Shown here in pieces: positions 1 through 64,000 of a stretch of DNA of 64,000 bases (within the stretch, counting starts at the first letter, position 1; the number at the start of each line of letters is the position of its first letter). The DNA comes from a virus. The stretch lies in the IMG/VR virus record IMGVR_UViG_3300032272_000002, positions 1 to 64,000 of that record; one strand, written 5' to 3'. A program made the translations under genes and the position numbers. The notes beneath the pieces were generated by a model. That model was not told where the DNA came from and did not search any database. It worked only from the letters and a program-made list of their open reading frames with translations.

Positions 1-117
1 CCTCTTGGTTATAATGATTTACGGAGATACCTCGTGACTCTAGTTCCCACTTGACACCAAGAGGTGTGCTCCACGGCTCACCATAGTTTTCCCAGCTAGC
101 ATAAAATAGTGCGATCT

Positions 118-699
118 TCATTTGTTCACCTCGTAGAATGTACTGTAGTTCTCATTAATAACATTATCATGGATGTCGTAGTTAATAACGTGTGGAATTT
201 CATTTTCCCATTGAAAGCGAATGCCGCCAGGGCCGTTCCAACTACTAATCGGATACTTCATTAGTAGATCGTAACGCTTGATAGTAAAGCTGAGCTGGTC
301 ATCAATCTCTTCGATCAGCCACTTGTGGTGGTTAGCTCCAAACGTCCAGACCGAATGGTCAGGAGCCCAGAACTGCTTGATAGACTCTGGACCACGGTGT
401 GGCACCTCAATGATCCCACGCTTTGCTACACGAGACATCTCAGCTAACGCGAGCCCTGGGCTAGCCAAGTCTTCAAGCGTCTGAGAACAAATACAGATAT
501 CAAAGTGGTTGTCAGGAAATGGAAATGCATTGACGCAGAGATCTAAGATCGTATAGTCTTTACCGCCACGTCCAAGATCCATGCAGTCGATTACCATATC
601 AGCAATCGGCACGGGATCCATGGCACCACCCACATCGAGAATAATCTCGCCGGGCTTATGGTCTAATTGCTTTAGCAGCTCTTGCCAGTGTAGTCTCAT
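118..699 (-). CDS. class I SAM-dependent methyltransferase
   Basis: ILDVGG motif I followed by FPFPDNHFDICICSQTLEDL and EMSRVAK, typical of Methyltransf_11. Confidence 0.8.
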   Translation of the reverse strand: MRLHWQELLKQLDHKPGEIILDVGGAMDPVPIADMVIDCMDLGRGGKDYTILDLCVNAFPFPDNHFDICICSQTLEDLASPGLALAEMSRVAKRGIIEVPHRGPESIKQFWAPDHSVWTFGANHHKWLIEEIDDQLSFTIKRYDLLMKYPISSWNGPGGIRFQWENEIPHVINYDIHDNVINENYSTFYEVNK

Positions 700-1505
700 T
701 CGTCAAAGTTTCCCAAAATATAGCCGTTGGCGATCATGTCTTTGAGTTCTTCATCCCTCAATTTAGACAATCTTTCAATATCCTCAGCAGCCTCACTGCG
801 TGCATTTTTACTACTTAGTTCTTCAGCGAGGTCAACTAGTGTCTTACGTTCAGTACGTACGTCCTTCAGGCGGTCACGTCGAGACATCTTCAGTTGCTCT
901 AGGCCCTTTTCTCGACCCTTCATGTGAAGGTCGTATTCACGAGCATACTTTTCAGCGGCACCAAGATGTGGCGTGTATCGCGTATCATCCTCTTGGAATT
1001 CGCCATTCTTGGTTTGCTCATGCCACTTCTCTTGCTGCTCCTTACGGTTAAGGGCTTGCAATGCAAGTACCATTTCTAAGACCGCAGCAAATAGAGACTG
1101 CTCTTCGGCTTCAGTAATTGTATCAGTAGAACGAATAACGCTCAAATACTCATCAATGAATAGATCTTTCTCGTCCTGCCCAAAGCTACGGAAGGTTAAT
1201 CTGAAGCGAGCGGTCGATTGTAGTTTAGCCGCAATGAATGTATGACGCTCTTCACGAGTCATCTCATCCAGAGTCTTGTTTGAGGTTAAGATAGCCGTAG
1301 CAGCAGAAGTGGGTGCGGCACCAGCGGCCTGTTGGTCGCGAGCCTGCTTGAGTAGTCTACCTACAGCACGATCTGGGCTTTTAAGATCTTTCCAATTTTC
1401 AGGAAAATCAATAGCCAAACGCTTGGCGATCTCGCTATATGACAAACCATCAGCCGACCACTCCATGGCTAGATTGCGTTCTTCTTGAGAAAAGGTTTTA
1501 GGCAT
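696..1505 (-). CDS. hypothetical protein with N-terminal HTH and coiled coil
   Basis: GLSYSEIAKRL HTH-like segment; overlaps both neighbours. Confidence 0.5.
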   Translation of the reverse strand: MPKTFSQEERNLAMEWSADGLSYSEIAKRLAIDFPENWKDLKSPDRAVGRLLKQARDQQAAGAAPTSAATAILTSNKTLDEMTREERHTFIAAKLQSTARFRLTFRSFGQDEKDLFIDEYLSVIRSTDTITEAEEQSLFAAVLEMVLALQALNRKEQQEKWHEQTKNGEFQEDDTRYTPHLGAAEKYAREYDLHMKGREKGLEQLKMSRRDRLKDVRTERKTLVDLAEELSSKNARSEAAEDIERLSKLRDEELKDMIANGYILGNFDE

Positions 1506-2091
1506 TGTCGTTTAGTACCTCTCGAATAATAGTTCTGATTTGACGCTTGATACGTGCAGGAACCTCATCACCTCTGCCTTCCTTCATGGCGACATAGTGA
1601 TCTAGGAAATTCATTGGAAGAGCAGATTTAATACTCTCGTCCAAAATCCAGGCATCGACATCAAGACCTTCACCGTCTGTGACTTCTACTTCAAGAGAGG
1701 CGGGTGCTCGCAACATAGCTTTCGTTGCCATACTGTTACGATACTGCACAATCTTCTCGCAGCCAATCTCATCAATCACGCAAGTCTTTCGCACTTTATC
1801 CCACAGGGGGCATCTAACGCAGGGAGGGTTATTAGGCACATAAATGCCACGACGCATGTTGTATAAGAAATTCCGCACACAAACTTGTAAGAACTTATAT
1901 GGTGAATTTCCGATACGCGACGAATCGTAGTGCTTCATTACGCGAACACACTCCATCCGAATTTCCTGTGCGATATCTTCGTGGTCCATGCCAGGGATAG
2001 GATAACGCCGTCCTTCAGTATGCACGATAGCCTCAATGACTGGCTGTAGTTCCGCATAGTTGAAGGTTCCACTGGCCTCGGTAAAACTCAT
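1498..2091 (-). CDS. phage sigma-70-like factor (region 2) with Cys-rich insert
   Basis: EDIAQEIRMECVRVMKHYDSSR...YKFLQVCVRNFLYNMRR resembles sigma region 2; CVRC...C...C insert. Confidence 0.65.
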   Translation of the reverse strand: MSFTEASGTFNYAELQPVIEAIVHTEGRRYPIPGMDHEDIAQEIRMECVRVMKHYDSSRIGNSPYKFLQVCVRNFLYNMRRGIYVPNNPPCVRCPLWDKVRKTCVIDEIGCEKIVQYRNSMATKAMLRAPASLEVEVTDGEGLDVDAWILDESIKSALPMNFLDHYVAMKEGRGDEVPARIKRQIRTIIREVLNDNA

Positions 2092-2352
2092 TTAGTTGTG
2101 CTGGAGTCGTCGTCCTCTTCTTGGACCTTTTTGGAGTTCTTGGCGATAGCTTTGGCCTTTGCCTGCTCGTCCAGCTCTTCTTCTGTTTTTTCCACTTTCT
2201 TAAATCGTGGGCTTGCTTTTGCCACACCCTGCGGATCCGGCAGCTTCATTTCTTCCTTGGCCTCGCCAGTCGTTTTCATACGCTCAACCTCTACGTCTTT
2301 TCTATTTGTGCTATAGCGAGCGTTCTGGCCGCCATTGGACATCGTACTAAAA

Positions 2353-2628
2353 TCAATCTTGTTCTTGGTCATGAGTTTTCTCCACCGCATCGAACATACG
2401 GTCTACAAAGATGTGCATCGCTTCTCTTAACTCCTTAGAATCAGAAGAAGATACATAATAGCCGGGAACGGCTGATACTATGTCAGAAATTGCCTCGGCT
2501 TCGCCATTGACTTTATCTCTTGCACTAGGAGCGATGTCTACCAGCTTAAAATAAGCGAGACGGTAGTCACCTTTTAATTTATCGGGGAGGCTCTTAAATT
2601 CCTCCTCAGACAAGAACTTGTTCTCCAT
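2353..2628 (-). CDS. hypothetical protein
   Basis: ORF in the minus-strand operon. Confidence 0.6.
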   Translation of the reverse strand: MENKFLSEEEFKSLPDKLKGDYRLAYFKLVDIAPSARDKVNGEAEAISDIVSAVPGYYVSSSDSKELREAMHIFVDRMFDAVEKTHDQEQD

Positions 2629-2881
2629 GTGAAACTTTTTCCAGAATTGCTTGACACAGAGGGGTACTCCACGTCATAATAGCTCAAGTAAGCAAGGGCG
2701 GCGGCAGTGGGAACAGAGGCCAAATTAGCAATCTGATATCCCGGTCAACCATCGAGGCACCCTTCAGTATAAGGGTGTTGTGTATGATTTTTTCAACTTT
2801 ATAGCATAACATTAGGGTACTCTTTCTTGTCTAATCGATACATTAGGTATCCTAGACTTAGCATAAACGGGAGAATAGCCT

Positions 2882-3571
2882 ATGTTGAAAATGTACGCCT
2901 TGGTGGCCTTTATCGTTCTTTTAGGGGGATGCGGCTGCGTATCCACGGTTGACAGCACAACTAAGACCAATTCTGGAGCCCCGGTTCTAGTCTCTGAAAA
3001 CTTAAATTCTAACATGCCAGCAGTCCGTGTAGAATTTGTTTTATCCCGTCTTGACAGAGACGCATATCCTGAAGCGTACGAATCGTTTCTCCTGGCTATG
3101 GGCGAATGGGCTGCGGCAGCCCCCTTAGAGCTTGTTGTATTTGTGCCTCAAGCGGGTGCTGACACCACCGTTGCTAGCATAATGCGAGACAGGCCAGGGA
3201 TCATCTTGTTAGATTTTATTGATGAGATTCGTGCCCCTGAAGGTAAGAACTTTCTGGGAACTTTTAGCTGGACGGCTCGAAAGCTACAAATGGACATGGG
3301 GGATTTCTACAAGCCAGAATTCCGTCCAGATATGGCTAAAGCCGTTGCCCTGCACGAGTTAGGGCACATGTTCGGCCTTACACACTTCTACAACGCGGGT
3401 GATTTAGAGGCTACTGCTGGTAGCTTCATTGTCCCAGAGGGTGCAGAGACCATGATGATGTCTCCAAACATCCCTAGAGATCACTCAGAAATTGGAATTT
3501 CGGAAGTTGAGCGAAAACAGGCCGTAAAGTACATTCTGTCTGTTCTGCCTACAAAACTGGACCGTTTCTAG
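2882..3571 (+). CDS. lipoprotein zinc metalloprotease (metzincin/matrixin-like)
   Basis: Signal peptide with LGGC lipobox; HELGHMFGLTH (HExxHxxGxxH); Met-turn-like TMMMSP. Confidence 0.8.
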   Translation: MLKMYALVAFIVLLGGCGCVSTVDSTTKTNSGAPVLVSENLNSNMPAVRVEFVLSRLDRDAYPEAYESFLLAMGEWAAAAPLELVVFVPQAGADTTVASIMRDRPGIILLDFIDEIRAPEGKNFLGTFSWTARKLQMDMGDFYKPEFRPDMAKAVALHELGHMFGLTHFYNAGDLEATAGSFIVPEGAETMMMSPNIPRDHSEIGISEVERKQAVKYILSVLPTKLDRF

Positions 3572-3610
3572 CTTGACAGGTGGGTCTGACATGGGCAGTA
3601 TACTCATGTC

Positions 3611-3868
3611 ATGACCTCATCAACTAAAATTAAATACGTTGTCCTTGTAGACATCAAAGACAATAAGATTAGAAGCTCCAAGTTAGATTTCGATGGCGAA
3701 GTCGAAGAGACCGTGCAAGCCATGATTAACGGCTTGAAAAAGCCGTTATATGCTTTTGTGCGTGAACGTCTCATTGAGCCTCGCCAACCTGGCTCAGCTC
3801 AGGTCCGCATCCTTGTTCAATTCCGCGAGAGGACCAACGGCAGATCTATTGAGTTCTCAGTCCAATAA
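3611..3868 (+). CDS. hypothetical protein, probably leaderless
   Basis: TTGACA...TATACT promoter ending a few nt before the ATG. Confidence 0.6.
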   Translation: MTSSTKIKYVVLVDIKDNKIRSSKLDFDGEVEETVQAMINGLKKPLYAFVRERLIEPRQPGSAQVRILVQFRERTNGRSIEFSVQ

Positions 3869-4118
3869 TCCCGATGCTATTCGGGCAAAAGAAGAGAGGG
3901 CTTATCGACAGGCTTTTGCTGGGCTAGCAAATATCTATCGTCAAGAGACGCAAGAGATGCCTGAATATAGGATTAAGAATCTCGTAAAGAAAACACTGGC
4001 CGAGGGGATGTACTCACACCAAGAAGGCCAGACACGTACTTACCCCAAGGATATTAGTGTTTACCTGGATACCGGAGAGGATCCAGAAGACAACTTTGAA
4101 TTAGGAGGGGCGTTATGA
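3750..4118 (+). CDS. hypothetical protein with C-terminal FELGGAL tag (true start probably downstream)
   Basis: Ends EDNFELGGAL*. Confidence 0.7.
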   Translation: MLLCVNVSLSLANLAQLRSASLFNSARGPTADLLSSQSNNPDAIRAKEERAYRQAFAGLANIYRQETQEMPEYRIKNLVKKTLAEGMYSHQEGQTRTYPKDISVYLDTGEDPEDNFELGGAL

Positions 4119-4405
4119 ATTCGCCAGAAGAGCGTAAAGCTGCCGCCATCGAGCGGCATAAAAAAGAACAAGAAGAACGCCAAGCTCAGTTGGCTAGCGA
4201 CTTTAATGCGTTTAGAGCATTGGCTGAAATCGTAACAGAGCGAGAGCCAGAGATGAAACCTTTGGGAATCAAGAATGTTACACGTATCACCGATCAAGAT
4301 GCCGGGGATCGTCGTCAAGCGATTGCAGATGATCGTGAACGGGTTAAGCAATCTCAATGGAGAACAGAGCTAGAGCGGCCATTCGAGCTGGGCGGTGCCC
4401 TATGA
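4115..4405 (+). CDS. hypothetical protein with FELGGAL tag
   Basis: Ends RPFELGGAL*; ATGA coupling. Confidence 0.75.
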   Translation: MNSPEERKAAAIERHKKEQEERQAQLASDFNAFRALAEIVTEREPEMKPLGIKNVTRITDQDAGDRRQAIADDRERVKQSQWRTELERPFELGGAL

Positions 4406-4593
4406 GCATGTCGTACGACGAACTGGATGGAAACTTTGATCCTAACGCTTATAAGCAGATTAAAGACATGCTGCAAAAAGAAAAGGAAGAAGCTCTGCTT
4501 CGGCAGGCTGACAAGCTTGCCGCACTAGAGCGTGCGTTGATGATTTCTGAAGCGGAGGATACTGACGACTTCGAGATTGGAGGAGCCCTGTAA
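4402..4593 (+). CDS. hypothetical protein with FEIGGAL tag
   Basis: Ends DDFEIGGAL*. Confidence 0.75.
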   Translation: MSMSYDELDGNFDPNAYKQIKDMLQKEKEEALLRQADKLAALERALMISEAEDTDDFEIGGAL

Positions 4594-4799
4594 TGGGAGA
4601 TTACACTGGTGGGATTGGTGAATTCTTAGGTGTGCTGCCGACTAAGAAACAACGCGAAGCTGCCAATATGATCCAACGCTACGAGGAACTAAAGATAGAA
4701 ATGCGTGTTTTGCAAGACAAGATGTATAGAATGGGCCTGATTGATGACGACGAACGCAAGCGTGCCGAGGACGAGTTCGAGATTGGAGGGGCACTATAA
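4593..4799 (+). CDS. hypothetical protein with FEIGGAL tag
   Basis: Ends DEFEIGGAL*; TAATG coupling. Confidence 0.75.
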   Translation: MGDYTGGIGEFLGVLPTKKQREAANMIQRYEELKIEMRVLQDKMYRMGLIDDDERKRAEDEFEIGGAL

Positions 4800-5107
4800 T
4801 GGGATGGTTGAATAAAAAGCCACGCGGCAAGAGGCCGCCTGCTCCCCCGGCCCCGCCGAACCCCTATTCCGCAAGCGGCTCTATTAGTTTTGGTGGAGGG
4901 AATAGTTTTGCGTGCAGCGGCGTTATTACCACACAGCCGCTTCGCGTGACGCCGCAGACCCCAGAAGAGATCCGAGCTGAACGGCTGGCGGAATACAATA
5001 TGCTAAAATCACAGCTTCAACGCATGGAGCGAGATCTTATTGAGGATGGCATCCTCAAGGATCAACGAGACGAGAGTGAAGAGTTCGAATTACGAGGAAG
5101 CCTTTAA
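4799..5107 (+). CDS. hypothetical protein with FELRGSL tag variant
   Basis: Ends EEFELRGSL*. Confidence 0.7.
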   Translation: MGWLNKKPRGKRPPAPPAPPNPYSASGSISFGGGNSFACSGVITTQPLRVTPQTPEEIRAERLAEYNMLKSQLQRMERDLIEDGILKDQRDESEEFELRGSL

Positions 5108-5280
5108 ATTAAAGGGCACCCCTATAAATCCTGGCTAAACTGCCCCCATTAGTGTATTGTCCTATATGAAGGGCACACGCTGCTTAGAATGCAAAAAAGG
5201 TGAATACCAGGAGACCAAGATCTTTGATTCCTGGGATAGTCTATTACACTGCACGCATTGTGGCCATGAGGTAAAAATTC

Positions 5281-5682
5281 ATGAGTCTGAACGACCTACT
5301 AAAAAAGGCAAAGACAGCGACGACGGAAGCACACAATGAGCTGGACAAATCGCCGGTAAGCGTGCCGAGTTCCGTGAAGGGCGATCTGTCGCCACGGCAC
5401 CTCCAGCCAGCTTCCAAGCTCCGCTATCTGATCGACCTTGAGAAGACTACCTTTACGCCCGAAGAGATTCGTGCGTTGCTACCTGAGTTGCAGGAGTTTG
5501 CCCGTCTCGGTAGTGCCGTGCTGAGCCCCTACCAGGCCGTCCGACAAGAATTGTCGCGACACTTCCCCAATCCCATGGACATGGACGATTGGCTGGATTC
5601 GCCAAACGAAATGCTTGGCGGCAATAGACCTCGCGATATCGACGACGAAGATCTATTAAGTACTTTGCAGGGGCTCCTATAA
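5281..5682 (+). CDS. protein with C-terminal Xre/MbcA/ParS antitoxin-like (DUF2384) domain
   Basis: WLDSPNEMLGGNRPRDI fits the WLxxPNxxLgGxxP signature. Confidence 0.6.
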   Translation: MSLNDLLKKAKTATTEAHNELDKSPVSVPSSVKGDLSPRHLQPASKLRYLIDLEKTTFTPEEIRALLPELQEFARLGSAVLSPYQAVRQELSRHFPNPMDMDDWLDSPNEMLGGNRPRDIDDEDLLSTLQGLL

Positions 5683-5984
5683 TGGTTGATCCCAGAGTGC
5701 AGCAATTAGTGTCTATCGCCAAGACGGTGAATCCTGGCGTGGGCCTCATTGCAGATCTAGCACTGACCATTCTTGGCAGCGTGCGTACACGCGGCCAAAG
5801 TAAGGACCTTAAGAAAACAATTACGTGGCTTGAGGAGCGTACTATTTCTCTACTTGAGCGTATTACGGAAGAGGCATCTAAATCAAATCATTCAGAAGTG
5901 TTGATTCGGGAACTGGAGATTCGACTCCACGAAACGTTGGCCATCCTAATGGACATGAAGAGGGAGAAACCGTGGGATGGTTAA
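5682..5984 (+). CDS. hypothetical protein
   Basis: Coupled ORF. Confidence 0.55.
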   Translation: MVDPRVQQLVSIAKTVNPGVGLIADLALTILGSVRTRGQSKDLKKTITWLEERTISLLERITEEASKSNHSEVLIRELEIRLHETLAILMDMKREKPWDG

Positions 5985-6222
5985 AACGAATAGGGCTTCG
6001 TAGAGAAGCTGTGAAAGAACTCAAAAGAAAGATGCAGATCGCTCGCATCAAGATTTGGTCCATCAATATGCAGATCATACAGATCGAGTCACACTCTCCA
6101 AAGGCGTTTTCGTTCCCATACAGAATTAAATTCATGGAACTTCTTGACTTGTATGAGGAAGTGGGTATGCTAGAGTACGCATTACGAGTTCGCAATTGGG
6201 CATGGATCCTAACAGGTAAACA

Positions 6223-6528
6223 ATGGAAAAAATAGCATTTCACCCCTTCGACCTCAAGTCGCACGGTGCCCACATGGGCCTCTTCAATAATGGCAAGGTT
6301 CGCCTTATGGGCTACGACCTGCCCGACGACGTGTATGTCAATGACCAGCCAATCAAGACGTGCAACGTTACCACAACCCAGTGGATTGAGGAAACACAAT
6401 CTATTGTTTTCATTTTAGAGGACGCCGTTGTAATTGAGGATACGTGCGAGGAAGTAGGCACGTTGTGCGTGGTAATTCCGCACGATAAGGTTGAAGAGAT
6501 CCTGAGGCCACTGGAGGAACTGCTATGA
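6223..6528 (+). CDS. hypothetical protein
   Basis: Coupled to the iscA-like gene. Confidence 0.55.
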   Translation: MEKIAFHPFDLKSHGAHMGLFNNGKVRLMGYDLPDDVYVNDQPIKTCNVTTTQWIEETQSIVFILEDAVVIEDTCEEVGTLCVVIPHDKVEEILRPLEELL

Positions 6529-6851
6529 TCGTTCTTACAGACAGAGCCGAGCTAGAGCTTGTCAGGATTTCACAGGAGAGTGATCTACCTACTAATAGGG
6601 TCAGAGTAGGGGTGAAAGGAGGCGGCTGTAGTGGATTTAGTTATACACTCGGTTTTGATGATTCGCCTATCGGCGAAACAGATCAGTCGTTCCGTCATGG
6701 TTCGATTGAGCTTGTGTGTGACTCGAAGTCCTTCTTATACCTAAGCGGGATCACGGTTGACTTTGAAACGTCCCTGATGGGACGTGGATTTAAGTTTATC
6801 AATCCAAACGCTAAAAACACTTGCGGGTGTGGGGAATCATTTACAGTATGA
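6525..6851 (+). CDS. iscA: A-type Fe-S carrier protein (IscA/ErpA/HesB family)
   Basis: RVGVKGGGCSGFSY and NPNAKNTCGCGESF signatures. Confidence 0.93.
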   Translation: MIVLTDRAELELVRISQESDLPTNRVRVGVKGGGCSGFSYTLGFDDSPIGETDQSFRHGSIELVCDSKSFLYLSGITVDFETSLMGRGFKFINPNAKNTCGCGESFTV

Positions 6852-7075
6852 GTCAGAAGTACAGACGACTCACCTATCGGCGAAACAGATCAATCGTTCC
6901 CTCATGGCTCAAGCGAGCCAAGAAGGCTCGCAGCAATAAAATCACGTTCGCTCAGCAGGTTGCAGAGCAACAAGTTATTGATGAGGAACGTGACAAAGTA
7001 GAAAAGAAACAACGCGAAGTGGAAATACGCAAAAGCGTATGGACTGATAATTTCGAAATCGGTGGGGCCTTATAA
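6848..7075 (+). CDS. hypothetical protein with FEIGGAL tag
   Basis: Ends DNFEIGGAL*. Confidence 0.75.
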   Translation: MSQKYRRLTYRRNRSIVPSWLKRAKKARSNKITFAQQVAEQQVIDEERDKVEKKQREVEIRKSVWTDNFEIGGAL

Positions 7076-7099
7076 ACCCCGTATATCTAGGAGGATATA

Positions 7100-7375
7100 A
7101 TGAACCAAAGAGTATCTCGTAAAAGTAAAAAGCGTGAGCAGGCTTCTGCTCAAGAACTAGAACTAGTGGCAGCGGCCCGAGCCGCCCATGAAGCTCGTAA
7201 ACGTCGTCAGGTAGAAGTGGCAGCTAAAGCCGCCAAGGAGGCCGCAAAGGCAGCCGAAGCTGAGACGGCCCGTTTGGAAGCTCAGAAAGCTAAGATTGAA
7301 AAGAGCCGTAAGGATGCACAGCTTCCTAAGCGTACTATCAAGGATAAGCTACTGGGTAAAAAAGACGAGGAGTAA
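7100..7375 (+). CDS. basic Ala/Lys/Glu-rich coiled-coil protein
   Basis: AGGAGG Shine-Dalgarno; low-complexity helix. Confidence 0.65.
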   Translation: MNQRVSRKSKKREQASAQELELVAAARAAHEARKRRQVEVAAKAAKEAAKAAEAETARLEAQKAKIEKSRKDAQLPKRTIKDKLLGKKDEE

Positions 7376-7378
7376 AGT

Positions 7379-7840
7379 ATGAAGTTTTTCGTGTATGCTA
7401 ATAAATCAGATGTCAAAAATACCAGTGTTCAGGACGGGCGAGCGATTTACTTTGTACCCGAGCTGAAGATGCGGGATTGGGCGTCTAGATTTGATCCTGG
7501 CGTTATGGAGTTCTGCGGGGTGTCTATTGAGGCCGAAGATAAGATGGAAGCTAAAGAAGCGTTTTTAGCCCCATTGGATTGTGGCGGCCTTGATAAGATG
7601 TTTGCGGAACAAGAACCTCTGTTGACGCGGCATCGCAGTCAAAGACATGAATCTAAAGAAAAGGTCGGTGATGCGACGATGGACCTAATGGTAACTCGTC
7701 TGGCTGGACTTTGGCTTCAGATTGATGAAATGTTGCGAGCTGTAGCTCAACTATATGTTTTGAAGCATAATGACTTGACAGAACAGGAAGCATACGCTAA
7801 ACTTAAGAAAGAGTGGCTGGAACGCTACGAGAAAATGTAA
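7379..7840 (+). CDS. hypothetical protein
   Basis: ORF with GAGGAG Shine-Dalgarno. Confidence 0.6.
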   Translation: MKFFVYANKSDVKNTSVQDGRAIYFVPELKMRDWASRFDPGVMEFCGVSIEAEDKMEAKEAFLAPLDCGGLDKMFAEQEPLLTRHRSQRHESKEKVGDATMDLMVTRLAGLWLQIDEMLRAVAQLYVLKHNDLTEQEAYAKLKKEWLERYEKM

Positions 7841-8120
7841 TGAAATATCAAGGCAAACTGAATGCACTGAAGCACTTTCAGGACGGACACTATGCCGTTG
7901 CCGAACTCGATTTTCAAGTGGAGGGGGAGGTACTGCTGGTGCCTTCCCTTCCTTTTGTTATGATGCGACTGGATCAGCCGCACGGTCGGTTTGACAAAGA
8001 GGGGTGGCGTTTTGAAGTTAAGGGCGACAGATACATGGTTCCTGCCGAGGAACTAGCGAGAATTATTAGACCACACACTACCGAAGAAAACAACAAGAAG
8101 TTCGAGAGATTTTACGACGT

Positions 8121-8765
8121 ATGGCAAATCAAAAAAGACTAGATGAAATGTATATGCGGCAGGCGTATAATGCCGCAGAATTATCGCACGCAACACGAAA
8201 GAAGGTTGGGGCCATGTTGGTCATTCAAAACGAAGGACGTTTTGAGGGTGTCAATGGTACCCCATCCGGCTTTGATAACAACCCCGAATTTCTAGCTCAC
8301 CATGATTGGGCCTTTATAGTGGACGATACATACGAGTGTCGCTTCTGTAAAGAAATTCGAAATCGTAAAGATGCGATGGCTGCTGTCGGACCCTGCCCGC
8401 TAAACTTAAAGACAAAAGACATCTGTCTGCATGCTGAGAGCAACGCGATCATGAAGGTTGCGTGTAGTCACGCAAGTAGTATTGGTGGCACTATGTATTG
8501 TACGCTCACCCCATGTTTGGAGTGTGCAAAACTTATCATCCAGGCGAAAATTACGCGAGTAGTTTATAGTGAGCAATATCCGTATGCTACACATACGGGC
8601 GTAGAACGACCCCTTGGGTTAAAGCTACTGGAAGATGCAGGAATTGTGGTAGATCAGCTTGACATGACTGGCACTTTGTGCCATTATGATATGAGGCAAC
8701 CTCATGCCCATCAAGACGAAGGACTCCACAATGCTACCGAAGACCTGTACAACAGTTACGAGTAA
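8121..8765 (+). CDS. dCMP deaminase
   Basis: KVGA...NGTPSG, HAESNAI and PCLECAKLIIQAKI zinc motifs; extra CxxC insert. Confidence 0.9.
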   Translation: MANQKRLDEMYMRQAYNAAELSHATRKKVGAMLVIQNEGRFEGVNGTPSGFDNNPEFLAHHDWAFIVDDTYECRFCKEIRNRKDAMAAVGPCPLNLKTKDICLHAESNAIMKVACSHASSIGGTMYCTLTPCLECAKLIIQAKITRVVYSEQYPYATHTGVERPLGLKLLEDAGIVVDQLDMTGTLCHYDMRQPHAHQDEGLHNATEDLYNSYE

Positions 8766-9270
8766 ACGCAGACCCTGGTATCAGCGGCTTGCTGACCGTC
8801 TCGGAGCCGTAGGTGACGGCAAAGGCCGCCGCCTCTGGAAACTCAGGTTTGGTGGCTACCGTATGATTTATCGGGACGCAGACCGTCTTGATAGGGCTGG
8901 AGACCGCAGCGTCCGAGATCCTTACCTAGAGAGATTCTACATCTTCTCCACGCCGTGGTTCGGCGTGTACATCCATCGGTTCTGGGCATCGGACCCAGAC
9001 GGTCTCCACGACCATCCATGGTCATCTTTCAGTTGGGTTCTTGAAGGTGGCTATAAGGAAGAGATTGCAGGTATTTTAGGGCCCGAGATTCGTATAGCTG
9101 GTTCAAAGCACTTTCGCCCCGCTCAGGAGGCCCACAGGGTCGAACTCTGCGAGGGTGACGAGCCAGGTTCGTGCTGGACACTCTTTACAAGATTTAGACG
9201 TAAGCGTCTATGGGGATTCTATCGTGGTGCAGAATGGATTCCCGCAGAGAAGCAGTCCCGTACGGACTGA
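8704..9270 (+). CDS. cupin-like phage protein
   Basis: IHRFWASDPDGLHDHPW...VLEGGYKE...HRVEL pattern. Confidence 0.6.
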   Translation: MPIKTKDSTMLPKTCTTVTSKRRPWYQRLADRLGAVGDGKGRRLWKLRFGGYRMIYRDADRLDRAGDRSVRDPYLERFYIFSTPWFGVYIHRFWASDPDGLHDHPWSSFSWVLEGGYKEEIAGILGPEIRIAGSKHFRPAQEAHRVELCEGDEPGSCWTLFTRFRRKRLWGFYRGAEWIPAEKQSRTD

Positions 9271-9280
9271 AAAGAAAAAT

Positions 9281-9568
9281 ATGAAAGATACGCTGATCGC
9301 TATTGTGGCTGCCCTAGGACTGGCCGCCTGTGCTTCTGCTCCAGCAGAGGTTACACTTCCCGTTCCTAAGCTCGCCGTAGGAACCACATTCGAGACTCCG
9401 TGTAGTGAACACGGTTCACACACCCAAACTATTACAGGTACTCGCCTAGGAGTCATTTACGACATCTCAGGTGACGATGGAACCAGCGGAGAGGCGGCGG
9501 AAGAACAACTACTGCTCTTTATGGAAATGTACGGGATTGTAGTTGACACCGACGTTGAAGTGCGATAA
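9281..9568 (+). CDS. putative lipoprotein
   Basis: MKDTLIAIVAALGLAAC lipobox. Confidence 0.65.
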   Translation: MKDTLIAIVAALGLAACASAPAEVTLPVPKLAVGTTFETPCSEHGSHTQTITGTRLGVIYDISGDDGTSGEAAEEQLLLFMEMYGIVVDTDVEVR

Positions 9569-9578
9569 GATACCAGTG

Positions 9579-9995
9579 ATGTTGAAACGACTACTACTCG
9601 CTCTGCTTGTGCTTGCCCCTCTTGGGGCGGCACAATCGCAGGAACCTGACCTGAGCCGGTACGGCTCTTTGGCTCGACAACAGATCGTGCGTCAGAACCT
9701 AGAATTGCAGAGACAACAAAATTACCTGCGGACGAGGCGACGAATCCGCGAACAACTACCTCAACCTACTAGAATTACATATCAACGAAATGTTTCGCCT
9801 TATACCTATCCTTCTTCTGTGTCTACTCGCGGGCTGTGCGGACAATCCACTCGGTCTAACATCCGGTATGTGGGTACGACACGAAATCGACGGCCAGAAG
9901 TATTATATTTCCGAAGTCAACCTCGAACTTATGAACGACCAAGGTACTCGGGGGTACGTTCTTGTCAAGAACGAGTTTGGCGAGGAAATCGATAA
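9579..9995 (+). CDS. putative exported protein (3' part overlaps the next gene)
   Basis: MLKRLLLALLVLAPLGAA signal peptide. Confidence 0.45.
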   Translation: MLKRLLLALLVLAPLGAAQSQEPDLSRYGSLARQQIVRQNLELQRQQNYLRTRRRIREQLPQPTRITYQRNVSPYTYPSSVSTRGLCGQSTRSNIRYVGTTRNRRPEVLYFRSQPRTYERPRYSGVRSCQERVWRGNR

Positions 9996-10251
9996 GAAAT
10001 ATCCCATCCACGAATTCGCTTTGTGGTCAGATAGTCTACTAGAAGATACCGTCTTGCGACGCGAGATTCCGCAAGATGTCGAGACCAAACAGCTTGTCAG
10101 ACAGCTTACGGCGGCACGCCGAGCACTAATTGCTAACCCCACGCCAGAGAACCGTGAAGTTCTAGAGGAACTAATCGTTGAGGGCGAGCAAGCACTCAGC
10201 CCGGTATTCCGTGAGAGGAAGTGGAACCCCACCACGAACAGCTATGAGTAA
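9790..10251 (+). CDS. putative lipoprotein
   Basis: MFRLIPILLLCLLAGC lipobox. Confidence 0.7.
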   Translation: MFRLIPILLLCLLAGCADNPLGLTSGMWVRHEIDGQKYYISEVNLELMNDQGTRGYVLVKNEFGEEIDKKYPIHEFALWSDSLLEDTVLRREIPQDVETKQLVRQLTAARRALIANPTPENREVLEELIVEGEQALSPVFRERKWNPTTNSYE

Positions 10252-10418
10252 AAACGCAACAGAGTTTATGGCCGATCTGTTTCATGTCTGGCTTACGGGC
10301 GAACCAGAGATCCCGCTATACGAGTTCCTTCACCTGACCCGCGAAGAGTGTGATTTGTGGCTTACGAAAAAATTGAGCTGCGAAGCGGCTCAAGACTTCT
10401 ACCTATCGAGAACAGGCC

Positions 10419-10802
10419 GTGCGTAGTATTACTTATATCCTTTGTCTTGTTTTAGCTTGCAGCAGTTGCCAGTGTGATGTGGAAGTATCTTCTACTCCTA
10501 TAGAAGCAAGATTCGAAGATGGCGATATGGTACAGGTGAGACTGACTGGTGAAACTGGAGTTGTGCTTGACTCATGGTTTTCTGGTAGTGAATTTGAGGT
10601 TCGCATGCCCGACTACGAAGTTCGAAGATTCAAGAGATTTGAGTTGACTTTGCTGGAAGAACAAGATAGAGTAGATACGAGTGGTGAGAAGGTCTCGCCG
10701 CCAGCGGAGAAGTCCGCATCCGAAACCCCTAACACAATTTTCGACAATGAAAAAGTTTGGAACCCGCAGACCCAAAAATACGAAACGACCCGAGCTAATT
10801 AA
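10419..10802 (+). CDS. putative lipoprotein with SH3/KOW-like beta domain
   Basis: Hydrophobic N-terminus with Cys; FEDGDMVQVRLTGETGVV. Confidence 0.55.
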   Translation: MRSITYILCLVLACSSCQCDVEVSSTPIEARFEDGDMVQVRLTGETGVVLDSWFSGSEFEVRMPDYEVRRFKRFELTLLEEQDRVDTSGEKVSPPAEKSASETPNTIFDNEKVWNPQTQKYETTRAN

Positions 10803-11301
10803 GCTCGCGGTTACAGGTCCGCGTCCCGAGAACATGGAGGGCACTCCAGCCGCCTATGTTCGCAGCAGCATGCGAGATACTCTGGAAGTTTATCTAGAGG
10901 AGCATGATGGCCTTGTCCATGCCTACAGTGGTATGGCTCGTGGCATCGACACGATCTTTGCTACGCAAGCACTACGCATGGGCATCCCGCTCATCGCAGT
11001 CATCCCTTTCGAGGGTTTTGATGCACAGTGGAGTGCGGCTGATCGCCGCAAACTTCAAGAACTGTTGGCACAGGCCAAAGAAGTGCGAATCGTTTGCGAC
11101 GAGGGCTCCAAGGCAGCCTACCAAGCGAGAAACCAAGAAATGGTCGATAGCGTCAATACGCTCTTGGCTTATCAAGTGCCCGGCAAAGCCGGGGGCACTG
11201 CAAACTGTGTGGCCTACGCTAAGACCTCAAACACCCCTGTCCGTTCTACGGACATTACACAACTCTTTCCCACGCTCGATAAGAGCCTGTTCACCGAATA
11301 A
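10681..11301 (+). CDS. SLOG/YspA (DUF1273)-like protein (true start likely near 10800)
   Basis: AVTGPRP, SGMARGID, RNQEMVD and GGTANCV motifs. Confidence 0.8.
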   Translation: MVRRSRRQRRSPHPKPLTQFSTMKKFGTRRPKNTKRPELIKLAVTGPRPENMEGTPAAYVRSSMRDTLEVYLEEHDGLVHAYSGMARGIDTIFATQALRMGIPLIAVIPFEGFDAQWSAADRRKLQELLAQAKEVRIVCDEGSKAAYQARNQEMVDSVNTLLAYQVPGKAGGTANCVAYAKTSNTPVRSTDITQLFPTLDKSLFTE

Positions 11302-11303
11302 TT

Positions 11304-12431
11304 ATGAGCGATTTCAATATCAATTGCGACAGTGAAGATGTTGCAAAGGCCATCTCTGATCGATACCTCGTTGAAGAGGGATATAACTTGGCCCGCACTG
11401 GCCGTATGGTCAGTAGAGAACTTGCGAGCGATTTTGTCGCGAGCCTACAGCTTGACGGCTTTGATGTCTACGATCTTCGTGAGTTTGATGGGACCATCAC
11501 GGCCATTAGCCAAGATCGTAGCATCTATTTGTACGCCGCCTTCTCCAATGCGACTTACACTGATATTTATGTCAAAGAAGGCAATGTCGGCGGGATTGTT
11601 CAGTTCTTCAATAAACACAAGAAGTTCTTTCTTGAGAAGGATCCCGGCCACGTTCGTATCGACTATTACTTCAAAACGATGTTTGGTTCGCAGAACCGAA
11701 GTATCATGATGGCGAAGGATAAGATTCAGAATACTCTGCCCGAATTGTATCCTGATTACGATGTGGAGAAACTGGCGTCTCAGTACGCTGCTTCTCGTGA
11801 CAACATCCTACTTCTTGTTGGCGAGCCTGGTGTTGGTAAAACACAGTTCATTCGCTACGTCATGAAGGCTGGAGCGTACGATCAGATCGTCTACGTGAAA
11901 GACACCGCTGTCCTAGAGTCGGATGACTTCTGGATGGAGCACTCTGAGAGTAATGCTCAGCTTATGGTGTTCGACGATATGGATGACGTGCTGACTCCTC
12001 GTAACTCTGCACGTAAGAAGGGCGAGTCGGCCAAAGAGCATGTGGCCCGCAAAAACAATCCCTTCATGCGGAACGTTCTATCCTTCACGGACGGAATCTT
12101 TGAAAAAGAAACTAAAATCATCATTACGACAAATCAGCCTATTGCTGAGGTCGATGCGGCCCTGGTTCGCCCTGGCCGGTGTTTTGACTTTCTGACATTG
12201 CGGCCACTGTCGAATGCGGACGCTCGCGGCATCTGGGTCGATGTGCTGAAGAATGATGTGGGGCTTTTTGATGTGAAGTTTGCTGGCGTGGAGAGTATTA
12301 CGCAGGCGTCTTTGATGAGTGAGCACCAAATCGCTCAGTCGGAATTTAATGATCGGTCCTACGTGCGACGTGGCGACCGGCACTACACTATTGCGGATAA
12401 GATTCGCGAAAACGGAGTAAAGGTACGCTAA
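11304..12431 (+). CDS. AAA+ ATPase
   Basis: Walker A GEPGVGKT, Walker B VFDDMD, TTN sensor, DAALVRPGRCFD. Confidence 0.9.
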   Translation: MSDFNINCDSEDVAKAISDRYLVEEGYNLARTGRMVSRELASDFVASLQLDGFDVYDLREFDGTITAISQDRSIYLYAAFSNATYTDIYVKEGNVGGIVQFFNKHKKFFLEKDPGHVRIDYYFKTMFGSQNRSIMMAKDKIQNTLPELYPDYDVEKLASQYAASRDNILLLVGEPGVGKTQFIRYVMKAGAYDQIVYVKDTAVLESDDFWMEHSESNAQLMVFDDMDDVLTPRNSARKKGESAKEHVARKNNPFMRNVLSFTDGIFEKETKIIITTNQPIAEVDAALVRPGRCFDFLTLRPLSNADARGIWVDVLKNDVGLFDVKFAGVESITQASLMSEHQIAQSEFNDRSYVRRGDRHYTIADKIRENGVKVR

Positions 12432-12697
12432 TGGCTTTAACACCTGAAGACGCGGCAGTGCATAACGATGCTGCGATTAATGATGCGGCTGCTAAGATTG
12501 AGATTGAGATCGATAATGTGCTAGTTGCACGGTGGCACTCTGGTTGCTCTATGGTTGAGATTCCTGCACCCGAATTCACGGGCAAGTGGGCTGAACAGAT
12601 TGAGCATGTTGTCTCTGGCCGCTTTACTGGGGCTGGTTGGAAGATCGAAAGACAGCAGCAGCCTACTGAACGCTGGATCTTTAAGAGGGCTCGATAA
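12431..12697 (+). CDS. hypothetical protein
   Basis: TAATG-coupled ORF. Confidence 0.55.
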   Translation: MALTPEDAAVHNDAAINDAAAKIEIEIDNVLVARWHSGCSMVEIPAPEFTGKWAEQIEHVVSGRFTGAGWKIERQQQPTERWIFKRAR

Positions 12698-13443
12698 ATG
12701 GCTAGTTGGGGCATTAAGAATGCTGCCACATATGCATGTGGCGACACTATAACAATCACGAAGATTGCTTGGTTGCCTATTGTGTGTGATGACAAGCGAA
12801 AGTACTGGCTTGAGAGTGTCGTATACACATATAAGGTGAACTCAGAAGACGCTTTAGAGATGGAGGGATTCACAAGTGGCGAAGTACCCCACTACTCACA
12901 CTGCGATAGTTACGAGAAATTCGCGTGGGAGCTAGTGTCACTACTGCCCCTTCGCACACCTAAGTAACTGAGTAGCTTGGTTTGAAGATTTGGGGTATGC
13001 GTGTTTGCAAACCACCCCCCGCCATTCGGGACTTACATATCCCGTACAGAATGAAAAAACCCCCCACCCCCCTGTCATTATGGCAGAGAGGTGGCGGGCC
13101 AGGAAACAAACACACAGGAAACGTGTTCTTTACATATAGTGAACGATATCTTTAGCAGATTCGCTCAATTGTTTTTTTGCTTTGAGCAATGCACTATAAA
13201 CCGGAGATGTTTCGATATACTGCTCAAGTATCATGTCAAGCGTGTGTGCCATACCGCACACGGTATTCATTGCATGATCCACGTTGGCAGTACATAGGTC
13301 ACTGTCCTTCGTGTGCCTCACGCCCCGCATACCATCGGCCCCTATGCTGGACATATGCGGCACCCTTAGGTCCATGTCCTCCCCGCATACGTAGCACGTA
13401 CCCCTGCGGTGGGCGGGCGGCCCCTGGGCGTAGCACTTGACCA

Positions 13444-13650
13444 CTAGCGGCCCCCCATGATGGCGTCAAGCTCGGCCATGCTGCGGGCCTTGTCGAAGCC
13501 CCTGCGGGCGGGCTTGTTGCTCTTCGTGTCGAGCGTCCGCACGGCGGGAAGCCCGCATGCACGACGGGAGAGGACCTCCTGAGCGTCGGAGAGAGAGATC
13601 GGGCTGCGGAACTTGCCGCCGTTGCCTTTTGTGTTGAGCTTGCTTTGCAT
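13444..13650 (-). CDS. small basic hypothetical protein
   Basis: Minus-strand ORF below a TTGCAT...TATACT promoter. Confidence 0.55.
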   Translation of the reverse strand: MQSKLNTKGNGGKFRSPISLSDAQEVLSRRACGLPAVRTLDTKSNKPARRGFDKARSMAELDAIMGGR

Positions 13651-13733
13651 GATGTTGTTTCCTGTTTCCGTTTCCTGAATCTGCTAGAGTATACCCCAGG
13701 CTAGGGGATATGCAAGGGAAAACCCCTTTATTT

Positions 13734-13886
13734 TTATCGCCCCATGCGGCAGGCAACTTCTTCCGCCTCCGTACGTGCCTCCTGCTCGGTCATACGCCAC
13801 ACGAACACGAAGCACTGTCCTGCGACTTCGATGCTGACCTTGACGTTACCATGGAGGGCGGGCTCGATTGTGATGTTCGTTTCCAT
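13734..13886 (-). CDS. 50-aa hypothetical protein not in the ORF track (METNITIEPAL...RMGR)
   Basis: Translated by hand; a GATAAG -10-like box sits just before the ATG, as for neighbouring genes. Confidence 0.55.
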   Translation of the reverse strand: METNITIEPALHGNVKVSIEVAGQCFVFVWRMTEQEARTEAEEVACRMGR

Positions 13887-14097
13887 AGTACTCTTATCGG
13901 CATACGTGCCCCTATGCTGTAGTACTAAATCGGATTTATCACAGCGATAAATAGAGAAATATATACATACCCTAGGTGTGCGTGTACTGCCCCGTATGCC
14001 CGCGTGGGCCAGGCCAGCGTGGCTTAGCTACGTGCAAAATAATATAGGCCCATACAGGGCGGGGCACATAGGCCCCTGCCCCTGCTAGGCCCCTGCC

Positions 14098-14331
14098 CTA
14101 CAGGTCAATATCCTCGGCCATAGCGTAGGTGTCCGTGGTGACCCAACCCTCCTCGATACCCTCGGGACCGTACACTACGGCGGGCCCGTTGTATCCGTGG
14201 CGGGCCGCTGCCAGGAAGGCCGCATGCGGCACGTTGCCTTCGTCCGTGGTGATGATCTCGGTCGGAGCATCGGGGGCGAGGGGGAGGCCGTCCAGGACCA
14301 CGATGTACGTTGCTTTCTTGTTCGTTTCCAT
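14098..14331 (-). CDS. hypothetical protein, leaderless
   Basis: GATAAT-ACAGGT-ATG. Confidence 0.6.
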   Translation of the reverse strand: METNKKATYIVVLDGLPLAPDAPTEIITTDEGNVPHAAFLAAARHGYNGPAVVYGPEGIEEGWVTTDTYAMAEDIDL

Positions 14332-14530
14332 ACCTGTATTATCGGCTATCGGGACAGGAAACCGTAGGACAAACTTGGAAATCTAGCATAGAAATAAATA
14401 CCCTGCTGAGAGGCCCTGTACTGCCCCGTATGGGATTATCGGCCCGGCCCGCGTGGCTTAGCTACGCATAAAATAATTGGGCCAAAAACAGGCCGCCCGG
14501 AGGCGGCCTGCGAGGCCCGTAGGCCCTAGC

Positions 14531-15148
14531 TCAGCGGGAAACTTTTCCCCAGGGGAGGCCCCAGTTCTGGGCACATTTCGGCCCGTAGCCTACGGAAAGA
14601 CTTTCCGGGGTGGAAAGCTCGATCTGGCAGAACCGGCAGGAGCCCAATTCCAGGCCGGAAGAAATTGCGTAGTTCTTGGGATCTTGAGCGAAAGTCGCCA
14701 AAAAGGCGAGATCGAGATCCTTGAAGTTCCTTCCGGGAACGAATTGCCCCTCAGGGGTGATGTACCCGAAATACTTTCCGGGGTAGCTTCCCTGGGCTAC
14801 GTGGATCGAGCCTGCGTTCCGGGAGTGGATTCCCGCGAGGGAAAACTTTGCCTGCGGGAAGATCATTTTCGGGCGTTTCATTCCCTTGGCCGTAGCGTGA
14901 GAGAACAGGGAAACGATTTCCTTGCAGCTCGGAAGCTCCTGAATTGCCTCAGGGGCGACTTTGGGGGCGAGCGTGGCCACGGCCAACTTGTGGACCCAGG
15001 GCCACTGGCGGTCGCTCAGGCGGCCCTTGCGGGCGTACTGCGTTGCAAGGGACAGGGCGAAGGTCGAGGTGAGCTTGGAAACGATTTCCACGGCTTCCTG
15101 GTTCGTGAGGTCGCTCGTGAAAGTTTCGCCTTTGAGAGTGTACTGCAT
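14531..15148 (-). CDS. DUF6011-like zinc-finger protein
   Basis: C-terminal CRFCQIELSTPESLSVGYGPKCA. Confidence 0.7.
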   Translation of the reverse strand: MQYTLKGETFTSDLTNQEAVEIVSKLTSTFALSLATQYARKGRLSDRQWPWVHKLAVATLAPKVAPEAIQELPSCKEIVSLFSHATAKGMKRPKMIFPQAKFSLAGIHSRNAGSIHVAQGSYPGKYFGYITPEGQFVPGRNFKDLDLAFLATFAQDPKNYAISSGLELGSCRFCQIELSTPESLSVGYGPKCAQNWGLPWGKVSR

Positions 15149-15342
15149 TGCTTTCCTTGTTTGGTTTCCGTCCCCGCTCCATTGCAGGGTACGATATAAT
15201 ACCATAGAATACTAGAAAGGCAAACGGATAATATCTATCTTACAATTCCCTTACAATCGCTCAGATCGCTCTGTGCTCGCGTATGCTGGCAGTACCGCAA
15301 AACTGCGTGGCTTAGCTACGTGCAAAATCAGGGAGGCCCGCA

Positions 15343-15364
15343 GGGGCGAGCCTGAGCCCGCCCC
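15343..15364 (-). terminator. GC-rich hairpin GGGGCGAGCCTGAGCCCGCCCC; variants near 15956, 16668, 17452, 17921, 22387
   Basis: Inverted repeat just after minus-strand stop codons, followed by a T-run on the minus strand. Confidence 0.6.
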
Positions 15365-15371
15365 GTGGCCC

Positions 15372-15713
15372 CTAGCCCCAATGGATCGGGCGGCCCGCAG
15401 CTAGTGCGTCCAAGGCCAACCGCAGCATAGCGGAGGCATAGTAGGAAATTTGTTCCTGGCTCAGCCCGTAGTCGATGATCCGACAGACCGACTTGACGCC
15501 CTCGGAAGAAATTTCCACCCCGTGGTTGTCCGTGGTTTCCTTCGTGTGCCCCACGGGATCGGCAACCGCTAGGCTACTGATAACGGTCTGGGCCTCGACC
15601 TCACCGCAGTAGTCGAACGGCACGCCGATCAGCTCGCAGACCGTCTCTGCGTTGCGGTTGGATACGTTCAAGCCATCGACCCCCGAACCTTCGAAATTGA
15701 ATGTCACGCTCAT
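15372..15713 (-). CDS. hypothetical protein, leaderless
   Basis: GATAAT-ATACACC-ATG. Confidence 0.65.
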   Translation of the reverse strand: MSVTFNFEGSGVDGLNVSNRNAETVCELIGVPFDYCGEVEAQTVISSLAVADPVGHTKETTDNHGVEISSEGVKSVCRIIDYGLSQEQISYYASAMLRLALDALAAGRPIHWG

Positions 15714-16774
15714 GGTGTATATTATCGGCTATTGAGCCTGGAAACGTGAGATCATAATAACTGTCTTACAATCCCTTTACATCCTCTCAGACGCTCTGTA
15801 CTGCCCTGTGCGGGCATATCTCCGGATAGGTGTCCCAGGGCCTATTCAGGGAGAAACGCGATTTCGGCAATATTTTCCACCGCTGTACTGCCGCGTGCTG
15901 GCACTTCGCCCGTGCCCGCGTGGCTTAGCTACGGCCATAAAAATACAGCCCCAGAGGGGCGAGCCTAGGGGGCCTGAGCGGCCCGCTAGACCCCTTCCTC
16001 GTCGGAACATTCTTCGCCTGCCAGCAACATGATCCCGATGCCGACGAAAATCATTCCGACCCACCACGGGGCATCGAATAGGACCATGGACATGATGCCG
16101 AAGTAGATGTAGAACATTTTTCCTAGTTCCCTTCGATCCATTTTTTCCAGTCGGCATCCGTCCAGAGAGCGGTGCAGACGGGAGGAACCGGGAATTCTTT
16201 GCCGGAAAGAATGGCGTTCAATTCGGCGGGAGTGTCGGCGGTACGGGCGGAAGTTTTTTCGACCTCACCAGAAGCGTGGTGGATCTCGAAGGGAATTTCT
16301 TTCATAGTGTTAGCTTTGGAGGCTTTTCAGGGTGGCGAGGGCAAGCGTCAGAGCGTAGACCATAGGGCCGCCCAGGAAGACCAGGACGAGCACGTAGTTC
16401 GGAGTCGCGTGCAGTAGGCTCTTGATTGCTTGCTTCATAGTATACTTATCGGCACCACGGCCCCAGAACTATAGTGCTAAACCGAGAATCACGACGAAAA
16501 GAGCAGAGAGCCAAAACAGAAATAATTGCTTCATACCATAGTATACCGCACGACTTGAGCGAATGCTATCTATTTACTCTTTCTTTACAAAGCCCTGTAC
16601 TCGCTTGTGCTGGCACCTAGGCCCGGCCCGCGTGGCTTAGCCACGGGCAAAAAATGAAACCCCCGTAGGGGCGAGCCTAGGCCCGCTCCAGGATCGCAGA
16701 GACGATTCCCAGTATGAAAATGATTCCGCCTACCACCAGGCATCCCAGGAGGTAGGCGGAAGATTCTTCGTCGT

Positions 16775-17275
16775 TCATTTCAGGAGGACGAAATTTTCTC
16801 CCTTGAAAGAGATTCCTTGGATGGAAGAGAGAGCGTAGTCGCGAACGAGAATTTCTTTCTCGGTCTTCTGGCGGCTGCTAGTGCTACGCTTGGGAAGGAA
16901 CGGGGCCACATCGTCCTGGGAAAGACTTTCGCCTTTACCGTTCTGGTACTCGTGGCCGAGAGCTTTTTCGACTTTCGTCTCCAGGTAGATTTTTCCCTTG
17001 TGCTGGACCAGCATGGGGGAAATCTTTTCACCCCAGGCACGGGGGGCCGACTCGAAATCGGCGGGAACATTGTTCTCGCGGGACCGTTGGCGGTTTACCG
17101 CGTTGTCATACTGGAATCCCAGCGTGACGTTGACGCGGGAGACCTTGAACACGGGTCCAAGGGTGTTTCCCGTCTTCCGGAGGCGGGCATCGGTTTTCGT
17201 GATGATCGTGGCGAACGTCGCACCACGGACAGAGTTCAGGAGGGCGAGAAGCTCGCCGGTCGTGATTGCTTTCAT
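16775..17275 (-). CDS. hypothetical phage protein (MKAITTGELL...)
   Basis: TGG-TATTAT-TCTGGC-ATG leaderless start; the longer ORF-track start runs through a repeat element. Confidence 0.7.
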   Translation of the reverse strand: MKAITTGELLALLNSVRGATFATIITKTDARLRKTGNTLGPVFKVSRVNVTLGFQYDNAVNRQRSRENNVPADFESAPRAWGEKISPMLVQHKGKIYLETKVEKALGHEYQNGKGESLSQDDVAPFLPKRSTSSRQKTEKEILVRDYALSSIQGISFKGENFVLLK

Positions 17276-17480
17276 GCCAGAATAATACCATGGTGAGGGC
17301 GAGAAGCAAACGGATATCGGCCTTCTTACGTGCGTCTTACAAAGTCGCCGTGAAATAGTTTCATACCTCTGAGAGCCTCTGTACGCTCGCGTATGCTCGC
17401 CGGGGGCGGGCGTGCGTGGCTTAGCTACGGGCGAAAAAAGATAACGCGAGAGGGGCGAGCCTGAGCCCGCCCCGTCCATC

Positions 17481-17768
17481 CTAGGCCGCTTCCAAGCCGG
17501 AAGTATCTTCCGCCAGCAGGGCCATGTAGGTGGAAACAACTTCCGCACGGAACTTCGTTCGCCCGAACCCGTGACGCTGGCAGATATCGTCAATTTCTTC
17601 CCACAGGGAAACATTGATCGCATAGACCTCCTCGAAGGAAATTTCTTCCGAGATCATAGCGTCCCCGTGAGTGTGAAAAAGCTTCCACGCGAGAGGGCCA
17701 GCAAAATGGGCGAGTTCCGTACCGTTGATTCCGTCTTCCATATAATACTCTTCGGCACAATGCCCCAC
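17481..17768 (-). CDS. hypothetical protein
   Basis: Fills one repeat-delimited module. Confidence 0.55.
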   Translation of the reverse strand: MGHCAEEYYMEDGINGTELAHFAGPLAWKLFHTHGDAMISEEISFEEVYAINVSLWEEIDDICQRHGFGRTKFRAEVVSTYMALLAEDTSGLEAA

Positions 17769-17956
17769 TAGACTATAGGGGAATCGGTGAGTTTACGTTT
17801 CCCTTACAAACGAGAAATAGGAAAATAGTACATACACCAGGAACGCCGTGGGCCGCCCCGTATGCTCGTTTCCCGCCCGCCCGCGTGGCTTAGCTACGCA
17901 CAAAATATGGGAGGCCCGTAGGGGCGAGCCTGAGCCCGCCCCGTGGCCCCTAGGGC

Positions 17957-18223
17957 CTAGGTGATGTCGCCCGGTTGGAAAACAATGACGTTCCCGAAAA
18001 TGGGCTGCCCGTAGTTCGACCGGGAACAAAGTGCCGATGCCACGGAATTGATTTCCGGGTCATTTTTGCACAGTGCCTCTTCGTCGCACCAGAGTTCTTT
18101 TCCCTCATCGGTGGGAACAATTTGCCCCATCCGGGCGTCGATGGCTTCGTTCCACGTCTGGAAACCGTTTCCGACTTCCCGCTCTTCGGACGTGCCATCG
18201 GTAAGAATTACCCTGCGAATCAT
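17957..18223 (-). CDS. DUF3846-like protein
   Basis: LWCDEEAL...INSVASAL...IFGNVIV pattern. Confidence 0.65.
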   Translation of the reverse strand: MIRRVILTDGTSEEREVGNGFQTWNEAIDARMGQIVPTDEGKELWCDEEALCKNDPEINSVASALCSRSNYGQPIFGNVIVFQPGDIT

Positions 18224-18613
18224 TTTCTATTCTCCTGTCAGTTCCTGGAAAGATGTTCCGTGCAGCATGGTAGGATCTTCCACCGCACGGCGTGCAATGT
18301 TTTCCGCCGCCTTGTCAAGCTCGACCGGGCAGATTTTTCCGTTCACCCAGAACCGCTTGATGCGGGAAAGCATTTCAATGGCGGAAAGGGCTTCGGGCTC
18401 TTCGTTGGGGGTCGTTTCGCTCGTTTCCATGCCAAACAATACCACGGTGGGGAATTGATGTCGGCAAAATCCCCTTTTCTAATTGTTCGAGAATTGTAAA
18501 CGCCAAAACGCCGTGTACTGCCCCGTACGGGCACGGCCCACGGGCCCGCGTGGCTTAGCTACCTGCGAAATTCGAAACGCCGTCAGAAGCGAGGAGAGGC
18601 CGTCAGAAAAGAC

Positions 18614-18642
18614 TTGACGCCCGCCGAAAAGCGGGATATACT
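18614..18642 (+). promoter_or_regulatory. sigma70-type promoter pointing against the minus-strand genes (similar promoters at 19387-19415 and 23424-23451)
   Basis: TTGACG-17nt-TATACT; TTGACA-17nt-TATACT; TTGACT-16nt-TATACT. Confidence 0.7.
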
Positions 18643-18766
18643 TCGGTGTTGGAAGTTTGTGCCGGAACTATGTTCCCTGCCATTTTGGCATGGGAAATAT
18701 ATTCTCTTACAAAACTCTTACAATGTTAAGGGAATGTAAAGGCAGTATTTTCCCATATATATACGT

Positions 18767-18790
18767 TAAGGGAAAATCTCACACTTCTAC
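18767..18790 (+). repeat. TAAGGG-N-CTTCTA dispersed motif (8 copies)
   Basis: TAA at 18767, 19517, 23592, 26901, 26935, 26983, 27591, 48868; CTA 20 nt later (21 nt at 27591). Confidence 0.75.
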
Positions 18791-18995
18791 GGTTTCTAGG
18801 ATACGTCCTAAAGATATAGGTAGATAGGGGCTCCCTCGACCGTGCGTGCCGGTGATGACCCACGCGGGGAGCCTGTAGGTTCCAACGGCTCCCGCCTCCC
18901 TACTTACAAGGTTGGGACTTACGATTCACCCGCTTGATCCCTTCCGTTTCGGTACTTTGCAGCGTTCAGCGTGCAGGATACCGCGATCCCCTATT

Positions 18996-19193
18996 CTACA
19001 GTAGCTCTTCGGGAAGGTCTCCCTCCGCGACCCAAGTCTCTAGCAGGGTCTCGGCACACTCTTCGGGGTCCACCCCATCGTCGAAGAGGTCTCGCACCAT
19101 GACGAGATCGGGCATATCGTCGGCGTCCATGCCGATCTTGTGGGACACGATGAGGTTGACTTGCTTCCACCACGCTTTGAATGTCGTTTCCAT
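18996..19193 (-). CDS. acidic hypothetical protein, leaderless
   Basis: TGG-TACTAT-AGAGC-ATG. Confidence 0.65.
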   Translation of the reverse strand: METTFKAWWKQVNLIVSHKIGMDADDMPDLVMVRDLFDDGVDPEECAETLLETWVAEGDLPEELL

Positions 19194-20102
19194 GCTCTAT
19201 AGTACCACAGTATAGGCGAGAGGTCGAGAGAATCTGGAAATATGATATAGAAATAAGTACCACACCTCAAGGCCGCTGTACTGCCTTGTGAGCGAGGATC
19301 TCCGAGGCCCACGTAGCTAAGCTACCTGCGTGAAAATTGACGCCCACACGGGGCCGTACAACCCGCTCCAGCAGTCTGCTTTTCGCTTGACAGCGTGGCC
19401 CCGGTGCGGTATACTTAGGCAGTTCTTTCCCGCGAACTATGTTCCTGGGTAATTTTTTCTTTTACAGGGTTTTTACAAGGTAAAGATTCTGTAAATATAT
19501 TCTTATATATGTATGTTAAGGCGAAAACACAAACTTCTAAGGTTTCTGGGTTGACATAAAAAAGCGGACCAGCCTGGGGAGACTGGCCCGCCATCGGAAA
19601 GGAGGAGAGAGAAACCTAGGGACCTGCGTTGCTCGGGTTACTGACCCCCGTTGTTGTGGGTGTCGATGTCAGCGATGATCTTTTCCATGGCTGCCCATGT
19701 GGGCATCTGCGGAAAGTGTACTTGGTGCCCGCCATCGTTCGTGATGTAAAAGCCTTGGCTTTCTTGCGGGCCGTCGAAGACTCGTAGCACGCCGAGAACT
19801 TTCTTCTCGGTGCGATAGAACCGCTTGGTGAACCGGAAGATCCTTCCCTTGACCCTGGACTGTACCAGTTCGCGTTGTTCGATCATTTCTTGCATGTTTA
19901 GTCCTCGTATACGGGACTGTCGTCCCATTCGCTGGCCCAGTCGTCCAGCTCCTCATCGGTGATCGGCTCAGGCTCGGGGGCGTTCTCGTGGGCGTCGATA
20001 CGCTCCAGCTCCTCGGCCATCTCCTCGTACCAATCCCCCATGATTTCGTTTCTCTCGTTCATGGTTGAATAGTACCACGCTATCGCGTGATGTCAAGCGA
20101 TC

Positions 20103-20408
20103 TTACCAGGAAACGGTGATGATGTAATCACCCTCGGGGATGATGTCACGACGTACCATTTCGAGCAGGAAGGTGCGAGGCCCCCACATCTGCTTACGAC
20201 CCTGCGACTGTACCCATTCCATTAGGCGGGTATCTTCCTGTAGCTCCTGAATGGCCTGTGCCTTCGTGATGCCGTCGAACTCGTGCGAGGTATCGTTACC
20301 GCACTCCATGTCGCAAGGCATTTCATACGGAAAGCCCCACTCTTCCTGGATCTTTCTTTCCAGGTCGCCATAGTCCACGCGATGAACGGATTTCGTTTCG
20401 ATTCTCAT
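20103..20408 (-). CDS. hypothetical protein
   Basis: Coupled ORF in a minus-strand operon. Confidence 0.6.
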   Translation of the reverse strand: MRIETKSVHRVDYGDLERKIQEEWGFPYEMPCDMECGNDTSHEFDGITKAQAIQELQEDTRLMEWVQSQGRKQMWGPRTFLLEMVRRDIIPEGDYIITVSW

Positions 20409-20779
20409 AGTGAGTTGATGTTCAGGATGTCGGAAGGAAAACCACCGTCCCGCAAGTGCTTGCGGGCTAGTCTCTTTGCGAACCGCCCAAGTATAGCACG
20501 GGACTGCATGCGGCGTCGGAGTGCGTCCGCATTTACTCCGCGACCCGTGGTAGGGTTACCGTTACGCTCCAGCCACGCGAGCCTATTCGCTTGCGTGTTC
20601 AGCTCCATGAGCTTATTGTAGGCAGCGGTAGCCTTGGCCCCATCGCTCATCTTGAGCGGGGATCGGTAGCGGGGTGTCGCGTGGACTTGGCAAGGCAGGT
20701 AGCAGGTGCCACAGTATACCCAGCCGCTACCGTCAATCGGAAGATCCTTCTTGCAGCGTTCGCACTTATCGAATTGCAT
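20405..20779 (-). CDS. hypothetical protein with N-terminal CxxC...CxxC zinc ribbon
   Basis: CERC...CGTC. Confidence 0.55.
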   Translation of the reverse strand: MQFDKCERCKKDLPIDGSGWVYCGTCYLPCQVHATPRYRSPLKMSDGAKATAAYNKLMELNTQANRLAWLERNGNPTTGRGVNADALRRRMQSRAILGRFAKRLARKHLRDGGFPSDILNINSL

Positions 20780-20959
20780 GATATTCTACCACGTTGAACC
20801 CTACCGGGTTGTGTGCCGTCAGCTTTTCAGCGTCCTTTTCTGCTTCCTCGCGAGAGTCATAGATTTTGCCAGGCTCTACACCCGTTGCCTCGCACGCTGG
20901 CCCACAGTAGGGCCAAGCCGGGGAGCGGGTTGATTTGTGGATCGAAAACCTCATGACGC

Positions 20960-21166
20960 CTAAAGTATACCCTCTAATTCGAAGGCTGCTTCCTTTCTTG
21001 CGATTTCTTTGTCCACAAGAGGTATAAGCCTTTGCACCTCTTCGGTCCAGTGCCTCAGCCTGTTTATCGCCCAGTGAGTGTCCATATACTGGACAGCGGT
21101 GCGACGGTACTCTTCCGCTCGTGACTTCTCAGCCACCGCGTGGCGATATTGCTCGGTGATAGTCAT
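20960..21166 (-). CDS. hypothetical protein with FELEGIL tag variant
   Basis: Ends AAFELEGIL*; the only tagged gene on the minus strand. Confidence 0.65.
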   Translation of the reverse strand: MTITEQYRHAVAEKSRAEEYRRTAVQYMDTHWAINRLRHWTEEVQRLIPLVDKEIARKEAAFELEGIL

Positions 21167-22067
21167 GATCTCGGTCCCAGCTTCAAGCTTAGCAGGGTCT
21201 GGCACGTCGGGCAAGTCTTGATGCCCTTTTCCTGTGGCACTTGGTGCCCCTTGGGGCATTCGATAGCGATGACTACTCTCATGCTGTTATTATAACGCTC
21301 TCCGAGCGTTTGTCAACTCAAAAATCCCAACCAATGGCCAGAAATTTCTTCCAGAAACAGATTTTGAGACTCATGGAATATTTGCAGGCAACAATTTCAA
21401 TACCCACTTTTTCTATGCCAGTGTCTCGCCACCAGATCCAGGGAATTAGACGGTCGATTTTCATATCATATGTATAACCTTGAGCGTAGCGAAATGCAAG
21501 CTAGAAATAGAAGAAATATATACCACACATAGGACGGCGTGTACTCGCTCGTGTGCGAAGATCGCGGCGGCCAACGTGGCTAAGCCACGCACTAAAAACT
21601 ATCGTGCAGCATAGGGCCGTATGGCCCCGCTGGTCAGTCTGCTAGCGACGTTGAATCGCGACATTCTTTCCGGTCGCGTACGCTGCTTTGCCTAGGTCGG
21701 TGTTGTGGCCGGAAAGCCCGTACACTTGGCCCTTGTACTCGATGGCCCCAGGGAGCTTCCTAGGGTCGTTCTCGGGCATCGGAACGTCGATGTAGTCCCC
21801 GAAGAAACCCGTGTACTCGGCCAGAACGGGAATTGCGTTGGCGATTGCTTTTGCTTTCATGCTAGTATAATACCGCACTAGGCTAGAAATGCAAGGACAA
21901 AATAAAAAGGCCCGCCAGGAATATTTCACCTTGACGGGCCTACCGGCGGGATTGGGCGTTGACCCGTGTACCCTAACAGAGCCCGGCGTACGACCGCTCT
22001 CCGTGTATTGTACCGAACCCATAGGGCCGGGTGCTCCCCGCTTGCGTCGATACGTGCTCTCGTTGTT

Positions 22068-22230
22068 TGGAGGCTCTGGCAGGATTCGAACCCGCGACGG
22101 GTGGACATATGCTTCGTCAAGCGACCCACCCGATACCATCTTCGCAACCTACATCGTCAGGCTTGCGGCCCTCGTGACTTCTGATCCCCCAGTAGAGCTA
22201 TAGTTCCTGGGTTCGGTGCGATTCAGAGCC
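22068..22230 (-). ncRNA. 163-nt tRNA-like RNA (acceptor stem, T arm and CCA; non-tRNA interior)
   Basis: 5' GGCTCTG pairs with CAGAGCC-T-CCA; T arm GCGGG-TTCGAAT-CCTGC; TATTCT -10 box just upstream. Confidence 0.7.
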
Positions 22231-22605
22231 ACCATAGAATACCATCGTATGCGGGAGATGCGAGAACCAAATGGATTCTTTGAATAGAAATAAGTGCATA
22301 CCCTGGAACGCTCTGGGCTCGCGTATGCGGGAGAATGGCGGCGGCCCGCGTGGCTAAGCTACCTGCCCAAAAAATGAGGGCGATACGGGCGAGCCTAGGG
22401 CCCGCCCGGTGGCCGCTAGGCCCGAGCTACGTGGAAACGATTTCCAGCCACGATTTCGAGTCCGTGGCCGTCCAGTCCTCCCGGAAAGCTTTTCCTTGTC
22501 CGATGGACCAGGCAAGTTCTTCCGTGGGGGAATCGAATTCCCAGTAGGTAAGACTTTCCTCATCGTCCAGCCAGAGAATGTAAAACCTATATCTTTTCAT
22601 GGTTT

Positions 22606-23238
22606 TTAGTGGGCGTTGTAGTTGACGGAAGGAACTTCCGCATCCCAGCAGGCTCGGCAATTTTTGCACTCGTTACCTTGCTCGCTGGCGGGACACTGGA
22701 AACCGTTTCCGGCCCCGACCGTGGACTGAGGGTAGGAAGAATCTTCCACCGCTTCCTGTCCGATCATGGCCATGGAAATTCTTACCACAAGGTTGGAAGG
22801 AATTTCACCCTCGAATGAGCGAACAATCTTCCGCTCCCGTGTCGGGAGCCAGAACCGGATGGTGGGAAGTTCTTTCGCGATCTCGACGATCTTGGAAAGA
22901 TGTTCCACACTCTGGAGGTCGCCGCTATCGTGCCAGCGGAAAACTCTTCCTGCCCCCGTAGCCTTGCGGTACTTCTTTCCGATCAGCTCGACCATCAGGG
23001 AAACCCATTCCGGCTTGGAAATCGCTTCCAGTCGCCTTTCCTGGGCAGCTTTCACCACCGGAAAAACGTACATACCCTTGAGTGCGTAGCAGGAAGAACA
23101 TACCGTGTTCGCTTGCTTCGCCAGGATCTGACCGAGAAGACATTTCCACGCGGGGATCCCGTATGCGAAACCGGGCATTTTACTCGGCTTGGACAATCCG
23201 CCCACGGCGGCCTCAAGCTCTTTTATCGTTCGCTTCAT
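22606..23238 (-). CDS. gp88-like phage protein (Cys-rich, radical-SAM-like)
   Basis: SKMPG, CSSCYA, FRWHDSGD, FWLPTRE, CPA...CKNCRACW. Confidence 0.75.
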   Translation of the reverse strand: MKRTIKELEAAVGGLSKPSKMPGFAYGIPAWKCLLGQILAKQANTVCSSCYALKGMYVFPVVKAAQERRLEAISKPEWVSLMVELIGKKYRKATGAGRVFRWHDSGDLQSVEHLSKIVEIAKELPTIRFWLPTRERKIVRSFEGEIPSNLVVRISMAMIGQEAVEDSSYPQSTVGAGNGFQCPASEQGNECKNCRACWDAEVPSVNYNAH

Positions 23239-23796
23239 GCCCAAAGATACCGCACTAGGGGCGAGATGCAAACGGGAAATGAGAAAATAGAATAGAAATA
23301 TCTTCCACGTCCAGGAGCCTCTCTCCTCGCCTCTCCGCGAGGCGGCCCCGGCCCGCGTGGCTAAGCTACCTGCGAAAAATGAAGTGCCAGCACGGACGAG
23401 TACAGGCGATCTGGAGAATTCCCTTGACTCTTGCCGTGGGAAGGATATACTTGGGTATGAAGACTCTTCTCTGCCAGACTGGCAGGGTAGTAGTTTCCAT
23501 GCCGTTTTGGCAGGGGAAAATTTTTCCTGCCGTTATGGCGGGAAGTTTTTTCCGGGAAAAGATTGCCGGGTGTACCCTTATATATATACGTTAAGGGGGA
23601 TTCTCACACTTCTACGGTTTTCTACTCTTCGACCTTGCCGCGACACTTGTTGCGGTCAGCTTCCTTCTTGCGGTCAGTGAAGGTACGGGCACGGCCCCGC
23701 GTAGCGGCTGCCATGCCCGACCCCGTTCGTTTCACACGTTCTGCGGCGTCAGGCAGTTGCTTCTTTGCTTTCTTCTTCATGACACCGAATAGTACC

Positions 23797-24093
23797 CTAC
23801 TTTTTGAGTTGGGGCAAGGCTTCTTCTACGATTTTCATGCAGCGAGCCTCGACTTCCTCCATGCGTGCCAGGATCTCCGGGCCAGTGATCTCCAATCCGG
23901 TCTCGCCCAGGATCGTGTCAGGGAGCCGCTGGGCGGCGTGCTTGAGTTGTGCGAAGTAACCCGTGATGACCCATCGTTCGGCCTTGGGCTGGCCTGCGGT
24001 GCGTCCACGCTTGGCGATCTCGCCGCCAGCTTCGAACCGCTCGATGACCCAGTTGTTTTCGTCCGCTTTGCGGATCCTGAATTTCTCTTTCAT
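23797..24093 (-). CDS. hypothetical protein, leaderless
   Basis: TATCAT-TCTATC-ATG. Confidence 0.6.
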   Translation of the reverse strand: MKEKFRIRKADENNWVIERFEAGGEIAKRGRTAGQPKAERWVITGYFAQLKHAAQRLPDTILGETGLEITGPEILARMEEVEARCMKIVEEALPQLKK

Positions 24094-24141
24094 GATAGAA
24101 TGATACCCTGGCCAAGCGAGTTGGCCAGGGCTTTCTTGGAT

Positions 24142-24357
24142 TTATTCGTCAGACGGTCCCCAAGCGAACTCGGCATTGCCCGCCACGATGGTCCAGTGGC
24201 CTGCATCATTGGCCACGGCATCCTTCTCCATCAGGTCGGTGGTGATGGCCCAGGTGATGAGGACCAGCATGAAGGCCAGCAGGGCGGCTATGACCGCAAC
24301 TACGATGCCATTCTCGAAGCCAGCCTTGCGAACGTTATCAGCGGTGTCTATATTCAT
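24142..24357 (-). CDS. small membrane protein
   Basis: One long hydrophobic helix. Confidence 0.6.
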   Translation of the reverse strand: MNIDTADNVRKAGFENGIVVAVIAALLAFMLVLITWAITTDLMEKDAVANDAGHWTIVAGNAEFAWGPSDE

Positions 24358-24721
24358 CTTCTTTTCTCAGGTGTTCTCGTTTCTCAACTATTCTAGTATA
24401 ACATGGTGAGCTGAGAATGCAAACAAAAAAGGGCCGGGAATTTCTTCCCGACCCCGTGTGGTCAGTCTGGCTTCCAGAGCCCTACATATTCTAGGAACAT
24501 TCCCAGAAAACCGAGTCCGAAGATCATCAGTGTGATAACCAGCAGAATCCAGCCGGTTGCCTTCCAATTGTCAACGTTCTCGTCGGAGTCTGGAGCAGAA
24601 AAAAAGGACTGGTAAACTTGGGGCGGTGCTCCCCGTGAGGAGCCCCGTTTCCATTGGATTGAACCCATTGGTACCTGTAGAGTACCCCCGCCCCTGGGGA
24701 GAGGCGAGGGCTTTCTGGGAT

Positions 24722-25720
24722 TTAGTTCCCCGTCTTGTTGGCCACGAAAGCGTCCAGGAGGCCCAGGGCTCGCTTCTCGCGGCTGCCCCTGGTACCCTCC
24801 AGGAGACCGATCATGATGTCGTCAGCGTCGAGCTTGGACTTCTCAGCGGTGTAGTGCGAGCCGACCCAGGTCACCCCGTGGTACATGTCGGCGGCGGACT
24901 TGCCGAAGGTGCCGAATCGCGGCATGTTGAAGGCATCCAGGAAAGCGGCCCGGAGGTTACGCTTCTGTGCCTTGAGTTCCTCGCCCGTGCGGATCTTGAG
25001 CAGGGTATCGACGAACACCTCGGCCTCGCCGTGGCTCATCGGAACGTCGCCCAGCGTACCCAGGCGATTGGCCAGGGTTTGCATGAGCTTCCGAAGCTCG
25101 GCCCAGCGGCTCATGGCCAGGGCGTACTTGTCTCGCACGTCGCCACGGTGGACGATGCGGAACCCGCTGACCTCCGCGATAGCGGTGTAGAGCGAACTGG
25201 ACACGGTACGCTCCAGGAAGAGCATGGCGGCGGCAGAGCCTCGCCCGTGGTAGTTGCGAGCCACAAGGTAGGCCCGGTAGACCTCGCCCAGACGCTCCTG
25301 GAAGGGGTCAGCGTCGGTCAGGTTGAGACGCAGGGCGATAGCCTCCACGTTCTCCACGCATCCCTGACGAATCTTGAAGGCCGAATCCGGAACGGCCAGA
25401 CCTTCCTCGATGAAGGGCGTGAGATCCTTCGCCATGTCCAGGGGAGAAATTTCCCCATACTGACGCGAGACGGTCATGGGCGAAACAACTGCCCGATCCG
25501 AGTCCCGCTGGATCACGTACTGGTTTTCGACACGCTCGGAGCCGAGGACCGGGGTAGAGTTCTGGATCTGCCAGCTAGGAATGCTGACCTGAACTTTCTT
25601 CACCCCGTAGTTCATTTCCCTGGCAGCAAGGAATTCCGGCAGGTTGTCGATCTCCTCGGTGTTGTGACCGAGAGAGAAGAAGGATGCTCCACGGGAGCGG
25701 AAGCGGTCTTGAATGCTCAT
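24722..25720 (-). CDS. DUF932-like phage/plasmid protein
   Basis: YLVARNYHGRGS...IVHRGD...MYHGVT...H pattern of DUF932. Confidence 0.65.
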   Translation of the reverse strand: MSIQDRFRSRGASFFSLGHNTEEIDNLPEFLAAREMNYGVKKVQVSIPSWQIQNSTPVLGSERVENQYVIQRDSDRAVVSPMTVSRQYGEISPLDMAKDLTPFIEEGLAVPDSAFKIRQGCVENVEAIALRLNLTDADPFQERLGEVYRAYLVARNYHGRGSAAAMLFLERTVSSSLYTAIAEVSGFRIVHRGDVRDKYALAMSRWAELRKLMQTLANRLGTLGDVPMSHGEAEVFVDTLLKIRTGEELKAQKRNLRAAFLDAFNMPRFGTFGKSAADMYHGVTWVGSHYTAEKSKLDADDIMIGLLEGTRGSREKRALGLLDAFVANKTGN

Positions 25721-25820
25721 TTTCTTTTTTCCTCTTGAAAGGTTGTTGGGTGGCCCCGTCTTTCGGAACCACCCAATCATACCACGTTCAGGTTTGGAAG
25801 CAACTAGAAAACCGGGTTTC

Positions 25821-26171
25821 TTAGCTGTCTTCGTTTTCGCCGTGCAGGGTCTCGGCGGCCTCGATCAGATCGGCAGGGACCTCGGCCTTGGTGGCCTTGG
25901 CGGCGGCCTTGGTCGCCCGACGCTCGCGGTCGTTGACGAACTTGCGGTGGGCCTGCTCCACGATGCGGTGCAGTTCGGCACCCTTGGAGTTGTGATCCAG
26001 GCCGAACGGGCTCTGGCGGGCCGCAGCCATCTCGGTCAGGCGATCCACCGTCTCCGTGCTGACACGGGTGGGGAATGCCGTCATGGCGACACCGGGCAGG
26101 AAGGTGGACGGACGGCCCACGGGACGCTTGGCGGCGGGAGCTTCTTCGGTCGTGTTCTTTTTGTTCTTCAT
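25821..26171 (-). CDS. putative DNA-binding protein (AT-hook-like GRP plus RHH-like segment)
   Basis: KRPVGRPS followed by TRVSTETVDRLTEMAAA. Confidence 0.45.
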   Translation of the reverse strand: MKNKKNTTEEAPAAKRPVGRPSTFLPGVAMTAFPTRVSTETVDRLTEMAAARQSPFGLDHNSKGAELHRIVEQAHRKFVNDRERRATKAAAKATKAEVPADLIEAAETLHGENEDS

Positions 26172-26532
26172 GGTATTGTCTTTGGTTTGGTTGTGGGGAT
26201 GTCCCCCGGTTGTGCATGTAGAATAGCTGACTCTCCGAGGAATGCAAATAGAAAACCAATATGTTTTGTGGTTGCCCCTCTCCATATATAAGGTAAGGTT
26301 GGACATCATGAGAACGAAAGTTCATTTCATCGACACCGACGATAATAAGGTGGGCGAGTGGACAGCCTCGGATCACGTCCTGGACATCCAGCTTGACGAC
26401 CGGGTTGTAGTATCTGGAAAGCTTTTCCAGGTCATTGCTCGTCGCCCTGTACTCGTGGGAAGTCCTTACGGTGCATATGATCGCATCATTGTCGTTTTTC
26501 CCCTTGACTCTTCTGGAGACTGAGGTATTCTA

Positions 26533-26783
26533 TGGTGTTCGATGGATGTGGCCTCGCTGAGCCTGCAAAGGAATGGTCAGCGTCGGGGGCCGGGACGATA
26601 CAATGGGGGTAGTGCCCGGATCGAACGCCAGAGCGTCAACTCTATAACTGATCCCAAAGCTCGATAGACGATGGAAGTCAAAAGCGTCACTGGACGTAGA
26701 CCAGTATATGGGCTAAAAATTACCCCAGGCGTGGGTGGGCACGCTTGTTGAGATGAGGGAGCCGGGAGAAATTCCGGCTCCCA
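26533..26783 (+). ncRNA. candidate structured small RNA
   Basis: TTGACT...TATTCT promoter; GGTGTTCGAT/ATCGAACGCC helix; terminal GGGAGCCGG/CCGGCTCCC hairpin; no convincing ORF. Confidence 0.4.
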
Positions 26784-27092
26784 CCTTGACACCGACCGAG
26801 AGTAGGGTACAATATAGGTGTAGGGGCATCCATTGAGCCCGACCCCCTACTGGCCGGTGGACTCCCGCTCGCGGTTGAGGCCCCGGCCCCCTTTTTACAG
26901 TAAGGGGAAAATTGACCCTGCTAGAATTTCATAGTAAGGGGATTTTACATGCTTCTAGCATTTTGGGTACTAAAAATCATAGTAAGGGATAATCACACCC
27001 TTCTAGAATTTCACAGCGAGCAAAAGTACCCCCGGTGTTCGGTACGATAGCTACGAAAAAAGCCCCCGGTGTTCCAGAGGGCTTCTTTTGAT

Positions 27093-27169
27093 TGGTAGCG
27101 GGAGCTGGATTCGAACCAACGACCTTCAGGACATGAACCTGACGAGCTGCCATACTGCTCCACCCCGCG
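27093..27169 (-). tRNA. tRNA-Met(CAT), initiator-like
   Basis: Cloverleaf, C1:A72 mismatch, loop TTCATGT, CCA. Confidence 0.9.
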
Positions 27170-27653
27170 ACTATCATACTGTCATGCTGCGAAATACTGT
27201 AAAGGTGTTTTTCCATGAAATCCCTTGAAAGTACGCGAAAGTACGTTAAACTACACAGTCATGTATAAATGGATACACGCTGAGACCGTTTTGAAACGAT
27301 TTGACAACTTTGAAGACGCAATGAGGGCTCTGGATGCCGAAAATGGCGTTGTAGAGACCGAAAGTGGCGTTTTTGTTGCTAAAAAGGACATTAGGATCGT
27401 TTTGGACGAACAATTTGTCTACTAAAAACTAATTCGCAGAGAGTTCTGGACGTGGGCCGATTTGGAGGCAACATAATAGCCTTTCATATATGGTCACGGC
27501 GAACAAAGACCTGGAAACAAGAAATACATATAACATAGAGAGTGGAGCGAGGCGTCCTGAATGGACGCTGAGCGGCCTGTAAAACCCTAGTAAGGGGGCT
27601 TGACTACACTTCTACAGGTGTTATGATCTATCTGTTCAAAGGAGAACACAACT

Positions 27654-27833
27654 ATGAATGAATACTACAATGAAGGCTATGCGGCCTTTTCGGATGGGCT
27701 CGACTACAGCGACAACCCGTACCCCGGTGATTCTACTCGTTGCGAAGAATGGGCAGATGGGTGGACTGCGGCGTCTCTTGAGGATGCTGGTGAGGAGATT
27801 AGTAACGAGGAGAAATATGCGGATTGGATGTAG
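27654..27833 (+). CDS. Rmf/CrpP-fold (ribosome modulation factor-like) small protein, not in the ORF track
   Basis: MNEYYNEGYAAFSDGLDYSDNPYPGDSTRCEEWADGW fits GYxA...NPY...WxxGW; AAGGAG Shine-Dalgarno. Confidence 0.6.
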   Translation: MNEYYNEGYAAFSDGLDYSDNPYPGDSTRCEEWADGWTAASLEDAGEEISNEEKYADWM

Positions 27834-28898
27834 TTAAGATTTAGTATAAGAAATGTGTGTGTGCGGAGCACGTACGATTCATATACCCCAGCCACCCAAG
27901 CTATGAAGATCCCCGACAAATACAACCCAATAATCATCTACCTCTACCTCCGCATGATCGGCGTCCACCCTCTCTGGTTTGTTGCTTTTCTCCTTATAGG
28001 TTTTCTATTGGGGAAGGTACTGTGAAAAATATAAAACATAATAACTGACATTACGCATGTTTTTCAGTTAACGTCAGGCCGCGTGGTCAGTACAGAGGCA
28101 ACCATACCGACTACCGCCAAAATCGCCCTCTCAGTATTAACTGGTACTTTGTTGTGGACTCTTGTGACATCTTAGTTGTATCCTATCTGGTATGAGTAAC
28201 CTCTCTGTAAAAGCTATTCGCGGTGCTTGCTGCAAGTCCGTCGCCGTGGTATTCTCTAATCGTCAAGAGGTGCTATTGCCTAGGCATATAGTGATTCGCC
28301 TCTTAGGGAAAACTCGTTTCAATCGGCTGGCAAAAGATAAAAGATATGGTACTACGAAAGCCTGACCACGTACAGCGTGCTCGTACGCTCACCAAGCTGG
28401 ACCCACAGGATCAGCTTGCTATCGTGGGCGACCTCATCGCCATTCGTGACGAGTTTATCGCTCGCGGCCCGTGGGATCTACACCCAGACATCGGAAATCC
28501 TCGCATCGAAAGAATGCTCTGTCACTACTGCGGTTGTGAGCAGGGTAATCCTCATGAGAGTAAATGCTGGTGGCTTGAAATAGAGATATAAAATATGTTT
28601 ACAATCATCGCAACCATCCTGTTCGTGCTGCTCTTTCTCATCTGGCGACGCAGCAACTTTCTAAACCTTTGCATCAAAGGAATCTTCCTCGGCATGTCTG
28701 TGTGGGGAGCTTTCCTGGTGCTCAAGGATTTCGGCTACCTAATTAAAACATAATGCATTACATAGTCGTCTATCTTGGGTACTACGATTCTGTTGAGCCT
28801 CTTGGCTGCAAGCAATTCATGTCGTTGTCTGAGGCTAAAGAATTCATCGAGCAAGAAGGCATCACTGACTACCATGTTATCAGCGGTAAACTCATCAG

Positions 28899-29138
28899 GT
28901 GAAAGACTATATAACAGGCACGGTGATTTGTGCTAGTCGGGGCGGTTGGTATGTCAGTATTCAGGCTTTAAGAATAACACATGAAGTACAAGGGACTCAT
29001 GCTGATGCTCTTTTTGCTGCAAAATGCATACTCACGGGTGCGGGATACAATAAATTTAAACCATCAATTGGCGTGAACGGTAGAACACCCTTTGAAGCAT
29101 GGCGGCCTCACACGTTTGAACTAGAAGGTGCCCTCTGA
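28899..29138 (+). CDS. hypothetical protein with FELEGAL tag
   Basis: Ends HTFELEGAL*. Confidence 0.7.
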   Translation: MKDYITGTVICASRGGWYVSIQALRITHEVQGTHADALFAAKCILTGAGYNKFKPSIGVNGRTPFEAWRPHTFELEGAL

Positions 29139-29395
29139 TGTTTATTGAAATCGAAGTCGATTGGCACGGTGCAGTTGTGCCCGAGCAGTACACACCCGAT
29201 CCCAGGGTTATCTGCATAAATATTAATGCTATCGAGGAGTTCTATTACCACAAGACTAAGGACGGCAGGCACTATACGCTTGTAGCATCGAGACGCAGCG
29301 AAGATTCGTTTTGGTACTCGACAGAGACGTATGATTCAATTCGCGAGAAGATCACTCAAGTACGAGACAAGTTTCGCTTGACAGGGCCGCTCTAG
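29138..29395 (+). CDS. hypothetical protein with FRLTGPL tag variant
   Basis: Ends DKFRLTGPL*. Confidence 0.7.
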   Translation: MFIEIEVDWHGAVVPEQYTPDPRVICININAIEEFYYHKTKDGRHYTLVASRRSEDSFWYSTETYDSIREKITQVRDKFRLTGPL

Positions 29396-30075
29396 AAAGA
29401 TATACTAAGGCATGAGTAATATTTATATCGGAGCACGTACTGAAACGGATGATGGCCCTGGCGAGGTCGTTGACGTTTTCCAGAAGAAAGACGAATTGTT
29501 TGCCGAAGTGCGGCTGGATAGCGGTCCCCGCATCTTCATGGCCATCGAACGCACGCAATTCCCCGCAGAAGCCGAAGAAGAAGAAACCTCCCTATGATGC
29601 AGAATTTTCTTATGACACTGTGTTTCGTGGTTATTTTAATCGCGAGCAACCTCATACTCTTGAGGACAGCACTTGGTATCATACAAAAGAGCATCATGTT
29701 GCGATTAGTCGTAGCGAAGAAATCTCAACTGATTGGCGGCGATGCCGACGAATTCCTGCGTCTAGAGGGCGAAATTAGAGCTTATGAACGAATCCTCAAA
29801 GAAGGCCCTGCAAGCCCTCGCTGACGCCCACTGTCAGATATTTCTGAACAACGCAATAGCGGTGGCCGACGCGGTTCTTGAGGATGCGAAGAAACGCAGC
29901 CTACACGCACCCACTGTCGAATATTACAGAGGGCAGAAACTAATTGCCGAACAAATCCTCCTCATCCTGGACGGGAAAGAACTTCCTGACGATGGTTTCT
30001 TGAACGCTGTCATTGACAAGGGCAAGCTCAAGGTGTATGATGAAGATGGAGAACGGATAGAACTGGTCTTTGGCG

Positions 30076-30354
30076 ATGACGTTGACTGAAATACAAAAAA
30101 GAAAAATGCATGCCATCATCAACAAATCAATGCAGATGCATGTAGACAGCATTCCGGATGGCAAGTGGAAGACCGCCAAACGAGAAGAGGTTGATATTGT
30201 AGATATGGAGAATGGCCATCTTCGTAATACAATGAATATGCTGAAACGCAAGAAGCTAGATAAGCACAGGAAATACGCCGAGCTAGAAGAAGAGGCGAAG
30301 GCTAGGGGATGGACGCTTGACGCGGACGAATTCTTACTTGAGGGCGGACTATGA
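30076..30354 (+). CDS. hypothetical protein with FLLEGGL tag variant
   Basis: Ends DEFLLEGGL*. Confidence 0.7.
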   Translation: MTLTEIQKRKMHAIINKSMQMHVDSIPDGKWKTAKREEVDIVDMENGHLRNTMNMLKRKKLDKHRKYAELEEEAKARGWTLDADEFLLEGGL

Positions 30355-30560
30355 ACCCTGACGATATTTACCAGCACAACATCAAATTCGACATCGAATA
30401 TCTAGCCAACAGCATGGGCAAGAGTGAGATCTGGGATGCGACGTTGAAAGAATACGAAAGAATCCTAAACGCTGCCCCTCGACAATCTGCCCAAATCTTT
30501 GTAGAAGAAGAACCAACCAACGTGCTCGATGAGCCGTTCGAGCTAGGTGGAGCACTATAA
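30351..30560 (+). CDS. hypothetical protein with FELGGAL tag
   Basis: Ends EPFELGGAL*. Confidence 0.75.
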   Translation: MNPDDIYQHNIKFDIEYLANSMGKSEIWDATLKEYERILNAAPRQSAQIFVEEEPTNVLDEPFELGGAL

Positions 30561-31222
30561 TGAAAATCATCGCCGTTAGCGACACGCACGAATCGTTCCA
30601 TGTTCCGGAGGATATGCCTGAGGGCGACGTGCTAGTTCATGCTGGTGATATTACCAACATGGGCTACAAGCACGCTATCAAGCAGTTTGCCGAGTGGCTC
30701 AAGAGTATCGAGCATAAGTACGATGAGATAGTCGTGATCGCAGGTAATCATGACTTTCTATTCGAAGAAAACCCCATGGAGGCTCAGGGTATACTACGTG
30801 AATATGGACCTCATAACCTGCATTATCTACAAGATGAATCGTTTGTCTACCATCATCTCGAAAGTGATAAAGAATATAAGTTCTATGGATCGCCGTGGAC
30901 GCCTCGGTTCCATGATTGGGCCTTCAATGTGAATCGTGGCGTTTTAATTGCTGCAAAGTGGCAGATGATCCCTGGCGATACTGATGTACTTATCACACAT
31001 GGCCCGCCCCATGGCATTCTGGATCCTGGACGTGGCGAAGAACACGTAGGCTGCGAAGAATTATTGAAGTGGATGCCGTCTGGTGTAAAAGCTCACATTT
31101 TCGGGCACTGTCACGGTGGCTATGGTAGAGTTATGCGTGCAAGCACTCTGCACGTCAACGCGGCGTGCTGCGACGAAATGCACGGACTGAATCGGTCACC
31201 GCAAATTATTTCAATCCCATGA
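30560..31222 (+). CDS. calcineurin-like metallophosphoesterase
   Basis: SDTH, HAGD, AGNHD, ITHGPP and FGHCH motifs. Confidence 0.92.
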   Translation: MKIIAVSDTHESFHVPEDMPEGDVLVHAGDITNMGYKHAIKQFAEWLKSIEHKYDEIVVIAGNHDFLFEENPMEAQGILREYGPHNLHYLQDESFVYHHLESDKEYKFYGSPWTPRFHDWAFNVNRGVLIAAKWQMIPGDTDVLITHGPPHGILDPGRGEEHVGCEELLKWMPSGVKAHIFGHCHGGYGRVMRASTLHVNAACCDEMHGLNRSPQIISIP

Positions 31223-31458
31223 AAGAGCACGAACAAAGATCTTGGTACGAAGGAACTCACTATGACCGCTGGCGTCGTAGCAAGGGAGACTTCATCAGTG
31301 TGGACAAGATGGCAAAATTCCATCTCATTAGTGCTGCCAAAAAGCTGGTCAGGCTGGACATGACCGATCTTGAGGTTTATGCTGGCATTTGTCAGCGTTT
31401 ACGCGACTCCCGCAAGGATGGCGAGATCTACGAGTTCGAGCTTGGCGGTGCCCTGTGA
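31219..31458 (+). CDS. hypothetical protein with FELGGAL tag
   Basis: Ends YEFELGGAL*. Confidence 0.75.
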   Translation: MKEHEQRSWYEGTHYDRWRRSKGDFISVDKMAKFHLISAAKKLVRLDMTDLEVYAGICQRLRDSRKDGEIYEFELGGAL

Positions 31459-31772
31459 TCGCATTTTGGGAGTATGATGTCTTTCCCTACTGTTTATGGG
31501 GCGAGGTCAAAGAGATTGGTCCTGACAAAATGGAAGGGGCTTATGTCAAGATCAAAGGGTACGACGGCATGGCTTTTCGCAAGAGTAGTATTATTGCTAT
31601 TGTATCTAAAGAAGAAGCGGATCCGATTATTGATATGCTAGGAAGGCAAATCGATATCTGGGAAGGCGTCAAGAGACAGCTACGAGAGAAGTCGGACATA
31701 ATCCTGGAAAAACTACCTAAGCCTCGCTGGAATCTTCTTCTCGACGATCATAAGGTAGAGGGAGCCCTCTAA
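31455..31772 (+). CDS. hypothetical protein with HKVEGAL tag variant
   Basis: Ends DHKVEGAL*. Confidence 0.65.
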   Translation: MIAFWEYDVFPYCLWGEVKEIGPDKMEGAYVKIKGYDGMAFRKSSIIAIVSKEEADPIIDMLGRQIDIWEGVKRQLREKSDIILEKLPKPRWNLLLDDHKVEGAL

Positions 31773-31876
31773 CATACCCTTTACAAAGTAGCACTTGACG
31801 ATCACTCCTGGCGTGATAACATATAGTGTCAAACGGGCAGCAAAGCCCACCAATTCACCAATCACAGACTAGTATT

Positions 31877-33388
31877 ATGAGCAAGCAAGAACTTACGGTC
31901 AACGACCAACTCCTCGACAAGTACATCGGTGCTGGCTTCAACGTCATGTTCCACGGCAAGCACGGTGTTGGCAAAACTCACATGGTCCTGGCCGCTTTTG
32001 AGCGGGCCAACCTCAACTTCATGTATTTCTCGGCTGCCACGATGGATCCGTGGATCGACTTCATCGGCGTCCCCCGCGAAATGGAGGATGACAAAGGTGC
32101 GTACCTTGAACTGGTGCGTCCCAAGGCCCTCCGCGACGATACCGTCGAAGCCATCTTCCTGGACGAGTACAACCGTGCCCCCAAGAAGATCCGGAACGCA
32201 GTCATGGAATTGATCCAATTCAAGTCCATTAACGGACATCACTTCCCCAACCTCAAGGTGATCTGGACCGCTGTTAACCCTGACGACGGCAACTACGACA
32301 CCGAAGGCATGGACGACGCCCAGAAGGACCGCTTCCAGGCCCACGTCGAAGTGCCGTTCAAGCCCGACCCCAAGTACTTCGCCCGCAAGTTCGGTGAAGA
32401 CGTGGCTGAGGCTGCCGTCGCATGGTGGAAGGCTCTTTCGCCCGATGTCCAACCGAAGGTCTCTCCTCGCCGCCTGGACTACGCTCTGGAGGCGTACAAC
32501 ATGGGCATCGAGCTTCGTGGTGCGATCCTGCCGAAAGCGGCCAACGTGTCGAAGCTCGTTGAGGATCTCTCCAAGGGTCCTGCGGAACGCCGCTTCAACC
32601 AGCTTTTGAACAGCAAAAAGCGTAAGCCGATGCAGGAGTTTCTGTCGGACGAAAACAACTTTGCTGATCTAGAAAAGGTCATCGCCGGTTCTGATACTGC
32701 TATCGAATTCTGCGTGAGTCTTCTGGCTCCGGAGAAGCAGCAGGTCATGATTACCCGCTACCCCAAGGTCCAGAACTACGTGTTCGCCAACCCTGGCTCG
32801 TTCTGGGATCTGATCGAGCGTGTCTCTCAAGACGGTCAGAACAAAGACATGAAAGATAGGGCGACTGCTATCGTGGATGCCCGCGAACGTCGTCAGCAAG
32901 CCTTCGGTGCCGGTAACGACCCTTTTGCTAGTGAAAAGAAGAACGTCAGCAAGTACAATGCTGATGCTCTTGGTGACTCCATCGAACTGGCCGACAATTT
33001 CTCTGGCCGCAACGTTCATATTGGTGCAACTCGCACCTCTACGGACATCGATCCGCAGACCGTTCTGAATGCACAAACCACTCAGCAACGCATGCCGATT
33101 CTCACGACGGACCTTCCGGATTGTGTGTCGGTCAACATGGAGCAGCACGAAGCAGTTTATGCTCTGCAAATCCTCGACTACATCGCGGCTCGCTCGCAAG
33201 AGACGACCATCACCAAGAGTCCTGATATCGATAGGACTATCAATACTGTGATCCTGGCGATCCAAAATCACTCGCCCAACATCACGGTCAAAGATCTGGC
33301 CGAAGTGGCTCCCTACGTCATGACGAAGATCGTTCCGGTTCTCGTCAACCAAGTACGCCACGGAGAGTTTGTCTTCGGACGGAAGTAA
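31877..33388 (+). CDS. MoxR-like AAA+ ATPase
   Basis: GKHGVGKT, IFLDEYNRA, TAVNP, DRF, VSPRRL. Confidence 0.88.
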   Translation: MSKQELTVNDQLLDKYIGAGFNVMFHGKHGVGKTHMVLAAFERANLNFMYFSAATMDPWIDFIGVPREMEDDKGAYLELVRPKALRDDTVEAIFLDEYNRAPKKIRNAVMELIQFKSINGHHFPNLKVIWTAVNPDDGNYDTEGMDDAQKDRFQAHVEVPFKPDPKYFARKFGEDVAEAAVAWWKALSPDVQPKVSPRRLDYALEAYNMGIELRGAILPKAANVSKLVEDLSKGPAERRFNQLLNSKKRKPMQEFLSDENNFADLEKVIAGSDTAIEFCVSLLAPEKQQVMITRYPKVQNYVFANPGSFWDLIERVSQDGQNKDMKDRATAIVDARERRQQAFGAGNDPFASEKKNVSKYNADALGDSIELADNFSGRNVHIGATRTSTDIDPQTVLNAQTTQQRMPILTTDLPDCVSVNMEQHEAVYALQILDYIAARSQETTITKSPDIDRTINTVILAIQNHSPNITVKDLAEVAPYVMTKIVPVLVNQVRHGEFVFGRK

Positions 33389-33474
33389 GAAAGTCTGAAT
33401 TGGTGACTTGCCTACCACGCTTCGGCGTGGTAGGCTTCATCTGTATTCGAAGGACCTAACCAAAGAACAAAGCA

Positions 33475-34899
33475 ATGGCTACATACGAAGAATTCGAAGA
33501 TATCGCCCCTGGGCTGGAACGCTGGCACGGACTGTTCAGCCAGTTCTGGTCAATGGGTGCTCCCCGCTTCACCAGGAAAATCCCCACGGCAGCCGTGGCC
33601 TTCAATAAGAAGGGTCAATACGCGGAGTTCCTGTTCAATCCGGAATTTTGGGATCAAATGTCCCCGACCGCTCGCGAGTTCATTGTCTGCCACGAATGTC
33701 TGCACGTTCTGTATGAGCACGGACTTCGCATGGTCAACGCTGAGCAGAAGCAGGTTGCCAACCTCGCCATGGACGTGGTAGTAAACCACTCACTAATCGA
33801 CAACTTCGGATTCACCCACGAAGATCTCGACTGCGACGTTCGTTTCGACGATCAACCGGAAGATTCTGAAACAAAAACTCTCGATGAAGTCCTTATCTGG
33901 AAGGACAAAATGTACGAGAAACCGGACGAGATCGCTGACAACGAAACGTTCGAATATTACTATCGCAAGCTCATGGAGCGTGTCGATGAAATGATTAAGA
34001 ATGGAGAAATCTCCACGGACGGCAACGGCATCCCGATCTCCATGCCCGGTAGCGGTAGCGGCTCTCCTCTGGACGAGCAGACGATTGACTCTCACGAATT
34101 CATGGAGGGTGGATCGGGTACGCAGGCCGGTGAGGATGAAGACGAAGATGGAAGCGGCTCAGGCGATTCAGAGGATATCGACGGCGAGCCTGACAAGGGT
34201 CTCGAAGGTCTTGAGCAACTGCCGGATGAAGTCGTCGATGATATGGTTGACGAAATCCGTCGTCAGCTTAATCCTGATGAAAACTCCCAAATGACCAAGG
34301 CCGGTGTCGGTCGCGGTGACAAGGTTTACAAGGTGCGTTTTGCCAAGAAGAAGGCTCTCCAGAAATGGGAAAAGCTAGTTCAAATGTGGACTGCCTCTGG
34401 CGAGGCACCCGACGACGTTTGGACCCGCAAGCACCGTCGTCACCACATGCTTCCGCCTCAATTCATGATGCCCTCCGAGCATGAGGAAGAGACCGAGAAC
34501 GCCAAGGTCAACGTGTGGTTTTTCCAGGACATTTCCGGTTCCTGCACGTCCTACCTGGACGACTTCTACAACGCCGCTCGCACCTTCCCTGAGCACTTCT
34601 TCCAGCTTCGCATGTTCGGCTTTGATACAGGAGTTATCGAGGTCGATCCAAAGAACCCGAATCTCCGGGCTGGCGGCGGCACCTGCTTCCGCTGCATCGA
34701 GGATGCTATTCAGCAGAAAATGAAGACGACCGGCTGCCGCTACCCTGATGCGGTGTTCGTCTTCACTGACGGATGCGGCACAGACGTTTCCCCACAATAC
34801 CCTGACCGCTGGCACTGGTTCCTGGAAGGCCACTACCAGAGCGAGCACAACATCCCGAAGGAAAGTAGTCGCTACCAACTCAAGGACTTTGTGAAATGA
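33475..34899 (+). CDS. metallopeptidase-like plus VWA domain protein (DUF2201-like), MoxR partner
   Basis: HECLH, NLAMDVVVN, MIDAS DISGS, GGGTCF, VFTDG. Confidence 0.85.
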   Translation: MATYEEFEDIAPGLERWHGLFSQFWSMGAPRFTRKIPTAAVAFNKKGQYAEFLFNPEFWDQMSPTAREFIVCHECLHVLYEHGLRMVNAEQKQVANLAMDVVVNHSLIDNFGFTHEDLDCDVRFDDQPEDSETKTLDEVLIWKDKMYEKPDEIADNETFEYYYRKLMERVDEMIKNGEISTDGNGIPISMPGSGSGSPLDEQTIDSHEFMEGGSGTQAGEDEDEDGSGSGDSEDIDGEPDKGLEGLEQLPDEVVDDMVDEIRRQLNPDENSQMTKAGVGRGDKVYKVRFAKKKALQKWEKLVQMWTASGEAPDDVWTRKHRRHHMLPPQFMMPSEHEEETENAKVNVWFFQDISGSCTSYLDDFYNAARTFPEHFFQLRMFGFDTGVIEVDPKNPNLRAGGGTCFRCIEDAIQQKMKTTGCRYPDAVFVFTDGCGTDVSPQYPDRWHWFLEGHYQSEHNIPKESSRYQLKDFVK

Positions 34900-35256
34900 G
34901 AATTCGTACGCACGCCGAGGTCAACGTTCAATACTCTATTACCTATAAAAAGAGAAAGTACCATTACAACTATCAATTCGTCACCCATGGCGGCGAGTTG
35001 CGGTTCCGGGGACTTAGCGTTGGCCACTACGGCGTGGTACATGATTTTCAAAAAACCACTGGACGCGACTGGAATGAGGTGGTATTCTTGTATCCTGGCA
35101 TGCAGAAGAACGTCGCCCACGACAAGTCGTACGGGCAGCCTGTTCTAAAGGTCAGCGACCTACCTCCCGACATTCGGGATATCACCAAGAGAAAAGACCT
35201 AGTAATTCCTGAGGCTGTGAAAGAAGCCGCCCAACGCAAAGTAAAATTAACAGTAA

Positions 35257-35862
35257 GTGATGAATTCGCAAAACGATAAAGTAGACAGATATCTTGGCAG
35301 GGTGTACGAATCCCTGCCGGAAGCTGGCGTACAGTTTGCCCAGATTCCTTGGGCTCTCATATCACTGGCGACCTTTGGCTTGGGCATGTGGACACTGTAC
35401 GGAGGCGGCCCCGAAAGGGGGCTCACGTCGGCCCACGCACTACTCTGGGTTTTCATTGTGCTCGACGGCATCATGCTGTCTATTCTGGCACTAGCGTCCT
35501 TCGGGCACGCCTTTATCTCTGCAAAAGACCCGGTTGCGGGAGATAAGGTCCTATTTACTAGCGAATACAGGTCAAATTGGCTGAGTAAGTTTACTTCCTA
35601 CACTGATGCACCGTTGATGCTTGTTTTAGCAGTCCTGGCGTCCTGGCCAGTAGCTATCTTTGCCCTCTCTCTCCTGCTGGGTGCAGAGTGGATGGGAAAG
35701 TATATCCATAAGAACAACAAGCAGGAACGTCGAAATGAATTGGCAAAAATGGATGAGGCCGAGCTTCACGCACTCTTCGCTACTGATGAAGAGGAAGAGG
35801 CTGTTGGCAGGGATATTGACGATCTGTTGAAAGAATTTGAGAACTTTCAGGGGGATCTCTAA
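35257..35862 (+). CDS. multi-pass membrane protein
   Basis: Three to four hydrophobic helices and an acidic tail. Confidence 0.65.
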   Translation: MMNSQNDKVDRYLGRVYESLPEAGVQFAQIPWALISLATFGLGMWTLYGGGPERGLTSAHALLWVFIVLDGIMLSILALASFGHAFISAKDPVAGDKVLFTSEYRSNWLSKFTSYTDAPLMLVLAVLASWPVAIFALSLLLGAEWMGKYIHKNNKQERRNELAKMDEAELHALFATDEEEEAVGRDIDDLLKEFENFQGDL

Positions 35863-35879
35863 GAAAATCCGGAAAAGTG

Positions 35880-35908
35880 TTGGACGTTCAGGAGATTGAG
35901 TGTATAAT
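35880..35908 (+). promoter_or_regulatory. sigma70-type promoter of the large non-coding region
   Basis: TTGGAC-17nt-TATAAT. Confidence 0.7.
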
Positions 35909-35911
35909 ACC

Positions 35912-36977
35912 CTTGTCCCCGAAGTTGTCGGGAACGTCTGATACGGAAAGTGGCCTTCCAGTAGGGGAAACAGCGGCCACACCCAGGTAAGTGAATAATT
36001 TACAAGGGCACCCTACTGAACTCGGGTCCAATGCCTTCGGGTACGATCACGGAGCGAGTCAACTCCAAAAGCAAAGCCTTTCTCGGGCCAGTCTTTGACA
36101 ACTAGGTGAAGTAAAAACGACCCCGGCTTAGTGGCCGGGGTCACCGTACACTTCTGGCTTCGGCCAGGAGCTTGACCGTGTTCTCCGGTCATAAAACCCA
36201 CGTCCTTTAGTTCGATTAACCGGGGCTGGGCACCGAAAGGTGATAGTGAAAAGCCGGTATCAACTACGCCCATACCAACGGGAAATAGAGATACTTGGTC
36301 GGTGTGGGATAGATTTCCTGGCAGAAATCGAAACCCACCAGAGGTTCGCGTTATGAGATTCCCTGCCAGGGTAATAATTCTAGTGCGTTCAGAGTGGATT
36401 TGGTTACTTATCAGAACAACGGTTATGGTCATCTTTATGATAAAAGATCCTGGGAAACTGTCCGATAGGGCAGAAAGTAACACTTTGTGTAGCAGAAAGC
36501 GTCTCTGCTCCATCCTGAAAGGGAGGGAGTGTCCCGCGAGGGGTATTTTTGAGAATGTCTCAGGCATTCAAAGAGGTACGTGCGAGCCGAGGGTGTCGAT
36601 CAACACTCCGAAGCGATCACAGAATGATGCACAATGTATCGGCTGCTGTTGGCTGCCCGAGAGGGAAACGACAGTGACGAAGCCAGTGAAGAGACTAATC
36701 TCTCGTTCACAGACCGTTTCTACCGTGCTGGTGGGGCGGGATCACTGGTGTCCAGGGCGAGATCTTGTGATAGCCTGATTACGAACACTCCGTGTTGTAG
36801 CGGATAGTGAGGGTGGCGAAAACCTCATGATGAAGTGGAGTAACTCCCATAAAAACAGCTCCTAGTCTCGGAGAGACCGGGGCGGACCCCCGTAAGTTAT
36901 CCATGGTGGAGAAAGCGTCCTTATGAAGCTAAGGCCGAGGGAAGCGTTCTACGAAGCTAAGGTAACAGTCCACCATC
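35912..36977 (+). ncRNA. large structured ncRNA candidate (GOLLD/ROOL-like size and context)
   Basis: No credible ORF; many GNRA/UUCG hairpins; sits directly ahead of the tRNA cluster. Confidence 0.6.
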
Positions 36978-37343
36978 CAACGCGGGCAGATGAGTCCCCA
37001 ATATGTTCTTGCATAGCAAGCTGAACTAGTGGTCGATAGATAAAATAAGAAGTTTTTGGGGGATCGACCCGTTGCCCGCGTTACTTTCAGGTCTGGTGAT
37101 AGTAGAAATAGATCCTTCCGTTTGATCGCGGTGTTCTATCAGAGAAGTGAAGATAACCCAATAATGGGATCCATTGGACTCCAATCCTTTTCGTACCAGA
37201 CCTTCAATGCAAACGACACTCTCGCTACGAGGCCATTTGCTTTAAATGGGCAAGGATAGCGGTCTTCTTACTGGCAATCTTTGACTAGAAAGAGATAATA
37301 CTACATCCTCTATGGAGTAAGCTGATAGGTTATCAAAGCAAGT

Positions 37344-37427
37344 TGGCTCATCGTCTAAAAATAGGACGCCCCTTATTTTATTTATATACCCAAGGGGAAA
37401 TGCAGGTGGATAATCCTGTTGAGTCAG
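37344..37427 (+). tRNA. aberrant tRNA-Glu-like element with expanded AT-rich anticodon loop
   Basis: TGGCTCA/TGAGTCA acceptor, GTCT...GGAC D arm, CCCCT/AGGGG stem, GCAGG/CCTGT T stem; no CCA. Confidence 0.5.
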
Positions 37428-37441
37428 CGTTTTAGAACAAT

Positions 37442-37568
37442 GTCCCTGTAGTGTTAATGGCAATCGATAAATGGTGGTACTGAAAACATCGATTGGGCTC
37501 GCATGCAAGCCTTAGCACGCTTCCTCGATAGGGAAGTAGAGTAGGTTCGATTCCTGCCGGGGACGCCA
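37442..37568 (+). tRNA. tRNA (loop TCGATAG, anticodon GAT) with an insertion of about 50 nt in the D loop
   Basis: GTCCCTG/CGGGGAC acceptor, CTTCC/GGAAG anticodon stem, TTCGATT T loop, CCA. Confidence 0.7.
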
Positions 37569-37718
37569 TTCACGCCTCTGGACATAAACCAGAATCACTG
37601 TCGATTGGGATAAGACGCTGGTAGTAGACCAATCCGCCAGAGGCGTTTAAAATTGGCATGGAGAGTGGAGCTTAGCGGCTTGCCTTATTAGAAATAGTCA
37701 AAACTCTCCACCGAACAT

Positions 37719-37795
37719 GCCGTATTAGTGTTCAACGGATAGCACGCCACCTTGCCATGGTGGAAGTATCGGTTCGAATCCGATATATGGTTCCA
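37719..37795 (+). tRNA. tRNA-Gly(GCC)
   Basis: CCACC-TTGCCAT-GGTGG; CCA. Confidence 0.9.
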
Positions 37796-37800
37796 ATCAC

Positions 37801-37886
37801 GGGAGTATCGCATAGCGGCTATTGCTCCAGGCTGTAACCCTGGCGTCCCTAGGACACCGTAGGTTCGAGTCCTACTGCTCCCACCA
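37801..37886 (+). tRNA. tRNA-Tyr(GTA)
   Basis: CCAGG-CTGTAAC-CCTGG; long variable arm; CCA. Confidence 0.92.
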
Positions 37887-37889
37887 ATC

Positions 37890-38234
37890 ATGAAGAAACT
37901 TATATTATGCCTCGCGATAATTCTCGGTAGCATTTGCTATCTGAGTTATACGCCTAAGCCTGAATTTGAGGCAAATATTCTTGTGGAATATACTGACTAC
38001 GAGCCTGAATTCTCGGTCCAAGCTATATTCAATCAAAATGAATCCTACTCAGTGGCCAACGTGAACGTGCGTGATGCTGACTCTGTATTAGCCTTTAGCT
38101 TCTTCAAGGTTGACGACGAGCCGTTGCCATGGGTCGTTGAAGCAATTAATATTGAAGATTCAAATGGTCTTTATCATTCGATGAAGATAACATTAGATAT
38201 CGTGGATAGTGAATTAGTCATTATAAAAAACTGA
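37890..38234 (+). CDS. exported or membrane-anchored protein
   Basis: MKKLILCLAIILG signal. Confidence 0.6.
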   Translation: MKKLILCLAIILGSICYLSYTPKPEFEANILVEYTDYEPEFSVQAIFNQNESYSVANVNVRDADSVLAFSFFKVDDEPLPWVVEAINIEDSNGLYHSMKITLDIVDSELVIIKN

Positions 38235-38235
38235 A

Positions 38236-38469
38236 ATGAAGAAACTGTTAGCTTTGATTACTGTTGCCGCAATTGGCGGTATCCTCTTTTTCCAGTATTC
38301 CGCTCCTGATAATTATGAAGGTCCGCCTCTGATTGGGCCGGGGCTAGAAGCCGTCATGTGTAAAACGGGTGACGGATCTCTTGTGCAGGGATATAAGGCC
38401 GAAGATGGCACTATTGTCCACATCGTTTCCGAGGGATCCACGCACACGCACGTTCCTTGCGAGCATTAA
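38236..38469 (+). CDS. exported or membrane-anchored protein
   Basis: MKKLLALITVAAIGG signal. Confidence 0.6.
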   Translation: MKKLLALITVAAIGGILFFQYSAPDNYEGPPLIGPGLEAVMCKTGDGSLVQGYKAEDGTIVHIVSEGSTHTHVPCEH

Positions 38470-38476
38470 TTTGTAT

Positions 38477-38552
38477 GGTAGCTATAGTGTAGTGGCCTGC
38501 ACGGAAGGTTGTGAACCTTCAAGTCTCGGATCGATACCGAGTAGTTACCCCA
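38477..38552 (+). tRNA. tRNA-His(GTG)
   Basis: G-1, GAAGG-TTGTGAA-CCTTC, C73-CCA. Confidence 0.9.
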
Positions 38553-38559
38553 AAAACAC

Positions 38560-38633
38560 GGGCACGTAGCATTGTGGAATGCAGCCGCCTCTAAAACGGT
38601 AAGAAGCGAGTTTGACTCTCGTCGTGCCCTCCA
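38560..38633 (+). tRNA. amber suppressor tRNA (anticodon CTA)
   Basis: GGGCACG/CGTGCCC acceptor, GCAT/ATGC D stem, GCCGC-CTCTAAA-ACGGT, T-CCA. Confidence 0.8.
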
Positions 38634-38673
38634 TTTTCACTTGACAACCACAACCAGCGTGGTAGGGTGTAGT

Positions 38674-38952
38674 ATGCGTTACGTCACAATGGTTGGAGAT
38701 ATCATCTCCGAGCCTTTCGAATCCAAGCATGATAGACTGTGCTTCAAGCTGCGTGACCCCAATGGCTTAGATATTACCTGCTACGCCCCCTTTCAATTGG
38801 CACACCACGTCAGAGAAGGCGACTATATTATGTGCTATGGTAAGATCGTAACGACAGATGATGGTCGCATGATTGTGTCCTTGGAAGCAATACACGAAGA
38901 AGATAGACCAGTGCCCGAGCCCAACACGTTCGAGTTAGGTGGAGCCCTGTGA
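38674..38952 (+). CDS. OB-fold-like small protein with FELGGAL tag
   Basis: Beta-strand pattern (VREGDYIMCYGKI); ends NTFELGGAL*. Confidence 0.7.
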   Translation: MRYVTMVGDIISEPFESKHDRLCFKLRDPNGLDITCYAPFQLAHHVREGDYIMCYGKIVTTDDGRMIVSLEAIHEEDRPVPEPNTFELGGAL

Positions 38953-39227
38953 CAATTGGATATGTAGAAGGGCCAGTAATGTCAATAAGTTTTGGAATTG
39001 ATTATGTTGAATTTGACGTTCGTGCCATTGGGCAATTTAGCAACGCAGCTAAGCGAGTACGCTGTATCGCCCCCATTAATTTTAAAAGCGTTATAAAATT
39101 GAACAATGAAGTCAGCATCAGCGGCACAGTAGAACATGAGGACACGCCGAGCGGAGTTTTCTCACGTATTAGAGTCACCCGCGTTGAACGAGTGACTAAT
39201 GAATTTCTGCTCAGCGGAGCATTGTAG
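38949..39227 (+). CDS. OB-fold-like small protein with FLLSGAL tag
   Basis: EVSISGTVE...RIRVTRVE; ends NEFLLSGAL*. Confidence 0.7.
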   Translation: MTIGYVEGPVMSISFGIDYVEFDVRAIGQFSNAAKRVRCIAPINFKSVIKLNNEVSISGTVEHEDTPSGVFSRIRVTRVERVTNEFLLSGAL

Positions 39228-39251
39228 TGTACTATTAATTGGAGACATAAA

Positions 39252-39563
39252 ATGACCTAGACTCACTATTTTATTCTTGTTAGAAAAGATTTACCCCTCT
39301 CCCAGCAACTTGTGCAAGCCTCGCACGCAGCTTATGAAGCTGGGAAGAAAGATAGCGGCCCGGATATTTTATCTGTGGCAATGTGTGAGACACCCTCGGA
39401 AGACCAGCTACTAGCTGAGGCCGACAGGCTCGAATACTTAGGTATTAAATATACTCTCTTCCGAGAACCTGATAGAAATAACGAGGCCACCGCTCTATGT
39501 ACGGAACCTCTTTCTTCGCAGCAACGTAAGCGGCTCGCCCGCTGGAAGTTATGGGAGGTCTAA
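39252..39563 (+). CDS. Pth2-like peptidyl-tRNA hydrolase with in-frame TAG at codon 3
   Basis: GGAGA Shine-Dalgarno, then ATG ACC TAG, then THYFILVRKDLPLSQQLVQASHAA...FREPDRNNEATAL. Confidence 0.78.
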
Positions 39564-39565
39564 TC

Positions 39566-39592
39566 ATGTTGTAGACAGCAAGACCACCCTAA
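39566..39592 (+). CDS. minigene M-L-(amber)-T-A-R-P-P-stop
   Basis: GGAGG Shine-Dalgarno 7 nt upstream; ATG TTG TAG ACA GCA AGA CCA CCC TAA. Confidence 0.55.
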
Positions 39593-39654
39593 GTAATATC
39601 TGTTTCTGTTTTATTTACTGTTACACTTTAAACAAACAAAAAGAGATAGATATT

Positions 39655-39948
39655 ATGAAAGAACTGAAAGAACTAATCAAAACGCTCGCCGCCGAGCAGA
39701 TCGAATTGAAAGCTGGCCGTAAGACGGGATCGAATCCCGGCTATGAGAAACGCTGTGCATCTAATGATGCAGCCAGCAAAGTCCGTCGTAACAAGCCGAA
39801 GATTACTGCGGCACATAATCTGATGCATGAGCTTCGTGGCTCTGATTACCAGCATAACCTTCCCGATGATTGGGATTGGCTCTATTGGTACAGAAAGGAC
39901 ATGGAAGCCTTGCGTGCAGAGTTTGCGGTTGAGCCCGCAACAGAATAA
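39655..39948 (+). CDS. hypothetical protein in the Pth2/amber cluster
   Basis: Clean ORF directly after the minigene. Confidence 0.65.
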   Translation: MKELKELIKTLAAEQIELKAGRKTGSNPGYEKRCASNDAASKVRRNKPKITAAHNLMHELRGSDYQHNLPDDWDWLYWYRKDMEALRAEFAVEPATE

Positions 39949-39952
39949 GAAT

Positions 39953-40030
39953 GGCCCCATCGTCTACTGGCGTATAGGACACCTCCCTTTCAAGGAGGAG
40001 AAGAGGGATCGATACCCTCTGGGGTCACCA
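39953..40030 (+). tRNA. tRNA-Glu(TTC)
   Basis: CCTCC-CTTTCAA-GGAGG; CCA. Confidence 0.9.
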
Positions 40031-40031
40031 T

Positions 40032-40107
40032 GCCTTGCTGGTGTTTAATGGCAGCACGTTGGATTTCCAATCCAAAGGTAGGAGTTCGAGTCTCCTGCGA
40101 GGTTCCA
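40032..40107 (+). tRNA. tRNA-Gly(TCC)
   Basis: TTGGA-TTTCCAA-TCCAA; CCA. Confidence 0.9.
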
Positions 40108-40165
40108 CTTGACACACGCTGAGAGCGTGTTACTATGTAGGTGTCCTTGATAGTGACTGTTTTGA

Positions 40166-40252
40166 ATCGATATGGACAAACAACGAAAGTCGCCGGTTCA
40201 GAGCCGGTGGGGCTGCAAAAGCCTTGTGCGGGTGAGAATCCCGCTGTCGATG
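40166..40252 (+). tRNA. degenerate tRNA-Leu(CAG)-like
   Basis: ATCGATA/TGTCGAT acceptor, GCCGG-TTCAGAG-CCGGT, long variable arm, T loop TGAGAAT, no CCA. Confidence 0.55.
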
Positions 40253-41187
40253 CAAATAGCAGAGCTATCAAATAAGGACAAATTATATTTATGCTAAATC
40301 AGAGCGGATACACGACGCTGACGTTTCCAGTGTCGATTGATACGAACCTCTGGTCGCGTGGGCGTCCGTTCGGCTGGACAGCGAGGCAACTATTAAAGAA
40401 ACACTATAATTTATGTATAGGCGGCGGGTCGAGTGGAGTCTTTGACTAGAAATATTCTAGGAGACGTAGAAGCGTTGAAGCCCGCCGCCGCCTTTTTCCA
40501 ATGAATTGTCCGAAATGTAACGCTCCTGGCCTTCGCAAGAAGGTATATGTTGTAGCAGACACACTAGCGGAGAACTTCAATCTCAGTAAGTCAGGTATCC
40601 GAAAAAAAGAAGTAGAAATACAGGCTGTCCAATGGGGACATGCAGTAGAGTATTGCCCCACCTGTCTCTGGCGGGCACCACAACGAATCTTGTTTCCATG
40701 AATAAAGAACTACTAGAAGAATTCGCCCGTATTTACAACTGTAAGACGGCGTGCGTCGAGAAAGATGGTTTTACGGTTTGTATGATCGAAGATAAAACGA
40801 TTACTGTTGGCGACGGAGTTGGTTCTTTTAATGCTTTTGATACGAAGACACCTACGGCCTGGACAGAGGCAGAGATCAATCGGGTGGCAGATCAAGCAAT
40901 CGCAGAGTACAAAAGTTTTATGCCATGAGTAAAGAAGAATTCATCCGGCTTTATGTCACGCAGTTCTTGGCCAGCTACGCAGCAGTCCATCATGCTGACG
41001 CCTGTGCTACTGGTAATCATGATTCTCTTTATCCAGTAGAAGATGCAGAGTATCAAGCGAATGTAGCTTGGGATAAGCTGCAAGAAATGGAAATAAAAAT
41101 ATAAGAAACGTGTGCGACAAATTGTGGGGCGGCAAACACTGACAACCTACCCTCACGTTCGCGGGGTTCCTTCGGGTGGACAGCGGA

Positions 41188-41258
41188 GTTGAATGATAGT
41201 TTAATTGGTAGAATACCCGCCTATCGGGTGGTGTCGGTTCGAGTCCTGACTCGTCAAT
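41188..41258 (+). pseudogene. degenerate tRNA-like element with a shortened anticodon arm
   Basis: TAGTTTAATTGGTAGAA D-arm pattern and GGTTCGAGTCC T arm; CCCG-CCTAT-CGGG. Confidence 0.45.
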
Positions 41259-41281
41259 TAAAACGCAGCGTTTCTTTTTGT

Positions 41282-41369
41282 TCATGGGTGGCCGAGTGGT
41301 CGAAGGCGAGAGGCTGTTAACCTCTTGGAGAAATTCCCATCGTAGGTTCGAATCCTACCCCATGAGCCA
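41282..41369 (+). tRNA. tRNA-Asn(GTT) with long variable arm
   Basis: AGAGG-CTGTTAA-CCTCT; CCA. Confidence 0.88.
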
Positions 41370-41692
41370 TCTAACTTATTGCTTACAAAGCGGTACTTGA
41401 CATCGTGCGAAGGGCACGATAACATATAGCATGGACAGAGTATTTCGAATCACGCGACTGGACACGTATTCTGCTGGTGGAGAAACTTTTTCGAAAAGGA
41501 AGCTCTACGACAACGAAAAATCTTTCCGCTCTATGTGGAGTAGATTTATCACAGAAGATAAGAAATTCAATAACACCAACATGCGGCCATATGGGTCTCA
41601 TCAGATTCAAAATACAAAGCACGACTTTGAAATGATTGCAGAAGAATTCATCAATCAATCATGGACCGAAATCGATAAATACGTCTCTTAAA

Positions 41693-42025
41693 ATGTACGA
41701 CCAAACTATCCTCCACCTTGATCGCCTTCCTCTCGCTGACCTCGGCAAGTTCAGCATGATTCTCTCGCAAATGCTGACAAGCGATCAGCGTGCGGACCTG
41801 AACTGTACCCATCCCGACCTGATGGCGGCCATGGGAGCTTTCGAGTCGCAAATCCCGCAAGTTAAGGGCTTCCAAGTCACGCAAGAAACGTGGGGTCTCG
41901 CTGCTGCTGCCATGCAAGGCAACAAGAAAATTCAGGCCATCAAGGAAGTTCGTGCTGGCACGGGCATGGGTCTGAAAGAAGCGAAAGAATACGTGGACAT
42001 CCACATGCAGTATTTGCAGCCATGA
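41693..42025 (+). CDS. protein with a ribosomal L7/L12 C-terminal-like domain
   Basis: KIQAIKEVRAGTGMGLKEAKEYVD. Confidence 0.75.
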   Translation: MYDQTILHLDRLPLADLGKFSMILSQMLTSDQRADLNCTHPDLMAAMGAFESQIPQVKGFQVTQETWGLAAAAMQGNKKIQAIKEVRAGTGMGLKEAKEYVDIHMQYLQP

Positions 42026-42267
42026 ATGAACTCGTAGCAAAAATGCTAGAAGATTATTCAGAACGGCTAAGTAACAATGGCTGTAATGATCTTATTCTAG
42101 AAAATACAGAAGAAAATAGGGCACTGGTCCAGGCCGCAATTGATTGGAATGGAGACGACCAGTGTAAAATTGAGCCATATTTACAGGGCGACAAGATCTA
42201 CTTCTTCGATTATTGGATGGCCGGATATCTCGCCTCCACGTTTCGCGAAGCGAAATAAAGAACACAT

Positions 42268-42346
42268 GCGTCCGTAGCTAAACTGGACTAAGGCACCTGA
42301 CTACGAATCAGGAGATTTGAAGGTTCGAATCCTTCCGGGCGTACCA
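42268..42346 (+). tRNA. tRNA-Arg(ACG)
   Basis: CCTGA-CTACGAA-TCAGG; CCA. Confidence 0.92.
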
Positions 42347-42352
42347 TATAAC

Positions 42353-42428
42353 TGCGGGATCGTTTAGTGGCCTAAGACCCGGCACTCTGACTGCCGTAAC
42401 CTGAGTTCGAATCTCAGTCCCGCTACCA
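42353..42428 (+). tRNA. tRNA-Gln(CTG)
   Basis: CGGCA-CTCTGAC-TGCCG; CCA. Confidence 0.9.
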
Positions 42429-42450
42429 GCCTACTTCGTAGGCTGAGGCT

Positions 42451-43332
42451 TTAGCCTCGCCTGCGATAGTGGACAGAGACCTGGATGTTGTTAGTGGTGT
42501 TAGCACTACTCCAAAAGAGTGCAAGAATACCATCGGTATCAAAATCAACATCTAAATCAACGCCACCAGCAGCAGCATCGGCATTGATACTAGCAATAGA
42601 CACACCGTCTCGATGGATTTCAATATTGCCAACAGTGGCAGCACCTTTAGTCCAAGACAAACAAGAGATGTTAGCATCAAATGGCATATAAATACCACGC
42701 GATGCAGACATGATCTGTCCGTTGTAACGACGCAAGTAGGTATCGCCAGTTTGGTTACCAGTGCGGCCAGCACCATCGGCCCGCAAGAGACCCAGCCACT
42801 TACTACCAGTGAAATTGAACGGCTCATTTAGGTCAGTACGATAGAAAGGATGGCCGGATCCCATTCCCATAGTTGGGAACGTGGATCCCGCAAAATTTCC
42901 AGACGCAGAAGCTCCGACAAGACCGAAAGACAATGATGCCTGGCCTTGCTTTACGCGAGTCATAAGCTGACCACTTTGCGTAATATCGTCTAAATTAACT
43001 CTGACAAAAGCTCGATCACCGGAACTGAGAGGAGTTTGTCCGGTATGAGAAAGTGCCTCTTCGGAGCCAGTATCAAGATCGACAAAAGAACGACTTTCAC
43101 GAATAAGATCCGTGGTCTTGTCTAGTCTTCGTACAGCTAAAACACTGGTAACGCGAGAAGGGCCAATCTCGCCGCTAGGCTTTAACAGATTAATATGATA
43201 CGCATAGTCGTATACGCCATCTTGCAATGCGGTTAGGCTACCAGGAATGATCTCAGTGTCGAAATCAATGACTGTGATCTCACCGGATGCGGCAGATAAA
43301 GTTTGTTGTTCAGAGTTTGTCCAATGTCCCAT
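42451..43332 (-). CDS. beta-rich, possibly virion-associated protein
   Basis: Lone minus-strand gene with GGAGG Shine-Dalgarno; Gly/Ser/Thr-rich beta pattern. Confidence 0.5.
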   Translation of the reverse strand: MGHWTNSEQQTLSAASGEITVIDFDTEIIPGSLTALQDGVYDYAYHINLLKPSGEIGPSRVTSVLAVRRLDKTTDLIRESRSFVDLDTGSEEALSHTGQTPLSSGDRAFVRVNLDDITQSGQLMTRVKQGQASLSFGLVGASASGNFAGSTFPTMGMGSGHPFYRTDLNEPFNFTGSKWLGLLRADGAGRTGNQTGDTYLRRYNGQIMSASRGIYMPFDANISCLSWTKGAATVGNIEIHRDGVSIASINADAAAGGVDLDVDFDTDGILALFWSSANTTNNIQVSVHYRRRG

Positions 43333-43394
43333 ATAAAAATCCTCCCAGATTGCCCTTGACGGGGGTACAAAAGAAGAGTACACTATAGCAGACT

Positions 43395-44546
43395 ATGAAC
43401 GGCATCAAACTACCTACTTTGTATCACCGAGCCTCAAAGGGTGATTTACGCCAGTGGCGAGTCTGGTCGGACGGCAAGTACGTCTGCACCGAGCACGGCA
43501 CAGTTGATGGCAAACTCCAGCAATCTCAGTACGCAGCCGAGGGCAAGAACCTTGGGCGTGCGAATGCCACGACACCCGCAGAACAGGCAATCTTGGAAGC
43601 AAAATCCAAGTGGACCTTCAAAATTGAGAGGAAATACTCCGAGACTCCCGAAGGAGCAATGGAAATCTCCACGAAACCGATGTTGGCTCATAAGTTCAAC
43701 GAGACCGATGGTTCGCTGTCTTCAAAAGGAAAGAAAGTACAATATCCCGTTTATATGCAGGCGAAACTCGATGGGGTACGCTGTATCGCTCGTCGGAATG
43801 ATGCTGGCGAAATTGAGTTGACCTCTCGCAGCGGCAAGCCTTACTACGTGCCGCACATCGAGGCCGACCTCGCAGAATGGCTGCCTGACGACATGGTTCT
43901 TGATGGCGAAATTTACGTCCACGGGGAATCATGTCAGACAATTACGTCGTGGGTCAAGTCGGCTGATCCCGAAAGAGCCAAGCGATACAAGGTGGAAAGC
44001 CTCGCATTGACATATCACGTATACGATGTGCCGATCTTCGCTGGCGAGAGTGATGAGCCGTGGTCAAGTCGCGAGCATGTCCTTGAGGACTTGGTACAAT
44101 ATGAATCGCCCAACATGACGATTGTGACTGGCAAAACCGTTCAGTCAGCGGAAGAGGTTTGGGAAGCTCATACTCTCTATCTGGAGCTTGGATTCGAGGG
44201 TGCCATTGTTCGTACACCAACTGGCATTTACAAGTGGGGATATCGTTCTGCTGATCTCTTGAAAGTAAAGCATTTCGAAGACCAGGAGTTTGAAGTGATC
44301 GGCTGCAAGGACGGCAAAGGTAAAGATGAGGGTTGTGCGACCTTTATCTGCCGAAATGATTTGACAGACGGCACCTTGGATGCTAGAATGAAGGGAGAAC
44401 TCGCTGAGCGGCAGCGATTCTATCAAGAACGAGAACAATACGTCGGACGCAAGCTCACGGTGCGGTTCCAGGGTCGAACGGACGCTGAGATCCCGCGATT
44501 CCCCGTGGGCCTAGTATTCCGAAGTGAAGAAGATATGCCTCTATAG
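43395..44546 (+). CDS. ATP-dependent DNA ligase
   Basis: KPMLA, KLDGVR, LDGEIY, EGAIVR, LLKVK, PRFP. Confidence 0.93.
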   Translation: MNGIKLPTLYHRASKGDLRQWRVWSDGKYVCTEHGTVDGKLQQSQYAAEGKNLGRANATTPAEQAILEAKSKWTFKIERKYSETPEGAMEISTKPMLAHKFNETDGSLSSKGKKVQYPVYMQAKLDGVRCIARRNDAGEIELTSRSGKPYYVPHIEADLAEWLPDDMVLDGEIYVHGESCQTITSWVKSADPERAKRYKVESLALTYHVYDVPIFAGESDEPWSSREHVLEDLVQYESPNMTIVTGKTVQSAEEVWEAHTLYLELGFEGAIVRTPTGIYKWGYRSADLLKVKHFEDQEFEVIGCKDGKGKDEGCATFICRNDLTDGTLDARMKGELAERQRFYQEREQYVGRKLTVRFQGRTDAEIPRFPVGLVFRSEEDMPL

Positions 44547-44612
44547 TATAATGGTTATTATGCCGGTTTTGTAATCCGGGGATGCCAGTTCGATTCTAGG
44601 CTAGAGGCTCCA
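44537..44612 (+). tRNA. tRNA-Thr(TGT)
   Basis: GCCTCTA/TAGAGGC acceptor; loop TTTGTAA; overlaps the ligase 3' end. Confidence 0.8.
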
Positions 44613-44617
44613 AACAC

Positions 44618-44692
44618 GGTTCGCTGGTGTAGAGGTCTGCACATCGGTCTGAAAAGCCGAGGGTCAAGGTTCGATACCTTGGTGAACCACCA
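44618..44692 (+). tRNA. tRNA-Phe(GAA)
   Basis: TCGGT-CTGAAAA-GCCGA; CCA. Confidence 0.9.
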
Positions 44693-44694
44693 AA

Positions 44695-44769
44695 GGGGGC
44701 GTAGTGATAACGGTAGCACTCCTGCTTTGCAAGTAGGGAGTCGGGGTTCGATTCCCCGCGTCTCCACCA
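44695..44769 (+). tRNA. tRNA-Ala(TGC)
   Basis: CCTGC-TTTGCAA-GTAGG; G3:U70; CCA. Confidence 0.92.
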
Positions 44770-44774
44770 ATTCA

Positions 44775-45002
44775 ATGAATGATACAGTAGAAATTTGGCC
44801 AGTCAAGAGTCCTATAGACGAGTCACGGAACGGACCAAACGCTAAGCAATATTATGCTGTATATTTAACGGGCTCAAACAAGTGGCTCCATCCTCATCCC
44901 AACGAATTCCTCGAAGGGAATATGTATCTTTTCAATTCTGAGAATGAGGCAGAAGAAGCAATTGCAGCCTACTTCGGTAACGGATTATGGGGTGCATTAT
45001 AG
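44775..45002 (+). CDS. hypothetical protein with NGLWGAL tag variant
   Basis: Ends GNGLWGAL*. Confidence 0.65.
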   Translation: MNDTVEIWPVKSPIDESRNGPNAKQYYAVYLTGSNKWLHPHPNEFLEGNMYLFNSENEAEEAIAAYFGNGLWGAL

Positions 45003-45074
45003 GTCAGTGATGTAACGGTAGCATAATAGTCTCCAAAACTATTTGTCTGGGTTCAAATCCTAGCTGGCCTGCCA
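45001..45074 (+). tRNA. tRNA-Trp(CCA)
   Basis: ATAGT-CTCCAAA-ACTAT; CCA. Confidence 0.9.
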
Positions 45075-45076
45075 AC

Positions 45077-45150
45077 AGCCCCGTGGTTTAGTGGTAGAAT
45101 GCCTGGCTTTGACCCAGGTGGCGAACGTTCGATTCGTTCCGGGGCTACCA
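45077..45150 (+). tRNA. tRNA-Gln(TTG)
   Basis: CCTGG-CTTTGAC-CCAGG; CCA. Confidence 0.88.
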
Positions 45151-45220
45151 TACATAAACTTTACTTGACGCACGCTGTCCATCGGGTATGATGTATTGAC
45201 TCCGGAAAGGACTCTAGACT

Positions 45221-47149
45221 ATGAAACTGAACAAGAAAACTGGCAACGTGGCGAAATCGGGCGATCTGGGCGAGCAGACTTTTAGTGTGGCTGCAACCGC
45301 TCATGCGTTCGAAATCCTTTCGTCTCGTCTCTACACCGATACCAAGCTCGCCATCGTGCGTGAGCTTTCAACCAACGCTGCCGATGCCCACGTCGATGCT
45401 GGCTGCCCCGACAAGCCTTTTGACGTGCATCTACCCTCGTATAGCCAATCTTATTTTGAGATTCGTGACTACGGCACCGGGCTGTCACACGACGATGCAA
45501 TGACGGTCTACACGACCTTCTTCGATTCCACCAGGAATGACTCGGACGACTTCACAGGTGCCCTCGGTCTCGGCTCCAAGTCGCCATTCGCGTACACTGA
45601 CGCATTCCTGGTGACCTCCTACTTCAATGGAACGGTGCGGGCCTATTCGGCATTCCGCAATGAGGCTGGCCTGCCCAGCTTCGCCCTCATGAGTGAGGCG
45701 ACTACGAACGAGCCGAACGGTCTCAAAATTCGTATCGATATTCAAACTGAGGATCGCTACGACTTCCAAGATGCTGCCAACAAGGTTTATCCTTGGTTCA
45801 ATACGGTTCCCAACTTTGTTGGCGGTGAAACGCTGTCAATTCAAGATAGGAATACTATCCTGAGCGGGAAAGGCTGGGACATCTGCAAGGGTAGTTATAG
45901 CAATGCTATTCGCGTCGTCATGGGTAACGTGTCGTATACTTGTTCTGCTGATAAGTTTACTCATACCCTGGGGAGTTACGGTGCTCTGACGCTGTTCGTG
46001 CCTATTGGTGAGTGCGGCATTGCGGCCAACCGTGAAGAACTGCACTACGACAATAAGACTCTGCAAAACATCCAGCTTCGTATCGACGACGCGATGAAAG
46101 ACGCTCAGGATCTCATGGAGGCAGAGCTTGAAAGCTCGCCAACGCTCCTCCAGCGAATTCGTGATGGTCGAAGGTTTAAAGAGATCATGAATATTCGTGG
46201 TCTTGGTGATTCAATCGAGGGGAATCAGAAAGACGCTTACAGCATCAGTAACCTGCGGGTCACGGGCTCTAAGCTCTTCATTCGACGCGATACCTATAGT
46301 GCCAGGGTTTATCCTCAGCACGATACAGTTTATACATTCATTGAGAATGATGTGGCTGATATCAAGCAGAAGCACAGGAACGCTCTCCGCTATTGGATTG
46401 ATAACCAGCCGAAGTCCAACTTTTACCTGGCAGATATTACGAGCCCCACGGTTTTCGCTGATACTTTTGGTGCTATCACCATCAAGCTGTCGGAGATTCC
46501 TGCTCCTCCTCGTAAGCAATCCACAGGAACGGCTGGCGGCCCGCGATGCTCTATCAAGCGTCTCACGTCGTCCTATCGGAAGATGGACGCCTGGCTGAAT
46601 ACTGAGACTGACGACGTGGATCCTGCAATGTCGATTGCGGTTCGTCGCAAGAGCTATAACGTGATCTTTAATGATGTCGAAATGGAGCCGAGTATTGCCT
46701 TGGAAATTGCCAAGAGCCTTGGTTTCAAAACTGTTTACGGTCTGCCGTCGTCTCGCTACGACAAGCCTCGCAATGAGCTTGGTCTCAAAGATCTGGAAAC
46801 AGAAGCAAAAAAGGCGATGCTCAAGCTCAAACTGAAAGGCACCGTCGCCCAGCACGCCTCGCTCCAGTATAACGCTGGTAACTACTCCTACGAGTTTGAC
46901 AAAGAATACTTGGATACCCTCGAAGGGCACGGCGAAGTCTGCGACAACGTTGTAGAGTTTCTCCGGAGTAAAGTGCCTGCTGCCTGGACTCGTCTACTTA
47001 GTATGTGGGAAATTGAAATCCCCAAGGTAGATGATCCCATCGTAGCTTTTTGGGAGAAGTATCCTCTCCTCAGGGGCGTGGAAAGCAACGGCAGCATTCC
47101 TAGTAACGAAATTCAAGAGTATATCAAGTGGAAGAACCTAAATTCCTAA
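45221..47149 (+). CDS. rIIA: rIIA-like protein (N-terminal GHKL ATPase)
   Basis: ILSSRLY, VRELSTNAADAH, IRDYGTGL, GALGLGSKSPFAYTD, REELHY. Confidence 0.85.
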   Translation: MKLNKKTGNVAKSGDLGEQTFSVAATAHAFEILSSRLYTDTKLAIVRELSTNAADAHVDAGCPDKPFDVHLPSYSQSYFEIRDYGTGLSHDDAMTVYTTFFDSTRNDSDDFTGALGLGSKSPFAYTDAFLVTSYFNGTVRAYSAFRNEAGLPSFALMSEATTNEPNGLKIRIDIQTEDRYDFQDAANKVYPWFNTVPNFVGGETLSIQDRNTILSGKGWDICKGSYSNAIRVVMGNVSYTCSADKFTHTLGSYGALTLFVPIGECGIAANREELHYDNKTLQNIQLRIDDAMKDAQDLMEAELESSPTLLQRIRDGRRFKEIMNIRGLGDSIEGNQKDAYSISNLRVTGSKLFIRRDTYSARVYPQHDTVYTFIENDVADIKQKHRNALRYWIDNQPKSNFYLADITSPTVFADTFGAITIKLSEIPAPPRKQSTGTAGGPRCSIKRLTSSYRKMDAWLNTETDDVDPAMSIAVRRKSYNVIFNDVEMEPSIALEIAKSLGFKTVYGLPSSRYDKPRNELGLKDLETEAKKAMLKLKLKGTVAQHASLQYNAGNYSYEFDKEYLDTLEGHGEVCDNVVEFLRSKVPAAWTRLLSMWEIEIPKVDDPIVAFWEKYPLLRGVESNGSIPSNEIQEYIKWKNLNS

Positions 47150-47355
47150 TTAGTGATCTCGGCATCGTGATCTTCTCGGTGGCTGGGGAGACCTTCCAGG
47201 TCGGCCCTGGCCACCAGTATCATCAGACAATTCTGGAAGCCGTCAAGAACGACAAGTGGGCAGAGATCCTGCCGCTCGTCCCCGAGCTTCCTAAGAAAAT
47301 GAAGGTACATATCGGCATCTATCTAGACACCTTCGACCTTGGTGGAGCCCTGTGA
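47128..47355 (+). CDS. rIIB N-terminal-like mini-protein with FDLGGAL tag
   Basis: Follows rIIA; HQYHQTILEAVKNDKW; ends DTFDLGGAL*. Confidence 0.6.
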   Translation: MEEPKFLISDLGIVIFSVAGETFQVGPGHQYHQTILEAVKNDKWAEILPLVPELPKKMKVHIGIYLDTFDLGGAL

Positions 47356-47609
47356 TTAATCGCGTATTAGTCTCCAGCGAGGGTGATGCCGTGACGTTGG
47401 CCCGAGCCCTTGCTATGGGGGTTCGGCCTGACTACGTTTTCGAGCGTAATGACAATTGGACTCTGGCCGCCCCCTTCCACCTAGCCAAAGAGGCGGAAGC
47501 CCTGTGGGCTGGACAGTGGGTCAAGATTCGTGAGATAACCGAGGAAGACCTCGAAGGTATCGAGCCAGAGAAGCCCCGCGAACAGTTCAGACTGCGAGGA
47601 GCACTATGA
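47352..47609 (+). CDS. hypothetical protein with FRLRGAL tag
   Basis: Ends EQFRLRGAL*. Confidence 0.7.
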   Translation: MINRVLVSSEGDAVTLARALAMGVRPDYVFERNDNWTLAAPFHLAKEAEALWAGQWVKIREITEEDLEGIEPEKPREQFRLRGAL

Positions 47610-47809
47610 GTTGTAGATTCTGCAATCAGGACGCCACACATAAAATTCCTTTTGAAACACGGGAAGACACCGAGCGGGCAGCTAAATTTATCGCCTTAAG
47701 GCCACGCCCAACGGGCGTGGTCAACCTATGTCCTGCCTGCTACAAGACTTATGGTGATTACATTCGTCAATATTATTCGCCAAGGTTCGAACTTGGTGGT
47801 GCTCTGTAG
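47606..47809 (+). CDS. zinc-finger protein with FELGGAL tag
   Basis: CRFC...CPAC; ends PRFELGGAL*. Confidence 0.7.
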   Translation: MSCRFCNQDATHKIPFETREDTERAAKFIALRPRPTGVVNLCPACYKTYGDYIRQYYSPRFELGGAL

Positions 47810-47842
47810 TGTATTTTCCTGAATGGAGGATTGCCCCCGTTC

Positions 47843-48553
47843 ATGGTATTAGAAATCACACAGGACAACACTGTTATTCGCGGCGAGACCATTAATGAAA
47901 GTATTAGAATTAAGGCCCATAACGTACGGATCGAACGTTGCAAAATTACTGCACCAGACGATCTGTATGTCATTCAGGCCAATTTTAAGGACAAGAAAGG
48001 TCGGCCATTCAAGGGAACTGAGATTCTCAGAAACGGTATCAGCGACGGTCGAACGGCCATGCTGGTACAGCACTCACTGGTTCGTGGCAACTACATCCAC
48101 GATATGGTGGGAGACGGTATCAAGTGTGATCTGGGCGGCAACGTCTGGATCCACAAGAATATCATTCACAAAATTGGTTCGGACCCAACGTCTCACGCAG
48201 ACGGCATCCAACTTTTTGGCGGCGAGCGATTCCTTATCTCTCACAACATTATTGAGATGCCAAAAGATGAGCCTGGGTTCACTCCCAATGCTTGTGTTTT
48301 TGCAGAGAGTAACTTCCAACCCCTTCATACGGTCTGGATCCAACATAATCAATTGAATGGTGGAAACTACACGGTTTACCTTAAAGATCAGTCATTCGGC
48401 ATCCCCGAAAACGCTCGACTTATTGGTAACGAGTTCGGAGACGGCTTCGCATTCGGACCCCTGTTCGCCACCAAGCCTAGCTCCATCCTTATTGGAGGTA
48501 ATCGCTGGGCTGCCTCTGGTAAGCCCATGGGCATCAACAACATTGACAGCTAA
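47843..48553 (+). CDS. right-handed parallel beta-helix (pectin-lyase-like) protein
   Basis: Repeated IxxNxI strands; HADGIQ. Confidence 0.75.
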   Translation: MVLEITQDNTVIRGETINESIRIKAHNVRIERCKITAPDDLYVIQANFKDKKGRPFKGTEILRNGISDGRTAMLVQHSLVRGNYIHDMVGDGIKCDLGGNVWIHKNIIHKIGSDPTSHADGIQLFGGERFLISHNIIEMPKDEPGFTPNACVFAESNFQPLHTVWIQHNQLNGGNYTVYLKDQSFGIPENARLIGNEFGDGFAFGPLFATKPSSILIGGNRWAASGKPMGINNIDS

Positions 48554-48555
48554 GT

Positions 48556-48870
48556 ATGACTTGGAATCATAGAATAGTAAGGCGGGTGTGGTACCGAGGT
48601 GAGGACCGAGAGGAAATCACCTACGGTATCCACGAAGCCTATTACGACGACAACAATCTAGTCCACTCCATTACCGAGAAGCCTGTCGAGGTAATGGGTG
48701 AGGATATGAATGCTATTAAACAAACCCTAGAGTGGATGACAAAAGCACTAGAAAATCCAATTCTAGACTACAATAATATTCCAGAGCCGGGAGCTAAAGA
48801 TTTTACAATTGAAATCGATGAGGCCCTGGCCGCCGCCGACGAGGAGCCCAAGGCCGACGAGACACTATAA
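48556..48870 (+). CDS. conserved-type phage hypothetical protein
   Basis: MTWNHRIV...YGIHEAYYD. Confidence 0.65.
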   Translation: MTWNHRIVRRVWYRGEDREEITYGIHEAYYDDNNLVHSITEKPVEVMGEDMNAIKQTLEWMTKALENPILDYNNIPEPGAKDFTIEIDEALAAADEEPKADETL

Positions 48871-48916
48871 GTGATATACAGTCGCTTCTAGCATTTTTTG
48901 AAAACGAACATTTTGA

Positions 48917-48990
48917 GGCCAGATGGCCGAGTGGTTAGGCGGTTGGCTGCAACCCTTCTCAGGTGAGTTCGATTCTCACTCTGGCCTCCA
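48917..48990 (+). tRNA. tRNA-Cys(GCA)
   Basis: GGCCAGA/TCTGGCC acceptor; loop CTGCAAC; U73-CCA; weak anticodon stem. Confidence 0.85.
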
Positions 48991-49006
48991 AAAACACCCC
49001 CGTACT

Positions 49007-49372
49007 ATGAAAAACATCATCATCGCACTATTCCTTCTCGTATTCTTAGCTTCTGCCTCTCAACAGCAGATTAGTTCGCCAGGTACACACCCTCGCAACT
49101 ACGTAGAGATCACAGACGCCAAGCCGTACACTGTTCCTGTTGGTAAAATTCTAGTGATTACTGCCCTCGGACGTTCGGTAGGTTCGCCAAGCGTGGGAGT
49201 TGCCTCTTTCACTATTAATGGAGTACAAAAAGGAGATATGTATATGTCTCTGAATTTGCCGCATAACCCGTCCGTTCAACCTTGGACGCCGGGACTCGCC
49301 GCTGGTGCGGGCGACATTGTAGAGACACCGACCACGAATGGCGTGGTTTACGGATATCTTTCCAACGAATAG
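49007..49372 (+). CDS. exported protein
   Basis: MKNIIIALFLLVFLASA signal peptide. Confidence 0.6.
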   Translation: MKNIIIALFLLVFLASASQQQISSPGTHPRNYVEITDAKPYTVPVGKILVITALGRSVGSPSVGVASFTINGVQKGDMYMSLNLPHNPSVQPWTPGLAAGAGDIVETPTTNGVVYGYLSNE

Positions 49373-49411
49373 TTGACAAGCACGCTGTCGCGTGCTAGTA
49401 TGTATGAACAA

Positions 49412-49488
49412 GGTGCGTTGATCTAGCCTGGTTAAGATACCAGCCTGTCACGCTGGCTACACGGGTTCAAATCCCGTACGCACCGCCA
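49412..49488 (+). tRNA. tRNA-Asp(GTC)
   Basis: CCAGC-CTGTCAC-GCTGG; CCA. Confidence 0.92.
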
Positions 49489-49489
49489 C

Positions 49490-49564
49490 GGGTCTTTGGT
49501 GTAACGGTAACATAGCAGATTCTTAATCTGTCAGATAAAAGTTCAACTCTTTTAGGACCCACCA
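49490..49564 (+). tRNA. tRNA-Lys(CTT)
   Basis: GCAGA-TTCTTAA-TCTGT; CCA. Confidence 0.88.
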
Positions 49565-49975
49565 ACCAAAACAATATGAGACTCAAACACCTAAAACGAT
49601 GGTGGCGACTCCGCGACAAACCAGAAACTCGGCATTGGGTTTTGGACGACAAGTATTATGTAGTCCATGAGGGCGGCGTATTCGAGTGCGACAGTCTGGA
49701 AACAGTAATTGTAGAATTCGCCGGTAAGGGAGAAATTGCTGTGATTAAGGGTGACATGCTCGATATGTCGGGCTATGATCTTTCGGAGCCGATATGATTA
49801 TCAAATACATTATCAAGGACAACAAGGGTGTCCCATATCTCTCTACTATTTCTAGAGACCGTGCAGAGGAGTGGCTAGAGTTAGCCAACGAGGGTGGCTG
49901 CCGTGGCTTAGGCTGGGCGGCAGGCGACTTCAAAATCGTAGTCAATCAACATTCTCCCAAGGGTAAAGACGAGAC

Positions 49976-50236
49976 GTGGCAATTTTAGAATATCAAGTAG
50001 CGAGATTCGCAGTAATTAAGCCATGTAATGGCGGTTATGTTGTTATGTGCAATTTGCCGACCGCTGCACTACGTTCTAAATTCAAGGGAGCTAGTGTTGC
50101 CATTCTCAGTGGGCGATCTGGTTGGATTCCTTATAGCAATAGATTCTTGGACGAGTGTACTAAGAAAACAGAAGAAGCAGCAAAAACCCTGCTACGATTT
50201 GGGGCAGACCCATTCGAGCTTGGCGGGGCACTATAG
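49976..50236 (+). CDS. hypothetical protein with FELGGAL tag
   Basis: Ends DPFELGGAL*. Confidence 0.75.
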   Translation: MAILEYQVARFAVIKPCNGGYVVMCNLPTAALRSKFKGASVAILSGRSGWIPYSNRFLDECTKKTEEAAKTLLRFGADPFELGGAL

Positions 50237-50327
50237 GCGGGATGGCAGAGTCAGGTCGATTGCAGCAGTTTGCTAAACTGTAATCCCCTCAAAAGGATCC
50301 CAGGTTCGAATCCTGGTCCCGCCGCCA
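50236..50327 (+). tRNA. tRNA-Ser(GCT)
   Basis: Loop TTGCTAA; long variable arm; G73-CCA. Confidence 0.9.
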
Positions 50328-50872
50328 TTACTCAATCTTTACTTGACTTCGAGCGTTAGCGAGATATAATACACTATGGCACGGAAGAACCCTGAAAATC
50401 GCCCTCTCCGCATTGTAAAATGTAGCAGCGACGGAACTCCATCAGCGACATATAAGATGGTGAACGGCGTTGTGTTGCAGGCCCTTGTGGGACTGGCACA
50501 AGCCGAAGCTGAACTTGTACGCGGTGGCAAGGATTCTGCCATGCCCCACTTCGTTGCTATCGTCAAAGAGATTGAAGACATCTGCGGTTTCCGTTTTGAG
50601 CAAATTCCCGATGAAGGTTAGATACGACATATACGCTGTTAGAGCGGCAGCCTACTACATTTCTACGTACTTGCCTAAAGTATTCGAAGATTTCGAGCAG
50701 GCTCACGACGCGATTCTAGACACTATTAAAAGCTACGCCGCCGACCGCGAGGTTACATTCGTAGAGTCTGGCGGTTACTATGTGGCATTTGACCGTGTAG
50801 GATCTCTTATTGAAGTAGATATTTTCGTTGACCCAAAACTCGTCCATGGCGGGAAAGAAGAATTAGTAGACT

Positions 50873-51112
50873 ATGAACTATAGAAATTTAAGACAAAAGG
50901 CTCGAAATAGCAAGCTGACTCCTGATGAAGAGAAAGAGTATCACTTGCTTAATCAAGAGTATCACAAAGTGACTCGCAAGTGGTTCAAGCGTAACGGTCG
51001 CGAAATGGCACAGGGTTTTTCAAAACTAGAGGCAATCAAAATGCGTCTTGGTATTGTTGAATCTGAGCTTGATCGCGATGATCCCGATTTCAGTCTGGGT
51101 GGAGCACTATGA
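50873..51112 (+). CDS. hypothetical protein with FSLGGAL tag
   Basis: Ends PDFSLGGAL*. Confidence 0.75.
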   Translation: MNYRNLRQKARNSKLTPDEEKEYHLLNQEYHKVTRKWFKRNGREMAQGFSKLEAIKMRLGIVESELDRDDPDFSLGGAL

Positions 51113-51435
51113 ATGAAGAAACGCATGTGATCGACTATCACCCTCCGATTGAAGGTGCCGCCAAAGATCGTACGGTACAGGGGGAAAAGTATGACTGTGA
51201 CAATATTGACCACTATTCTGAGTGGGCGTACGCTATTGCTTTACGAGAATTCGAGATCGGCCAAGAGGTTACTGAGGACGAACTACGTGAAGCTCTGGAG
51301 TTGGCGAAAACTCAACAGGTCATTGACAAGCTCTGCGAACAAGGTTATGTTGAAATGGTGTGGGATGGAGAAGAGCCCACGTACTATGTAACCGAAGCTG
51401 GACAGAAACATGCCGAAAACAACCCATCTCTCTAA
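51109..51435 (+). CDS. winged-helix-like protein
   Basis: IDKLCEQGYVE...YYVTEAG wing motif. Confidence 0.5.
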   Translation: MNEETHVIDYHPPIEGAAKDRTVQGEKYDCDNIDHYSEWAYAIALREFEIGQEVTEDELREALELAKTQQVIDKLCEQGYVEMVWDGEEPTYYVTEAGQKHAENNPSL

Positions 51436-51896
51436 GTATCTGGAGCTAACCAATTCTAAGCGAATTAAGCGTACGGCGGACGAGATTGAGCGTGGCCTGG
51501 ATGCCGAAGGAGCAGCCAAAGAGCGGCTGGCTACTTTTGAGAAAATCGAAAAATCGGGCGATAAGCCCATCAAGCCCAAAAAGCTGGCGAAGCGACCCCA
51601 AAAGCACAAGCTGGGCGATAAAGGCAAGTTCACGATCAAGTGTCATCCGAAAGCAGACTGCGACCCGGATTTCCTTGAGCTACTGACCGGCAAAGCGTTT
51701 CACATCGAACTGGACCAGAAATGGTTTGCATGGTTCGAAACCAAACTTGAACATCCGTACGAAGGTAATATGCAATTGTTATTAGAACATATCCTCGACA
51801 TGGGTATTGGTGAGATCATTATCTCGCTTCGCTCGCCTGAGGAACTGGCAGAGCACATTAGGTTGACAGACTTTTCAACTATTAAGAAATAAAAAT

Positions 51897-51982
51897 GGAG
51901 AGTGCCGTAGAGGCTACAAATCTGGTTTGAACCCAGAGGGGGCTGTGAAAGGCTCGGGGATCGTTACCTCCACTCTCCTCCA
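51897..51982 (+). tRNA. tRNA-Ser(TGA), atypical D and T arms
   Basis: GGAGAGT/ACTCTCC acceptor; TCTGG-TTTGAAC-CCAGA; long variable arm; CCA. Confidence 0.7.
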
Positions 51983-52332
51983 AAACATCATGAACGAAAA
52001 ACCTATCGACTATTTCGGCAACGAAATCAAAGAGGGTGACATTGTTGCCTATCCCACGTCTCAGAGTTCGAGTGCGACCATGAATCATGGCCGAGTCTGG
52101 GCGATCCGTCCATATACTACTACAAAGTATAACTACAAGACGAAGCAGCACGAAGAAGACGTGACGGCCTATAAACTCGGCATCAAAAAACTTGGCTGGT
52201 CCGGATACGGCTTTGGCCAAGTGAACGATGCCGATGGCAAGAAAGTCACCATTGACAATATTCGCCGCTGCATCAATCTCTCGAACATTCAGGTTGACAA
52301 GCTGGCCCCACAAGGGTAGTATTCAATCGTAT

Positions 52333-52410
52333 AGGGCCGTAGCCAAGTCTGGTTAAGGCAATCGCCTGATAAGCGATGATGCGGTGGTTCAAATCCTCCC
52401 GGCCCTACCA
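52333..52410 (+). tRNA. tRNA-Ile(GAT)
   Basis: ATCGC-CTGATAA-GCGAT; CCA. Confidence 0.92.
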
Positions 52411-52420
52411 ATCAAAATAA

Positions 52421-52499
52421 CTGAGTGTGGGGAAGTTTGGCCTATCCCGGTTCCCTTGGAAGGAACAGACCGCTGGTTCAAATCCAGCCACTCAGACCA
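52421..52499 (+). tRNA. tRNA-Pro(TGG)
   Basis: GTTCC-CTTGGAA-GGAAC; CCA. Confidence 0.9.
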
Positions 52500-52505
52500 A
52501 TCAAC

Positions 52506-52595
52506 GCAGGCGTGTGCAGAGAGGCCGATTGCACCTGGCTTTTAACCAGACGAGCGAAAGCTCCACCGTAGGTTCGACTCCTACCGCCTGTACCA
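52506..52595 (+). tRNA. tRNA-Lys(TTT) with long variable arm
   Basis: Loop CTTTTAA; GAGC-GAAA-GCTC variable hairpin; CCA. Confidence 0.85.
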
Positions 52596-52612
52596 TTTTT
52601 GAGCGAAGCGAA

Positions 52613-53287
52613 ATGACTGACTTCCACTACGACGTAAGCCTAGACTACGAAACGGACCACAACTGCTCAGAAAGCGGCTGTGACGACGAGGGGATCTGCC
52701 GTTGCGGCACGATCAGTAACGTTCGCGTCGAAAGAGTCGATTCCTGGGATATCGCTCGACACTATCCGACTGGCGATATCATTCACGACTATGCCGTTGA
52801 GCGTCTGATCTCTCGCTTCCGTACGGACGAATTCGACATCGAAGTAGGTGGCGGATATTACGGAGACGAAATCGATGGCGTCACCCTGACAAATGCCGCT
52901 CAAGATTCAATCCATAAGGCACAGGCCCTTATTACGACTGCCGAACAGGTCGAACACTATCTTGCACTAGAAAACGGCGAAGTGCTGCACAAGCACCGCG
53001 ACCGTCAATGGGAGCATGTCAAGATTCCTATTGACGACGTGATTCCCGGCAAGAACCGTGCTGGACTCGATAAGAAGCAGATTGCTTTCTATCGTGATAA
53101 GTTTAAGTATGATAAAATTACGCCGACTGTTCTCTGTGAAAAGAAAGGACATGATAAATACGTGCTGATCGATGGCTACCACCGCTATCACGCGGCTTTG
53201 GAAGCCAACAAGAAAAAGATCGACGTTATCTTCTTCGTGTCGGACGCGAGGAAAGTGGCCGACTTCGAGTTGGGCGGTGCTCTTTGA
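52613..53287 (+). CDS. ParB/sulfiredoxin-like domain protein with FELGGAL tag
   Basis: YVLIDGYHRYHAA; Cys-rich N-terminus; ends ADFELGGAL*. Confidence 0.75.
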   Translation: MTDFHYDVSLDYETDHNCSESGCDDEGICRCGTISNVRVERVDSWDIARHYPTGDIIHDYAVERLISRFRTDEFDIEVGGGYYGDEIDGVTLTNAAQDSIHKAQALITTAEQVEHYLALENGEVLHKHRDRQWEHVKIPIDDVIPGKNRAGLDKKQIAFYRDKFKYDKITPTVLCEKKGHDKYVLIDGYHRYHAALEANKKKIDVIFFVSDARKVADFELGGAL

Positions 53288-53601
53288 GCGGGATTTGGTG
53301 TCCAATGGCAGGTAAAATACTAGGAACCGAAGTGCGTGACCCAGAGTTTATGGATGCTGAGGGTATCGTACGCATTCGTGAAAAATCTAATTGCGAATGG
53401 GTTATGACGCGAAGCGGATATTGGGGCATGGCCTGGGTCACTGGCAGTATTGCTGTCAAGTGGGTCAAGGCTGGTCGTCACGCATCAAAATTTGAAAATG
53501 CTGGACGTGCCATTGCCATCTGTTCATATTTTGGCTGGGAATATATGATTGAACCGTTCGACCACATGGCTGACACTCTAGAATTGGGCGGTGCCCTATG
53601 A
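53284..53601 (+). CDS. hypothetical protein with LELGGAL tag
   Basis: Ends DTLELGGAL*. Confidence 0.7.
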   Translation: MSGIWCPMAGKILGTEVRDPEFMDAEGIVRIREKSNCEWVMTRSGYWGMAWVTGSIAVKWVKAGRHASKFENAGRAIAICSYFGWEYMIEPFDHMADTLELGGAL

Positions 53602-54509
53602 TTATCCACGTTATTGCTAAAGGCAACTACTTCAAGGCGTACGGCGATGCCCTCGGTCTAGCGTTCGTGAGGACTGGCCACCAAGTCATCCGTTTTGACG
53701 AGGACACCTACGAGGTTCCGCGAGTCGAGGCCGACCTCCACATCGTAGTCGGCCCCAACGTCTACAATCACGACACGATCCGCGAACTCCCCGGCAAGAA
53801 AGTCGCCATCCTCACCGAGCAGATGCCGCAGATCGGCTATCCCGCCTCACACTTCGTCATCGACCGCTTACAGCAGTTCACACGCCACAAGGATTTATAT
53901 GATCTTTATATTGAATGGAGCGAAATGAATGGAGAATTCCTCAAGGCTAAGTTCCCCGATCTCAACCTCGCAGTCTTCCCGCATGGATTCGTGGATTCAA
54001 ACGTCCTGCACGTACCTACTTCTAGCTGTGATTGGGATGTATGCTTCTTCGGGAGTATGTCTGGCCGTCGTCAGGATCTTCTGGACGAACTGAAAAAGAA
54101 TAGTAGCCTCAGAATCTATCCGGAGCACGAAGATGTCTGGGGCAAGCACAAGTACGAGATTATGCGGAGTTCGATTGTTGTGCTGAATATGCACTTTGCA
54201 GACTTCCCGCCCTCCTTCGAAGCTCATCGCGTCTTCGACGCAATATCGGTCGGTAGGCCGGTTGTGTCGGAGAAGATGAATGGCGTGCCGCCAGGTCTTT
54301 TGAATAACGGCCTGCATGCCGCTCAGTTTCTATACGACGATCTTGTCGATGGACTTATGGGCGTACTTAGTAGGGAACCAGCCACGCTTGACGCGATGGG
54401 CGGCAGTCTCAGGTTTGCAGCCGAACACCGCTATCCGATGGAAACACTCACGCGGGTTATCTTGCAGCATACGAACAAGCCAGCTAAAGAACTAGAGGTA
54501 TACCACTAA
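53598..54509 (+). CDS. GT-B glycosyltransferase (CgeB/Glyco_trans_1_2-like)
   Basis: DVCFFGSMSGRR, VVLNMH, RVFDAISVGRPVVSE. Confidence 0.8.
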   Translation: MIIHVIAKGNYFKAYGDALGLAFVRTGHQVIRFDEDTYEVPRVEADLHIVVGPNVYNHDTIRELPGKKVAILTEQMPQIGYPASHFVIDRLQQFTRHKDLYDLYIEWSEMNGEFLKAKFPDLNLAVFPHGFVDSNVLHVPTSSCDWDVCFFGSMSGRRQDLLDELKKNSSLRIYPEHEDVWGKHKYEIMRSSIVVLNMHFADFPPSFEAHRVFDAISVGRPVVSEKMNGVPPGLLNNGLHAAQFLYDDLVDGLMGVLSREPATLDAMGGSLRFAAEHRYPMETLTRVILQHTNKPAKELEVYH

Positions 54510-54982
54510 TGAAACGAATGCTCGAACTTGGCGTTGGCGACAATGCTAGGAAACAAGATGGCTATGAATACCATGCTGTGGATTGCGTGCCTACCCTGGA
54601 GACAACCGCAGTTTGTAAGGTAGGATTTGAGCCGCTGCCGTACGAGGACAACTACTTCGACTTCGTTCTGGGCGATCAGTTTTTGGAGCATATTCCCAGG
54701 CAAGGGCCTGACGGGAATCCGGTTATTCAATGCATCAATGAGTGCTATCGCGTTGCTAAGCCTGGGGCGAAGCTCCAGTTCAATGTGCCTAAGTGGAATT
54801 CACAGGAAATGTGGCAGGACCCGACACACGTCAATCCTGTGCCGCCCGCGTTCTGGGTTTACTTTGCCGAGCTTGATCCGTGGAATCTCAAAGAATCCTA
54901 TGGTATCAATGCAAAGCTGCGTTTAGACGAGACTATTGATGCCGGATGGTATCACGTTTATAAATTGACTGTGATAAAGTAA
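54509..54982 (+). CDS. SAM-dependent methyltransferase
   Basis: LELGVG, LPYEDNYFD, FLEHI, YRVAKPG, WQDPTH. Confidence 0.85.
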   Translation: MKRMLELGVGDNARKQDGYEYHAVDCVPTLETTAVCKVGFEPLPYEDNYFDFVLGDQFLEHIPRQGPDGNPVIQCINECYRVAKPGAKLQFNVPKWNSQEMWQDPTHVNPVPPAFWVYFAELDPWNLKESYGINAKLRLDETIDAGWYHVYKLTVIK

Positions 54983-55175
54983 TGGCCGAGTTCAAAGAAA
55001 CTCGTATCGTCCTGAAAATATCGGATGAGCAGACACAGCATATCATGAAGGCTTTGATTGTTGCCGGGATTCTTGCAAACAATAGACTAGTAAAAAACTT
55101 CAACGATCCTGGCCTGGCCGTTAGGCTGGCCGAAGATCAAGTCAACAGAATTATAGAAGAGGCCGAGTAATCCAA

Positions 55176-55409
55176 ATGTGCAAAGACTGCAAAGAAATCG
55201 AAGGTCATGTTGTGGCAAATAAAGGTTATATCTATATTTGTGCATGCAGTCACCGTATTGGATGGGACGTGCAAGATTTTCCCAATTGGAATTCTAAGTA
55301 TAACAAGCGTTCTTTCATGGTGTGCCACGGTTGCAAAAATGTACGCTATACGTTGCGTCAGCATTATACGCAACTGAGCAAACACTTCATTTTAGGAGGA
55401 GCCCTGTAA
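55176..55409 (+). CDS. Cys-rich protein with FILGGAL tag
   Basis: CKDC, CAC, CHGC; ends KHFILGGAL*. Confidence 0.7.
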   Translation: MCKDCKEIEGHVVANKGYIYICACSHRIGWDVQDFPNWNSKYNKRSFMVCHGCKNVRYTLRQHYTQLSKHFILGGAL

Positions 55410-55609
55410 TGCCTACGTACGAATACAAGTGTAATGGTTGCGAAGCGACCGTTGAGATCTTTCAACAGATTACCGAGAATCCCAAGCGTAAGTGCCCTGA
55501 GTGTGGTAAGCTACGTTTGAAGCGTCAGATTGGAATGGGTGGCGGAATCATCTTTCGCGGCGAAGGCTTCCACTGTAACGATTACGGGAAAAAAGACAAA
55601 ACAGATTGA
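55409..55609 (+). CDS. FmdB-family zinc ribbon protein
   Basis: MPTYEYKCNGC...CPECG...IIFRGEGFHCNDY. Confidence 0.88.
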   Translation: MPTYEYKCNGCEATVEIFQQITENPKRKCPECGKLRLKRQIGMGGGIIFRGEGFHCNDYGKKDKTD

Positions 55610-55641
55610 CATGCTGCTTGCAGCACGTTAGCATAGAACAT

Positions 55642-55726
55642 GCCCGAGTGGTGGAACTGGAATACACATCAGACTTAAAATCTGACGCCTAACGGATTGC
55701 GGGTTCGAATCCCGCCTTGGGTACCA
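55642..55726 (+). tRNA. tRNA-Leu(TAA)
   Basis: TCAGA-CTTAAAA-TCTGA; CCA. Confidence 0.92.
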
Positions 55727-55737
55727 CTAACATTATC

Positions 55738-56205
55738 ATGCATAAGATTATCTTTCTAGACGTTGACGGAGTACTCAACTGTGCTGCTACGTGGGACGGC
55801 CCGCACGCAGACGGTTTCGACACTCTTGATCCAGCTATGTGCGATAATCTGGCCCAAATCGTACGAGCAACGCAGGCCATCGTGGTTCTGTCCTCTACGT
55901 GGCGACTATACGACGACACAGGGCTTGCCAAGCTAACAGTCTGGCTTGCTGAACGAGATATTACTATCCATTCGCATACTAAGGATCTCAGTTTGACAGA
56001 TCCACACGTTTCGCGAGGCAAAGAAATTGCTCTGTGGCTTGATGAGCACGAAGAGGAGTTTCCTAGATTAGAGCGTAATTTCGTCATCTTAGATGATATG
56101 ACAGATATGCTCCATTCTCAAAAATCAAGTTTTGTACATACAAGTAATAAAGATGGGCTAACACAAGCTCATGTGGACAAAGCTATTAAAATATTAACAG
56201 AATAA
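55738..56205 (+). CDS. HAD-family phosphatase (Swiss-Army-Knife RNA-repair type)
   Basis: IIFLDVDGVLN, VLSSTWR, RGKEI, VILDD. Confidence 0.85.
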   Translation: MHKIIFLDVDGVLNCAATWDGPHADGFDTLDPAMCDNLAQIVRATQAIVVLSSTWRLYDDTGLAKLTVWLAERDITIHSHTKDLSLTDPHVSRGKEIALWLDEHEEEFPRLERNFVILDDMTDMLHSQKSSFVHTSNKDGLTQAHVDKAIKILTE

Positions 56206-56207
56206 AT

Positions 56208-56284
56208 GCGGGGTTGACGGAACTGGTATACGTGTCTGACTTAGAATCAGGATTTTGGGGGTTCGAATCCCCCACCCCGTACCA
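56208..56284 (+). tRNA. tRNA-Leu(TAG) lacking the long variable arm
   Basis: TCTGA-CTTAGAA-TCAGG; short variable loop; CCA. Confidence 0.85.
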
Positions 56285-56290
56285 AACATT

Positions 56291-56740
56291 ATGAGCTTTC
56301 GAATTAAACACAAACCGACCGGACTGTTCTATCGTCCTTCTCGCACCGTGAAGAACAAAGATAGGTCCGCTTACGTGAAGTCCAATTTATCAGATAAGGG
56401 TAAGAGCTACCATACGTCGCCATCGCTGGGGTGGATCGGTGGCAGGATTTATACGCACTTGCATACTGATGCAAAAAGCAAGTATATCGATGCCCCTCTG
56501 ACGGATTGGGAGATCATTGATGATGAAGCCCCGAAACGGCCCGAGGGTCTCTCGGACGATGAGTATGCGATGCGAACGGGGACTGAGGCTTACCTTAAGC
56601 TGTTGGTCGAACGTGCTGATGAAATTACCAAACTCCATGACGAGGAGCACGCTAGGCGTGTCATGGGTGAAATTTTCCGTTACGGAGTAGAGGTGGTCGA
56701 TCAGGCCCGAGCAAACTTTGAACTCGGTGGAGCACTATGA
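56291..56740 (+). CDS. hypothetical protein with FELGGAL tag
   Basis: Ends ANFELGGAL*. Confidence 0.75.
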   Translation: MSFRIKHKPTGLFYRPSRTVKNKDRSAYVKSNLSDKGKSYHTSPSLGWIGGRIYTHLHTDAKSKYIDAPLTDWEIIDDEAPKRPEGLSDDEYAMRTGTEAYLKLLVERADEITKLHDEEHARRVMGEIFRYGVEVVDQARANFELGGAL

Positions 56741-57195
56741 AAACATTTGAAGAAGGCGAATGGCTGGCCCGCCACGGTGAAATGTGGATGGTAAAAGAAA
56801 TACAGTCGGGCCACCGTCCAGGTGAAAGCGTTACATACAATATTAGCAATGGATATGTCGAGACTTGGGCCTCTCCAGAGAGAGGCGGCCTATATAAGCT
56901 GACATTGCCCGTTAAGAATGCAGTTGACTCGTTCGTTATTGCTAGAAAAAAGATGCATGACATTACGCCGCCTGGATTCAATTGGCCCGATATGTCTCGC
57001 GTCTACGAAAATCTCTTTGAGCGAATTTGTGATCTACTAGAAGAACACGAAGGTAACTACCAGGACAATGATGAATTCGAAAAAGCGAACCGTGAGCTTT
57101 GGGACGAGTTCAAGAAATTAGAAGAAGAAATTATAGACGCTGTTGACGCAAGCAAAGGTATTAAAGTGGGCGGCGTTTCGATGTTCCGGCGATAA
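56737..57195 (+). CDS. hypothetical protein
   Basis: ATGA-coupled ORF. Confidence 0.6.
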   Translation: MKTFEEGEWLARHGEMWMVKEIQSGHRPGESVTYNISNGYVETWASPERGGLYKLTLPVKNAVDSFVIARKKMHDITPPGFNWPDMSRVYENLFERICDLLEEHEGNYQDNDEFEKANRELWDEFKKLEEEIIDAVDASKGIKVGGVSMFRR

Positions 57196-57217
57196 GCCGC
57201 TTGACAAAACAGTGTGA

Positions 57218-57291
57218 CGGGATATAGTGTAAAGGCAGCACATGAGGGTCATAACCTCCTAGTCACGGTTCGAGTCCGTGTATCCCTACCA
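57218..57291 (+). tRNA. tRNA with CAT anticodon (Met or Ile2)
   Basis: GAGG-GTCATAA-CCTC; CCA. Confidence 0.8.
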
Positions 57292-57306
57292 ACCTAACTA
57301 ATTACC

Positions 57307-57555
57307 ATGATTGCAATTTACTTCCTTCTGGCCCTCCTATCTATTGGGGTAGGTTTCCTGGTCTGGCGTGCCCTCATGCGAAGCCCCAAGACCGATAAAT
57401 TTTTTGATCTCTCCTTGCGTGGCGAGGAAGATGCTGATATGATTCTACGTCGGCGTAAGAACGCTAACAAGGATCTCAAGACCCGAGGGCGTACCTTGGG
57501 TAAACGCGAACGTTTCCTTCAATCCGAAATTCAAAAACTAAAAGACAATGAGTAA
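57307..57555 (+). CDS. small membrane protein upstream of SPFH
   Basis: N-terminal TM helix and coiled coil. Confidence 0.65.
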   Translation: MIAIYFLLALLSIGVGFLVWRALMRSPKTDKFFDLSLRGEEDADMILRRRKNANKDLKTRGRTLGKRERFLQSEIQKLKDNE

Positions 57556-58801
57556 TCGATCCATTATCGCAGCCGTTGCGGCAGGCTTTGTCCTCCTCAT
57601 CGGCATCATCGCCGGCTTCACAGTCGTCGGACACAACAATGACCAGAACTGGCAAGTCGTCCAGTCGCCGGGCGGCGAGATTTCTCTTCGAGATCAAGCC
57701 GGTTGGTATAACAAGGGCTTCTCCAACGTCACCACGTATCCGCGTGCCCACCAATTTCCGTGGGGTCCGATTCGTGTGACTTTCAACGATGGCGGCACCG
57801 CCGAAGTGAGCGGCACGATGCGTATGCGTACGCCGACCACCGAAGATGCTCGTCGTCTATTCCACCGTGAATTCAGTGCTGACGAAACACTCCGCAATGC
57901 CGAGCGGGCCGTCAGTTCTCACCTTATCAACACGGTCAAAGTGACCGGCCCCGTCATGAGCGGTTCCGAGCACCAGTCCGCCCGTAAAGGCGAGTTCTAC
58001 AACCTCGTTCGTTCGCAGCTTGAAGATGGCCTGTATCAGACTCGCAAAGTCGAGCGTGAGCTTTTCGACCAAACCGACGAGAACGGCCAGCCGATTACTG
58101 TGTTCGCTACCGAGATTGTTCTTGGCGAAAACGGTCAGCCACTCATTGCAGAAATGTCGCCTCTCAGTCAGTATGATTTTGAGATCGCTCAATTCTCCAT
58201 CGAGGGCACGGAATATGATGCCAAAACCCTTGAGCTTTTCGCTTCTAAGAAAGAGTCGCTCCTGAACGCTGAGCAGTCGAAAGCTCAACGTCAAGAGCAG
58301 GTTCAAGAACGTCTGATGATCGTGGAGCGTGGCCTCAAAGAGAAGACCGAGATCGAAGCTCAGGCCAACAAAGAGAAGGCCCGCCTTACGATTGAAGGCG
58401 AAACGCGAGTTGCGGTTGCCAACCAGGCTGCCCTCCAGGCTGTCCAACTCAAGCAAGAGCAGACTACGCAGGCTGAGGCTCGTCGTGATATTGCCGCACT
58501 TAATCTAGAGGCCGAACGCCTCAATGCGGAAGCCGTGATGGTGGCCGCTCAGGCCGAAGAGGTACGCATTACGCAGGCCGGTGCTATTACCGAGGAAGCC
58601 CGTGTGCTCGCTGAGATCGACCGTGATGCTCGCATCGGCGTGGCCCACGAAATGGCTCAGATCAATGTCCCTGGCTTCATGATTACCGGAGGAGGATCCT
58701 CCGGAGGTAGTGGCCTGGAGCAACTGCTTAATGTCTTCATGATGCGTCAGATGGGAGTGTTCGATCCGAGTGACTTTGCTACGCCGAACAGCGAAGAGTA
58801 G
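57548..58801 (+). CDS. SPFH (band 7/flotillin-like) protein
   Basis: N-terminal TM, SPFH-like core, long Ala/Glu/Gln coiled coil, C-terminal VP..GG. Confidence 0.8.
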   Translation: MSNRSIIAAVAAGFVLLIGIIAGFTVVGHNNDQNWQVVQSPGGEISLRDQAGWYNKGFSNVTTYPRAHQFPWGPIRVTFNDGGTAEVSGTMRMRTPTTEDARRLFHREFSADETLRNAERAVSSHLINTVKVTGPVMSGSEHQSARKGEFYNLVRSQLEDGLYQTRKVERELFDQTDENGQPITVFATEIVLGENGQPLIAEMSPLSQYDFEIAQFSIEGTEYDAKTLELFASKKESLLNAEQSKAQRQEQVQERLMIVERGLKEKTEIEAQANKEKARLTIEGETRVAVANQAALQAVQLKQEQTTQAEARRDIAALNLEAERLNAEAVMVAAQAEEVRITQAGAITEEARVLAEIDRDARIGVAHEMAQINVPGFMITGGGSSGGSGLEQLLNVFMMRQMGVFDPSDFATPNSEE

Positions 58802-58873
58802 TCAGCCTCACGGCTGAAAGAAATGCAGGGAGTCGCTTGACAAGGGCGGCTCCCTGTGGTAGTATATAGAGCC

Positions 58874-59272
58874 ATGAATACCCAACAATACGTCGAATAC
58901 TTCTATCCGGGCCTCATGTTCGCTGAGTCTAGCTCTCAGAAGGTGGAAACCCGTGATCCTGCCGCAATTGCCTCAAAACTCCCTGAGGGAGCTTACTGCT
59001 TCCGCTTCATGGAACGCACGGAAGGCGAAATCGACGGCGAGGCTGTTAATGGCAAATTCAAGAATCACTCTGGCAACTACTTCCCGGCTGGCTCCGTCAA
59101 AATGAGCCTAGCCGAAGTAAAGCGAGAAATGCCTAATGAGGAGATCCTGATTTCCAACATGGAAGGCAACAAGATCCCGCATGTCGTGAAAACCGTCCGA
59201 GGCAATATTGTGGCCTTTAACGACGGTGACAAGATGATCGATGATTCGAATGCCCTCGAAGGGGCACTATAG
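58874..59272 (+). CDS. hypothetical protein with NALEGAL tag variant
   Basis: Ends DSNALEGAL*. Confidence 0.7.
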   Translation: MNTQQYVEYFYPGLMFAESSSQKVETRDPAAIASKLPEGAYCFRFMERTEGEIDGEAVNGKFKNHSGNYFPAGSVKMSLAEVKREMPNEEILISNMEGNKIPHVVKTVRGNIVAFNDGDKMIDDSNALEGAL

Positions 59273-59278
59273 AACAAA

Positions 59279-59352
59279 GGGCGATTAGTTAAACGGTATA
59301 ATCTTGGTGTTACATACCAAAGTTGTGGGTTCGATTCCCTCATTGCCTACCA
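59279..59352 (+). tRNA. tRNA-Val(TAC)
   Basis: TTGGT-GTTACAT-ACCAA; CCA. Confidence 0.85.
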
Positions 59353-59710
59353 ATACAGAGATCTTAATATGATGGAATTCAACGAGGTACTTCACTTAGA
59401 TTGCAGTTGTAGTAGTCCCGCACACACATTGCGGTTTTACTATGAAAAGGAAGAAGAGGACTATAAGCCGGAAGATCGGTGGATAGTCGTAGATGTCAAC
59501 TTGCCCAACCATCGCGGATTCTGGAAAAGGCTGTGGTGGTCGATTCGATACACTTTTGGTCATAAAAGCCAATATGGGCCTTTTGACGAATTCGTCATGA
59601 CCAGTAAGAACGCTATTGCTCTCAAAGAGTTCCTAGAAGAGTACTATTCGAACACTAAAGCGTCTGAGTAGATTTTTCTTTTATTATACACCTCCTCCGA
59701 ATTTGATTTT

Positions 59711-60448
59711 ATGAAATATCCCAAGATTCCTTCGACCAGCCTCCAATGCAAGTGGAATCATGGCAAGTTCGAACAGATGTTTGCTCCGACAGCAGACGAG
59801 AACTACATTGGACTGGTACGCTCTCTCCTGGGTGATCTAGGAATGCGTGATTCTGACATGAAGGACGGACCATGGCTCGCTGGTGGAACGTGTCGCCGTC
59901 TACTAGAAGGTCAGCTATATCTAGGAGCGGACTTTGACCTCTTCTTTAAAAACGAAAAACAGAAAAACGAACTGCGGGATTTCATCATTCAACAATATGA
60001 TCCCGAGATTATGTTCGAAAGCGAAAACGCCGTGACGTACAAGGTGCTTTATTACAATCGTATTGTGATTCTGCAACTTATTCACCGCAAGTACTATGAT
60101 ATGCCGTCTGACGTGATCTCCGACTTTGACATCATCGCATGTCAATTCGTCACAAACGGAGAGGTAGTCGTACACGGCACGATGGCACCTGACCAAGTAG
60201 CAAAGCGAATCCTCCGCGTAAGCCCTTCTGTTGTTAACAAAGAATCATTCTCTGCGGTGCATACACTTCGCCGCATGATTAAGATGGGCCAGGACGGATA
60301 TCGCATGGGACAATATCACGTAGGAGAATTCCTAAATCATGTGGTAAAAAACCCGAAGCTCATCAAATATGATACGCCAATGAGCCCTGAGTATGATGAA
60401 AACGGTAATCCGTGTGTTGCCATCAAGATTCCTGGCGTACCATTCTAA
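59711..60448 (+). CDS. Pol-beta superfamily nucleotidyltransferase (CCA-adding head-like)
   Basis: WLAGGTCRR...DFDLFF, then FDIIAC. Confidence 0.7.
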   Translation: MKYPKIPSTSLQCKWNHGKFEQMFAPTADENYIGLVRSLLGDLGMRDSDMKDGPWLAGGTCRRLLEGQLYLGADFDLFFKNEKQKNELRDFIIQQYDPEIMFESENAVTYKVLYYNRIVILQLIHRKYYDMPSDVISDFDIIACQFVTNGEVVVHGTMAPDQVAKRILRVSPSVVNKESFSAVHTLRRMIKMGQDGYRMGQYHVGEFLNHVVKNPKLIKYDTPMSPEYDENGNPCVAIKIPGVPF

Positions 60449-60524
60449 GCTCCTATGATGTAATGGACTAGCATCTCAGTCTTCTAAACTGATCGTCCAG
60501 GTTCGAATCCTGGTAGGAGTACCA
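60449..60524 (+). tRNA. tRNA-Arg(TCT)
   Basis: TCAGT-CTTCTAA-ACTGA; CCA. Confidence 0.92.
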
Positions 60525-60596
60525 CCTCTCAAAAAATACTGAACTGATCCTTGACACACTTTAACTGCTCGACACTATAATCCTACGGAGGTCGTA

Positions 60597-61121
60597 ATGG
60601 ACTCTAATACTACACAACAATATAACCTAGACAACTTTGTAAAAGAAAGCGGATCTCGTTTCCGCATGACCAAAAAGCAGACTGCCCGAGTCGCCTTGAC
60701 CGGAAAATCTGCCGAAGATCGCCAGCGTGTTGCTGGTATGAGTGCCGATGAGGCCGCCGACTTCTTCAATGCCCGTGCATCCAGTGGTAAGCCGCTGGGA
60801 TGGGTTAAAGAAGCCGTCAGCCTCGCAGGCACCTGGACCGATGACATGGCACTAACCCGTGACCGTGCGTTCCAGGAATTTCTGTCGAATGGTGGCCCAA
60901 GCCGTTTGCAGGAGCGAAAGCCCGAAGTTCCCGTCTCTGTTTGGCTCGACTCTGAGCTAACCCTGGACAACTTCGAAGCCAAAACTTTTGCGGCGACCGG
61001 ACACAAGATCCGTTTCCGCATTCGTAAAGAGCAAACTGCACGCGGACTGTCCCGTGCCGAAGCTCTTGCCGAAGTCATCGCACAGACTCGCGAGTCTGTC
61101 AACAACAATCTGGAGAATTAA
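60597..61121 (+). CDS. hypothetical protein with an internal duplication
   Basis: TTGACA/TATAAT promoter and GGAGG Shine-Dalgarno; LDNF...RFR..K.QTAR occurs twice. Confidence 0.7.
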   Translation: MDSNTTQQYNLDNFVKESGSRFRMTKKQTARVALTGKSAEDRQRVAGMSADEAADFFNARASSGKPLGWVKEAVSLAGTWTDDMALTRDRAFQEFLSNGGPSRLQERKPEVPVSVWLDSELTLDNFEAKTFAATGHKIRFRIRKEQTARGLSRAEALAEVIAQTRESVNNNLEN

Positions 61122-61125
61122 TCCT

Positions 61126-61509
61126 ATGGCAATGAACGTAATCGTATTGCAGGGCAACCTAGTTGCCGATCCTACTTTCCACGGCGAAAATGATAGCGTA
61201 GCCCGCTTTACTATCGCCAATAACACCGGCTTTGGCGACAACGCCGAAGTCCACTTCGTTGACTGTGTTGCTTTCGGCAAACAGGTCGAGACGATTCAGA
61301 AATTCCTGACTAAAGGCAAGGAGATCAACATTCGTGGTCGCCTCGTCCAACGTCGCTGGGAAAACGACGAAGGTGAGAAGCGTTCGAAGCTAGAAGTACG
61401 CCTCGAAAATTACGAGGGCTTCTCGTTCACTAGCGGTGGTGCAGGCGGCGGCCAGTCGTCAAACGATGCCGAGCCCGTTGCTGCTGGTGGCGAAAAGAAA
61501 CTTTTCTAG
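61126..61509 (+). CDS. ssb: single-stranded DNA-binding protein
   Basis: MNVIVLQGNLVADP, FVDCVAFGK, KGKEINIRGRL...WE. Confidence 0.92.
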   Translation: MAMNVIVLQGNLVADPTFHGENDSVARFTIANNTGFGDNAEVHFVDCVAFGKQVETIQKFLTKGKEINIRGRLVQRRWENDEGEKRSKLEVRLENYEGFSFTSGGAGGGQSSNDAEPVAAGGEKKLF

Positions 61510-61630
61510 TAACGAAAATATGTAGAGGCCACCTCTTGGTGGTCCGGTTAGGTGCTGGAAATAGGCGTGTTAAAACGTCGGCGTCGGGGGTAGGGGATCC
61601 CTGAACTACATATATATAGAATACAATAGC

Positions 61631-62155
61631 ATGCACACGAAAAAACTCATTATCATTCGAGGCCCTTCGGGCACGGGCAAGTCAACACTGGCTGCTCATT
61701 TGCTAGAACGCCCAGCAATTACCTGGGAAGAGATCCCAGCTACGACATGGCATGAAGCCGACCACTTCTTTATGAAGCTCAACGGTTTTCTGGAGCCAAC
61801 GTATGAATTTGATTACAACAAGCTCTATGCCGCTCATCGCTGGAGCATGTCAAACGTGGAGCGAGACCTCTTCTTGCAGCGTCCGCTCGTTATTGTGTCC
61901 AATACTTCTATGGCCCACAAAGAAGTCAAGCCCTACTTGAGCTTGGCAGAGGAGTACGGTTATGAATACGAAGTCATCCGTACGCCAGGCCCGTGGGATA
62001 TTGACACTCTCGTCGAGCGTAACGCCCATGGTGTTCCGCGAGACATTATCGAACGACAAATCTCACGCTATCAACCTATGACCAGTGAGACCGAATGGTC
62101 TGACCTCACAATCTTTACCAATGGACAACGAAAAATTAGATCCGAAACAAAGTAA
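61631..62155 (+). CDS. P-loop kinase (AAA_33/polynucleotide kinase-like)
   Basis: RGPSGTGKST, EADHFF, IVSNT, RNAHGVP. Confidence 0.85.
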   Translation: MHTKKLIIIRGPSGTGKSTLAAHLLERPAITWEEIPATTWHEADHFFMKLNGFLEPTYEFDYNKLYAAHRWSMSNVERDLFLQRPLVIVSNTSMAHKEVKPYLSLAEEYGYEYEVIRTPGPWDIDTLVERNAHGVPRDIIERQISRYQPMTSETEWSDLTIFTNGQRKIRSETK

Positions 62156-62439
62156 GTGCTTCACCTGTAAGTTCGGTCTCTGCATGATGCAGGAGAACAC
62201 CGCTTATCTAGAGGCGAATTTTCCCATGATGGGGCCGCCGCCCGATCTCTTTGGTCAGCAAGCACCAGAGCCCGAGCTTGATTGGACGGACTCTGAGCCT
62301 GAGCCTGACGAAGATCCCAAGAAGATTGTAGAGAGCCGTATTTGTTCTCTATGTTATTGGGCACCGGCAAACATCAAACTTGAAAGTCCTATTGTGAATT
62401 CTGCTGTTGTAAAAGAGTGTAGTCGATACGAAAAACGAG

Positions 62440-62979
62440 ATGACTAAGACATTTGTAACAAGTGATACCCACTTCAATCACGCCAACATTCTAAAATACT
62501 GTCCCGACAGGGGTTATGCCTCTGTCGAGGACATGAATGCTGACATGATTAAGGTGTGGAATGAGACAGTGGCCGCCGAGGACACCGTTTACTTCCTTGG
62601 TGACTTTGCTATGGGTAAAAAGGAATTCCATCTGGAGTTTCTCAAAGCCCTGAATGGAACCATTCGTTTTGTACCAGGCAATCACGACTACTATATTCGC
62701 AAGCTAAATAAGCGTGGCGAGCTACCTGAGAACGTAGAGATGCTACCACCTATTTATAATCTGAACCAAGACGGTCAGATCTATGTCTTTTGTCACTTCC
62801 CCATCGCTGAGTGGGAGGCCATGACAGGACACGCCAGCGACGGCAGGACGGGGGCTATCCATTATCACGGTCATGTTCATGGCCAGAACGGGGCAGTCAC
62901 GGGGCCTGATCGCTACGACATTGGCTGGGACGTATACGGCAAACCTATTGAACTGCATGTGCCTTATGAAAACATTTGA
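62440..62979 (+). CDS. calcineurin-like phosphoesterase
   Basis: TSDTHFNH, LGDF, GNHD, CHFP, HGHVH. Confidence 0.9.
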   Translation: MTKTFVTSDTHFNHANILKYCPDRGYASVEDMNADMIKVWNETVAAEDTVYFLGDFAMGKKEFHLEFLKALNGTIRFVPGNHDYYIRKLNKRGELPENVEMLPPIYNLNQDGQIYVFCHFPIAEWEAMTGHASDGRTGAIHYHGHVHGQNGAVTGPDRYDIGWDVYGKPIELHVPYENI

Positions 62980-63165
62980 TTTAGTACGTGACGAAGACGC
63001 TTCGGGCGTGAGTGGTGTTGGATGCGTGGCGGAAGGTGTCGAGTTTACTGACGGCACCGTAGCCCTACGTTGGCGAACTAAGATGGCATGCACTGGAGTC
63101 TATGACTCTATCGAGCACGTCGTTGAAATCCACGGGCACGAAGGTAAAACACAAGTAGTATTTAA

Positions 63166-64000
63166 ATGAGAGACCCTATCCTCTTAAAGAAGATCGAGCA
63201 AGAAGTCCAGGCTGGCAATGTTGTTGCCAGTGAGTGGGAGGGTCTAACCGTATATAAGTATACGCAAGAATGTCACCATGAAAATAGATGGAATGATATT
63301 AACAGACAGTGCCGGGGAATCATCCTAGACAAGCATGGACGAGTCTTCGCCCGTCCTTTTTCCAAGTTCTTCAACCTCAACGAAGTCGCGGAGACCATGT
63401 ACGACCAGCTACCGTGGGATTGCGGCGTACAAGTATTCGAGAAATTGGATGGCTCCTGTGGCACCTTGTTTCGCCACCCGCAGCATGGCGTATGCCTATC
63501 CACTCCTGGCAGCATGCAATCTGACCAGGCCAAGATGGGCACCGAGATACTCCGTCGTAGCTCGTGGGGCACTAACTTTATGGCCGACCTACCAGACGAC
63601 TGCACTCCTATCTTCGAGATTATCTATCCCGAAAACCGCATCGTCGTAGACTACCGAGGTCGCGAAGACCTTGTGCTGCTATCTATCTTTCAATTGAACG
63701 GAGAAGAGTGGCATCAGAATAGAGTAGACGCTATTGCTGAGAAGCATGGCATCACCCGCCCTCGCCGCTTCGACCTAGACGTTACTGACATTCAATTCCA
63801 GGACAACGAGGAGGGATACGTGTTCCTCTTCGATAACGGACTGCGTGTCAAGTCTAAGAGTCCAACGTACCTGCGGATTCACAGGCTGCTTAATTACCTG
63901 AGCCCAAAGGGCGTCATTGATCTTATCCGTGGTCATGAGTACAGAACCACGCTGGCCCAATTGCCAGATTCTATTCAGCAGGACTTCGACGACATCAGGG
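63166..64000 (+). CDS. T4 Rnl1-type RNA ligase (truncated by window end; absent from the ORF track)
   Basis: Hand translation: YKYT...CRGIIL...RPFSKFFN...EKLDGS...FEIIYPENRIVVDY...EEGYV. Confidence 0.9.
   Translation, partial: MRDPILLKKIEQEVQAGNVVASEWEGLTVYKYTQECHHENRWNDINRQCRGIILDKHGRVFARPFSKFFNLNEVAETMYDQLPWDCGVQVFEKLDGSCGTLFRHPQHGVCLSTPGSMQSDQAKMGTEILRRSSWGTNFMADLPDDCTPIFEIIYPENRIVVDYRGREDLVLLSIFQLNGEEWHQNRVDAIAEKHGITRPRRFDLDVTDIQFQDNEEGYVFLFDNGLRVKSKSPTYLRIHRLLNYLSPKGVIDLIRGHEYRTTLAQLPDSIQQDFDDIR

Follow-up and report, generated by a model that had tools for sequence, protein, structure and literature searches.

A C-terminal tail on accessory proteins of an uncultured phage is probably a shared docking handle, with a MoxR ATPase and metallopeptidase-vWA pair as candidate reader

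The question raised by this locus is why many small phage proteins of different kinds end in nearly the same seven residues, and what might recognize them. The window, the 64,000-nucleotide stretch of DNA analysed here, is part of the 169,742-bp record of an uncultured phage of ~170 kb. The original prediction listed 26 tagged open reading frames (ORFs) in the window, and the stops and endings of all 26 were verified. Eight further tagged ORFs were found outside the window, for a total of 34 among ~238 genes in the full record (~1 in 7, 14%), dispersed over 108 kb of the genome. The reading that we favor, with a probability of roughly 0.4, is that the tail acts as a short linear motif by which the proteins dock on one shared partner and that this partner is the phage's own MoxR AAA+/metallopeptidase-vWA machine. 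Taken separately, the identity of the tag as a shared docking handle is probable, whereas the assignment of the MoxR/metallopeptidase-vWA module as reader is tentative.

The tagged ORFs are on the plus strand unless stated otherwise. Those at the left of the window are located at 3750..4118 (start uncertain), 4115..4405 (96 residues), 4357..4593 (up to 78 residues), 4593..4799 (68 residues), 4799..5107 (102 residues) and 6821..7075 (up to 84 residues), followed on the minus strand by 20960..21259. Then come 28899..29138 (79 residues, upstream of the MoxR gene), 29138..29395 (85 residues), 30070..30354, 30351..30560 (69 residues), 31165..31458 and 31389..31772, the last immediately before the MoxR gene. 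The ORF at 38572..38952 has its true start near 38671 and is adjoined by 38949..39227 (92 residues). A degenerate tag at 44679..45002 is unchanged in the sister phage, which was compared over 33.5 kb of its record. The remaining ORFs of the window are 47128..47355 (a 75-residue N-terminal remnant of an rIIB-like protein), 47352..47609 (85 residues), 47606..47809 (67 residues with CxxC pairs), 49976..50236 (up to 86 residues), 50873..51112 (79 residues), 52613..53287 (a ParB-like protein of 224 residues), 53284..53601 (up to 105 residues), 55176..55409 (Cys-rich, 77 residues), 56255..56740 (start uncertain) and 58856..59272, which also has a degenerate tag. Beyond the window, tagged ORFs stop at 64541, 67805, 71865 and 73470 on the plus strand and at 100389, 111089, 111496 and 111879 on the minus strand.

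The motif is strongly enriched at protein termini. In a six-frame count, [LI][GE]GAL was terminal 21 times and internal once (0.95 terminal expected), and F[ED]LGGAL was terminal 11 times and never internal. Every occurrence of the strict motif F-x-L-x-G-A-L (22 of 22) is at a stop, and a degenerate DNA pattern for the tag gave 29 matches compared to none for the reversed control. Position -1 is Leu in 34 of 34 tags. When relatives are included, position -3 is Gly in 69 of 70 tags and Ser in the other, so that the claimed invariance of this Gly does not hold. Position -2 is Ala in 60 of 70, hydrophobic residues occupy -7, -5 and -1, the flanks are acidic and the last five residues are non-polar. 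The conserved alternation at -7, -5, -3 and -1 would fit an extended strand laid in a groove. All 34 tags of the query genome are strictly terminal, as are 37 of 41 in relatives. Since the other four extend one residue beyond position -1, a free Leu carboxylate is preferred, and the strict requirement for a free C-terminus originally proposed is not sustained.

Selection acts on the tag as a peptide, in agreement with the original prediction. The information content at the three codon positions within the tag is 1.16, 1.52 and 0.35 bits, compared to 0.13 upstream and 0.10 downstream, showing that the wobble positions are nearly free. All six Leu codons are used at both -5 and -1, and the tagged ORFs terminate with TGA (18), TAA (9) or TAG (7). 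In 20 pairs of orthologues, 94 of 100 core tag residues are identical, whereas the codon is the same at only 61 of 116 identical residues. The near absence of GGC at -3 is the result of GCGC avoidance, this tetranucleotide being totally avoided in the query and related phages.

The proteins that carry the tag are mostly small and mostly unrelated to one another. The bodies stopping at 30354 and 31458 may be distant paralogues, since both weakly match one protein of the relative G001, but direct comparison of the two gave an E value of only 0.12. Searches of the tagged bodies against Pfam, PHROGs, PADLOC, NCBIfam and Atlas returned almost nothing, the leads being the ParB-like protein, a weak OB-fold match (probably the ORF at 38572..38952) and a weak Mtd_N match. 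None of the 33 small tagged proteins has a membrane-spanning appearance. Core enzymes and structural genes are without the tag, consistent with the earlier claims of a modular tag that is absent from core enzymes. Only 1 of 33 small tagged genes has a homologue in seven relatives without this tag, as opposed to 48 of 94 small untagged genes (p = 2e-7).

Comparison with relatives revealed that the tail can be absent or replaced. It is present in three close relatives, which have 38 tags in 62 kb, and in a distant one with 3 tags, and none was seen in a motif scan of 16 other genomes of the family. The ORF at 31165..31458 has tagged orthologues in the three close relatives, and that at 30070..30354 has tagged orthologues in L170 and L172. 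None of 110 distant homologues of the ParB-like protein is tagged, and the G009 orthologue of the minus-strand ORF at 20960..21259 (E = 4.7e-20) stops where the tag would begin. The rIIB-like protein of relatives is 281-337 residues and untagged, while its remnants are tagged in two lineages. Phage G001, the capsid protein of which is 92% identical to that of the query, has instead K-G-[RKQ]-R-W-I close to the C-terminus of 11 small proteins, detected by a scan with a flexible offset, with wobble positions that are free as well. The tag is acidic in the query and basic in G001. The G001 motif is followed by 2-11 residues and may be read differently from the query tag. Two of the G001-tagged proteins have the same flanking genes as the ORFs stopping at 100389 and 111089, with weak similarity to them (E = 2e-5 and 3e-6, obtained with a small database); synteny and this similarity suggest that these pairs are orthologues with swapped tags. 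The G001 homologue of the ORF at 30070..30354 also bears the other tag, the L170 orthologue matching the G001 protein with E = 1e-5. This swap, together with the existence of untagged orthologues, indicates that accessory proteins carry the tag as a modular handle specific to the lineage.

Candidate tags in G008 and G005 proved to be promoter-like DNA repeats, and those in G002 and G012 to be paralogues or low-complexity repeats. Viral and metagenome contigs scanned with a degenerate DNA pattern yielded single matches and no multi-tag locus. No cultured close relative of the query phage was found, and one hit in a Hydrogenophaga MAG may be misbinned. No description of such a tag was found in the literature searched, which was mostly outside the subscription journals.

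That one receptor reads all tags, as first suggested, is supported by inference: a shared partner would grip every tagged protein by the tail and would change between phage lineages. ATPases had been listed among the untagged enzymes, and are indeed untagged; what has changed is that two adjacent untagged genes among them are now the best candidate reader. The first (31877..33388, plus strand) matches Pfam AAA/AAA_3 and encodes a MoxR-clade AAA+ fold with Walker motifs and an extra helical C-terminal half. Its structure model (pLDDT 92.9) is closest to NorQ (Z 16.1, rmsd 3.9) and CbbQ (Z 15.6, rmsd 3.8) over 219 aligned residues. The second (33475..34899, plus strand) encodes an N-terminal DUF2201 HExxH metallopeptidase-like domain and a vWA domain with intact MIDAS residues; H73, E74, H77, D352, S354, S356, T403 and D432 are invariant in 87 homologues. 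Peptide capture on behalf of MoxR is a role of vWA domains (PMC7159879), and NorQ holds NorD by its last residues (PMC13036017). The pair was found in six of six tag-bearing genomes, although presence is circular for three tag-bearing contigs and L193, which were found via the vWA gene. Tags occur in three of five lineages with the pair and in none of nine near-complete genomes without it (Fisher p = 0.027; p = 0.077 when the query genome is left out). The association may reflect kinship alone, since the pair and the tags are mostly within one sub-clade of an exonuclease tree (support 86/88). Identities of 41% and 49% to the G001 proteins suggest a pair divergent enough to co-evolve with the tag. 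Other results weigh against the pair. G003 and G007 encode it with no tag seen, and neither protein has a shift in net charge matching the acidic-to-basic swap. No convincing tag was within 10 kb of 80 more distant MoxR loci, a point of little weight because the MoxR locus of G001 itself is negative over that distance. No reader emerged when 124 orthologue pairs were screened for charge reversals, and the complex predicted for MoxR, the vWA protein, Mg and a tag of 31 residues scored 0.00, which counts neither for nor against the pair.

The absence of any phage gene that co-occurs perfectly with the tags would suit a reader supplied by the host, in which case the tag could be a degron that a host protease reads, or could dock on an adaptor or defence protein of the host or act as its decoy, with lineage differences following hosts. 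We consider this explanation unlikely. Known destabilising C-termini are non-polar, and the last five residues of the tag resemble them; many copies on dispensable proteins would also suit titration of a host factor. Tags of the ssrA type end in short apolar motifs too (PMC9382460). Against this, proteases that read a carboxylate rarely allow an extra residue, and one is tolerated in relatives. Moreover, the tags of the query and G001 are chemically opposite although their common GCGC avoidance hints at related hosts. The ClpX C-motif 1 degron requires terminal Leu-Ala-Ala with a free carboxylate (PMC9382460), and was rejected here because the tag ends Gly-Ala-Leu and tolerates the additional residue. 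A ligand of a PDZ domain or tail-specific protease would have strictly terminal apolar residues, as 34 of 34 tags do here and 37 of 41 in relatives, whereas one more residue follows the other four; the tag may be a degron or protease ligand, as the original prediction proposed.

Another phage protein, for example ClpP (genome positions 120884-120267) or the hydrophobic, probably membrane protein of 200 residues encoded after the vWA gene (35260..35862, plus strand), is similarly doubtful as the reader. The phage ClpP is intact and, at 42% to G001, divergent, but is also encoded in the tag-less genomes checked. The membrane gene occurs in five genomes with tags and in none of the tag-less ones examined, but did not appear in the 17 kb covered of L193 and is without known family. 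An L7/L12-like gene was rejected since it occurs in tag-less genomes too.

There is little probability that the tag serves to be cut or modified, for instance by the HExxH domain. Its hydrophobic-x-small-A-L end resembles the spacing of FxSxx-COOH precursors, and vWA-MoxR systems are described whose small proteins vary but keep a conserved C-terminal peptide and are encoded next to a zincin-like gene (PMC7159879). However, that spacing is absent from the G001 motif, and the tags have no terminal Gly. A FxSxx-COOH RiPP precursor, with an F-x-S core and a radical SAM/SPASM partner, was rejected because the tags have no such core and the genome encodes no CxxxCxxC protein larger than 150 residues. 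The ubiquitin-like conjugation raised in the original prediction is also disfavored, the tags lacking the Gly(-Gly) terminus of ubiquitin-like proteins and the Gly-Gly-Glu/Gln terminus of Pup.

Loading into the capsid, a further option first raised, is very unlikely. The G-[AS]-L end recalls the GSL motif of encapsulin cargo-loading peptides, the capsid protein weakly matches the phage G major head protein and one tagged body bears a weak resemblance to motifs of virion fibres. The encapsulin peptide nevertheless consists of hydrophobic-G-hydrophobic-G-S-L and then a basic residue (PMC7925596), a consensus from which the tag departs in its hydrophobic spacing and acidic flanks, and tagged genes are not in an operon with a shell gene. 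None of the 33 genes of the structural block is tagged, nor is any gene in the 126.5-169.7 kb region holding the capsid gene, and the nearly identical G001 capsid protein has zero charge reversals yet accompanies a basic tag. Finally, it is highly improbable that the motif merely follows from a nucleotide signal, whether a promoter, a recombination site or a ribosome-binding site combined with an overlapping stop/start. Overlap with a downstream start is seen for 21 of the 34 tags as opposed to 43 of 130 core genes, and GGA at -3 and CTA at -1 are used in excess. However, the 11 tags without a downstream start are conserved to the same degree, core overlapping starts have no Shine-Dalgarno enrichment, an in-frame stop follows 26 of 26 DNA matches, and the true DNA-level repeats of G008 and G005 look unlike the tags, being near-identical DNA with promoter-like boxes.

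If the MoxR/metallopeptidase-vWA machine is the partner, the tagged proteins would be its clients, or adaptors that deliver their own targets as SspB tethers substrates to ClpX. A more speculative extension, which we regard as somewhat improbable, is private addressing: dozens of fast-evolving accessory proteins would plug into the machine by the common tail, with tail and machine re-keyed together in each lineage, and together they would form a modular platform of adaptors serving host takeover or counter-defence. Among the unexplained parts of phage genomes, the largest is made up of small unannotated genes, and the shared tag marks 14% of all genes of the query genome as one functional class. 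The swap on orthologous bodies supplies a control for cross-specificity. Were the phage MoxR pair the reader, a function would be assigned to that widespread pair and an orthogonal tag-and-machine pair would be available for protein targeting.

Known systems share parts of this arrangement. In T4 the gp45 clamp binds the C-termini of gp43, gp33 and gp55, and T7 has acidic tails, one hub reading acidic-then-hydrophobic ends. Unrelated phage proteins have a common C-terminus of that kind here as well, whereas in T4 and T7 the proteins concerned number two or three and belong to core replication or transcription, and here it is accessory proteins that are tagged. Adaptor tails of AAA+ proteases belong to few host adaptors and have another sequence, compared to 34 phage proteins here, and we know of no lineage-wide tag swap among them. 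The C-terminal tail of SspB on ClpX is likewise short and flexible and tethers a separately folded body to a hub (PMC13251409). Precursors of the FxSxx-COOH type resemble the tagged set in being small and evolving fast, in keeping a C-terminal peptide conserved and in their proximity to MoxR, vWA and HExxH genes (PMC7159879), but occur as one or few in an operon with a radical SAM enzyme, unlike the dispersed tags on bodies with their own folds described here, where no radical SAM enzyme was found. Encapsulin cargo-loading peptides are also a C-terminal address on unrelated cargo with a G-small-L end (PMC7925596), and differ in spacing, charge and gene context and in that the capsid protein here is unchanged when the tag changes. 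A MoxR and metallopeptidase-vWA pair is also encoded by group 2.2 jumbo phages, in which it was proposed to act in virion assembly (PMC7824862). Known MoxR/vWA systems have one dedicated partner or client, with no description of dozens of tagged clients. The fold and gene pair are nonetheless the same as in NorQ-NorD (PMC13036017) and CbbQ-CbbO, and the peptide capture and C-terminal docking that are habitual in those systems are the putative activities of the pair in this phage.

All 26 endings of the type FELGGAL-stop listed for the window by the original prediction were present at their stops, and eight more outside it brought the total to 34 tagged genes of the ~238 called genome-wide. Terminal and internal positions were compared in a six-frame translation of the full genome, revealing a marked C-terminal enrichment: the strict motif F-x-L-x-G-A-L occurred 22 times, always directly before a stop. 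Seven relatives (1.07 Mb) contained one occurrence, not near a stop. The information per codon position across the tags was 1.16, 1.52 and 0.35 bits (positions 1, 2 and 3) and the flanking DNA was not conserved, bearing out the proposed selection on the peptide. The tag is real and under peptide-level selection. The count leaves out ORFs 5281-5682 and 35260-35862, with weakly tag-like G-x-L endings, the latter ending not being retained in relatives.

The source record is an uncultured tailed phage of 169,742 bp, the window being its first 64 kb, with 28 tRNAs, a structural block at ~126-170 kb and a glycosyltransferase cluster. A related capsid protein (62-93% identity) is encoded by 26 viral contigs. 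An 86% identical capsid protein is also encoded on a 158-kb contig placed in a Hydrogenophaga MAG; rather than pointing to a host, the contig may be a phage assigned to the wrong bin. The head module contains an inserted 778-aa protein (153461-155797, minus strand; L006:3461-5797) that matched no Pfam family and had a homologue in one of four relatives checked. Orthologues of 59711-60448 and 62873-63169 in the sister phage, a close tag-bearing relative, gave Pfam matches to Gad2 and Acb5, both anti-defence families, and another relative, G012, contains big low-complexity heptad-like repeat arrays yielding many repetitive ORFs.

The tagged proteins are small, soluble and lineage-specific, with homologues in seven relatives without this tag for 1 of 33, versus 48 of 94 untagged small genes. 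Tags were located mainly in plus-strand accessory and metabolic regions (29) and in the minus-strand block at 13-27 kb (one); four lie among glycosyltransferases and none in the structural block. The tag is modular, homologues lacking it: the ParB-like tagged protein has 110 distant homologues, all without tag, the G009 orthologue of the 20960 protein terminates where the tag would start, and in four relatives the rIIB-like gene has its full length and no tag, while the query phage, the sister phage and the distant relative L193 have a shortened, tagged version. These comparisons show that the tag is an add-on to protein bodies. An rIIA-like gene followed by the rIIB remnant occupies 45221-47355; where this locus was seen, both tag-bearing lineages have lost the conserved rIIB domain or carry it in degenerate form. 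The tagged protein at 111496-111882 (minus strand; L003:13496-13882) contains a stretch resembling Mtd_N/tail-fibre motifs (Atlas score 0.88), a lead only.

In the sister phage, reached through the ParB-like protein, a stretch of 33.5 kb carries 16 tags; the vWA gene led to two further contigs, with 7 and 15. The pooled profile (n = 70) was F60, E33, L63, G30, G69, A60, L70, with an acidic residue at -9 in about half. In 20 orthologue pairs, identity at the five core residues was 94%, and codons at identical residues matched in only 53%. More distant is L193 (30-53% identity in core genes), whose three tags show basic residues at -6 or -4; in two of them the Leu is followed by a single further residue. 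The distribution is clade-restricted, no shared terminal peptide being found in 16 other genomes or fragments read whole. Apparent peptide tags of G008 and G005 were false, produced by a repeated promoter-like DNA element (TTGAC and TATAAT-like boxes) that overlaps several gene ends (L053 and L173).

GCGC does not occur in the 170 kb of the query genome and occurs 0-1 times per genome in the close family genomes read (G001-G013, G016-G018, G021, L168-L172, L193); the count rises to 56-103 per locus in the capsid relatives that are most remote (L024, L026, L028). This scarcity amounts to family-wide avoidance of an HhaI-type site. Since GCGC is absent from nearly every family-core genome, GGC before Ala is missing in the tags, partly explaining their residual codon bias. 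A mild GGA and CTA excess is left over, which might help to couple a tagged gene to the one following it, given that a start overlaps 21 of the 34 tags; 11 tags without downstream start, and the failure to find a Shine-Dalgarno signal at core-gene overlaps, count against this. A tRNA with a CUA (amber) anticodon is encoded at 38560-38633, as also in G001 and G003, and was not found in five larger relatives checked. Seven tags have TAG as stop codon, and two of them (47809 and 59272) share their reading frame with the gene that follows, which means that readthrough could mask or fuse them; the combination is probably due to chance, because the sister phage's 47809 orthologue ends in TGA.

The related genome G001, with a capsid protein 92% identical to that of the query phage, has no F-x-L-x-G-A-L tags and carries a second tag, K-G-[RKQ]-R-W-I, located 2-11 residues from the end of 11 small proteins (94.2-96.2 kb, L037:14222-16221; also 14256, 25896 and 151484). 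The bodies of these proteins are mostly unrelated, and wobble positions vary freely. The other genomes covered by the G001 motif scan lack this tag; fragment G020 has one more match. For two of the 11, the neighbouring genes on both sides match those around the 100389 and 111089 proteins, and the bodies align with these (E 2e-5 and 3e-6, small database); a third shows homology to the 30354 family. At the 111089 position, G009 has a gene bearing neither tag. Since the same bodies occur with one tag, the other or none, the tail appears to be a swappable handle whose sequence depends on a partner particular to the lineage, this pattern being the strongest sign, although orthology of the swapped proteins has weak sequence support and depends much on synteny.

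A single reader common to all tags is proposed, with a probability of about 0.8. The MoxR module is a tentative candidate for that reader, at somewhat less than even odds. The MoxR ATPase (31877..33388, plus strand), with NorQ and CbbQ as closest folds, adjoins an HExxH-vWA protein with intact motifs (33475..34899, plus strand), the pair lying directly after six tagged genes. MoxR-vWA pairs are involved in peptide capture and client remodelling (PMC7159879); NorQ requires the final two residues of NorD (PMC13036017). The phage pair has been described before, with a putative role (PMC7824862). Three of the 5 pair-bearing lineages had tags, versus 0 of 9 near-complete genomes without the pair (p 0.027, or 0.077 minus the query). 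The gene following the vWA gene, which probably encodes a membrane protein, was matched in five of six tag-bearing genomes and in no tag-less one. Counting against a MoxR reader, the pair occurs without any tag in G003 and G007, most pair-bearing genomes form one sub-clade, and several contigs were reached through the pair itself; no charge change tracking the G001 swap was found. In L193 the MoxR gene is apparently split (4350-5764) into two ORFs of 362 aa and 108 aa that immediately precede the vWA gene.

Cleavage of the tag by the HExxH domain, involving the same pair, is possible. A host degron or decoy is also possible, although the tolerated residue after Leu and the contrary chemical character of the tag in G001 oppose a carboxylate-reading protease. 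Capsid loading, suggested earlier from a likeness to encapsulin cargo peptides, is unlikely: the tag does not match their pattern, and the capsid proteins of the query phage and G001 have no reversed charges between them. Conjugation through a ubiquitin-like terminus is disfavoured by the missing terminal Gly.

Common C-terminal docking tails are a known principle. Such tails on dozens of accessory phage proteins, replaced between lineages, were not described in the literature searched.

Follow-up and report, generated by a model that had tools for sequence, protein, structure and literature searches.

Twelve copies of one short palindrome, all oriented alike, divide up the early region of a phage known from IMG/VR record IMGVR_UViG_3300032272_000002, and the question raised by this locus is what purpose they serve. 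The window that we analyzed is a 64,000-nt stretch (positions 1 to 64,000) of that record. An earlier note on this DNA had described bipartite units, each consisting of a box and a palindrome at fixed spacing, and had read them as a two-site protein-DNA contact; its three candidates were an operator or activator for early promoters, a DNA-entry or protection signal, and a recombination site that shuffles cassettes.

A palindromic core confined to one region

The palindrome search was extended beyond the array to the full virus record of 169,742 bp. All 12 exact copies of the core, GTRGCTWAGCYAC, lie between 14019 and 23369, within a single 9.4-kb region, and none occurs elsewhere in the 169.7-kb genome; confinement of the sites to this region, which the earlier note had raised as a question, is thereby established. 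The palindrome CGTRGCTWAGCYAC was likewise found 12 times (span 14018-23370; its 24 matches are the same 12 sites counted on both strands), and 0.14 matches are expected from shuffled sequence. Among the 10-mers of the genome, only the tRNA T-loop word is more over-represented than the core. A relaxed search allowing up to three mismatches returned the 12 exact cores and a chance-level background at two to three mismatches, lying entirely outside the units; hence there are no decayed core copies. All 12 copies of the core are exact although the flanking sequence has diverged, and the 3′ extension of the core, GCGGG, is conserved as well. Core positions -4 and +4 are invariably R and Y. These residues form a Watson-Crick pair in only 33% of units, which is rarer than under independence, and the cores of modules 5 and 10 are perfect palindromes. 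Such symmetric R/Y degeneracy without selection for base pairing fits two equivalent half-sites in duplex DNA, not a hairpin. The uniform orientation reported earlier holds for all 12 units, which follow one another at intervals of 434-1007 bp, except for a single gap of 2263 bp. The contig ends share a 126-bp overlap and so define no physical genome end.

Architecture of the unit

Read on the minus strand, which is the gene strand, the unit begins with a terminator-like hairpin and an A/T tract, followed by the 13-bp core, a 19-nt GC-rich linker and the boxes; an A/T-rich stretch, a sigma70-type promoter and a leaderless ATG come after the boxes. The units are GC-rich and partly dyad-symmetric about the central conserved site, and the A/T tract, at -16 to -12, reaches up to 94% A/T. 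The modules and the coreless promoters among them are as follows.

13884..14043, minus strand: module 1; core 14019-14031, boxes ~13982-13998, second-type promoter GATAAG 13898, leaderless ATG 13886; A/T tract present, terminator-like hairpin 14075-14046 just upstream
14329..14477, minus strand: module 2; core 14453-14465, boxes ~14416-14432, second-type promoter GATAAT 14343, leaderless ATG 14331
15196..15331, minus strand: module 3; core 15307-15319, box offset by 1 nt, -35 TTGCCT 15223-15218 (90 nt from the centre), -10 TATTAT 15201-15196, terminator-like hairpin 15353-15334
15711..15944, minus strand: module 4; core 15920-15932 with boxes, second-type promoter 15726, leaderless ATG 15713, additional box-only copy 15797-15812
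16532..16656, minus strand: module 5; core 16632-16644, boxes, -35 TAGCAT 16568-16563 (70 nt), -10 TATACT; second promoter 16450 leading to ATG 16438
17273..17440, minus strand: module 6; core 17416-17428, boxes, -35 TTGCTT 17309-17304 (113 nt), -10 TATTAT 17287-17282, leaderless ATG 17275 of a conserved 166-aa gene
17739..17909, minus strand: module 7; core 17885-17897, outer box degenerate, second-type promoter 17753, leaderless ATG 17741, terminator-like hairpin 17931-17912
18428..18574, minus strand: module 8; core 18550-18562, boxes, -35 CCGACA 18464-18459 (92 nt), -10 TATTGT 18441-18436, leaderless ATG 18430
19191..19337, minus strand: module 9; core 19313-19325, boxes, -35 TCGACC 19227-19222 (92 nt), -10 TACTAT 19204-19199, leaderless ATG 19193, inverted box copy 19345-19360
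19415..21320, minus strand: unit-free stretch with strong coreless leaderless promoters, -35 TTGACA, -10 at 21294 and 20074
21462..21600, minus strand: module 10; core 21576-21588, boxes, -35 TTGCAT 21499-21494 (83 nt), -10 TATACA, ATG 21464
22233..22374, minus strand: module 11; core 22350-22362, degenerate box, -35 TCGCAT 22263-22258 (93 nt), -10 TATTCT 22241-22236
23236..23381, minus strand: module 12, transcriptionally first; core 23357-23369, degenerate box, -35 TTGCAT 23271-23266 (92 nt), -10 TATCTT 23249-23244, leaderless ATG 23238 of a GP88-family gene
21872, 24105 and 25792: further coreless promoters of similar type

The spacing between box and palindrome was as first described: 35 nt in 10 units and 34 nt at 15306, the box at 23356 being degenerate. 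The 16-nt box itself is present, but its consensus is looser than had been implied: when up to 3 mismatches are allowed, only 5 forward matches are found. The conserved portion reads GYACAS (minus strand), and in 9 of the 12 units it begins 37-38 nt away from the centre of the palindrome. A second box, overlooked earlier, lies 10 bp further in, so that each unit has two SYACRS boxes 10 bp apart, recurring at +27/28 and +37/38 with a 10-bp period. The 'A-run' of the earlier description exists as a tract; on the minus strand it reads as a T-run and is the U-tract of the terminator-like hairpin in at least five units. A hairpin of this kind indeed precedes at least five units, and a sigma70-type promoter follows each. 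The intergenic placement holds once leaderless starts are applied, since ORFs that seem to cross the sites shrink to conserved genes (for example, 16775-17623 becomes 16775-17275).

Conservation in relatives and a second core allele

The same core with a box at +37/38 was found in three other IMG/VR phages (G001, 14 sites; G002, 3; G003, 10) and in about 20 metagenome contigs. The sites in these relatives are clustered and share one orientation per contig, with the exception of L038 and L048, in which the two orientations are counted 1:1. The G003-like phages carry a second core, GTAGTATAGACAC, in 8, 5 and 4 identical copies on an unchanged scaffold and with unchanged geometry, and no intermediates between the two core alleles were found in them. 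This second core, carried by one subclade, is non-palindromic and cannot form a hairpin. The phage is bacterial, with a DnaE-type polymerase; it has no cultured relative, its terminase being only about 25% identical to that of any cultured phage (at most 26%, to Bacillus phages) and its rIIA about 30%. Neither this clade-wide conservation nor the leaderless starts, the coreless promoters and the phasing described below had been part of the earlier note.

Core-bearing promoters are phased and form a separate class

The core lies at -96 to -148 relative to the start site, and its distance to the -35 element is quantised at about 61, 70-71, 80-81, 90-92 and 100 bp. All 65 of the 65 promoters compared, from 10 clades with unrelated spacer sequences, fall within 2 bp of 61+10n, where 50% are expected, and the phasing has a Rayleigh R of 0.65 at 10.2 bp (null maximum 0.42). 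Part of the 10-bp steps arises because the copy number of the 10-bp box varies. Core-bearing promoters carry -35 hexamers that fall short of the consensus, of the form TTGCWT (mean score 3.65/6; 5 or higher in 6 of 49), whereas leaderless promoters without a core have TTGACA or TTGACT (mean 4.67/6; 5 or higher in 36 of 58; Fisher p = 1.2e-7). At least five strong early promoters lack a unit altogether. Both the phasing and the association with the -35 class could in part be inherited, since the units are paralogous copies.

Together, the -35 phasing, the linkage to sub-consensus -35 elements, the R/Y degeneracy of the core and the lack of a conserved RNA fold make the two-site protein-DNA contact of the earlier note the best fit, and the same four lines place the operator or activator for early promoters first among its three candidates. 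On balance, we think that the unit is probably a cis-regulatory DNA module of the downstream early promoter and a composite candidate protein site. The site would be made up of the A/T tract, the 13-bp palindromic core with GCGGG, and the two SYACRS boxes one helical turn apart, and we infer that its partner is a sequence-specific protein, most likely a phage-encoded dimer. Because the module lies at whole helical turns from the -35 element, a protein bound there would lie on the polymerase-facing side, one to five extra turns away, and it would set the activity of a separate early-promoter class. Our preference is for upstream activation of the sub-consensus TTGCWT promoters, which would constitute a 'delayed-early' class beside the factor-independent TTGACA promoters; timed repression instead is almost as likely. 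As a side effect, the repeated modules would offer homology for ORFan cassette swaps among related phages.

Searches of the phage for XRE helix-turn-helix and HU/IHF proteins found none. Among 80 small ORFs of the window, a screen for DNA-binding Pfam domains detected no classical one, and its single weak winged-helix match is not conserved in relatives. The only ParB_N match, at 52427-53287, has an E value of 0.002-0.07 and falls below the cut-off. The domains searched thus yield no candidate for the binding protein, which counts against a regulatory site, as does the non-palindromic second core allele. For a simple activator, the core is also unusually distant.

Cassette exchange at the units

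No homologue was found in the relatives' loci for 20 of the 36 early ORFs. In L006, L060, L032 and L016, blocks at 98-100% identity are broken up by unrelated cassettes, and 55% of internal block ends, which are not independent events, fall within -80 to +140 of a core, compared with 34% in randomisations (maximum 52%). Comparison with relatives, as the earlier note had suggested, thus does reveal whole-cassette differences with breakpoints enriched at the units, and to this extent the proposed recombination site is upheld. However, the junctions are scattered over the unit, from -93 to +130, and are not concentrated at the palindrome, and no tyrosine or serine recombinase or Y1 transposase (PF00589, PF00239, PF01797) was detected in four genomes, two of them estimated to be incomplete, with positive controls. 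The spread of the junctions and the lack of a cognate recombinase or transposase in the four genomes speak against site-specific recombination of the integron attC or REP/RAYT type; the swaps look like homologous exchange of the PeSL type.

Promoter-early stem-loop (PeSL) cassettes occur in hyperplastic regions of T4-like myoviruses, where inter-cassette recombination gives rise to circular mini-DNAs (Arbiol et al. 2010, PMC2839356; Comeau et al. 2014, PMC4122927). In both systems the repeated intergenic unit, located between small ORFans, joins a terminator stem-loop rich in GC to an A/T-rich segment and an early promoter of the sigma70 type, and it sits at indel or replacement boundaries between close relatives. 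In contrast to the PeSLs, the promoters described here are leaderless and fall into core and coreless classes, and the phage is not T4-like. The shared layout and the cassette data would suit a unit that is mainly portable homology, or a target of a recombination protein, for the insertion, deletion or swap of ORFan cassettes, with regulation secondary. We regard this as unlikely: homology alone does not explain an exact 13-mer amid drifting flanks, the two discrete alleles, the whole-turn phasing and the link to the -35 class are left unexplained, and the dispersed junctions, missing recombinases and non-independent block ends weigh against it further.

Possible signals in RNA and DNA structure

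Acting in RNA, the unit might be a bipartite signal of hairpin and linear box, as in lambda nut, or a processing site. The units are co-directional with transcription, hairpin and box are held at fixed spacing, and R:Y at -4/+4 would be tolerable in RNA as G.U or A+.C. A possible binding protein is the very basic, Arg/Lys-rich 52-aa product of the gene at 23622-23780, which lies just upstream of the array and adjoins it in all relatives. Nevertheless, we give this reading little weight. Since the units come after terminator-like hairpins and ahead of the next promoter, they should stay untranscribed by most polymerases. When 58 diverse units were folded with RNAalifold, no covariation emerged and the only pairs were the 4 invariant ones of the core, an Rfam search of the unit gave no match, a boxA-like sequence was not seen in the unit alignments, and the second core has no hairpin. 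Whole helical turns to the next -35 element, moreover, have no rationale in RNA. Lambda nut sites are promoter-proximal, are transcribed before the terminators that they override, and keep their RNA hairpin through compensatory changes. The placement of the present units, the lack of covariation and a frequency of Watson-Crick pairs below that under independence all speak against an antitermination site of this type.

We consider it similarly improbable that the unit is a structural or topological DNA signal, be it a roadblock or insulator, a gyrase or nucleoid-protein site (BIME/RIP-like), a site of nicking, or a signal for DNA entry or protection. The position between tandem transcription units directly after terminators, the partly dyad-symmetric GC-rich build around a central site with an A/T tract, and the shared orientation and early-region clustering are all compatible with such a role, but an insulator or entry signal predicts neither the -35 phasing nor the link to -35 quality, and at least five early transcription units do without a unit. 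In MAG G004, a bin that holds one phage contig and may not represent the true host, the motif is confined to that contig; it is not multi-copy in 400 genomes of the same class either, which argues against a host nucleoid-protein site. No repeated composite site of core plus box was found among 185,579 species genomes; a host transcription-factor regulon would be expected to repeat the site in the chromosome of the true host.

In phage N4, a hairpin promoter with a perfect 5-7 bp stem and a 3-nt loop is extruded on the template strand and read by a giant virion RNA polymerase. That the unit is a second promoter, either of this kind and served by an injected polymerase or recognised by one of the phage's three sigma-like proteins, is highly improbable. 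The 5-6 bp stem and 3-nt loop are reminiscent of N4, and the two alleles recall promoter specificity classes. However, 67% of units have a non-Watson-Crick pair in the stem, the second core allele forms no hairpin, and a giant polymerase is absent, the longest ORFs encoding a tape-measure protein (1704 aa) and an adhesin (1694 aa). No -35/-10-like pair is conserved at 16-18 nt spacing, sigma genes are not more numerous in the two-core G003-like phages, and a transcript from the core would bury the leaderless ATG.

Comparison with known regulatory sites

A regulatory module bound by a protein, the reading that we prefer, has several partial parallels. At class I promoters, CRP acts from -61.5, -71.5, -82.5 and -92.5, and Fis from sites upstream of rrn P1. 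There, as here, a dyad site on the polymerase face at integral turns precedes a promoter whose -35 is sub-consensus and whose upstream element is A/T-rich; the present core, a candidate activator site, lies much further upstream and is unrelated in sequence. The O_B operators of KorB on IncP plasmids are twelve 13-bp palindromes that act over varied distances. They resemble the array in having about a dozen 13-bp palindromes over a promoter set and in their distant action, but differ in sequence, and strict phasing and accessory boxes are foreign to KorB. Operators of this kind are bound by a ParB-family protein with an N-terminal CTPase domain and a helix-turn-helix, for which the phage shows only the sub-threshold ParB_N match. 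The stoperators of cluster A mycobacteriophages, which are temperate and encode the cognate repressor, are asymmetric, oriented 13-bp intergenic sites within transcribed DNA; they share with the present units the multiple intergenic copies in one orientation relative to transcription, whereas the main core here is palindromic and upstream of promoters, in a phage without an integrase or XRE-type repressor. Archaeal intergenic repeats likewise comprise two conserved classes at the starts of transcription units, contain promoter elements and are thought to control transcription; they are long and A/T-rich, unlike the GC-rich units with a short exact core in this bacterial phage.

A broader possibility, which we put forward tentatively, is that the units belong to a private early switch of an uncultured large-phage clade, in which an unrecognised DNA-binding family would read the core and phased boxes with at least two specificities and the modules would also serve as cassette joints. 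If so, a protein located 10-14 helical turns upstream would act on the host's RNA polymerase, and two or more specificities would divide the leaderless early genes into regulatory sub-classes.

Anatomy of the repeated unit

Between 13.1 and 25.8 kb the genes are on the minus strand, and we describe the units as read on that strand, with signed positions given relative to the core. Twelve copies of the palindrome CGTRGCTWAGCYAC are present at 14018-23370, where shuffled sequences predict 0.14 hits, and a search of the whole record found none in the rest of its 169,742 bp; the sites are thus confined to this region, a point that an earlier note, made from the sequence alone, had proposed to check. 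Relaxing the search to as many as 3 mismatches to the core yielded extra matches only at chance level, with 2-3 mismatches and none within units, and we therefore find no decayed copies. The parts of the unit are as follows.

Parts of the unit, minus strand
1. GC-rich hairpin, which with its T-run passes a terminator scan in at least five units
2. A/T tract at -16..-12, with A/T up to 94%
3. 13-bp core GTRGCTWAGCYAC, with GCGGG conserved on the promoter side
4. GC-rich linker of 19 nt
5. A pair of SYACRS boxes 10 bp apart, with starts at +27/28 and +37/38
6. A/T-rich stretch between the boxes and the promoter
7. Sigma70-type promoter, its -10 placed 3-9 nt before the ATG

About one unit in four has a weaker mirror copy of the inner box, at -33/-32. 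When we re-measured the box-to-palindrome spacings that the earlier note reported, they were correct, but its 16-nt form of the box is loose (five matches in forward orientation when up to 3 mismatches are allowed) and combines what are two SYACRS boxes. All 12 cores contain GCTNAGC, the site recognised by restriction enzymes of the BlpI/Bpu1102I type. In the literature the core sequence matched only unrelated primers, and a search for a host regulon with the same site was negative among the sampled genomes. Direct repeats of the form TGTAAG-N5-7-GTAAG were also seen between box and promoter in five units.

TGTAAG-N5-7-GTAAG repeats (minus strand, approximate positions)
15230-15260
15790-15830
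16590-16600
17320-17350
17800-17830

The phage and its relatives

The record is that of a phage of bacteria and encodes a DnaE-type polymerase, a class II ribonucleotide reductase, rIIA and a T4-type terminase. Among cultured phages it has no near relative; a megablast comparison of the region with them and single-protein locus searches in IMG/VR gave no match. An exact 126-bp direct repeat lies at the contig ends (genome 7-132 and 169617-169742). Despite a label of linear and 83% complete, the record probably represents a whole genome assembled as a circle. Among 28 tRNA genes, one at 38560-38633 (plus strand) has a CUA anticodon of the amber suppressor type. An 11-mer resembling a tRNA T-loop, GGTTCGAATCC, lies at about 22082-22092 on the minus strand, some 140 nt downstream of the predicted start of module 11; ARAGORN and Rfam called no tRNA or tmRNA there, and the locus may encode a tRNA-like non-coding RNA.

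Exact-pattern scans recovered the core in three further IMG/VR phages, G001 (14 sites), G002 (3) and G003 (10), each set lying within 5-14 kb, and in about 20 metagenome contigs with 3-11 sites apiece; a contig of 5.5 kb, assigned by binning to an alphaproteobacterial MAG, has seven sites. A box at +37/38 accompanies the core throughout. Units point one way per contig, except in L038 and L048, where box counts are 1:1. Once duplicates are removed, 100 distinct units remain. A second core, GTAGTATAGACAC, which is not self-complementary, stands in for the palindrome in some units of G003-like phages. These units are otherwise equivalent, with box and promoter geometry unchanged; their second cores, numbering 8, 5 and 4, are identical copies, and intermediates are absent. 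The units are limited to this subclade, where they are interleaved with palindromic-core units (L006 2233-9553; L032; L060).

The core as a probable duplex-DNA signal

A palindrome near a promoter could act as an N4-type hairpin promoter or, if transcribed, as a nut-like RNA site. Position -4 of the core is always a purine and +4 always a pyrimidine (A.C 50, G-C 25, G.T 17, A-T 8), and Watson-Crick pairs are rarer than would follow from independence. For a set of 58 diverse units, RNAalifold returned four invariant pairs only, with zero covariation and -0.5 kcal/mol. The -4/+4 pattern and the lack of covariation led us to reject an RNA or single-strand structure and, together with the occurrence of the non-self-complementary GTAGTATAGACAC in equivalent units, argue that selection is not for a conserved hairpin; the N4-type and nut-like readings receive lower weight. 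Rfam gave a single match on the region, at chance level. Judged from these sequence patterns, two equivalent half-sites on duplex DNA plus a second recognition specificity would fit better.

Promoters and helical phasing

Most early genes are apparently leaderless, with the ATG 3-9 nt past the -10 and no Shine-Dalgarno sequence (window 13130-25780, minus strand; loci L004, L005 and L006; all relatives); so short a distance implies leaderless mRNAs. Several of these genes open with identical codons (Met-Glu-Thr-...). Promoters in the window take two forms. The first is TTGCWT-N16-18-TAnnnT; in the second, GCCGATAAK or a close variant replaces the -10, 6-8 nt ahead of the leaderless ATG, with no recognisable -35.

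GCCGATAAK-form promoters (minus strand)
13898
14343
15726
16450
17753

Near-consensus opposite-strand promoters just behind three cores (plus strand)
23424-23594
19387-19415
18614-18642

The opposite-strand promoters may serve divergent small genes or antisense RNAs. That at 23424-23594 drives a leaderless 45-codon hydrophobic ORF (23457-23594) with a terminator-like hairpin inside it (23523-23545).

With the core centre and the first -35 base as end points, distances are quantised at about 61, 70-71, 80-81, 90-92 and 100, although part of these 10-bp steps stems from additional copies of the 10-bp box; in the window they are 70, 83, 90, 92, 92, 92, 93 and 113. Across ten clades with spacers unrelated in sequence, 65 of 65 distances deviate from 61+10n by no more than 2 bp, against an expectation of one half, and every clade but one has at least two distance classes. 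The Rayleigh R was 0.65 at 10.2 bp, compared with a maximum of 0.42 among 5000 random sets. The -10 positions of the GCCGATAAK form share the helical register of the ordinary promoters.

At least five strong leaderless promoters lack a unit (-10 at 21872, 21294, 20074, 24105 and 25792). Over all loci, core-preceded leaderless promoters have a TTGCWT-type -35 with a mean of 3.65/6 matches to TTGACA, whereas coreless ones mostly have TTGACA or TTGACT (mean 4.67/6). A -35 score of at least 5 was found in 6/49 promoters with a core and 36/58 without (Fisher p = 1.2e-7); since the units are paralogues, neither these counts nor those for phasing are independent events.

Three sigma70-family-like genes are present in the phage, and two or three in its relatives.

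Sigma-like genes
Window 1498-2091, minus strand: region 2 match only, below the cut-off
Genome 69972-70508, plus strand: regions 2 and 4 both present
Genome 115106-115792, minus strand: regions 2 and 4 both present

The core might belong to a sigma-specific promoter. By eye, the alignments showed no conserved element at the right spacing for sigma54, ECF-sigma or extended -10 readings of the core, and these readings were dropped. Sigma-like gene count does not track presence of the second core type; we give a sigma-specific promoter lower weight as well.

Proposed action and candidate proteins

We propose that the unit may be a composite binding site for a protein that acts on the early promoter next to it, keeping to one helical face. 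The preferred sign would be activation, directed at the sub-consensus promoter class, with timed repression almost equally probable. Lower weight goes to an insulator or entry signal, which would not regulate the neighbouring promoter.

In about 25 early ORFs, every Pfam or PHROGs hit was to a domain of unknown function (GP88, DUF932, DUF6011, DUF3846), HU/IHF and XRE searches gave no match, and a Pfam batch scan of 80 small ORFs found no classical regulator. One weak winged-helix match (51109-51432) was not seen in relatives. A 166-aa early protein (16775-17275, minus strand) is conserved at 61-68% identity in relatives and has a predicted fold (pLDDT 77) of a small beta-barrel with insertions; its weak likeness to Sm/Hfq/WYL-like barrels (Z 5.5-6.9) is within the range of chance arrangement. 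A very basic 52-aa protein (pI 10.8; 23622-23780, minus strand) is found in all relatives at 50-82% identity; its gene always lies directly upstream of the array and its homologues are unnamed environmental proteins only.

Probable cassette exchange

Of 36 early ORFs in the window, 20 have no homologue at any relative's locus, and blocks that are 98-100% identical recur in L006, L060, L032 and L016, with unrelated or rearranged cassettes between them. The earlier note had offered a recombination site that shuffles cassettes. Internal block ends are indeed enriched at units, 55% lying within -80..+140 of a core versus 34% in randomisations (maximum 52%), but they spread across the unit, chiefly at +65..+130 and -31..-93, and not at the core, and tyrosine recombinases, serine recombinases and Y1 transposases are absent from all four genomes; site-specific recombination is therefore given lower weight. 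As far as sequence comparison goes, the pattern fits exchange by homology among repeated regulatory cassettes, a process described for the promoter-early stem-loop (PeSL) cassettes of T4-like phages (PMC2839356, PMC4122927). PeSLs are the nearest published kind and share the layout and evolutionary behaviour of the present unit. In the latter, in addition, the core is exact, the boxes are phased and the promoters divide into classes, and the phage lineage is an unrelated one.

Significance

The element offers a precise, testable handle: its 13-bp site is exact and has a naturally occurring second allele, its geometry follows a whole-helical-turn rule, and a promoter class is associated with it. 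To our knowledge, the early 'host-takeover' regions of large phages are rich in unknown genes, and their timing is mostly unknown beyond T4, T7 and SPO1. Since these are ordinary sigma70-type promoters, one could reconstruct the system in a laboratory host despite the phage being uncultured, and then use it to find the protein that binds. In the PeSL idea, regulatory cassettes serve as recombination joints too. The present observations carry this idea over to a phage lineage unrelated to the T4-like one, and suggest that such joints are a design principle that applies generally to the plastic parts of phage genomes.

Follow-up and report, generated by a model that had tools for sequence, protein, structure and literature searches.

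A conserved multi-pseudoknot RNA structure ahead of the tRNA genes of an uncultured phage

What is encoded in a stretch that lacks credible genes and leads into the tRNA genes of an otherwise gene-dense phage? The question arises from the IMG/VR virus record IMGVR_UViG_3300032272_000002 (169.7 kb), of which the first 64 kb were analysed and are referred to here as the window; loci and genomes used for comparison carry L and G numbers. The record encodes a terminase and uses the standard genetic code. Close cultured relatives were not found, the nearest terminase being about 26% identical, and a capsid-like protein with identities of 62–93% defines a family of uncultured phages with genomes of about 150–180 kb. 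The window contains 28 tRNA genes, 27 of which lie from position 37719 onward. One tRNA with a CUA anticodon is encoded at 38560–38633, though TAG serves as a stop codon in 13 of 91 long open reading frames (ORFs), and CUA-anticodon tRNAs also occur in L029, L032, L033, L207 and G012.

The gene-free stretch begins behind a gene that stops at 35862 and is ended by the tRNA genes, of which the first canonical one starts at 37719; the next credible gene starts at 37890. An earlier reading, made from the letters of this DNA only, had placed a promoter-driven, hairpin-dense non-coding region at 35912–36977 and suggested a GOLLD-like or new giant RNA of about 1.06 kb. These limits had to be redrawn: the stretch without genes extends as far as position 37719, and only positions 36173–36776 belong to the conserved RNA, the 1.06 kb being a composite of leader, core and variable tail rather than a single RNA. 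The proposal of a new giant RNA holds for the core of about 604 nt, with its strong covariation, and not for the whole 1.06 kb. According to the best reading, the core would be the gene of a stable non-coding RNA of about 600 nt, belonging to an uncatalogued family and located in a modular stable-RNA operon. Apart from tmRNA, RNase P, introns and the ribosome, very few RNAs of such size and complexity are known from bacteria or phages. The functions of two of them, GOLLD and ROOL, are still open.

Homologues and inheritance of the core

Folding of single sequences yielded z-scores between −3.1 and +1.5 in 150-nt windows, −1.8 for the core and −1.4 to −3.4 for its homologues. All six stems listed in the sequence-only reading were recovered at the positions given there, four of them (at 36119, 36154, 36865 and 36903) outside the conserved core. 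The hairpin density that it had emphasized is borne out by the number of tetraloop hairpins (four compared with 0.96 expected; 5/300 shuffles), but density by itself is weak evidence and the folding z-scores are modest. As single-sequence folding is only mildly above chance, the case rests on homologues and covariation.

Syntenic loci were reached via relatives of a neighbouring DUF2201 protein and of a 201-aa protein encoded upstream, and motif scans added two. Six distinct core sequences are available, those of the window, L207 (90% identical to the window), L028 (83%), L029 (77%), L042/L033 (61%) and L043/L053 (56%). The core of the window (36173–36776, plus strand, about 30 helices) corresponds to 598–635 nt in the five homologues, the host phages of which are related and have genomes of about 150–180 kb. 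Down to 56% identity the core is always whole, with its parts in order and with no tRNA or cassette inserted, and the sequences around it are all exchanged between the homologue loci. It is thus one inherited block in six phage sequences, and this block is always located just 3′ of a promoter and a boxA-type motif and heads a run of tRNAs or tRNA-like units.

Two ORFs overlap the region, one of 158 aa (36302–36778, plus strand) and one of 184 aa (36013–36567, minus strand), and together with the modest folding z-scores they could point to a small protein gene or to neutral intergenic DNA. Neither ORF gave a match in a PHROG search, indels between the homologues are mostly frameshifting, and non-triplet indels break both frames in every homologue, such that no common ORF is left. 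A conserved protein-coding signal was looked for and is absent, in agreement with the earlier statement that the region lacks a credible ORF. In view of these indels and the strong covariation described below, a protein gene or neutral DNA is extremely improbable.

The core family is rare. A covariance model of our own, run over 55 further related virus records, retrieved only G001 and G002, and five DNA patterns drawn from the core returned only L042 and L043/L053 from viral contigs or metagenomes and nothing from prokaryote genomes; a pattern drawn from the variable tail produced chance matches only and was discarded. Blastn against cultured phages left the core without any match, and tRNAs were all that Rfam searches reported for the window, for the region itself and for the loci of the homologues. 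Partial copies of the core were absent from eight whole related genomes and from about 80 other loci. In the capsid tree, G003 is the closest relative; it has the head of the operon but not the core. To explain the distribution of the core, this tree requires three changes, and well-supported branches force at least two of them. Because of this patchy distribution, the core is an accessory gene, which is absent from close relatives. A description of the family was not found in the literature; the candidate list of the survey of viral structured RNAs by Fremin (2023) lay outside this comparison.

Secondary structure of the core

RNAalifold proposed 169 pairs, 73 of them with double changes. A hand-built structure comprises 156 pairs in 30 helices, with 95.5% of cells paired and 70 double-change pairs; none of 500 shuffles reached these values and slid alignments fell to 39–44% paired, although these statistics are inflated as the structure was derived from the same six sequences, four of which are 77–90% identical. 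Covariation among homologues, by which the sequence-only reading had suggested that its claim be checked, is accordingly strong in the core.

Crossing helices were revealed by an exhaustive helix scan. In PK1 (36181–36250), the loop of P1 (36181–85) pairs with 36246–50 (29/30 cells paired, double changes in three of five pairs), and in PK2 (36274–36299) an apical loop (36274–77) pairs with a bulge at 36296–99 (24/24 cells, two double changes). A kissing interaction, KL1 (36318–36369), connects the hairpin loops 36318–23 and 36364–69 (36/36 cells, two double changes); both closing stems covary, and the kiss could form within or between molecules. PK3 (36449–36564) joins 36449–55 to the hairpin loop 36558–64 (42/42 cells, two double changes) and crosses P10 (36403–09/36475–81) as well as P13 (36485–91/36628–34). 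In the terminal PK4 (36707–36770), 36707–12 pairs with the last hairpin's loop at 36765–70 in 36/36 cells; this element is invariant, hence without covariation support. A strict test was passed by PK2, KL1 and PK3; in column-shuffled alignments it was passed on average 0.03 times and never more than once. All these elements lie on the plus strand. The core is longer than 500 nt, non-coding and built from many covarying helices and pseudoknots, as is characteristic of large ornate phage non-coding RNAs. A non-coding, multi-pseudoknot structure is conserved here, and we have hardly any doubt that it belongs to a real structured RNA.

Is this RNA a single molecule? The core might instead be divided into two or three smaller RNAs (36173–36390, 36403–36634 and 36646–36776) that are independent but inherited together, resembling the swappable cassettes in its neighbourhood. 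Indeed, no covarying helix was found that connects the 5′ part (36173–36390) with the rest, and the only link between the middle and the 3′ part is a 4-bp candidate (36556–59/36676–79) with one double change. The 5′ part is also less conserved, a single-sequence nhmmer search finding it only in the three closest homologues, and the units next to the core are freely exchanged. However, the six homologues keep all parts, in order and uninterrupted, no part was found alone, and GOLLD, which is one RNA, likewise has 5′ and 3′ domains that fold separately. A row of smaller RNAs is unlikely in our view, and the core is quite probably one molecule of about 600 nt.

Promoter, boxA-type motif and tRNA-like units

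The promoter postulated in the sequence-only reading was confirmed on the plus strand (35880–35908): TTGGAC (35880–35885) is followed after 17 nt by TATAAT (35903–35908), in the manner of sigma70-type promoters. It is one of three 10/12 sites within 9 kb and heads the putative stable-RNA/tRNA operon, and its position is conserved, with a −10 box at the equivalent place in L207, L028, L029, L032, L036, L042 and L043. Host RNA polymerase would start near 35915. The first element of the leader, module A (35950–36016, plus strand), is a 6-bp stem (35950–55/35975–80), the loop of which forms a pseudoknot with 36011–16. In six loci, 98.6% of its cells are paired and two of 12 pairs show a double change. 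Module A is independent of the core, as it is present in the core-less L032 and L036 and absent from the core-bearing G001 and G002.

Further downstream lies a boxA-type antitermination motif, TCTTTGACAA (36092–36101, plus strand), which by its consensus and position is a putative NusB–S10 site. It is found 77–179 nt 5′ of the core in 6/6 homologues and 34–191 nt past the −10 box. The boxA consensus has been published (PMC13753749), and TCTTTGACAA is intermediate between the forms of E. coli and B. subtilis. At least 120 bacterial contigs carry the same 10-mer 82–139 nt 5′ of the start of the 16S gene; among those listed, three also have a copy at about the 16S–23S spacer, and among 80 loci listed, 80 of 85 copies occupy the 16S-leader position. 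The phage motif does not have the G at −2 that is present in 67 of the 80 rRNA leaders listed. TCTTTGACAA also precedes tRNAs in the core-less G003, G012 and G024; some relatives have no boxA-type motif near their tRNAs, and many further copies of the 10-mer in these phage genomes are chance matches within ORFs.

Between the motif and the core, two hairpins (36119–36167, plus strand), corresponding to the first two stems of the sequence-only reading, are retained as hairpins in L207, L028 and L029; in L042 and L043, tRNA-like units stand in their place. A second boxA-like motif, TCTTTGACT (37278–37286, plus strand), is located on the 3′ side of another element, module C, and 5′ of tRNA-like units and tRNAs; it is conserved in L207, L028 and, with one change, L029. 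Module C itself (about 85 nt, 37208–37292) is near-identical in L028 and L029, immediately precedes this second motif and had no match in Rfam. From the promoter to the tRNAs, no plus-strand terminator of note was found. This arrangement resembles the leader of an rrn operon, in which promoter, hairpins and UCUUUGACAA precede a long stable RNA and a second copy follows further downstream (PMC13753749). The phage operon differs in that it contains tRNAs and a non-coding RNA rather than rRNA and in that the G at −2 is missing. A boxA consensus soon after a promoter and a hairpin and ahead of a presumed stable RNA is the layout of an rrn boxA element, and the operon is probably driven by boxA. 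The motif would recruit the antitermination factors of the host's rRNA operons, so that a long untranslated transcript would continue into the tRNAs. Such a layout suggests how phages may carry kilobases of untranslated RNA past host termination.

Two core-less loci, L032 (12590–13230) and L322 (G012, from 41166 onward), have other long, ORF-free and hairpin-rich stretches behind a similar promoter and a boxA-like motif, and these are possibly further uncatalogued RNAs.

On its 3′ side, the core is followed by a variable tail of about 190 nt (36783–36975, plus strand) that ends with CCA and recurs only in L207; in L028, its place is taken by a tRNA-like unit. The tail includes a stem-closed unit (36903–36976) with two copies of (T/C)GAAGCTAAGG, which stay fixed while the surrounding stems change in L207 and possibly represent twin T-loop-like motifs. 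On the 5′ side, L029, L042 and L043 have a tRNA-like unit whose CCA is followed after 5–6 nt by the core. Such a unit does not precede the core in the window, L207 and L028, and 5′ processing must therefore differ in these three. The look-alikes that flank the core in the homologues (L029:7667–7741, L042:2490–2640, just before the core in L043, and L028:5655–5733) have anticodon loops of 4, 5 or 8 nt and CCA ends, and may serve as processing handles or nuclease decoys. We propose that host tRNA-processing nucleases would act on these CCA-ended units and release the core as a stable RNA.

Within the window, two tRNA-shaped units were missed by ARAGORN. In one (37342–37428), the anticodon loop is expanded and A/T-rich and the T-loop reads TGGATAAT; the other (37442–37568) ends with CCA and has about 65 nt inserted into its D loop. 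L028 and L029 keep both units, and L207 keeps the former. End-paired cassettes of about 70–115 nt are distributed patchily: that at 36979–37082 recurs in L207 and L028, that at 37652–37721 in G010 (near 21934–21996), and those at 37089–37203 and 37572–37646 were found in the window only.

Relation to known RNAs, self-association and possible role

None of the models named in the sequence-only reading (GOLLD, ROOL, RNase P, group I and group II introns) matched the region at E ≤ 10. The model for the 3′ domain of GOLLD (RF02032) found nothing at this threshold in G000 or in 25 relatives, apart from noise at E 8.5 in G001, while scoring 216 bits with Bongo and 165 bits with phiCbK as controls. 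The ROOL model (RF03087) matched neither the region nor the homologues (pMP118 control, 130 bits), and the OLE model (RF01071) matched none of three genomes at E ≤ 10, while in the control search, made in a bacterial class, it matched 38 of 81 genomes. Conversely, our own model and profile of the core did not find any known GOLLD, ROOL or OLE, and neither GOLLD nor ROOL was found as a replacement in relatives without the core.

What had been called GOLLD-like is valid as an analogy and not as membership. As with GOLLD, the core is a giant phage RNA that adjoins or is interleaved with tRNAs, its 5′ part is less conserved than its 3′ part and a highly conserved terminal hairpin loop pairs into the core; it differs in leaving the 416-nt 3′-domain model unmatched, in lacking an internal variable tRNA linker and in its length (600 vs. 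800+ nt). With ROOL it shares a size of about 600 nt, location near phage tRNA islands, pseudoknots, kissing loops, the lack of a known protein partner and an accessory nature, and some ROOL rows likewise start near a UCUUUGA(A/C)AA motif, whereas the helix order and the (uncultured) phage family are different. OLE is also of similar length (616-position model) and shares a GAUC/GGCC switch in a palindromic loop, its L9.3; it is, however, a chromosomal gene of Bacillota and not phage-encoded, and no dedicated neighbouring protein tracks the core. The core is akin to GOLLD, ROOL and OLE in broad kind, unrelated to them in sequence and fold, and not a member of any of these families.

Could a highly diverged ROOL or GOLLD have been missed by the Rfam models? 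The equal size class and the tRNA-island context would fit, the 5′ end of the ROOL of L. salivarius also contains GA(C/T)GAAGC(C/T)AGTG, a tetraloop hairpin is followed by AAAGUAA, and the last hairpin ends with AGCC as in GOLLD. On the other hand, no score at E ≤ 10 was obtained in either direction, the order of motifs differs, and the core lacks all signatures of the GOLLD 3′ domain as well as a closing helix like ROOL P1, exhaustive helix scans having revealed no long helix between its 5′ and 3′ ends. We regard a diverged relative as very improbable.

Little credence can likewise be given to a catalytic RNA, whether an intron derivative without an ORF or a large ribozyme of a new kind that would process the tRNA operon. 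A compact multi-pseudoknot core with invariant junctions would suit such an RNA, and GTTCACAG and (C/T)TGGGAAA resemble what we take to be group I R and P elements, a lead that was dropped as unsupported. The residues after GTTCACAG, the would-be P7, vary, and the models for group I introns (RF00028; E ≤ 10) and RNase P type A (RF00010) gave no match in the presence of positive controls. Group II introns were not found with Rfam at E ≤ 10, and simple regular expressions detected neither a domain V pattern nor the core patterns of hammerhead, twister and pistol ribozymes, though diverged forms could escape such patterns. Furthermore, core-less relatives carry a different sequence at the site and not ligated exons. 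Resemblances to motifs of 23S rRNA were also dropped as unsupported.

A third possibility is a monomeric RNA in an OLE-like ribonucleoprotein with a phage or host protein as partner, for example the 201-aa hydrophobic protein. The core equals OLE in size (616-position model), many of its unpaired residues are invariant and could be sites of protein contact, and the gene for the 201-aa protein is located upstream in syntenic position in the window, L207, L028 and L029. Yet a gene of equal size precedes the operon at the equal position in the core-less L032 and L036, and co-occurrence analysis revealed no ORF of at least 45 aa in G000 that is common and specific to the three genomes with the RNA. 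For the 201-aa protein, the ESM Atlas offered no assignment. A protein-dependent monomer seems unlikely, although a partner encoded by the host is conceivable.

In this co-occurrence test, a candidate partner ORF (21642–22139, minus strand) was rejected as an artefact of two unrelated part-matches. The spurious ORF was caused by a tRNA-mimic-like RNA at 21905–22190 (minus strand) that has a T arm, a CCA end and a promoter before it.

A clue to the architecture of the core is provided by a 6-nt hairpin loop (36597–36602, plus strand) with a self-complementary centre, a candidate for a symmetric intermolecular kiss. Five homologues have GATC in this loop and L029 has GGCC, and a change from one palindrome to another points to intermolecular pairing because adjacent bases cannot pair within one strand. 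Kretsch et al. took the same GGCC/GAUC switch as support for a symmetric dimer kiss at L9.3 of OLE, and this signature supports intermolecular kisses in OLE and GOLLD (PMC12286853). Among the non-nested columns, no palindromic 4-mer other than that of the loop is variable (null P = 0.029, for a single switch event). In L029, an alternative register offers a longer stem with a 3-nt loop, and owing to this and to the single event the switch is a lead only. Copies of the core may pair with each other, as in the cage-forming GOLLD and ROOL, the latter of which forms nanocages in cryo-EM (PMC12286853, PMC12990946). We consider the chances that the core is a homo-oligomer to be evenly balanced.

Taken together, we slightly favour the reading that the core is a processed, self-associating RNA scaffold that represents a new giant ornate phage RNA family and is cut from the tRNA-operon transcript. 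It would adopt a compact fold via PK1–PK4 and form a dimer or cage of RNA only, through contacts of the palindromic 36597 loop and possibly of KL1. More tentative is the full picture of a further independent giant phage RNA family that forms an RNA-only oligomer or cage of new architecture through the palindromic loop and a second loop–loop kiss, and that derives from a phage tRNA operon borrowing host rRNA antitermination. As to function, one may speculate that during infection the RNA acts as a scaffold or sink of an accessory kind and not as an enzyme, and would bind or shield host or phage molecules involved in conflicts over tRNA and translation; such a role is doubtful on present grounds. 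An unrelated family in the niche of GOLLD and ROOL offers an independent test of cage formation as a common theme, and if the oligomer or cage reading were true, cage-forming RNAs would have arisen repeatedly in phage tRNA islands. Although the family is rare, with six sequences, and stems from an uncultured phage, it provides predictions that are ready for mutation (the palindromic loop, a 6-bp kiss and three covarying pseudoknots) and a direct target for cryo-EM.

Two minor observations were made on the way. In phiCbK, a permuted tmRNA match (L086:31–234, 55 bits, over the cut-off) lies upstream of GOLLD and is unannotated in the record. In the window, the small ORFs at 30351–30560, 31165–31458, 38572–38952 and 38949–39227 share a C-terminal peptide, F/L-E/L-L-G/S-G-A-L, and other small ORFs end with -GAL or -GGL.

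What the first reader, a model, noticed from the sequence alone, without database searches (positions are those of the whole stretch)
38560..39948. Amber-gated module: CUA suppressor tRNA, Pth2-like gene with TAG at codon 3, and an M-L-amber-TARPP minigene
Seen: a CTA-anticodon tRNA at 38560-38633. About 620 nt downstream, a Shine-Dalgarno-led ATG ACC TAG (39252-39260) continues in frame into YFILVRKDL...QASHA, the conserved N-terminal motif of Pth2-type peptidyl-tRNA hydrolases, so the full enzyme appears to need readthrough. Two nt after its stop, GGAGG leads ATG TTG TAG ACA GCA AGA CCA CCC TAA (39566-39592), again with amber at codon 3 and ending Arg-Pro-Pro-stop. Established: two-codon minigenes such as lambda bar cause peptidyl-tRNA drop-off that Pth recycles, and Pro-Pro before a stop slows termination. 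Elsewhere in the window TAG is an ordinary stop. Inference: a dedicated translational switch in which suppressor charging or RF1 availability controls Pth production and possibly the downstream gene 39655-39948.
Basis: partly seen in the sequence, partly recalled or inferred. Interest (0 to 1): 0.9.

Follow-up and report, generated by a model that had tools for sequence, protein, structure and literature searches.

The report
Suppressor-tRNA-gated phage translation switch
This large phage uses the normal genetic code but carries its own tRNA for the stop codon UAG, and two neighbouring genes can apparently be translated only when that tRNA overrides a UAG at their third codon, a lock-and-key design kept in over a hundred phage loci that I could not find described in the literature.

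Summary
Observation confirmed. The 170-kb phage uses code 11, yet the Pth2-like gene (39252-39563) and a short leader (39566-39592) both have TAG at codon 3, near a real CUA tRNA. Of 144 distinct homologous loci, 112 keep an early in-frame stop. Where a suppressor tRNA lies within 5 kb, codon and anticodon always match (52 TAG/CUA, 6 TGA/UCA, no mismatch); two loci use a four-base UGAA with an 8-nt-loop tRNA. The minigene is best read as a leader: readthrough takes the ribosome to Pro-Pro-stop, whose footprint is predicted to open a hairpin (39593-39656) over the start of gene 39655 (ORF-X, unknown helical family). The protein has the Pth2 fold, but not the recalled catalytic Lys and Thr, so hydrolase activity is unproven. 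What the switch senses is inferred; nothing is shown experimentally. It offers a target for orphan phage suppressor tRNAs: XacN1's HD-Pth2-like gene starts with an amber at codon 3. This scan has already noted the same module in at least 26 other genomes; I found no paper on it.

The parts
38560..38633 (+). Amber suppressor tRNA (anticodon CUA); G1-C72, G2-C71, U73, encoded CCA; charged amino acid unknown
   Evidence: A homologue in L292 keeps the stems through paired changes.
38641..38668 (+). Promoter-like site (TTGACA, 16 nt, TAGGGT) just after the tRNA; may start the transcript for the OB-fold genes, Pth2-like gene, leader and ORF-X
   Evidence: Read from sequence; not listed by the consensus scan; inference only.
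39241..39260 (+). SD, ATG and amber gate at codon 3 (TAG 39258-39260, purine at +4) of the Pth2-like gene
   Evidence: early stop in 112 of 144 homologues; purine at +4 in 110 of 116 TAG gates.
39252..39563 (+). Pth2-fold gene, 103 aa with readthrough; canonical Pth2 catalytic residues not kept
   Evidence: Pfam PTH2 below cut-off; AF2 pLDDT 94; Foldseek to Pth2 structures TM 0.74-0.81 for ranks 1-12.
39554..39592 (+). SD plus amber-gated leader: Met-Leu-amber, five codons ending Arg-Pro-Pro, then TAA
   Evidence: homologous leaders in 15 other loci.
39593..39656 (+). Hairpin whose 3' arm pairs the RBS region and start codon of ORF-X; 5' arm begins right after the leader stop
   Evidence: Fold z = -3.19; opening energy 14.2 to 5.0 kcal/mol when the ribosome moves from gate to PP; control.
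39655..39948 (+). ORF-X: 97-aa basic three-helix protein of an unnamed family (227 representatives)
   Evidence: no Pfam, PHROG, PDB or clear fold match.

Best explanation
The phage makes a private decoder tRNA and uses its codon as a lock on two genes. Without the charged suppressor, ribosomes stop at codon 3 of both frames and neither protein is made. With it, (a) the Pth2-like gene is read through directly, and (b) ribosomes pass the leader's amber, pause at Pro-Pro-stop, cover the 5' arm of the hairpin and expose the start of ORF-X. The SD of the leader lies inside the end of the Pth2-like gene, so the two gates may work in series. The output most likely reports whether the phage's own tRNAs are made, matured and charged, and turns on a small tRNA-handling module (Pth2-fold protein, ORF-X, and in other phages an HD-motif protein). 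Shown: sequence anatomy, conservation, codon/anticodon covariation, fold. Inferred: readthrough, stalling, hairpin opening, the signal sensed and the proteins' functions.
For: Early stop in 112 of 144 distinct homologues, most often codon 3, including cultured phages ME3, GAP32, BF, Arash, RsoM2USA and the HD-fused genes of XacN1, Xoo-sp13 and RAS14. Gate and nearest suppressor match in all 58 testable loci (52 TAG/CUA, 6 TGA/UCA); L077 has TAA with a UUA tRNA 5.3 kb away, and leader L061 has TAA with UUA. TGA gating needs 4 changes on the protein tree, at least 2 forced by strong branches. RaK2 has its own start and no CUA tRNA in its tRNA region. All 9 loci fetched through ORF-X have a gated PP leader or a Pth2-like gene directly upstream. 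PP-to-start spacing is 50-69 nt in 15 of 17 loci. The footprint-driven drop in RBS opening energy is 9.2 kcal/mol here; none of 63 control genes reaches it (max 6.9, mean 0.03). Purine at +4 in 110 of 116 TAG gates, a context known from memory to favour suppression.
Against: No expression, readthrough or stalling data; reads unavailable. 51 TAG-gated loci show no suppressor within the fetched flank (many are short contigs). Some leaders show little predicted opening (L020, L088, L153). The window's leader is not an exact RAPP/RGPP motif and is very short, so stalling is assumed from PP-stop. Gate calls were automated with a lenient SD rule. The tree is a quick one on 100 columns. The physiological signal is not identified.
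Confidence: 0.8

Rival explanations
1. Dose limiter, not a sensor: the stop and tRNA only hold both proteins at a low constant level set by competition with release factors.
For: Any suppressor competes with release factor; discriminator bases of the CUA tRNAs vary (A 30, G 8, U 4, C 1), so the inserted residue seems not to matter.
Against: A weak RBS would do this more cheaply. The two-step leader plus hairpin, double-amber variants and repeated co-switching of codon and tRNA suggest a conditional switch. Four-base variants need the tRNA to reach the frame at all.
Confidence: 0.12
2. Bar-like minigene system: the two-codon frames cause peptidyl-tRNA drop-off, and readthrough supplies a hydrolase that clears it (toxin and antidote, or feedback on termination).
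For: Two-codon frames with a good SD are present; the gated protein has the Pth2 fold. Bar biology is from memory.
Against: Gates occur at codons 3 to 9, not only 3. The conserved leader features lie after the amber (PP, spacing, hairpin). Catalytic residues are not kept. L292 has leader, ORF-X and tRNA with no Pth2-like gene nearby.
Confidence: 0.05
3. The Pth2-like protein starts at an internal GTG (39312) and the amber is irrelevant, or the genome is partly recoded to TAG = sense, or the gene is a pseudogene.
For: Gene callers start at residue 18; annotated phage records show truncated or missing genes.
Against: That start removes the first strand and the conserved R-x-D motif. Genome-wide recoding fails. 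A pseudogene would not keep the stop position while its codon tracks the tRNA.
Confidence: 0.03

Closest known systems
RAPP-like arrest-peptide leaders (SecM, ApdA/ApdP, RQH family; PMC10987492)
   Same: A stalled ribosome on a Pro-Pro-ending upstream ORF opens a stem-loop over the next gene's start.
   Different: Leader is 8 codons, has an internal stop that must be suppressed, has no secretion signal, ends PP-stop without an exact RAPP motif, and is not upstream of sec or yidC.
Stop-codon-recoded phages with suppressor tRNAs (Borges et al., 10.1101/2021.08.26.457843)
   Same: A phage suppressor tRNA is proposed to gate expression of genes with in-frame stops.
   Different: There many late and lysis genes are recoded. 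Here the genome is code 11 with two dedicated gates at the start of non-structural frames.
Orphan amber suppressor tRNAs of XacN1 (PMC5852040)
   Same: Same kind of tRNA in a code-11 jumbo phage.
   Different: The authors found no target by reading through terminal ambers. ORF364 (HD-Pth2-like fusion) has SD, Met-Lys-amber upstream in frame.
Streptomyces bldA tRNA and TTA codons; prfB (RF2) early-stop autoregulation (both from memory)
   Same: One tRNA or one early stop codon controls translation of chosen genes.
   Different: bldA reads a rare sense codon; prfB uses a frameshift and no dedicated tRNA. Neither has a co-varying private codon/tRNA pair.
Pth2 peptidyl-tRNA hydrolases (PF01981; PDB 1q7s, 2zv3, 1xty)
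   Same: Same fold and N-terminal R-x-D-L and Q-x-x-H-A motifs.
   Different: No Gly-Lys motif; D-x-G-x-T replaced by F-x-E-P-D; below the Pfam cut-off.

Membership tests
Pth2 (PF01981) | Pth2 fold | tested here: met
   AF2 pLDDT 94; Foldseek E 1.5e-6, TM about 0.8 to 1q7s and 2zv3.
Pth2 (PF01981) | Pfam gathering score | tested here: not met
   18.1 bits against 23; 41 of 52 homologues hit PTH2 at E up to 0.01.
Pth2 (PF01981) | Catalytic Lys, Asp, Thr (K18, D86, T90 of the Sulfolobus enzyme; recalled from memory, no paper retrieved) | tested here: not met
   Lys position is mostly Gln, Asp aligns with Glu69 (50 of 52), Thr position is variable.
Pth2 (PF01981) | Peptidyl-tRNA hydrolase activity | not testable with these tools
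   Needs an enzyme assay.
RAPP-like arrest peptides | R/Q/H-A/G-P-P type motif near the C-terminus | tested here: not met
   The window leader ends Ala-Arg-Pro-Pro; some homologues (L023, L286) have RGPP.
RAPP-like arrest peptides | Stem-loop over the downstream start, opened by a ribosome at the arrest site | tested here: met
   Predicted only.
RAPP-like arrest peptides | Ribosome stalling shown | not testable with these tools
   Needs toeprinting.
TAG-recoded (code 15) phages | In-frame TAG widespread in structural and lysis genes | tested here: not met
   Code 11 covers 0.87-0.99 of each 10-kb bin beyond 70 kb; TAG as sense gives no gain there.
Pyrrolysine tRNA | tRNA-Pyl family match and G73 | tested here: not met
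   Rfam reports the generic tRNA family; discriminator is U. The ARAGORN label follows the anticodon. PylRS was not searched.

The most novel reading that the evidence does not exclude
Large phages have a natural orthogonal-codon switch: a self-encoded tRNA with a private codon (UAG, UGA, UAA or a four-base UGAA) reports the state of tRNA maturation or charging during infection and controls a tRNA-handling module by direct readthrough and by a stalled-ribosome leader. This would give a job to orphan phage suppressor tRNAs and could be the starting point for genome-wide stop-codon recoding.
Probability: 0.55. Interest if true: 0.9.

Novelty: categorically new. Interest (0 to 1): 0.82.

Why it matters
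Suppressor tRNAs in standard-code phages have had no known target; the XacN1 paper says so outright. This names one, and it can be tested in cultured phages (XacN1, BF, GAP32, ME3, Arash). It explains why the gene is missing or truncated in annotations. It shows a way for a suppressor tRNA to be useful before any recoding, which bears on how recoded phages arose. The many natural suppressor tRNAs with varied acceptor ends, and the 8-nt-loop variants, are also material for genetic code expansion.

Tried and rejected
Genome-wide TAG or TGA recoding: rejected. L002-L006 were false hits. ORF-X: no match in GenBank phages, by single-sequence scan of viral contigs, PHROG, Pfam, PDB sequence or Atlas; fold searches gave only generic helical hairpins, best Z 7.3. 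Complex prediction of the Pth2-like protein with ORF-X gave no verdict. No RF-1 family gene in the genome, which is about 83% complete. An exact DNA pattern for the leader found nothing. The other proteins found behind leaders (L038, L054, L057, L061, L088) could not be firmly joined to ORF-X. The HD-motif partner had no Pfam or useful PDB hit. The amino acid carried by the tRNA could not be assigned. The Wilcoxon test was not used, because masking nearer the RBS tends to lower the energy anyway; the control was used instead. Literature searches found no description; the library lacks most subscription papers. No paper on Pth2 catalytic residues was retrieved.

Full report
Setting. The window is the first 64 kb of a 169,742-nt phage record with 28 tRNA genes. 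It uses code 11: 39 of 200 long ORFs end in TAG, and reading TAG as sense does not improve the gene-dense structural region. No release-factor gene was found.

Observation. The CUA tRNA (38560-38633) is a sound tRNA (Rfam 51.9 bits), with U73 and encoded CCA; a homologue in L292 keeps its stems by paired changes. The Pth2-like frame starts SD-ATG-ACC-TAG at 39252 and is then open for 100 codons. The leader starts two bases after its stop, has TAG at codon 3 and ends Pro-Pro-TAA. A genome-wide scan gives five SD-led early-TAG candidates, and only these two have TAG at codon 3.

The gate is conserved. Homologues in cultured phages carry the same early TAG: ME3, GAP32, BF, Arash and RsoM2USA, and the HD-fused forms of XacN1, Xoo-sp13 and RAS14, where the amber sits at the start of the fusion. 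Their annotations truncate or omit the gene. Over 144 distinct homologues from viral, metagenome and GenBank sources, 112 have an SD-led start followed by an early in-frame stop (103 TAG, 7 TGA, 2 TAA), 2 have a four-base gate, 12 have their own start, 17 are unclear and 1 is cut off. Codon 3 is the commonest position (45). Three contigs from genome bins show the same TAG gate with a CUA tRNA. The base after TAG is a purine in 110 of 116 cases, a context that from memory favours suppression.

Codon and tRNA change together. Where a suppressor lies within 5 kb, it matches the gate every time: 52 TAG with CUA, 6 TGA with UCA. L077 pairs TAA with UUA at 5.3 kb. On a quick protein tree the TGA gate needs four changes, at least two forced by strong branches, so this is not one inherited event. 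XacN1, RAS14, Xoo-sp13 and RsoM2USA have CUA tRNAs elsewhere in the genome; RaK2, with its own start, showed none in its tRNA region. In L074 and L089 the frame is reached only if TGAA is read as four bases, and the tRNA directly upstream can be drawn with an 8-nt loop centred on UUCA. The two form one clade at 51% identity; the L074 loop can also be drawn as a 7-nt loop with a mismatched stem, so this reading is tentative.

The minigene is a leader. Frames of the form Met, 1-6 codons, stop, a few codons, Pro-Pro recur in 15 other loci, with TAG, TGA (L038, L088) or TAA (L061) gates; L088 and L061 carry the matching UCA and UUA tRNAs. In the window a hairpin starts at 39593, right after the leader stop, and pairs the RBS region and start codon of gene 39655 (z = -3.19). 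The distance from Pro-Pro to the next start is 50-69 nt in 15 of 17 loci. With a modelled ribosome at the amber the RBS costs 14.2 kcal/mol to open; with it at Pro-Pro, 5.0. The same two footprints on 63 other genes of the genome change the cost by 0.03 on average and at most 6.9. As an independent check I fetched loci through the downstream protein alone: all nine have a gated PP leader (four) or a Pth2-like gene (five; three gated with a CUA tRNA, two cut off) directly upstream. In L291 the gated Pth2-like gene itself ends Pro-Pro-stop before the hairpin, fusing both gates; in L292 leader, ORF-X and tRNA occur without a nearby Pth2-like gene.

The proteins. The gated protein models confidently (pLDDT 94) and matches Pth2 structures (TM about 0.8). 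It scores below the Pfam cut-off and lacks the Gly-Lys and D-x-G-x-T motifs; instead H22, E26, E69, D71 and T77 are conserved. It is Pth2-like, and hydrolase activity is open. ORF-X belongs to a family of 227 representatives with conserved Lys, Gln, Arg and His on a three-helix model (pLDDT 94.5) and no known relative. An HD-motif gene lies within 1.6 kb of the Pth2-like gene in 35 loci and ORF-X in 15.

Mechanism. Most likely the private tRNA is the key to both frames: direct readthrough for the Pth2-like gene, and readthrough followed by a pause at Pro-Pro-stop that exposes the ORF-X start. Because the lock can be any stop or a four-base word, and the tRNA acceptor ends vary, the signal is more likely the activity of this tRNA than RF1 level or a particular amino acid. 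That it reports maturation or charging of phage tRNAs and turns on tRNA-handling proteins is inference from the fold and the neighbourhood. A constant dose limiter is the main rival.

Comparison and novelty. The parts have precedents: arrest-peptide leaders that open stem-loops (PMC10987492), suppressor-gated late genes in recoded phages (10.1101/2021.08.26.457843), and, from memory, bldA and prfB. The combination does not appear in the papers searched, and the XacN1 study states that no target for its amber suppressors could be identified (PMC5852040). The scan's notes list the amber-gated module in at least 26 other genomes and four-base-codon versions in more; these are unchecked and I count only my own tests. 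What this locus adds is both gate types side by side, the non-canonical active site, the L291 and L292 rearrangements, and the UGAA form that links stop gates to four-base gates.

Verdict. A real, conserved and testable translational switch. Confidence in the gating mechanism 0.8; function of the output unknown; interest 0.82.

Noticed in passing
L074:9863-10020 and L089:9865-10025 (L090 near-identical): Gate is TGAA read as four bases; the tRNA just upstream can be drawn with an 8-nt anticodon loop centred on UUCA. Possible link between stop-codon gates and four-base gates.
   Followed up: partly
L026, L031, L033, L036, L041-L043, L065, L078, L079, L082 (about 27 codons after the R-x-D motif): A second in-frame TAG inside the Pth2-like gene, always right after Pro-Pro, Pro-Gly or Asp-Pro. 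L044 has two ambers before the domain.
   Followed up: partly
L291:784-1136: Gated Pth2-like gene ends Pro-Pro-stop, followed by a hairpin over the ORF-X start: gene and leader in one.
   Followed up: partly
L008:1964-2803 (XacN1 ORF364); L007, L011, L022, L045, L187, L220, L225: HD-motif domain fused to the Pth2-like domain, with the stop gate at the start of the fusion; annotated starts lie downstream of the amber.
   Followed up: partly
L013, L057, L066, L080: Further genes next to the Pth2-like gene with their own SD-Met-x-amber start.
   Followed up: no
window 38674-38952 and 38949-39227: Two small genes between the tRNA and the Pth2-like gene; the first has a weak OB-fold hit. Both end in the G-A-L C-terminal tag noted across this genome.
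   Followed up: no
window 38641-38668 and 40109-40136: Two promoter-like sites directly after tRNA genes, each TTGACA followed by a short inverted repeat in or beside the spacer.
   Followed up: no
window 47807-47809: A gene ending in TAG is in frame with the next gene (47831-48553, beta-helix); readthrough would fuse them. May be chance.
   Followed up: no
window 41190-41257: Weak tRNA-like match with a shortened anticodon arm (26.1 bits), missed by ARAGORN.
   Followed up: no
window 63166-64000: T4 Rnl1-type RNA ligase, a possible tRNA repair enzyme, at the end of the tRNA region.
   Followed up: no
L078 and L082: Pth2-like gene interrupted by an in-frame insertion of about 270 codons.
   Followed up: no
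L012:2460-2500 (RaK2): Ungated homologue with an in-frame His-amber-Val-Asn-Asn just before its Met, resembling a relic gate.
   Followed up: no
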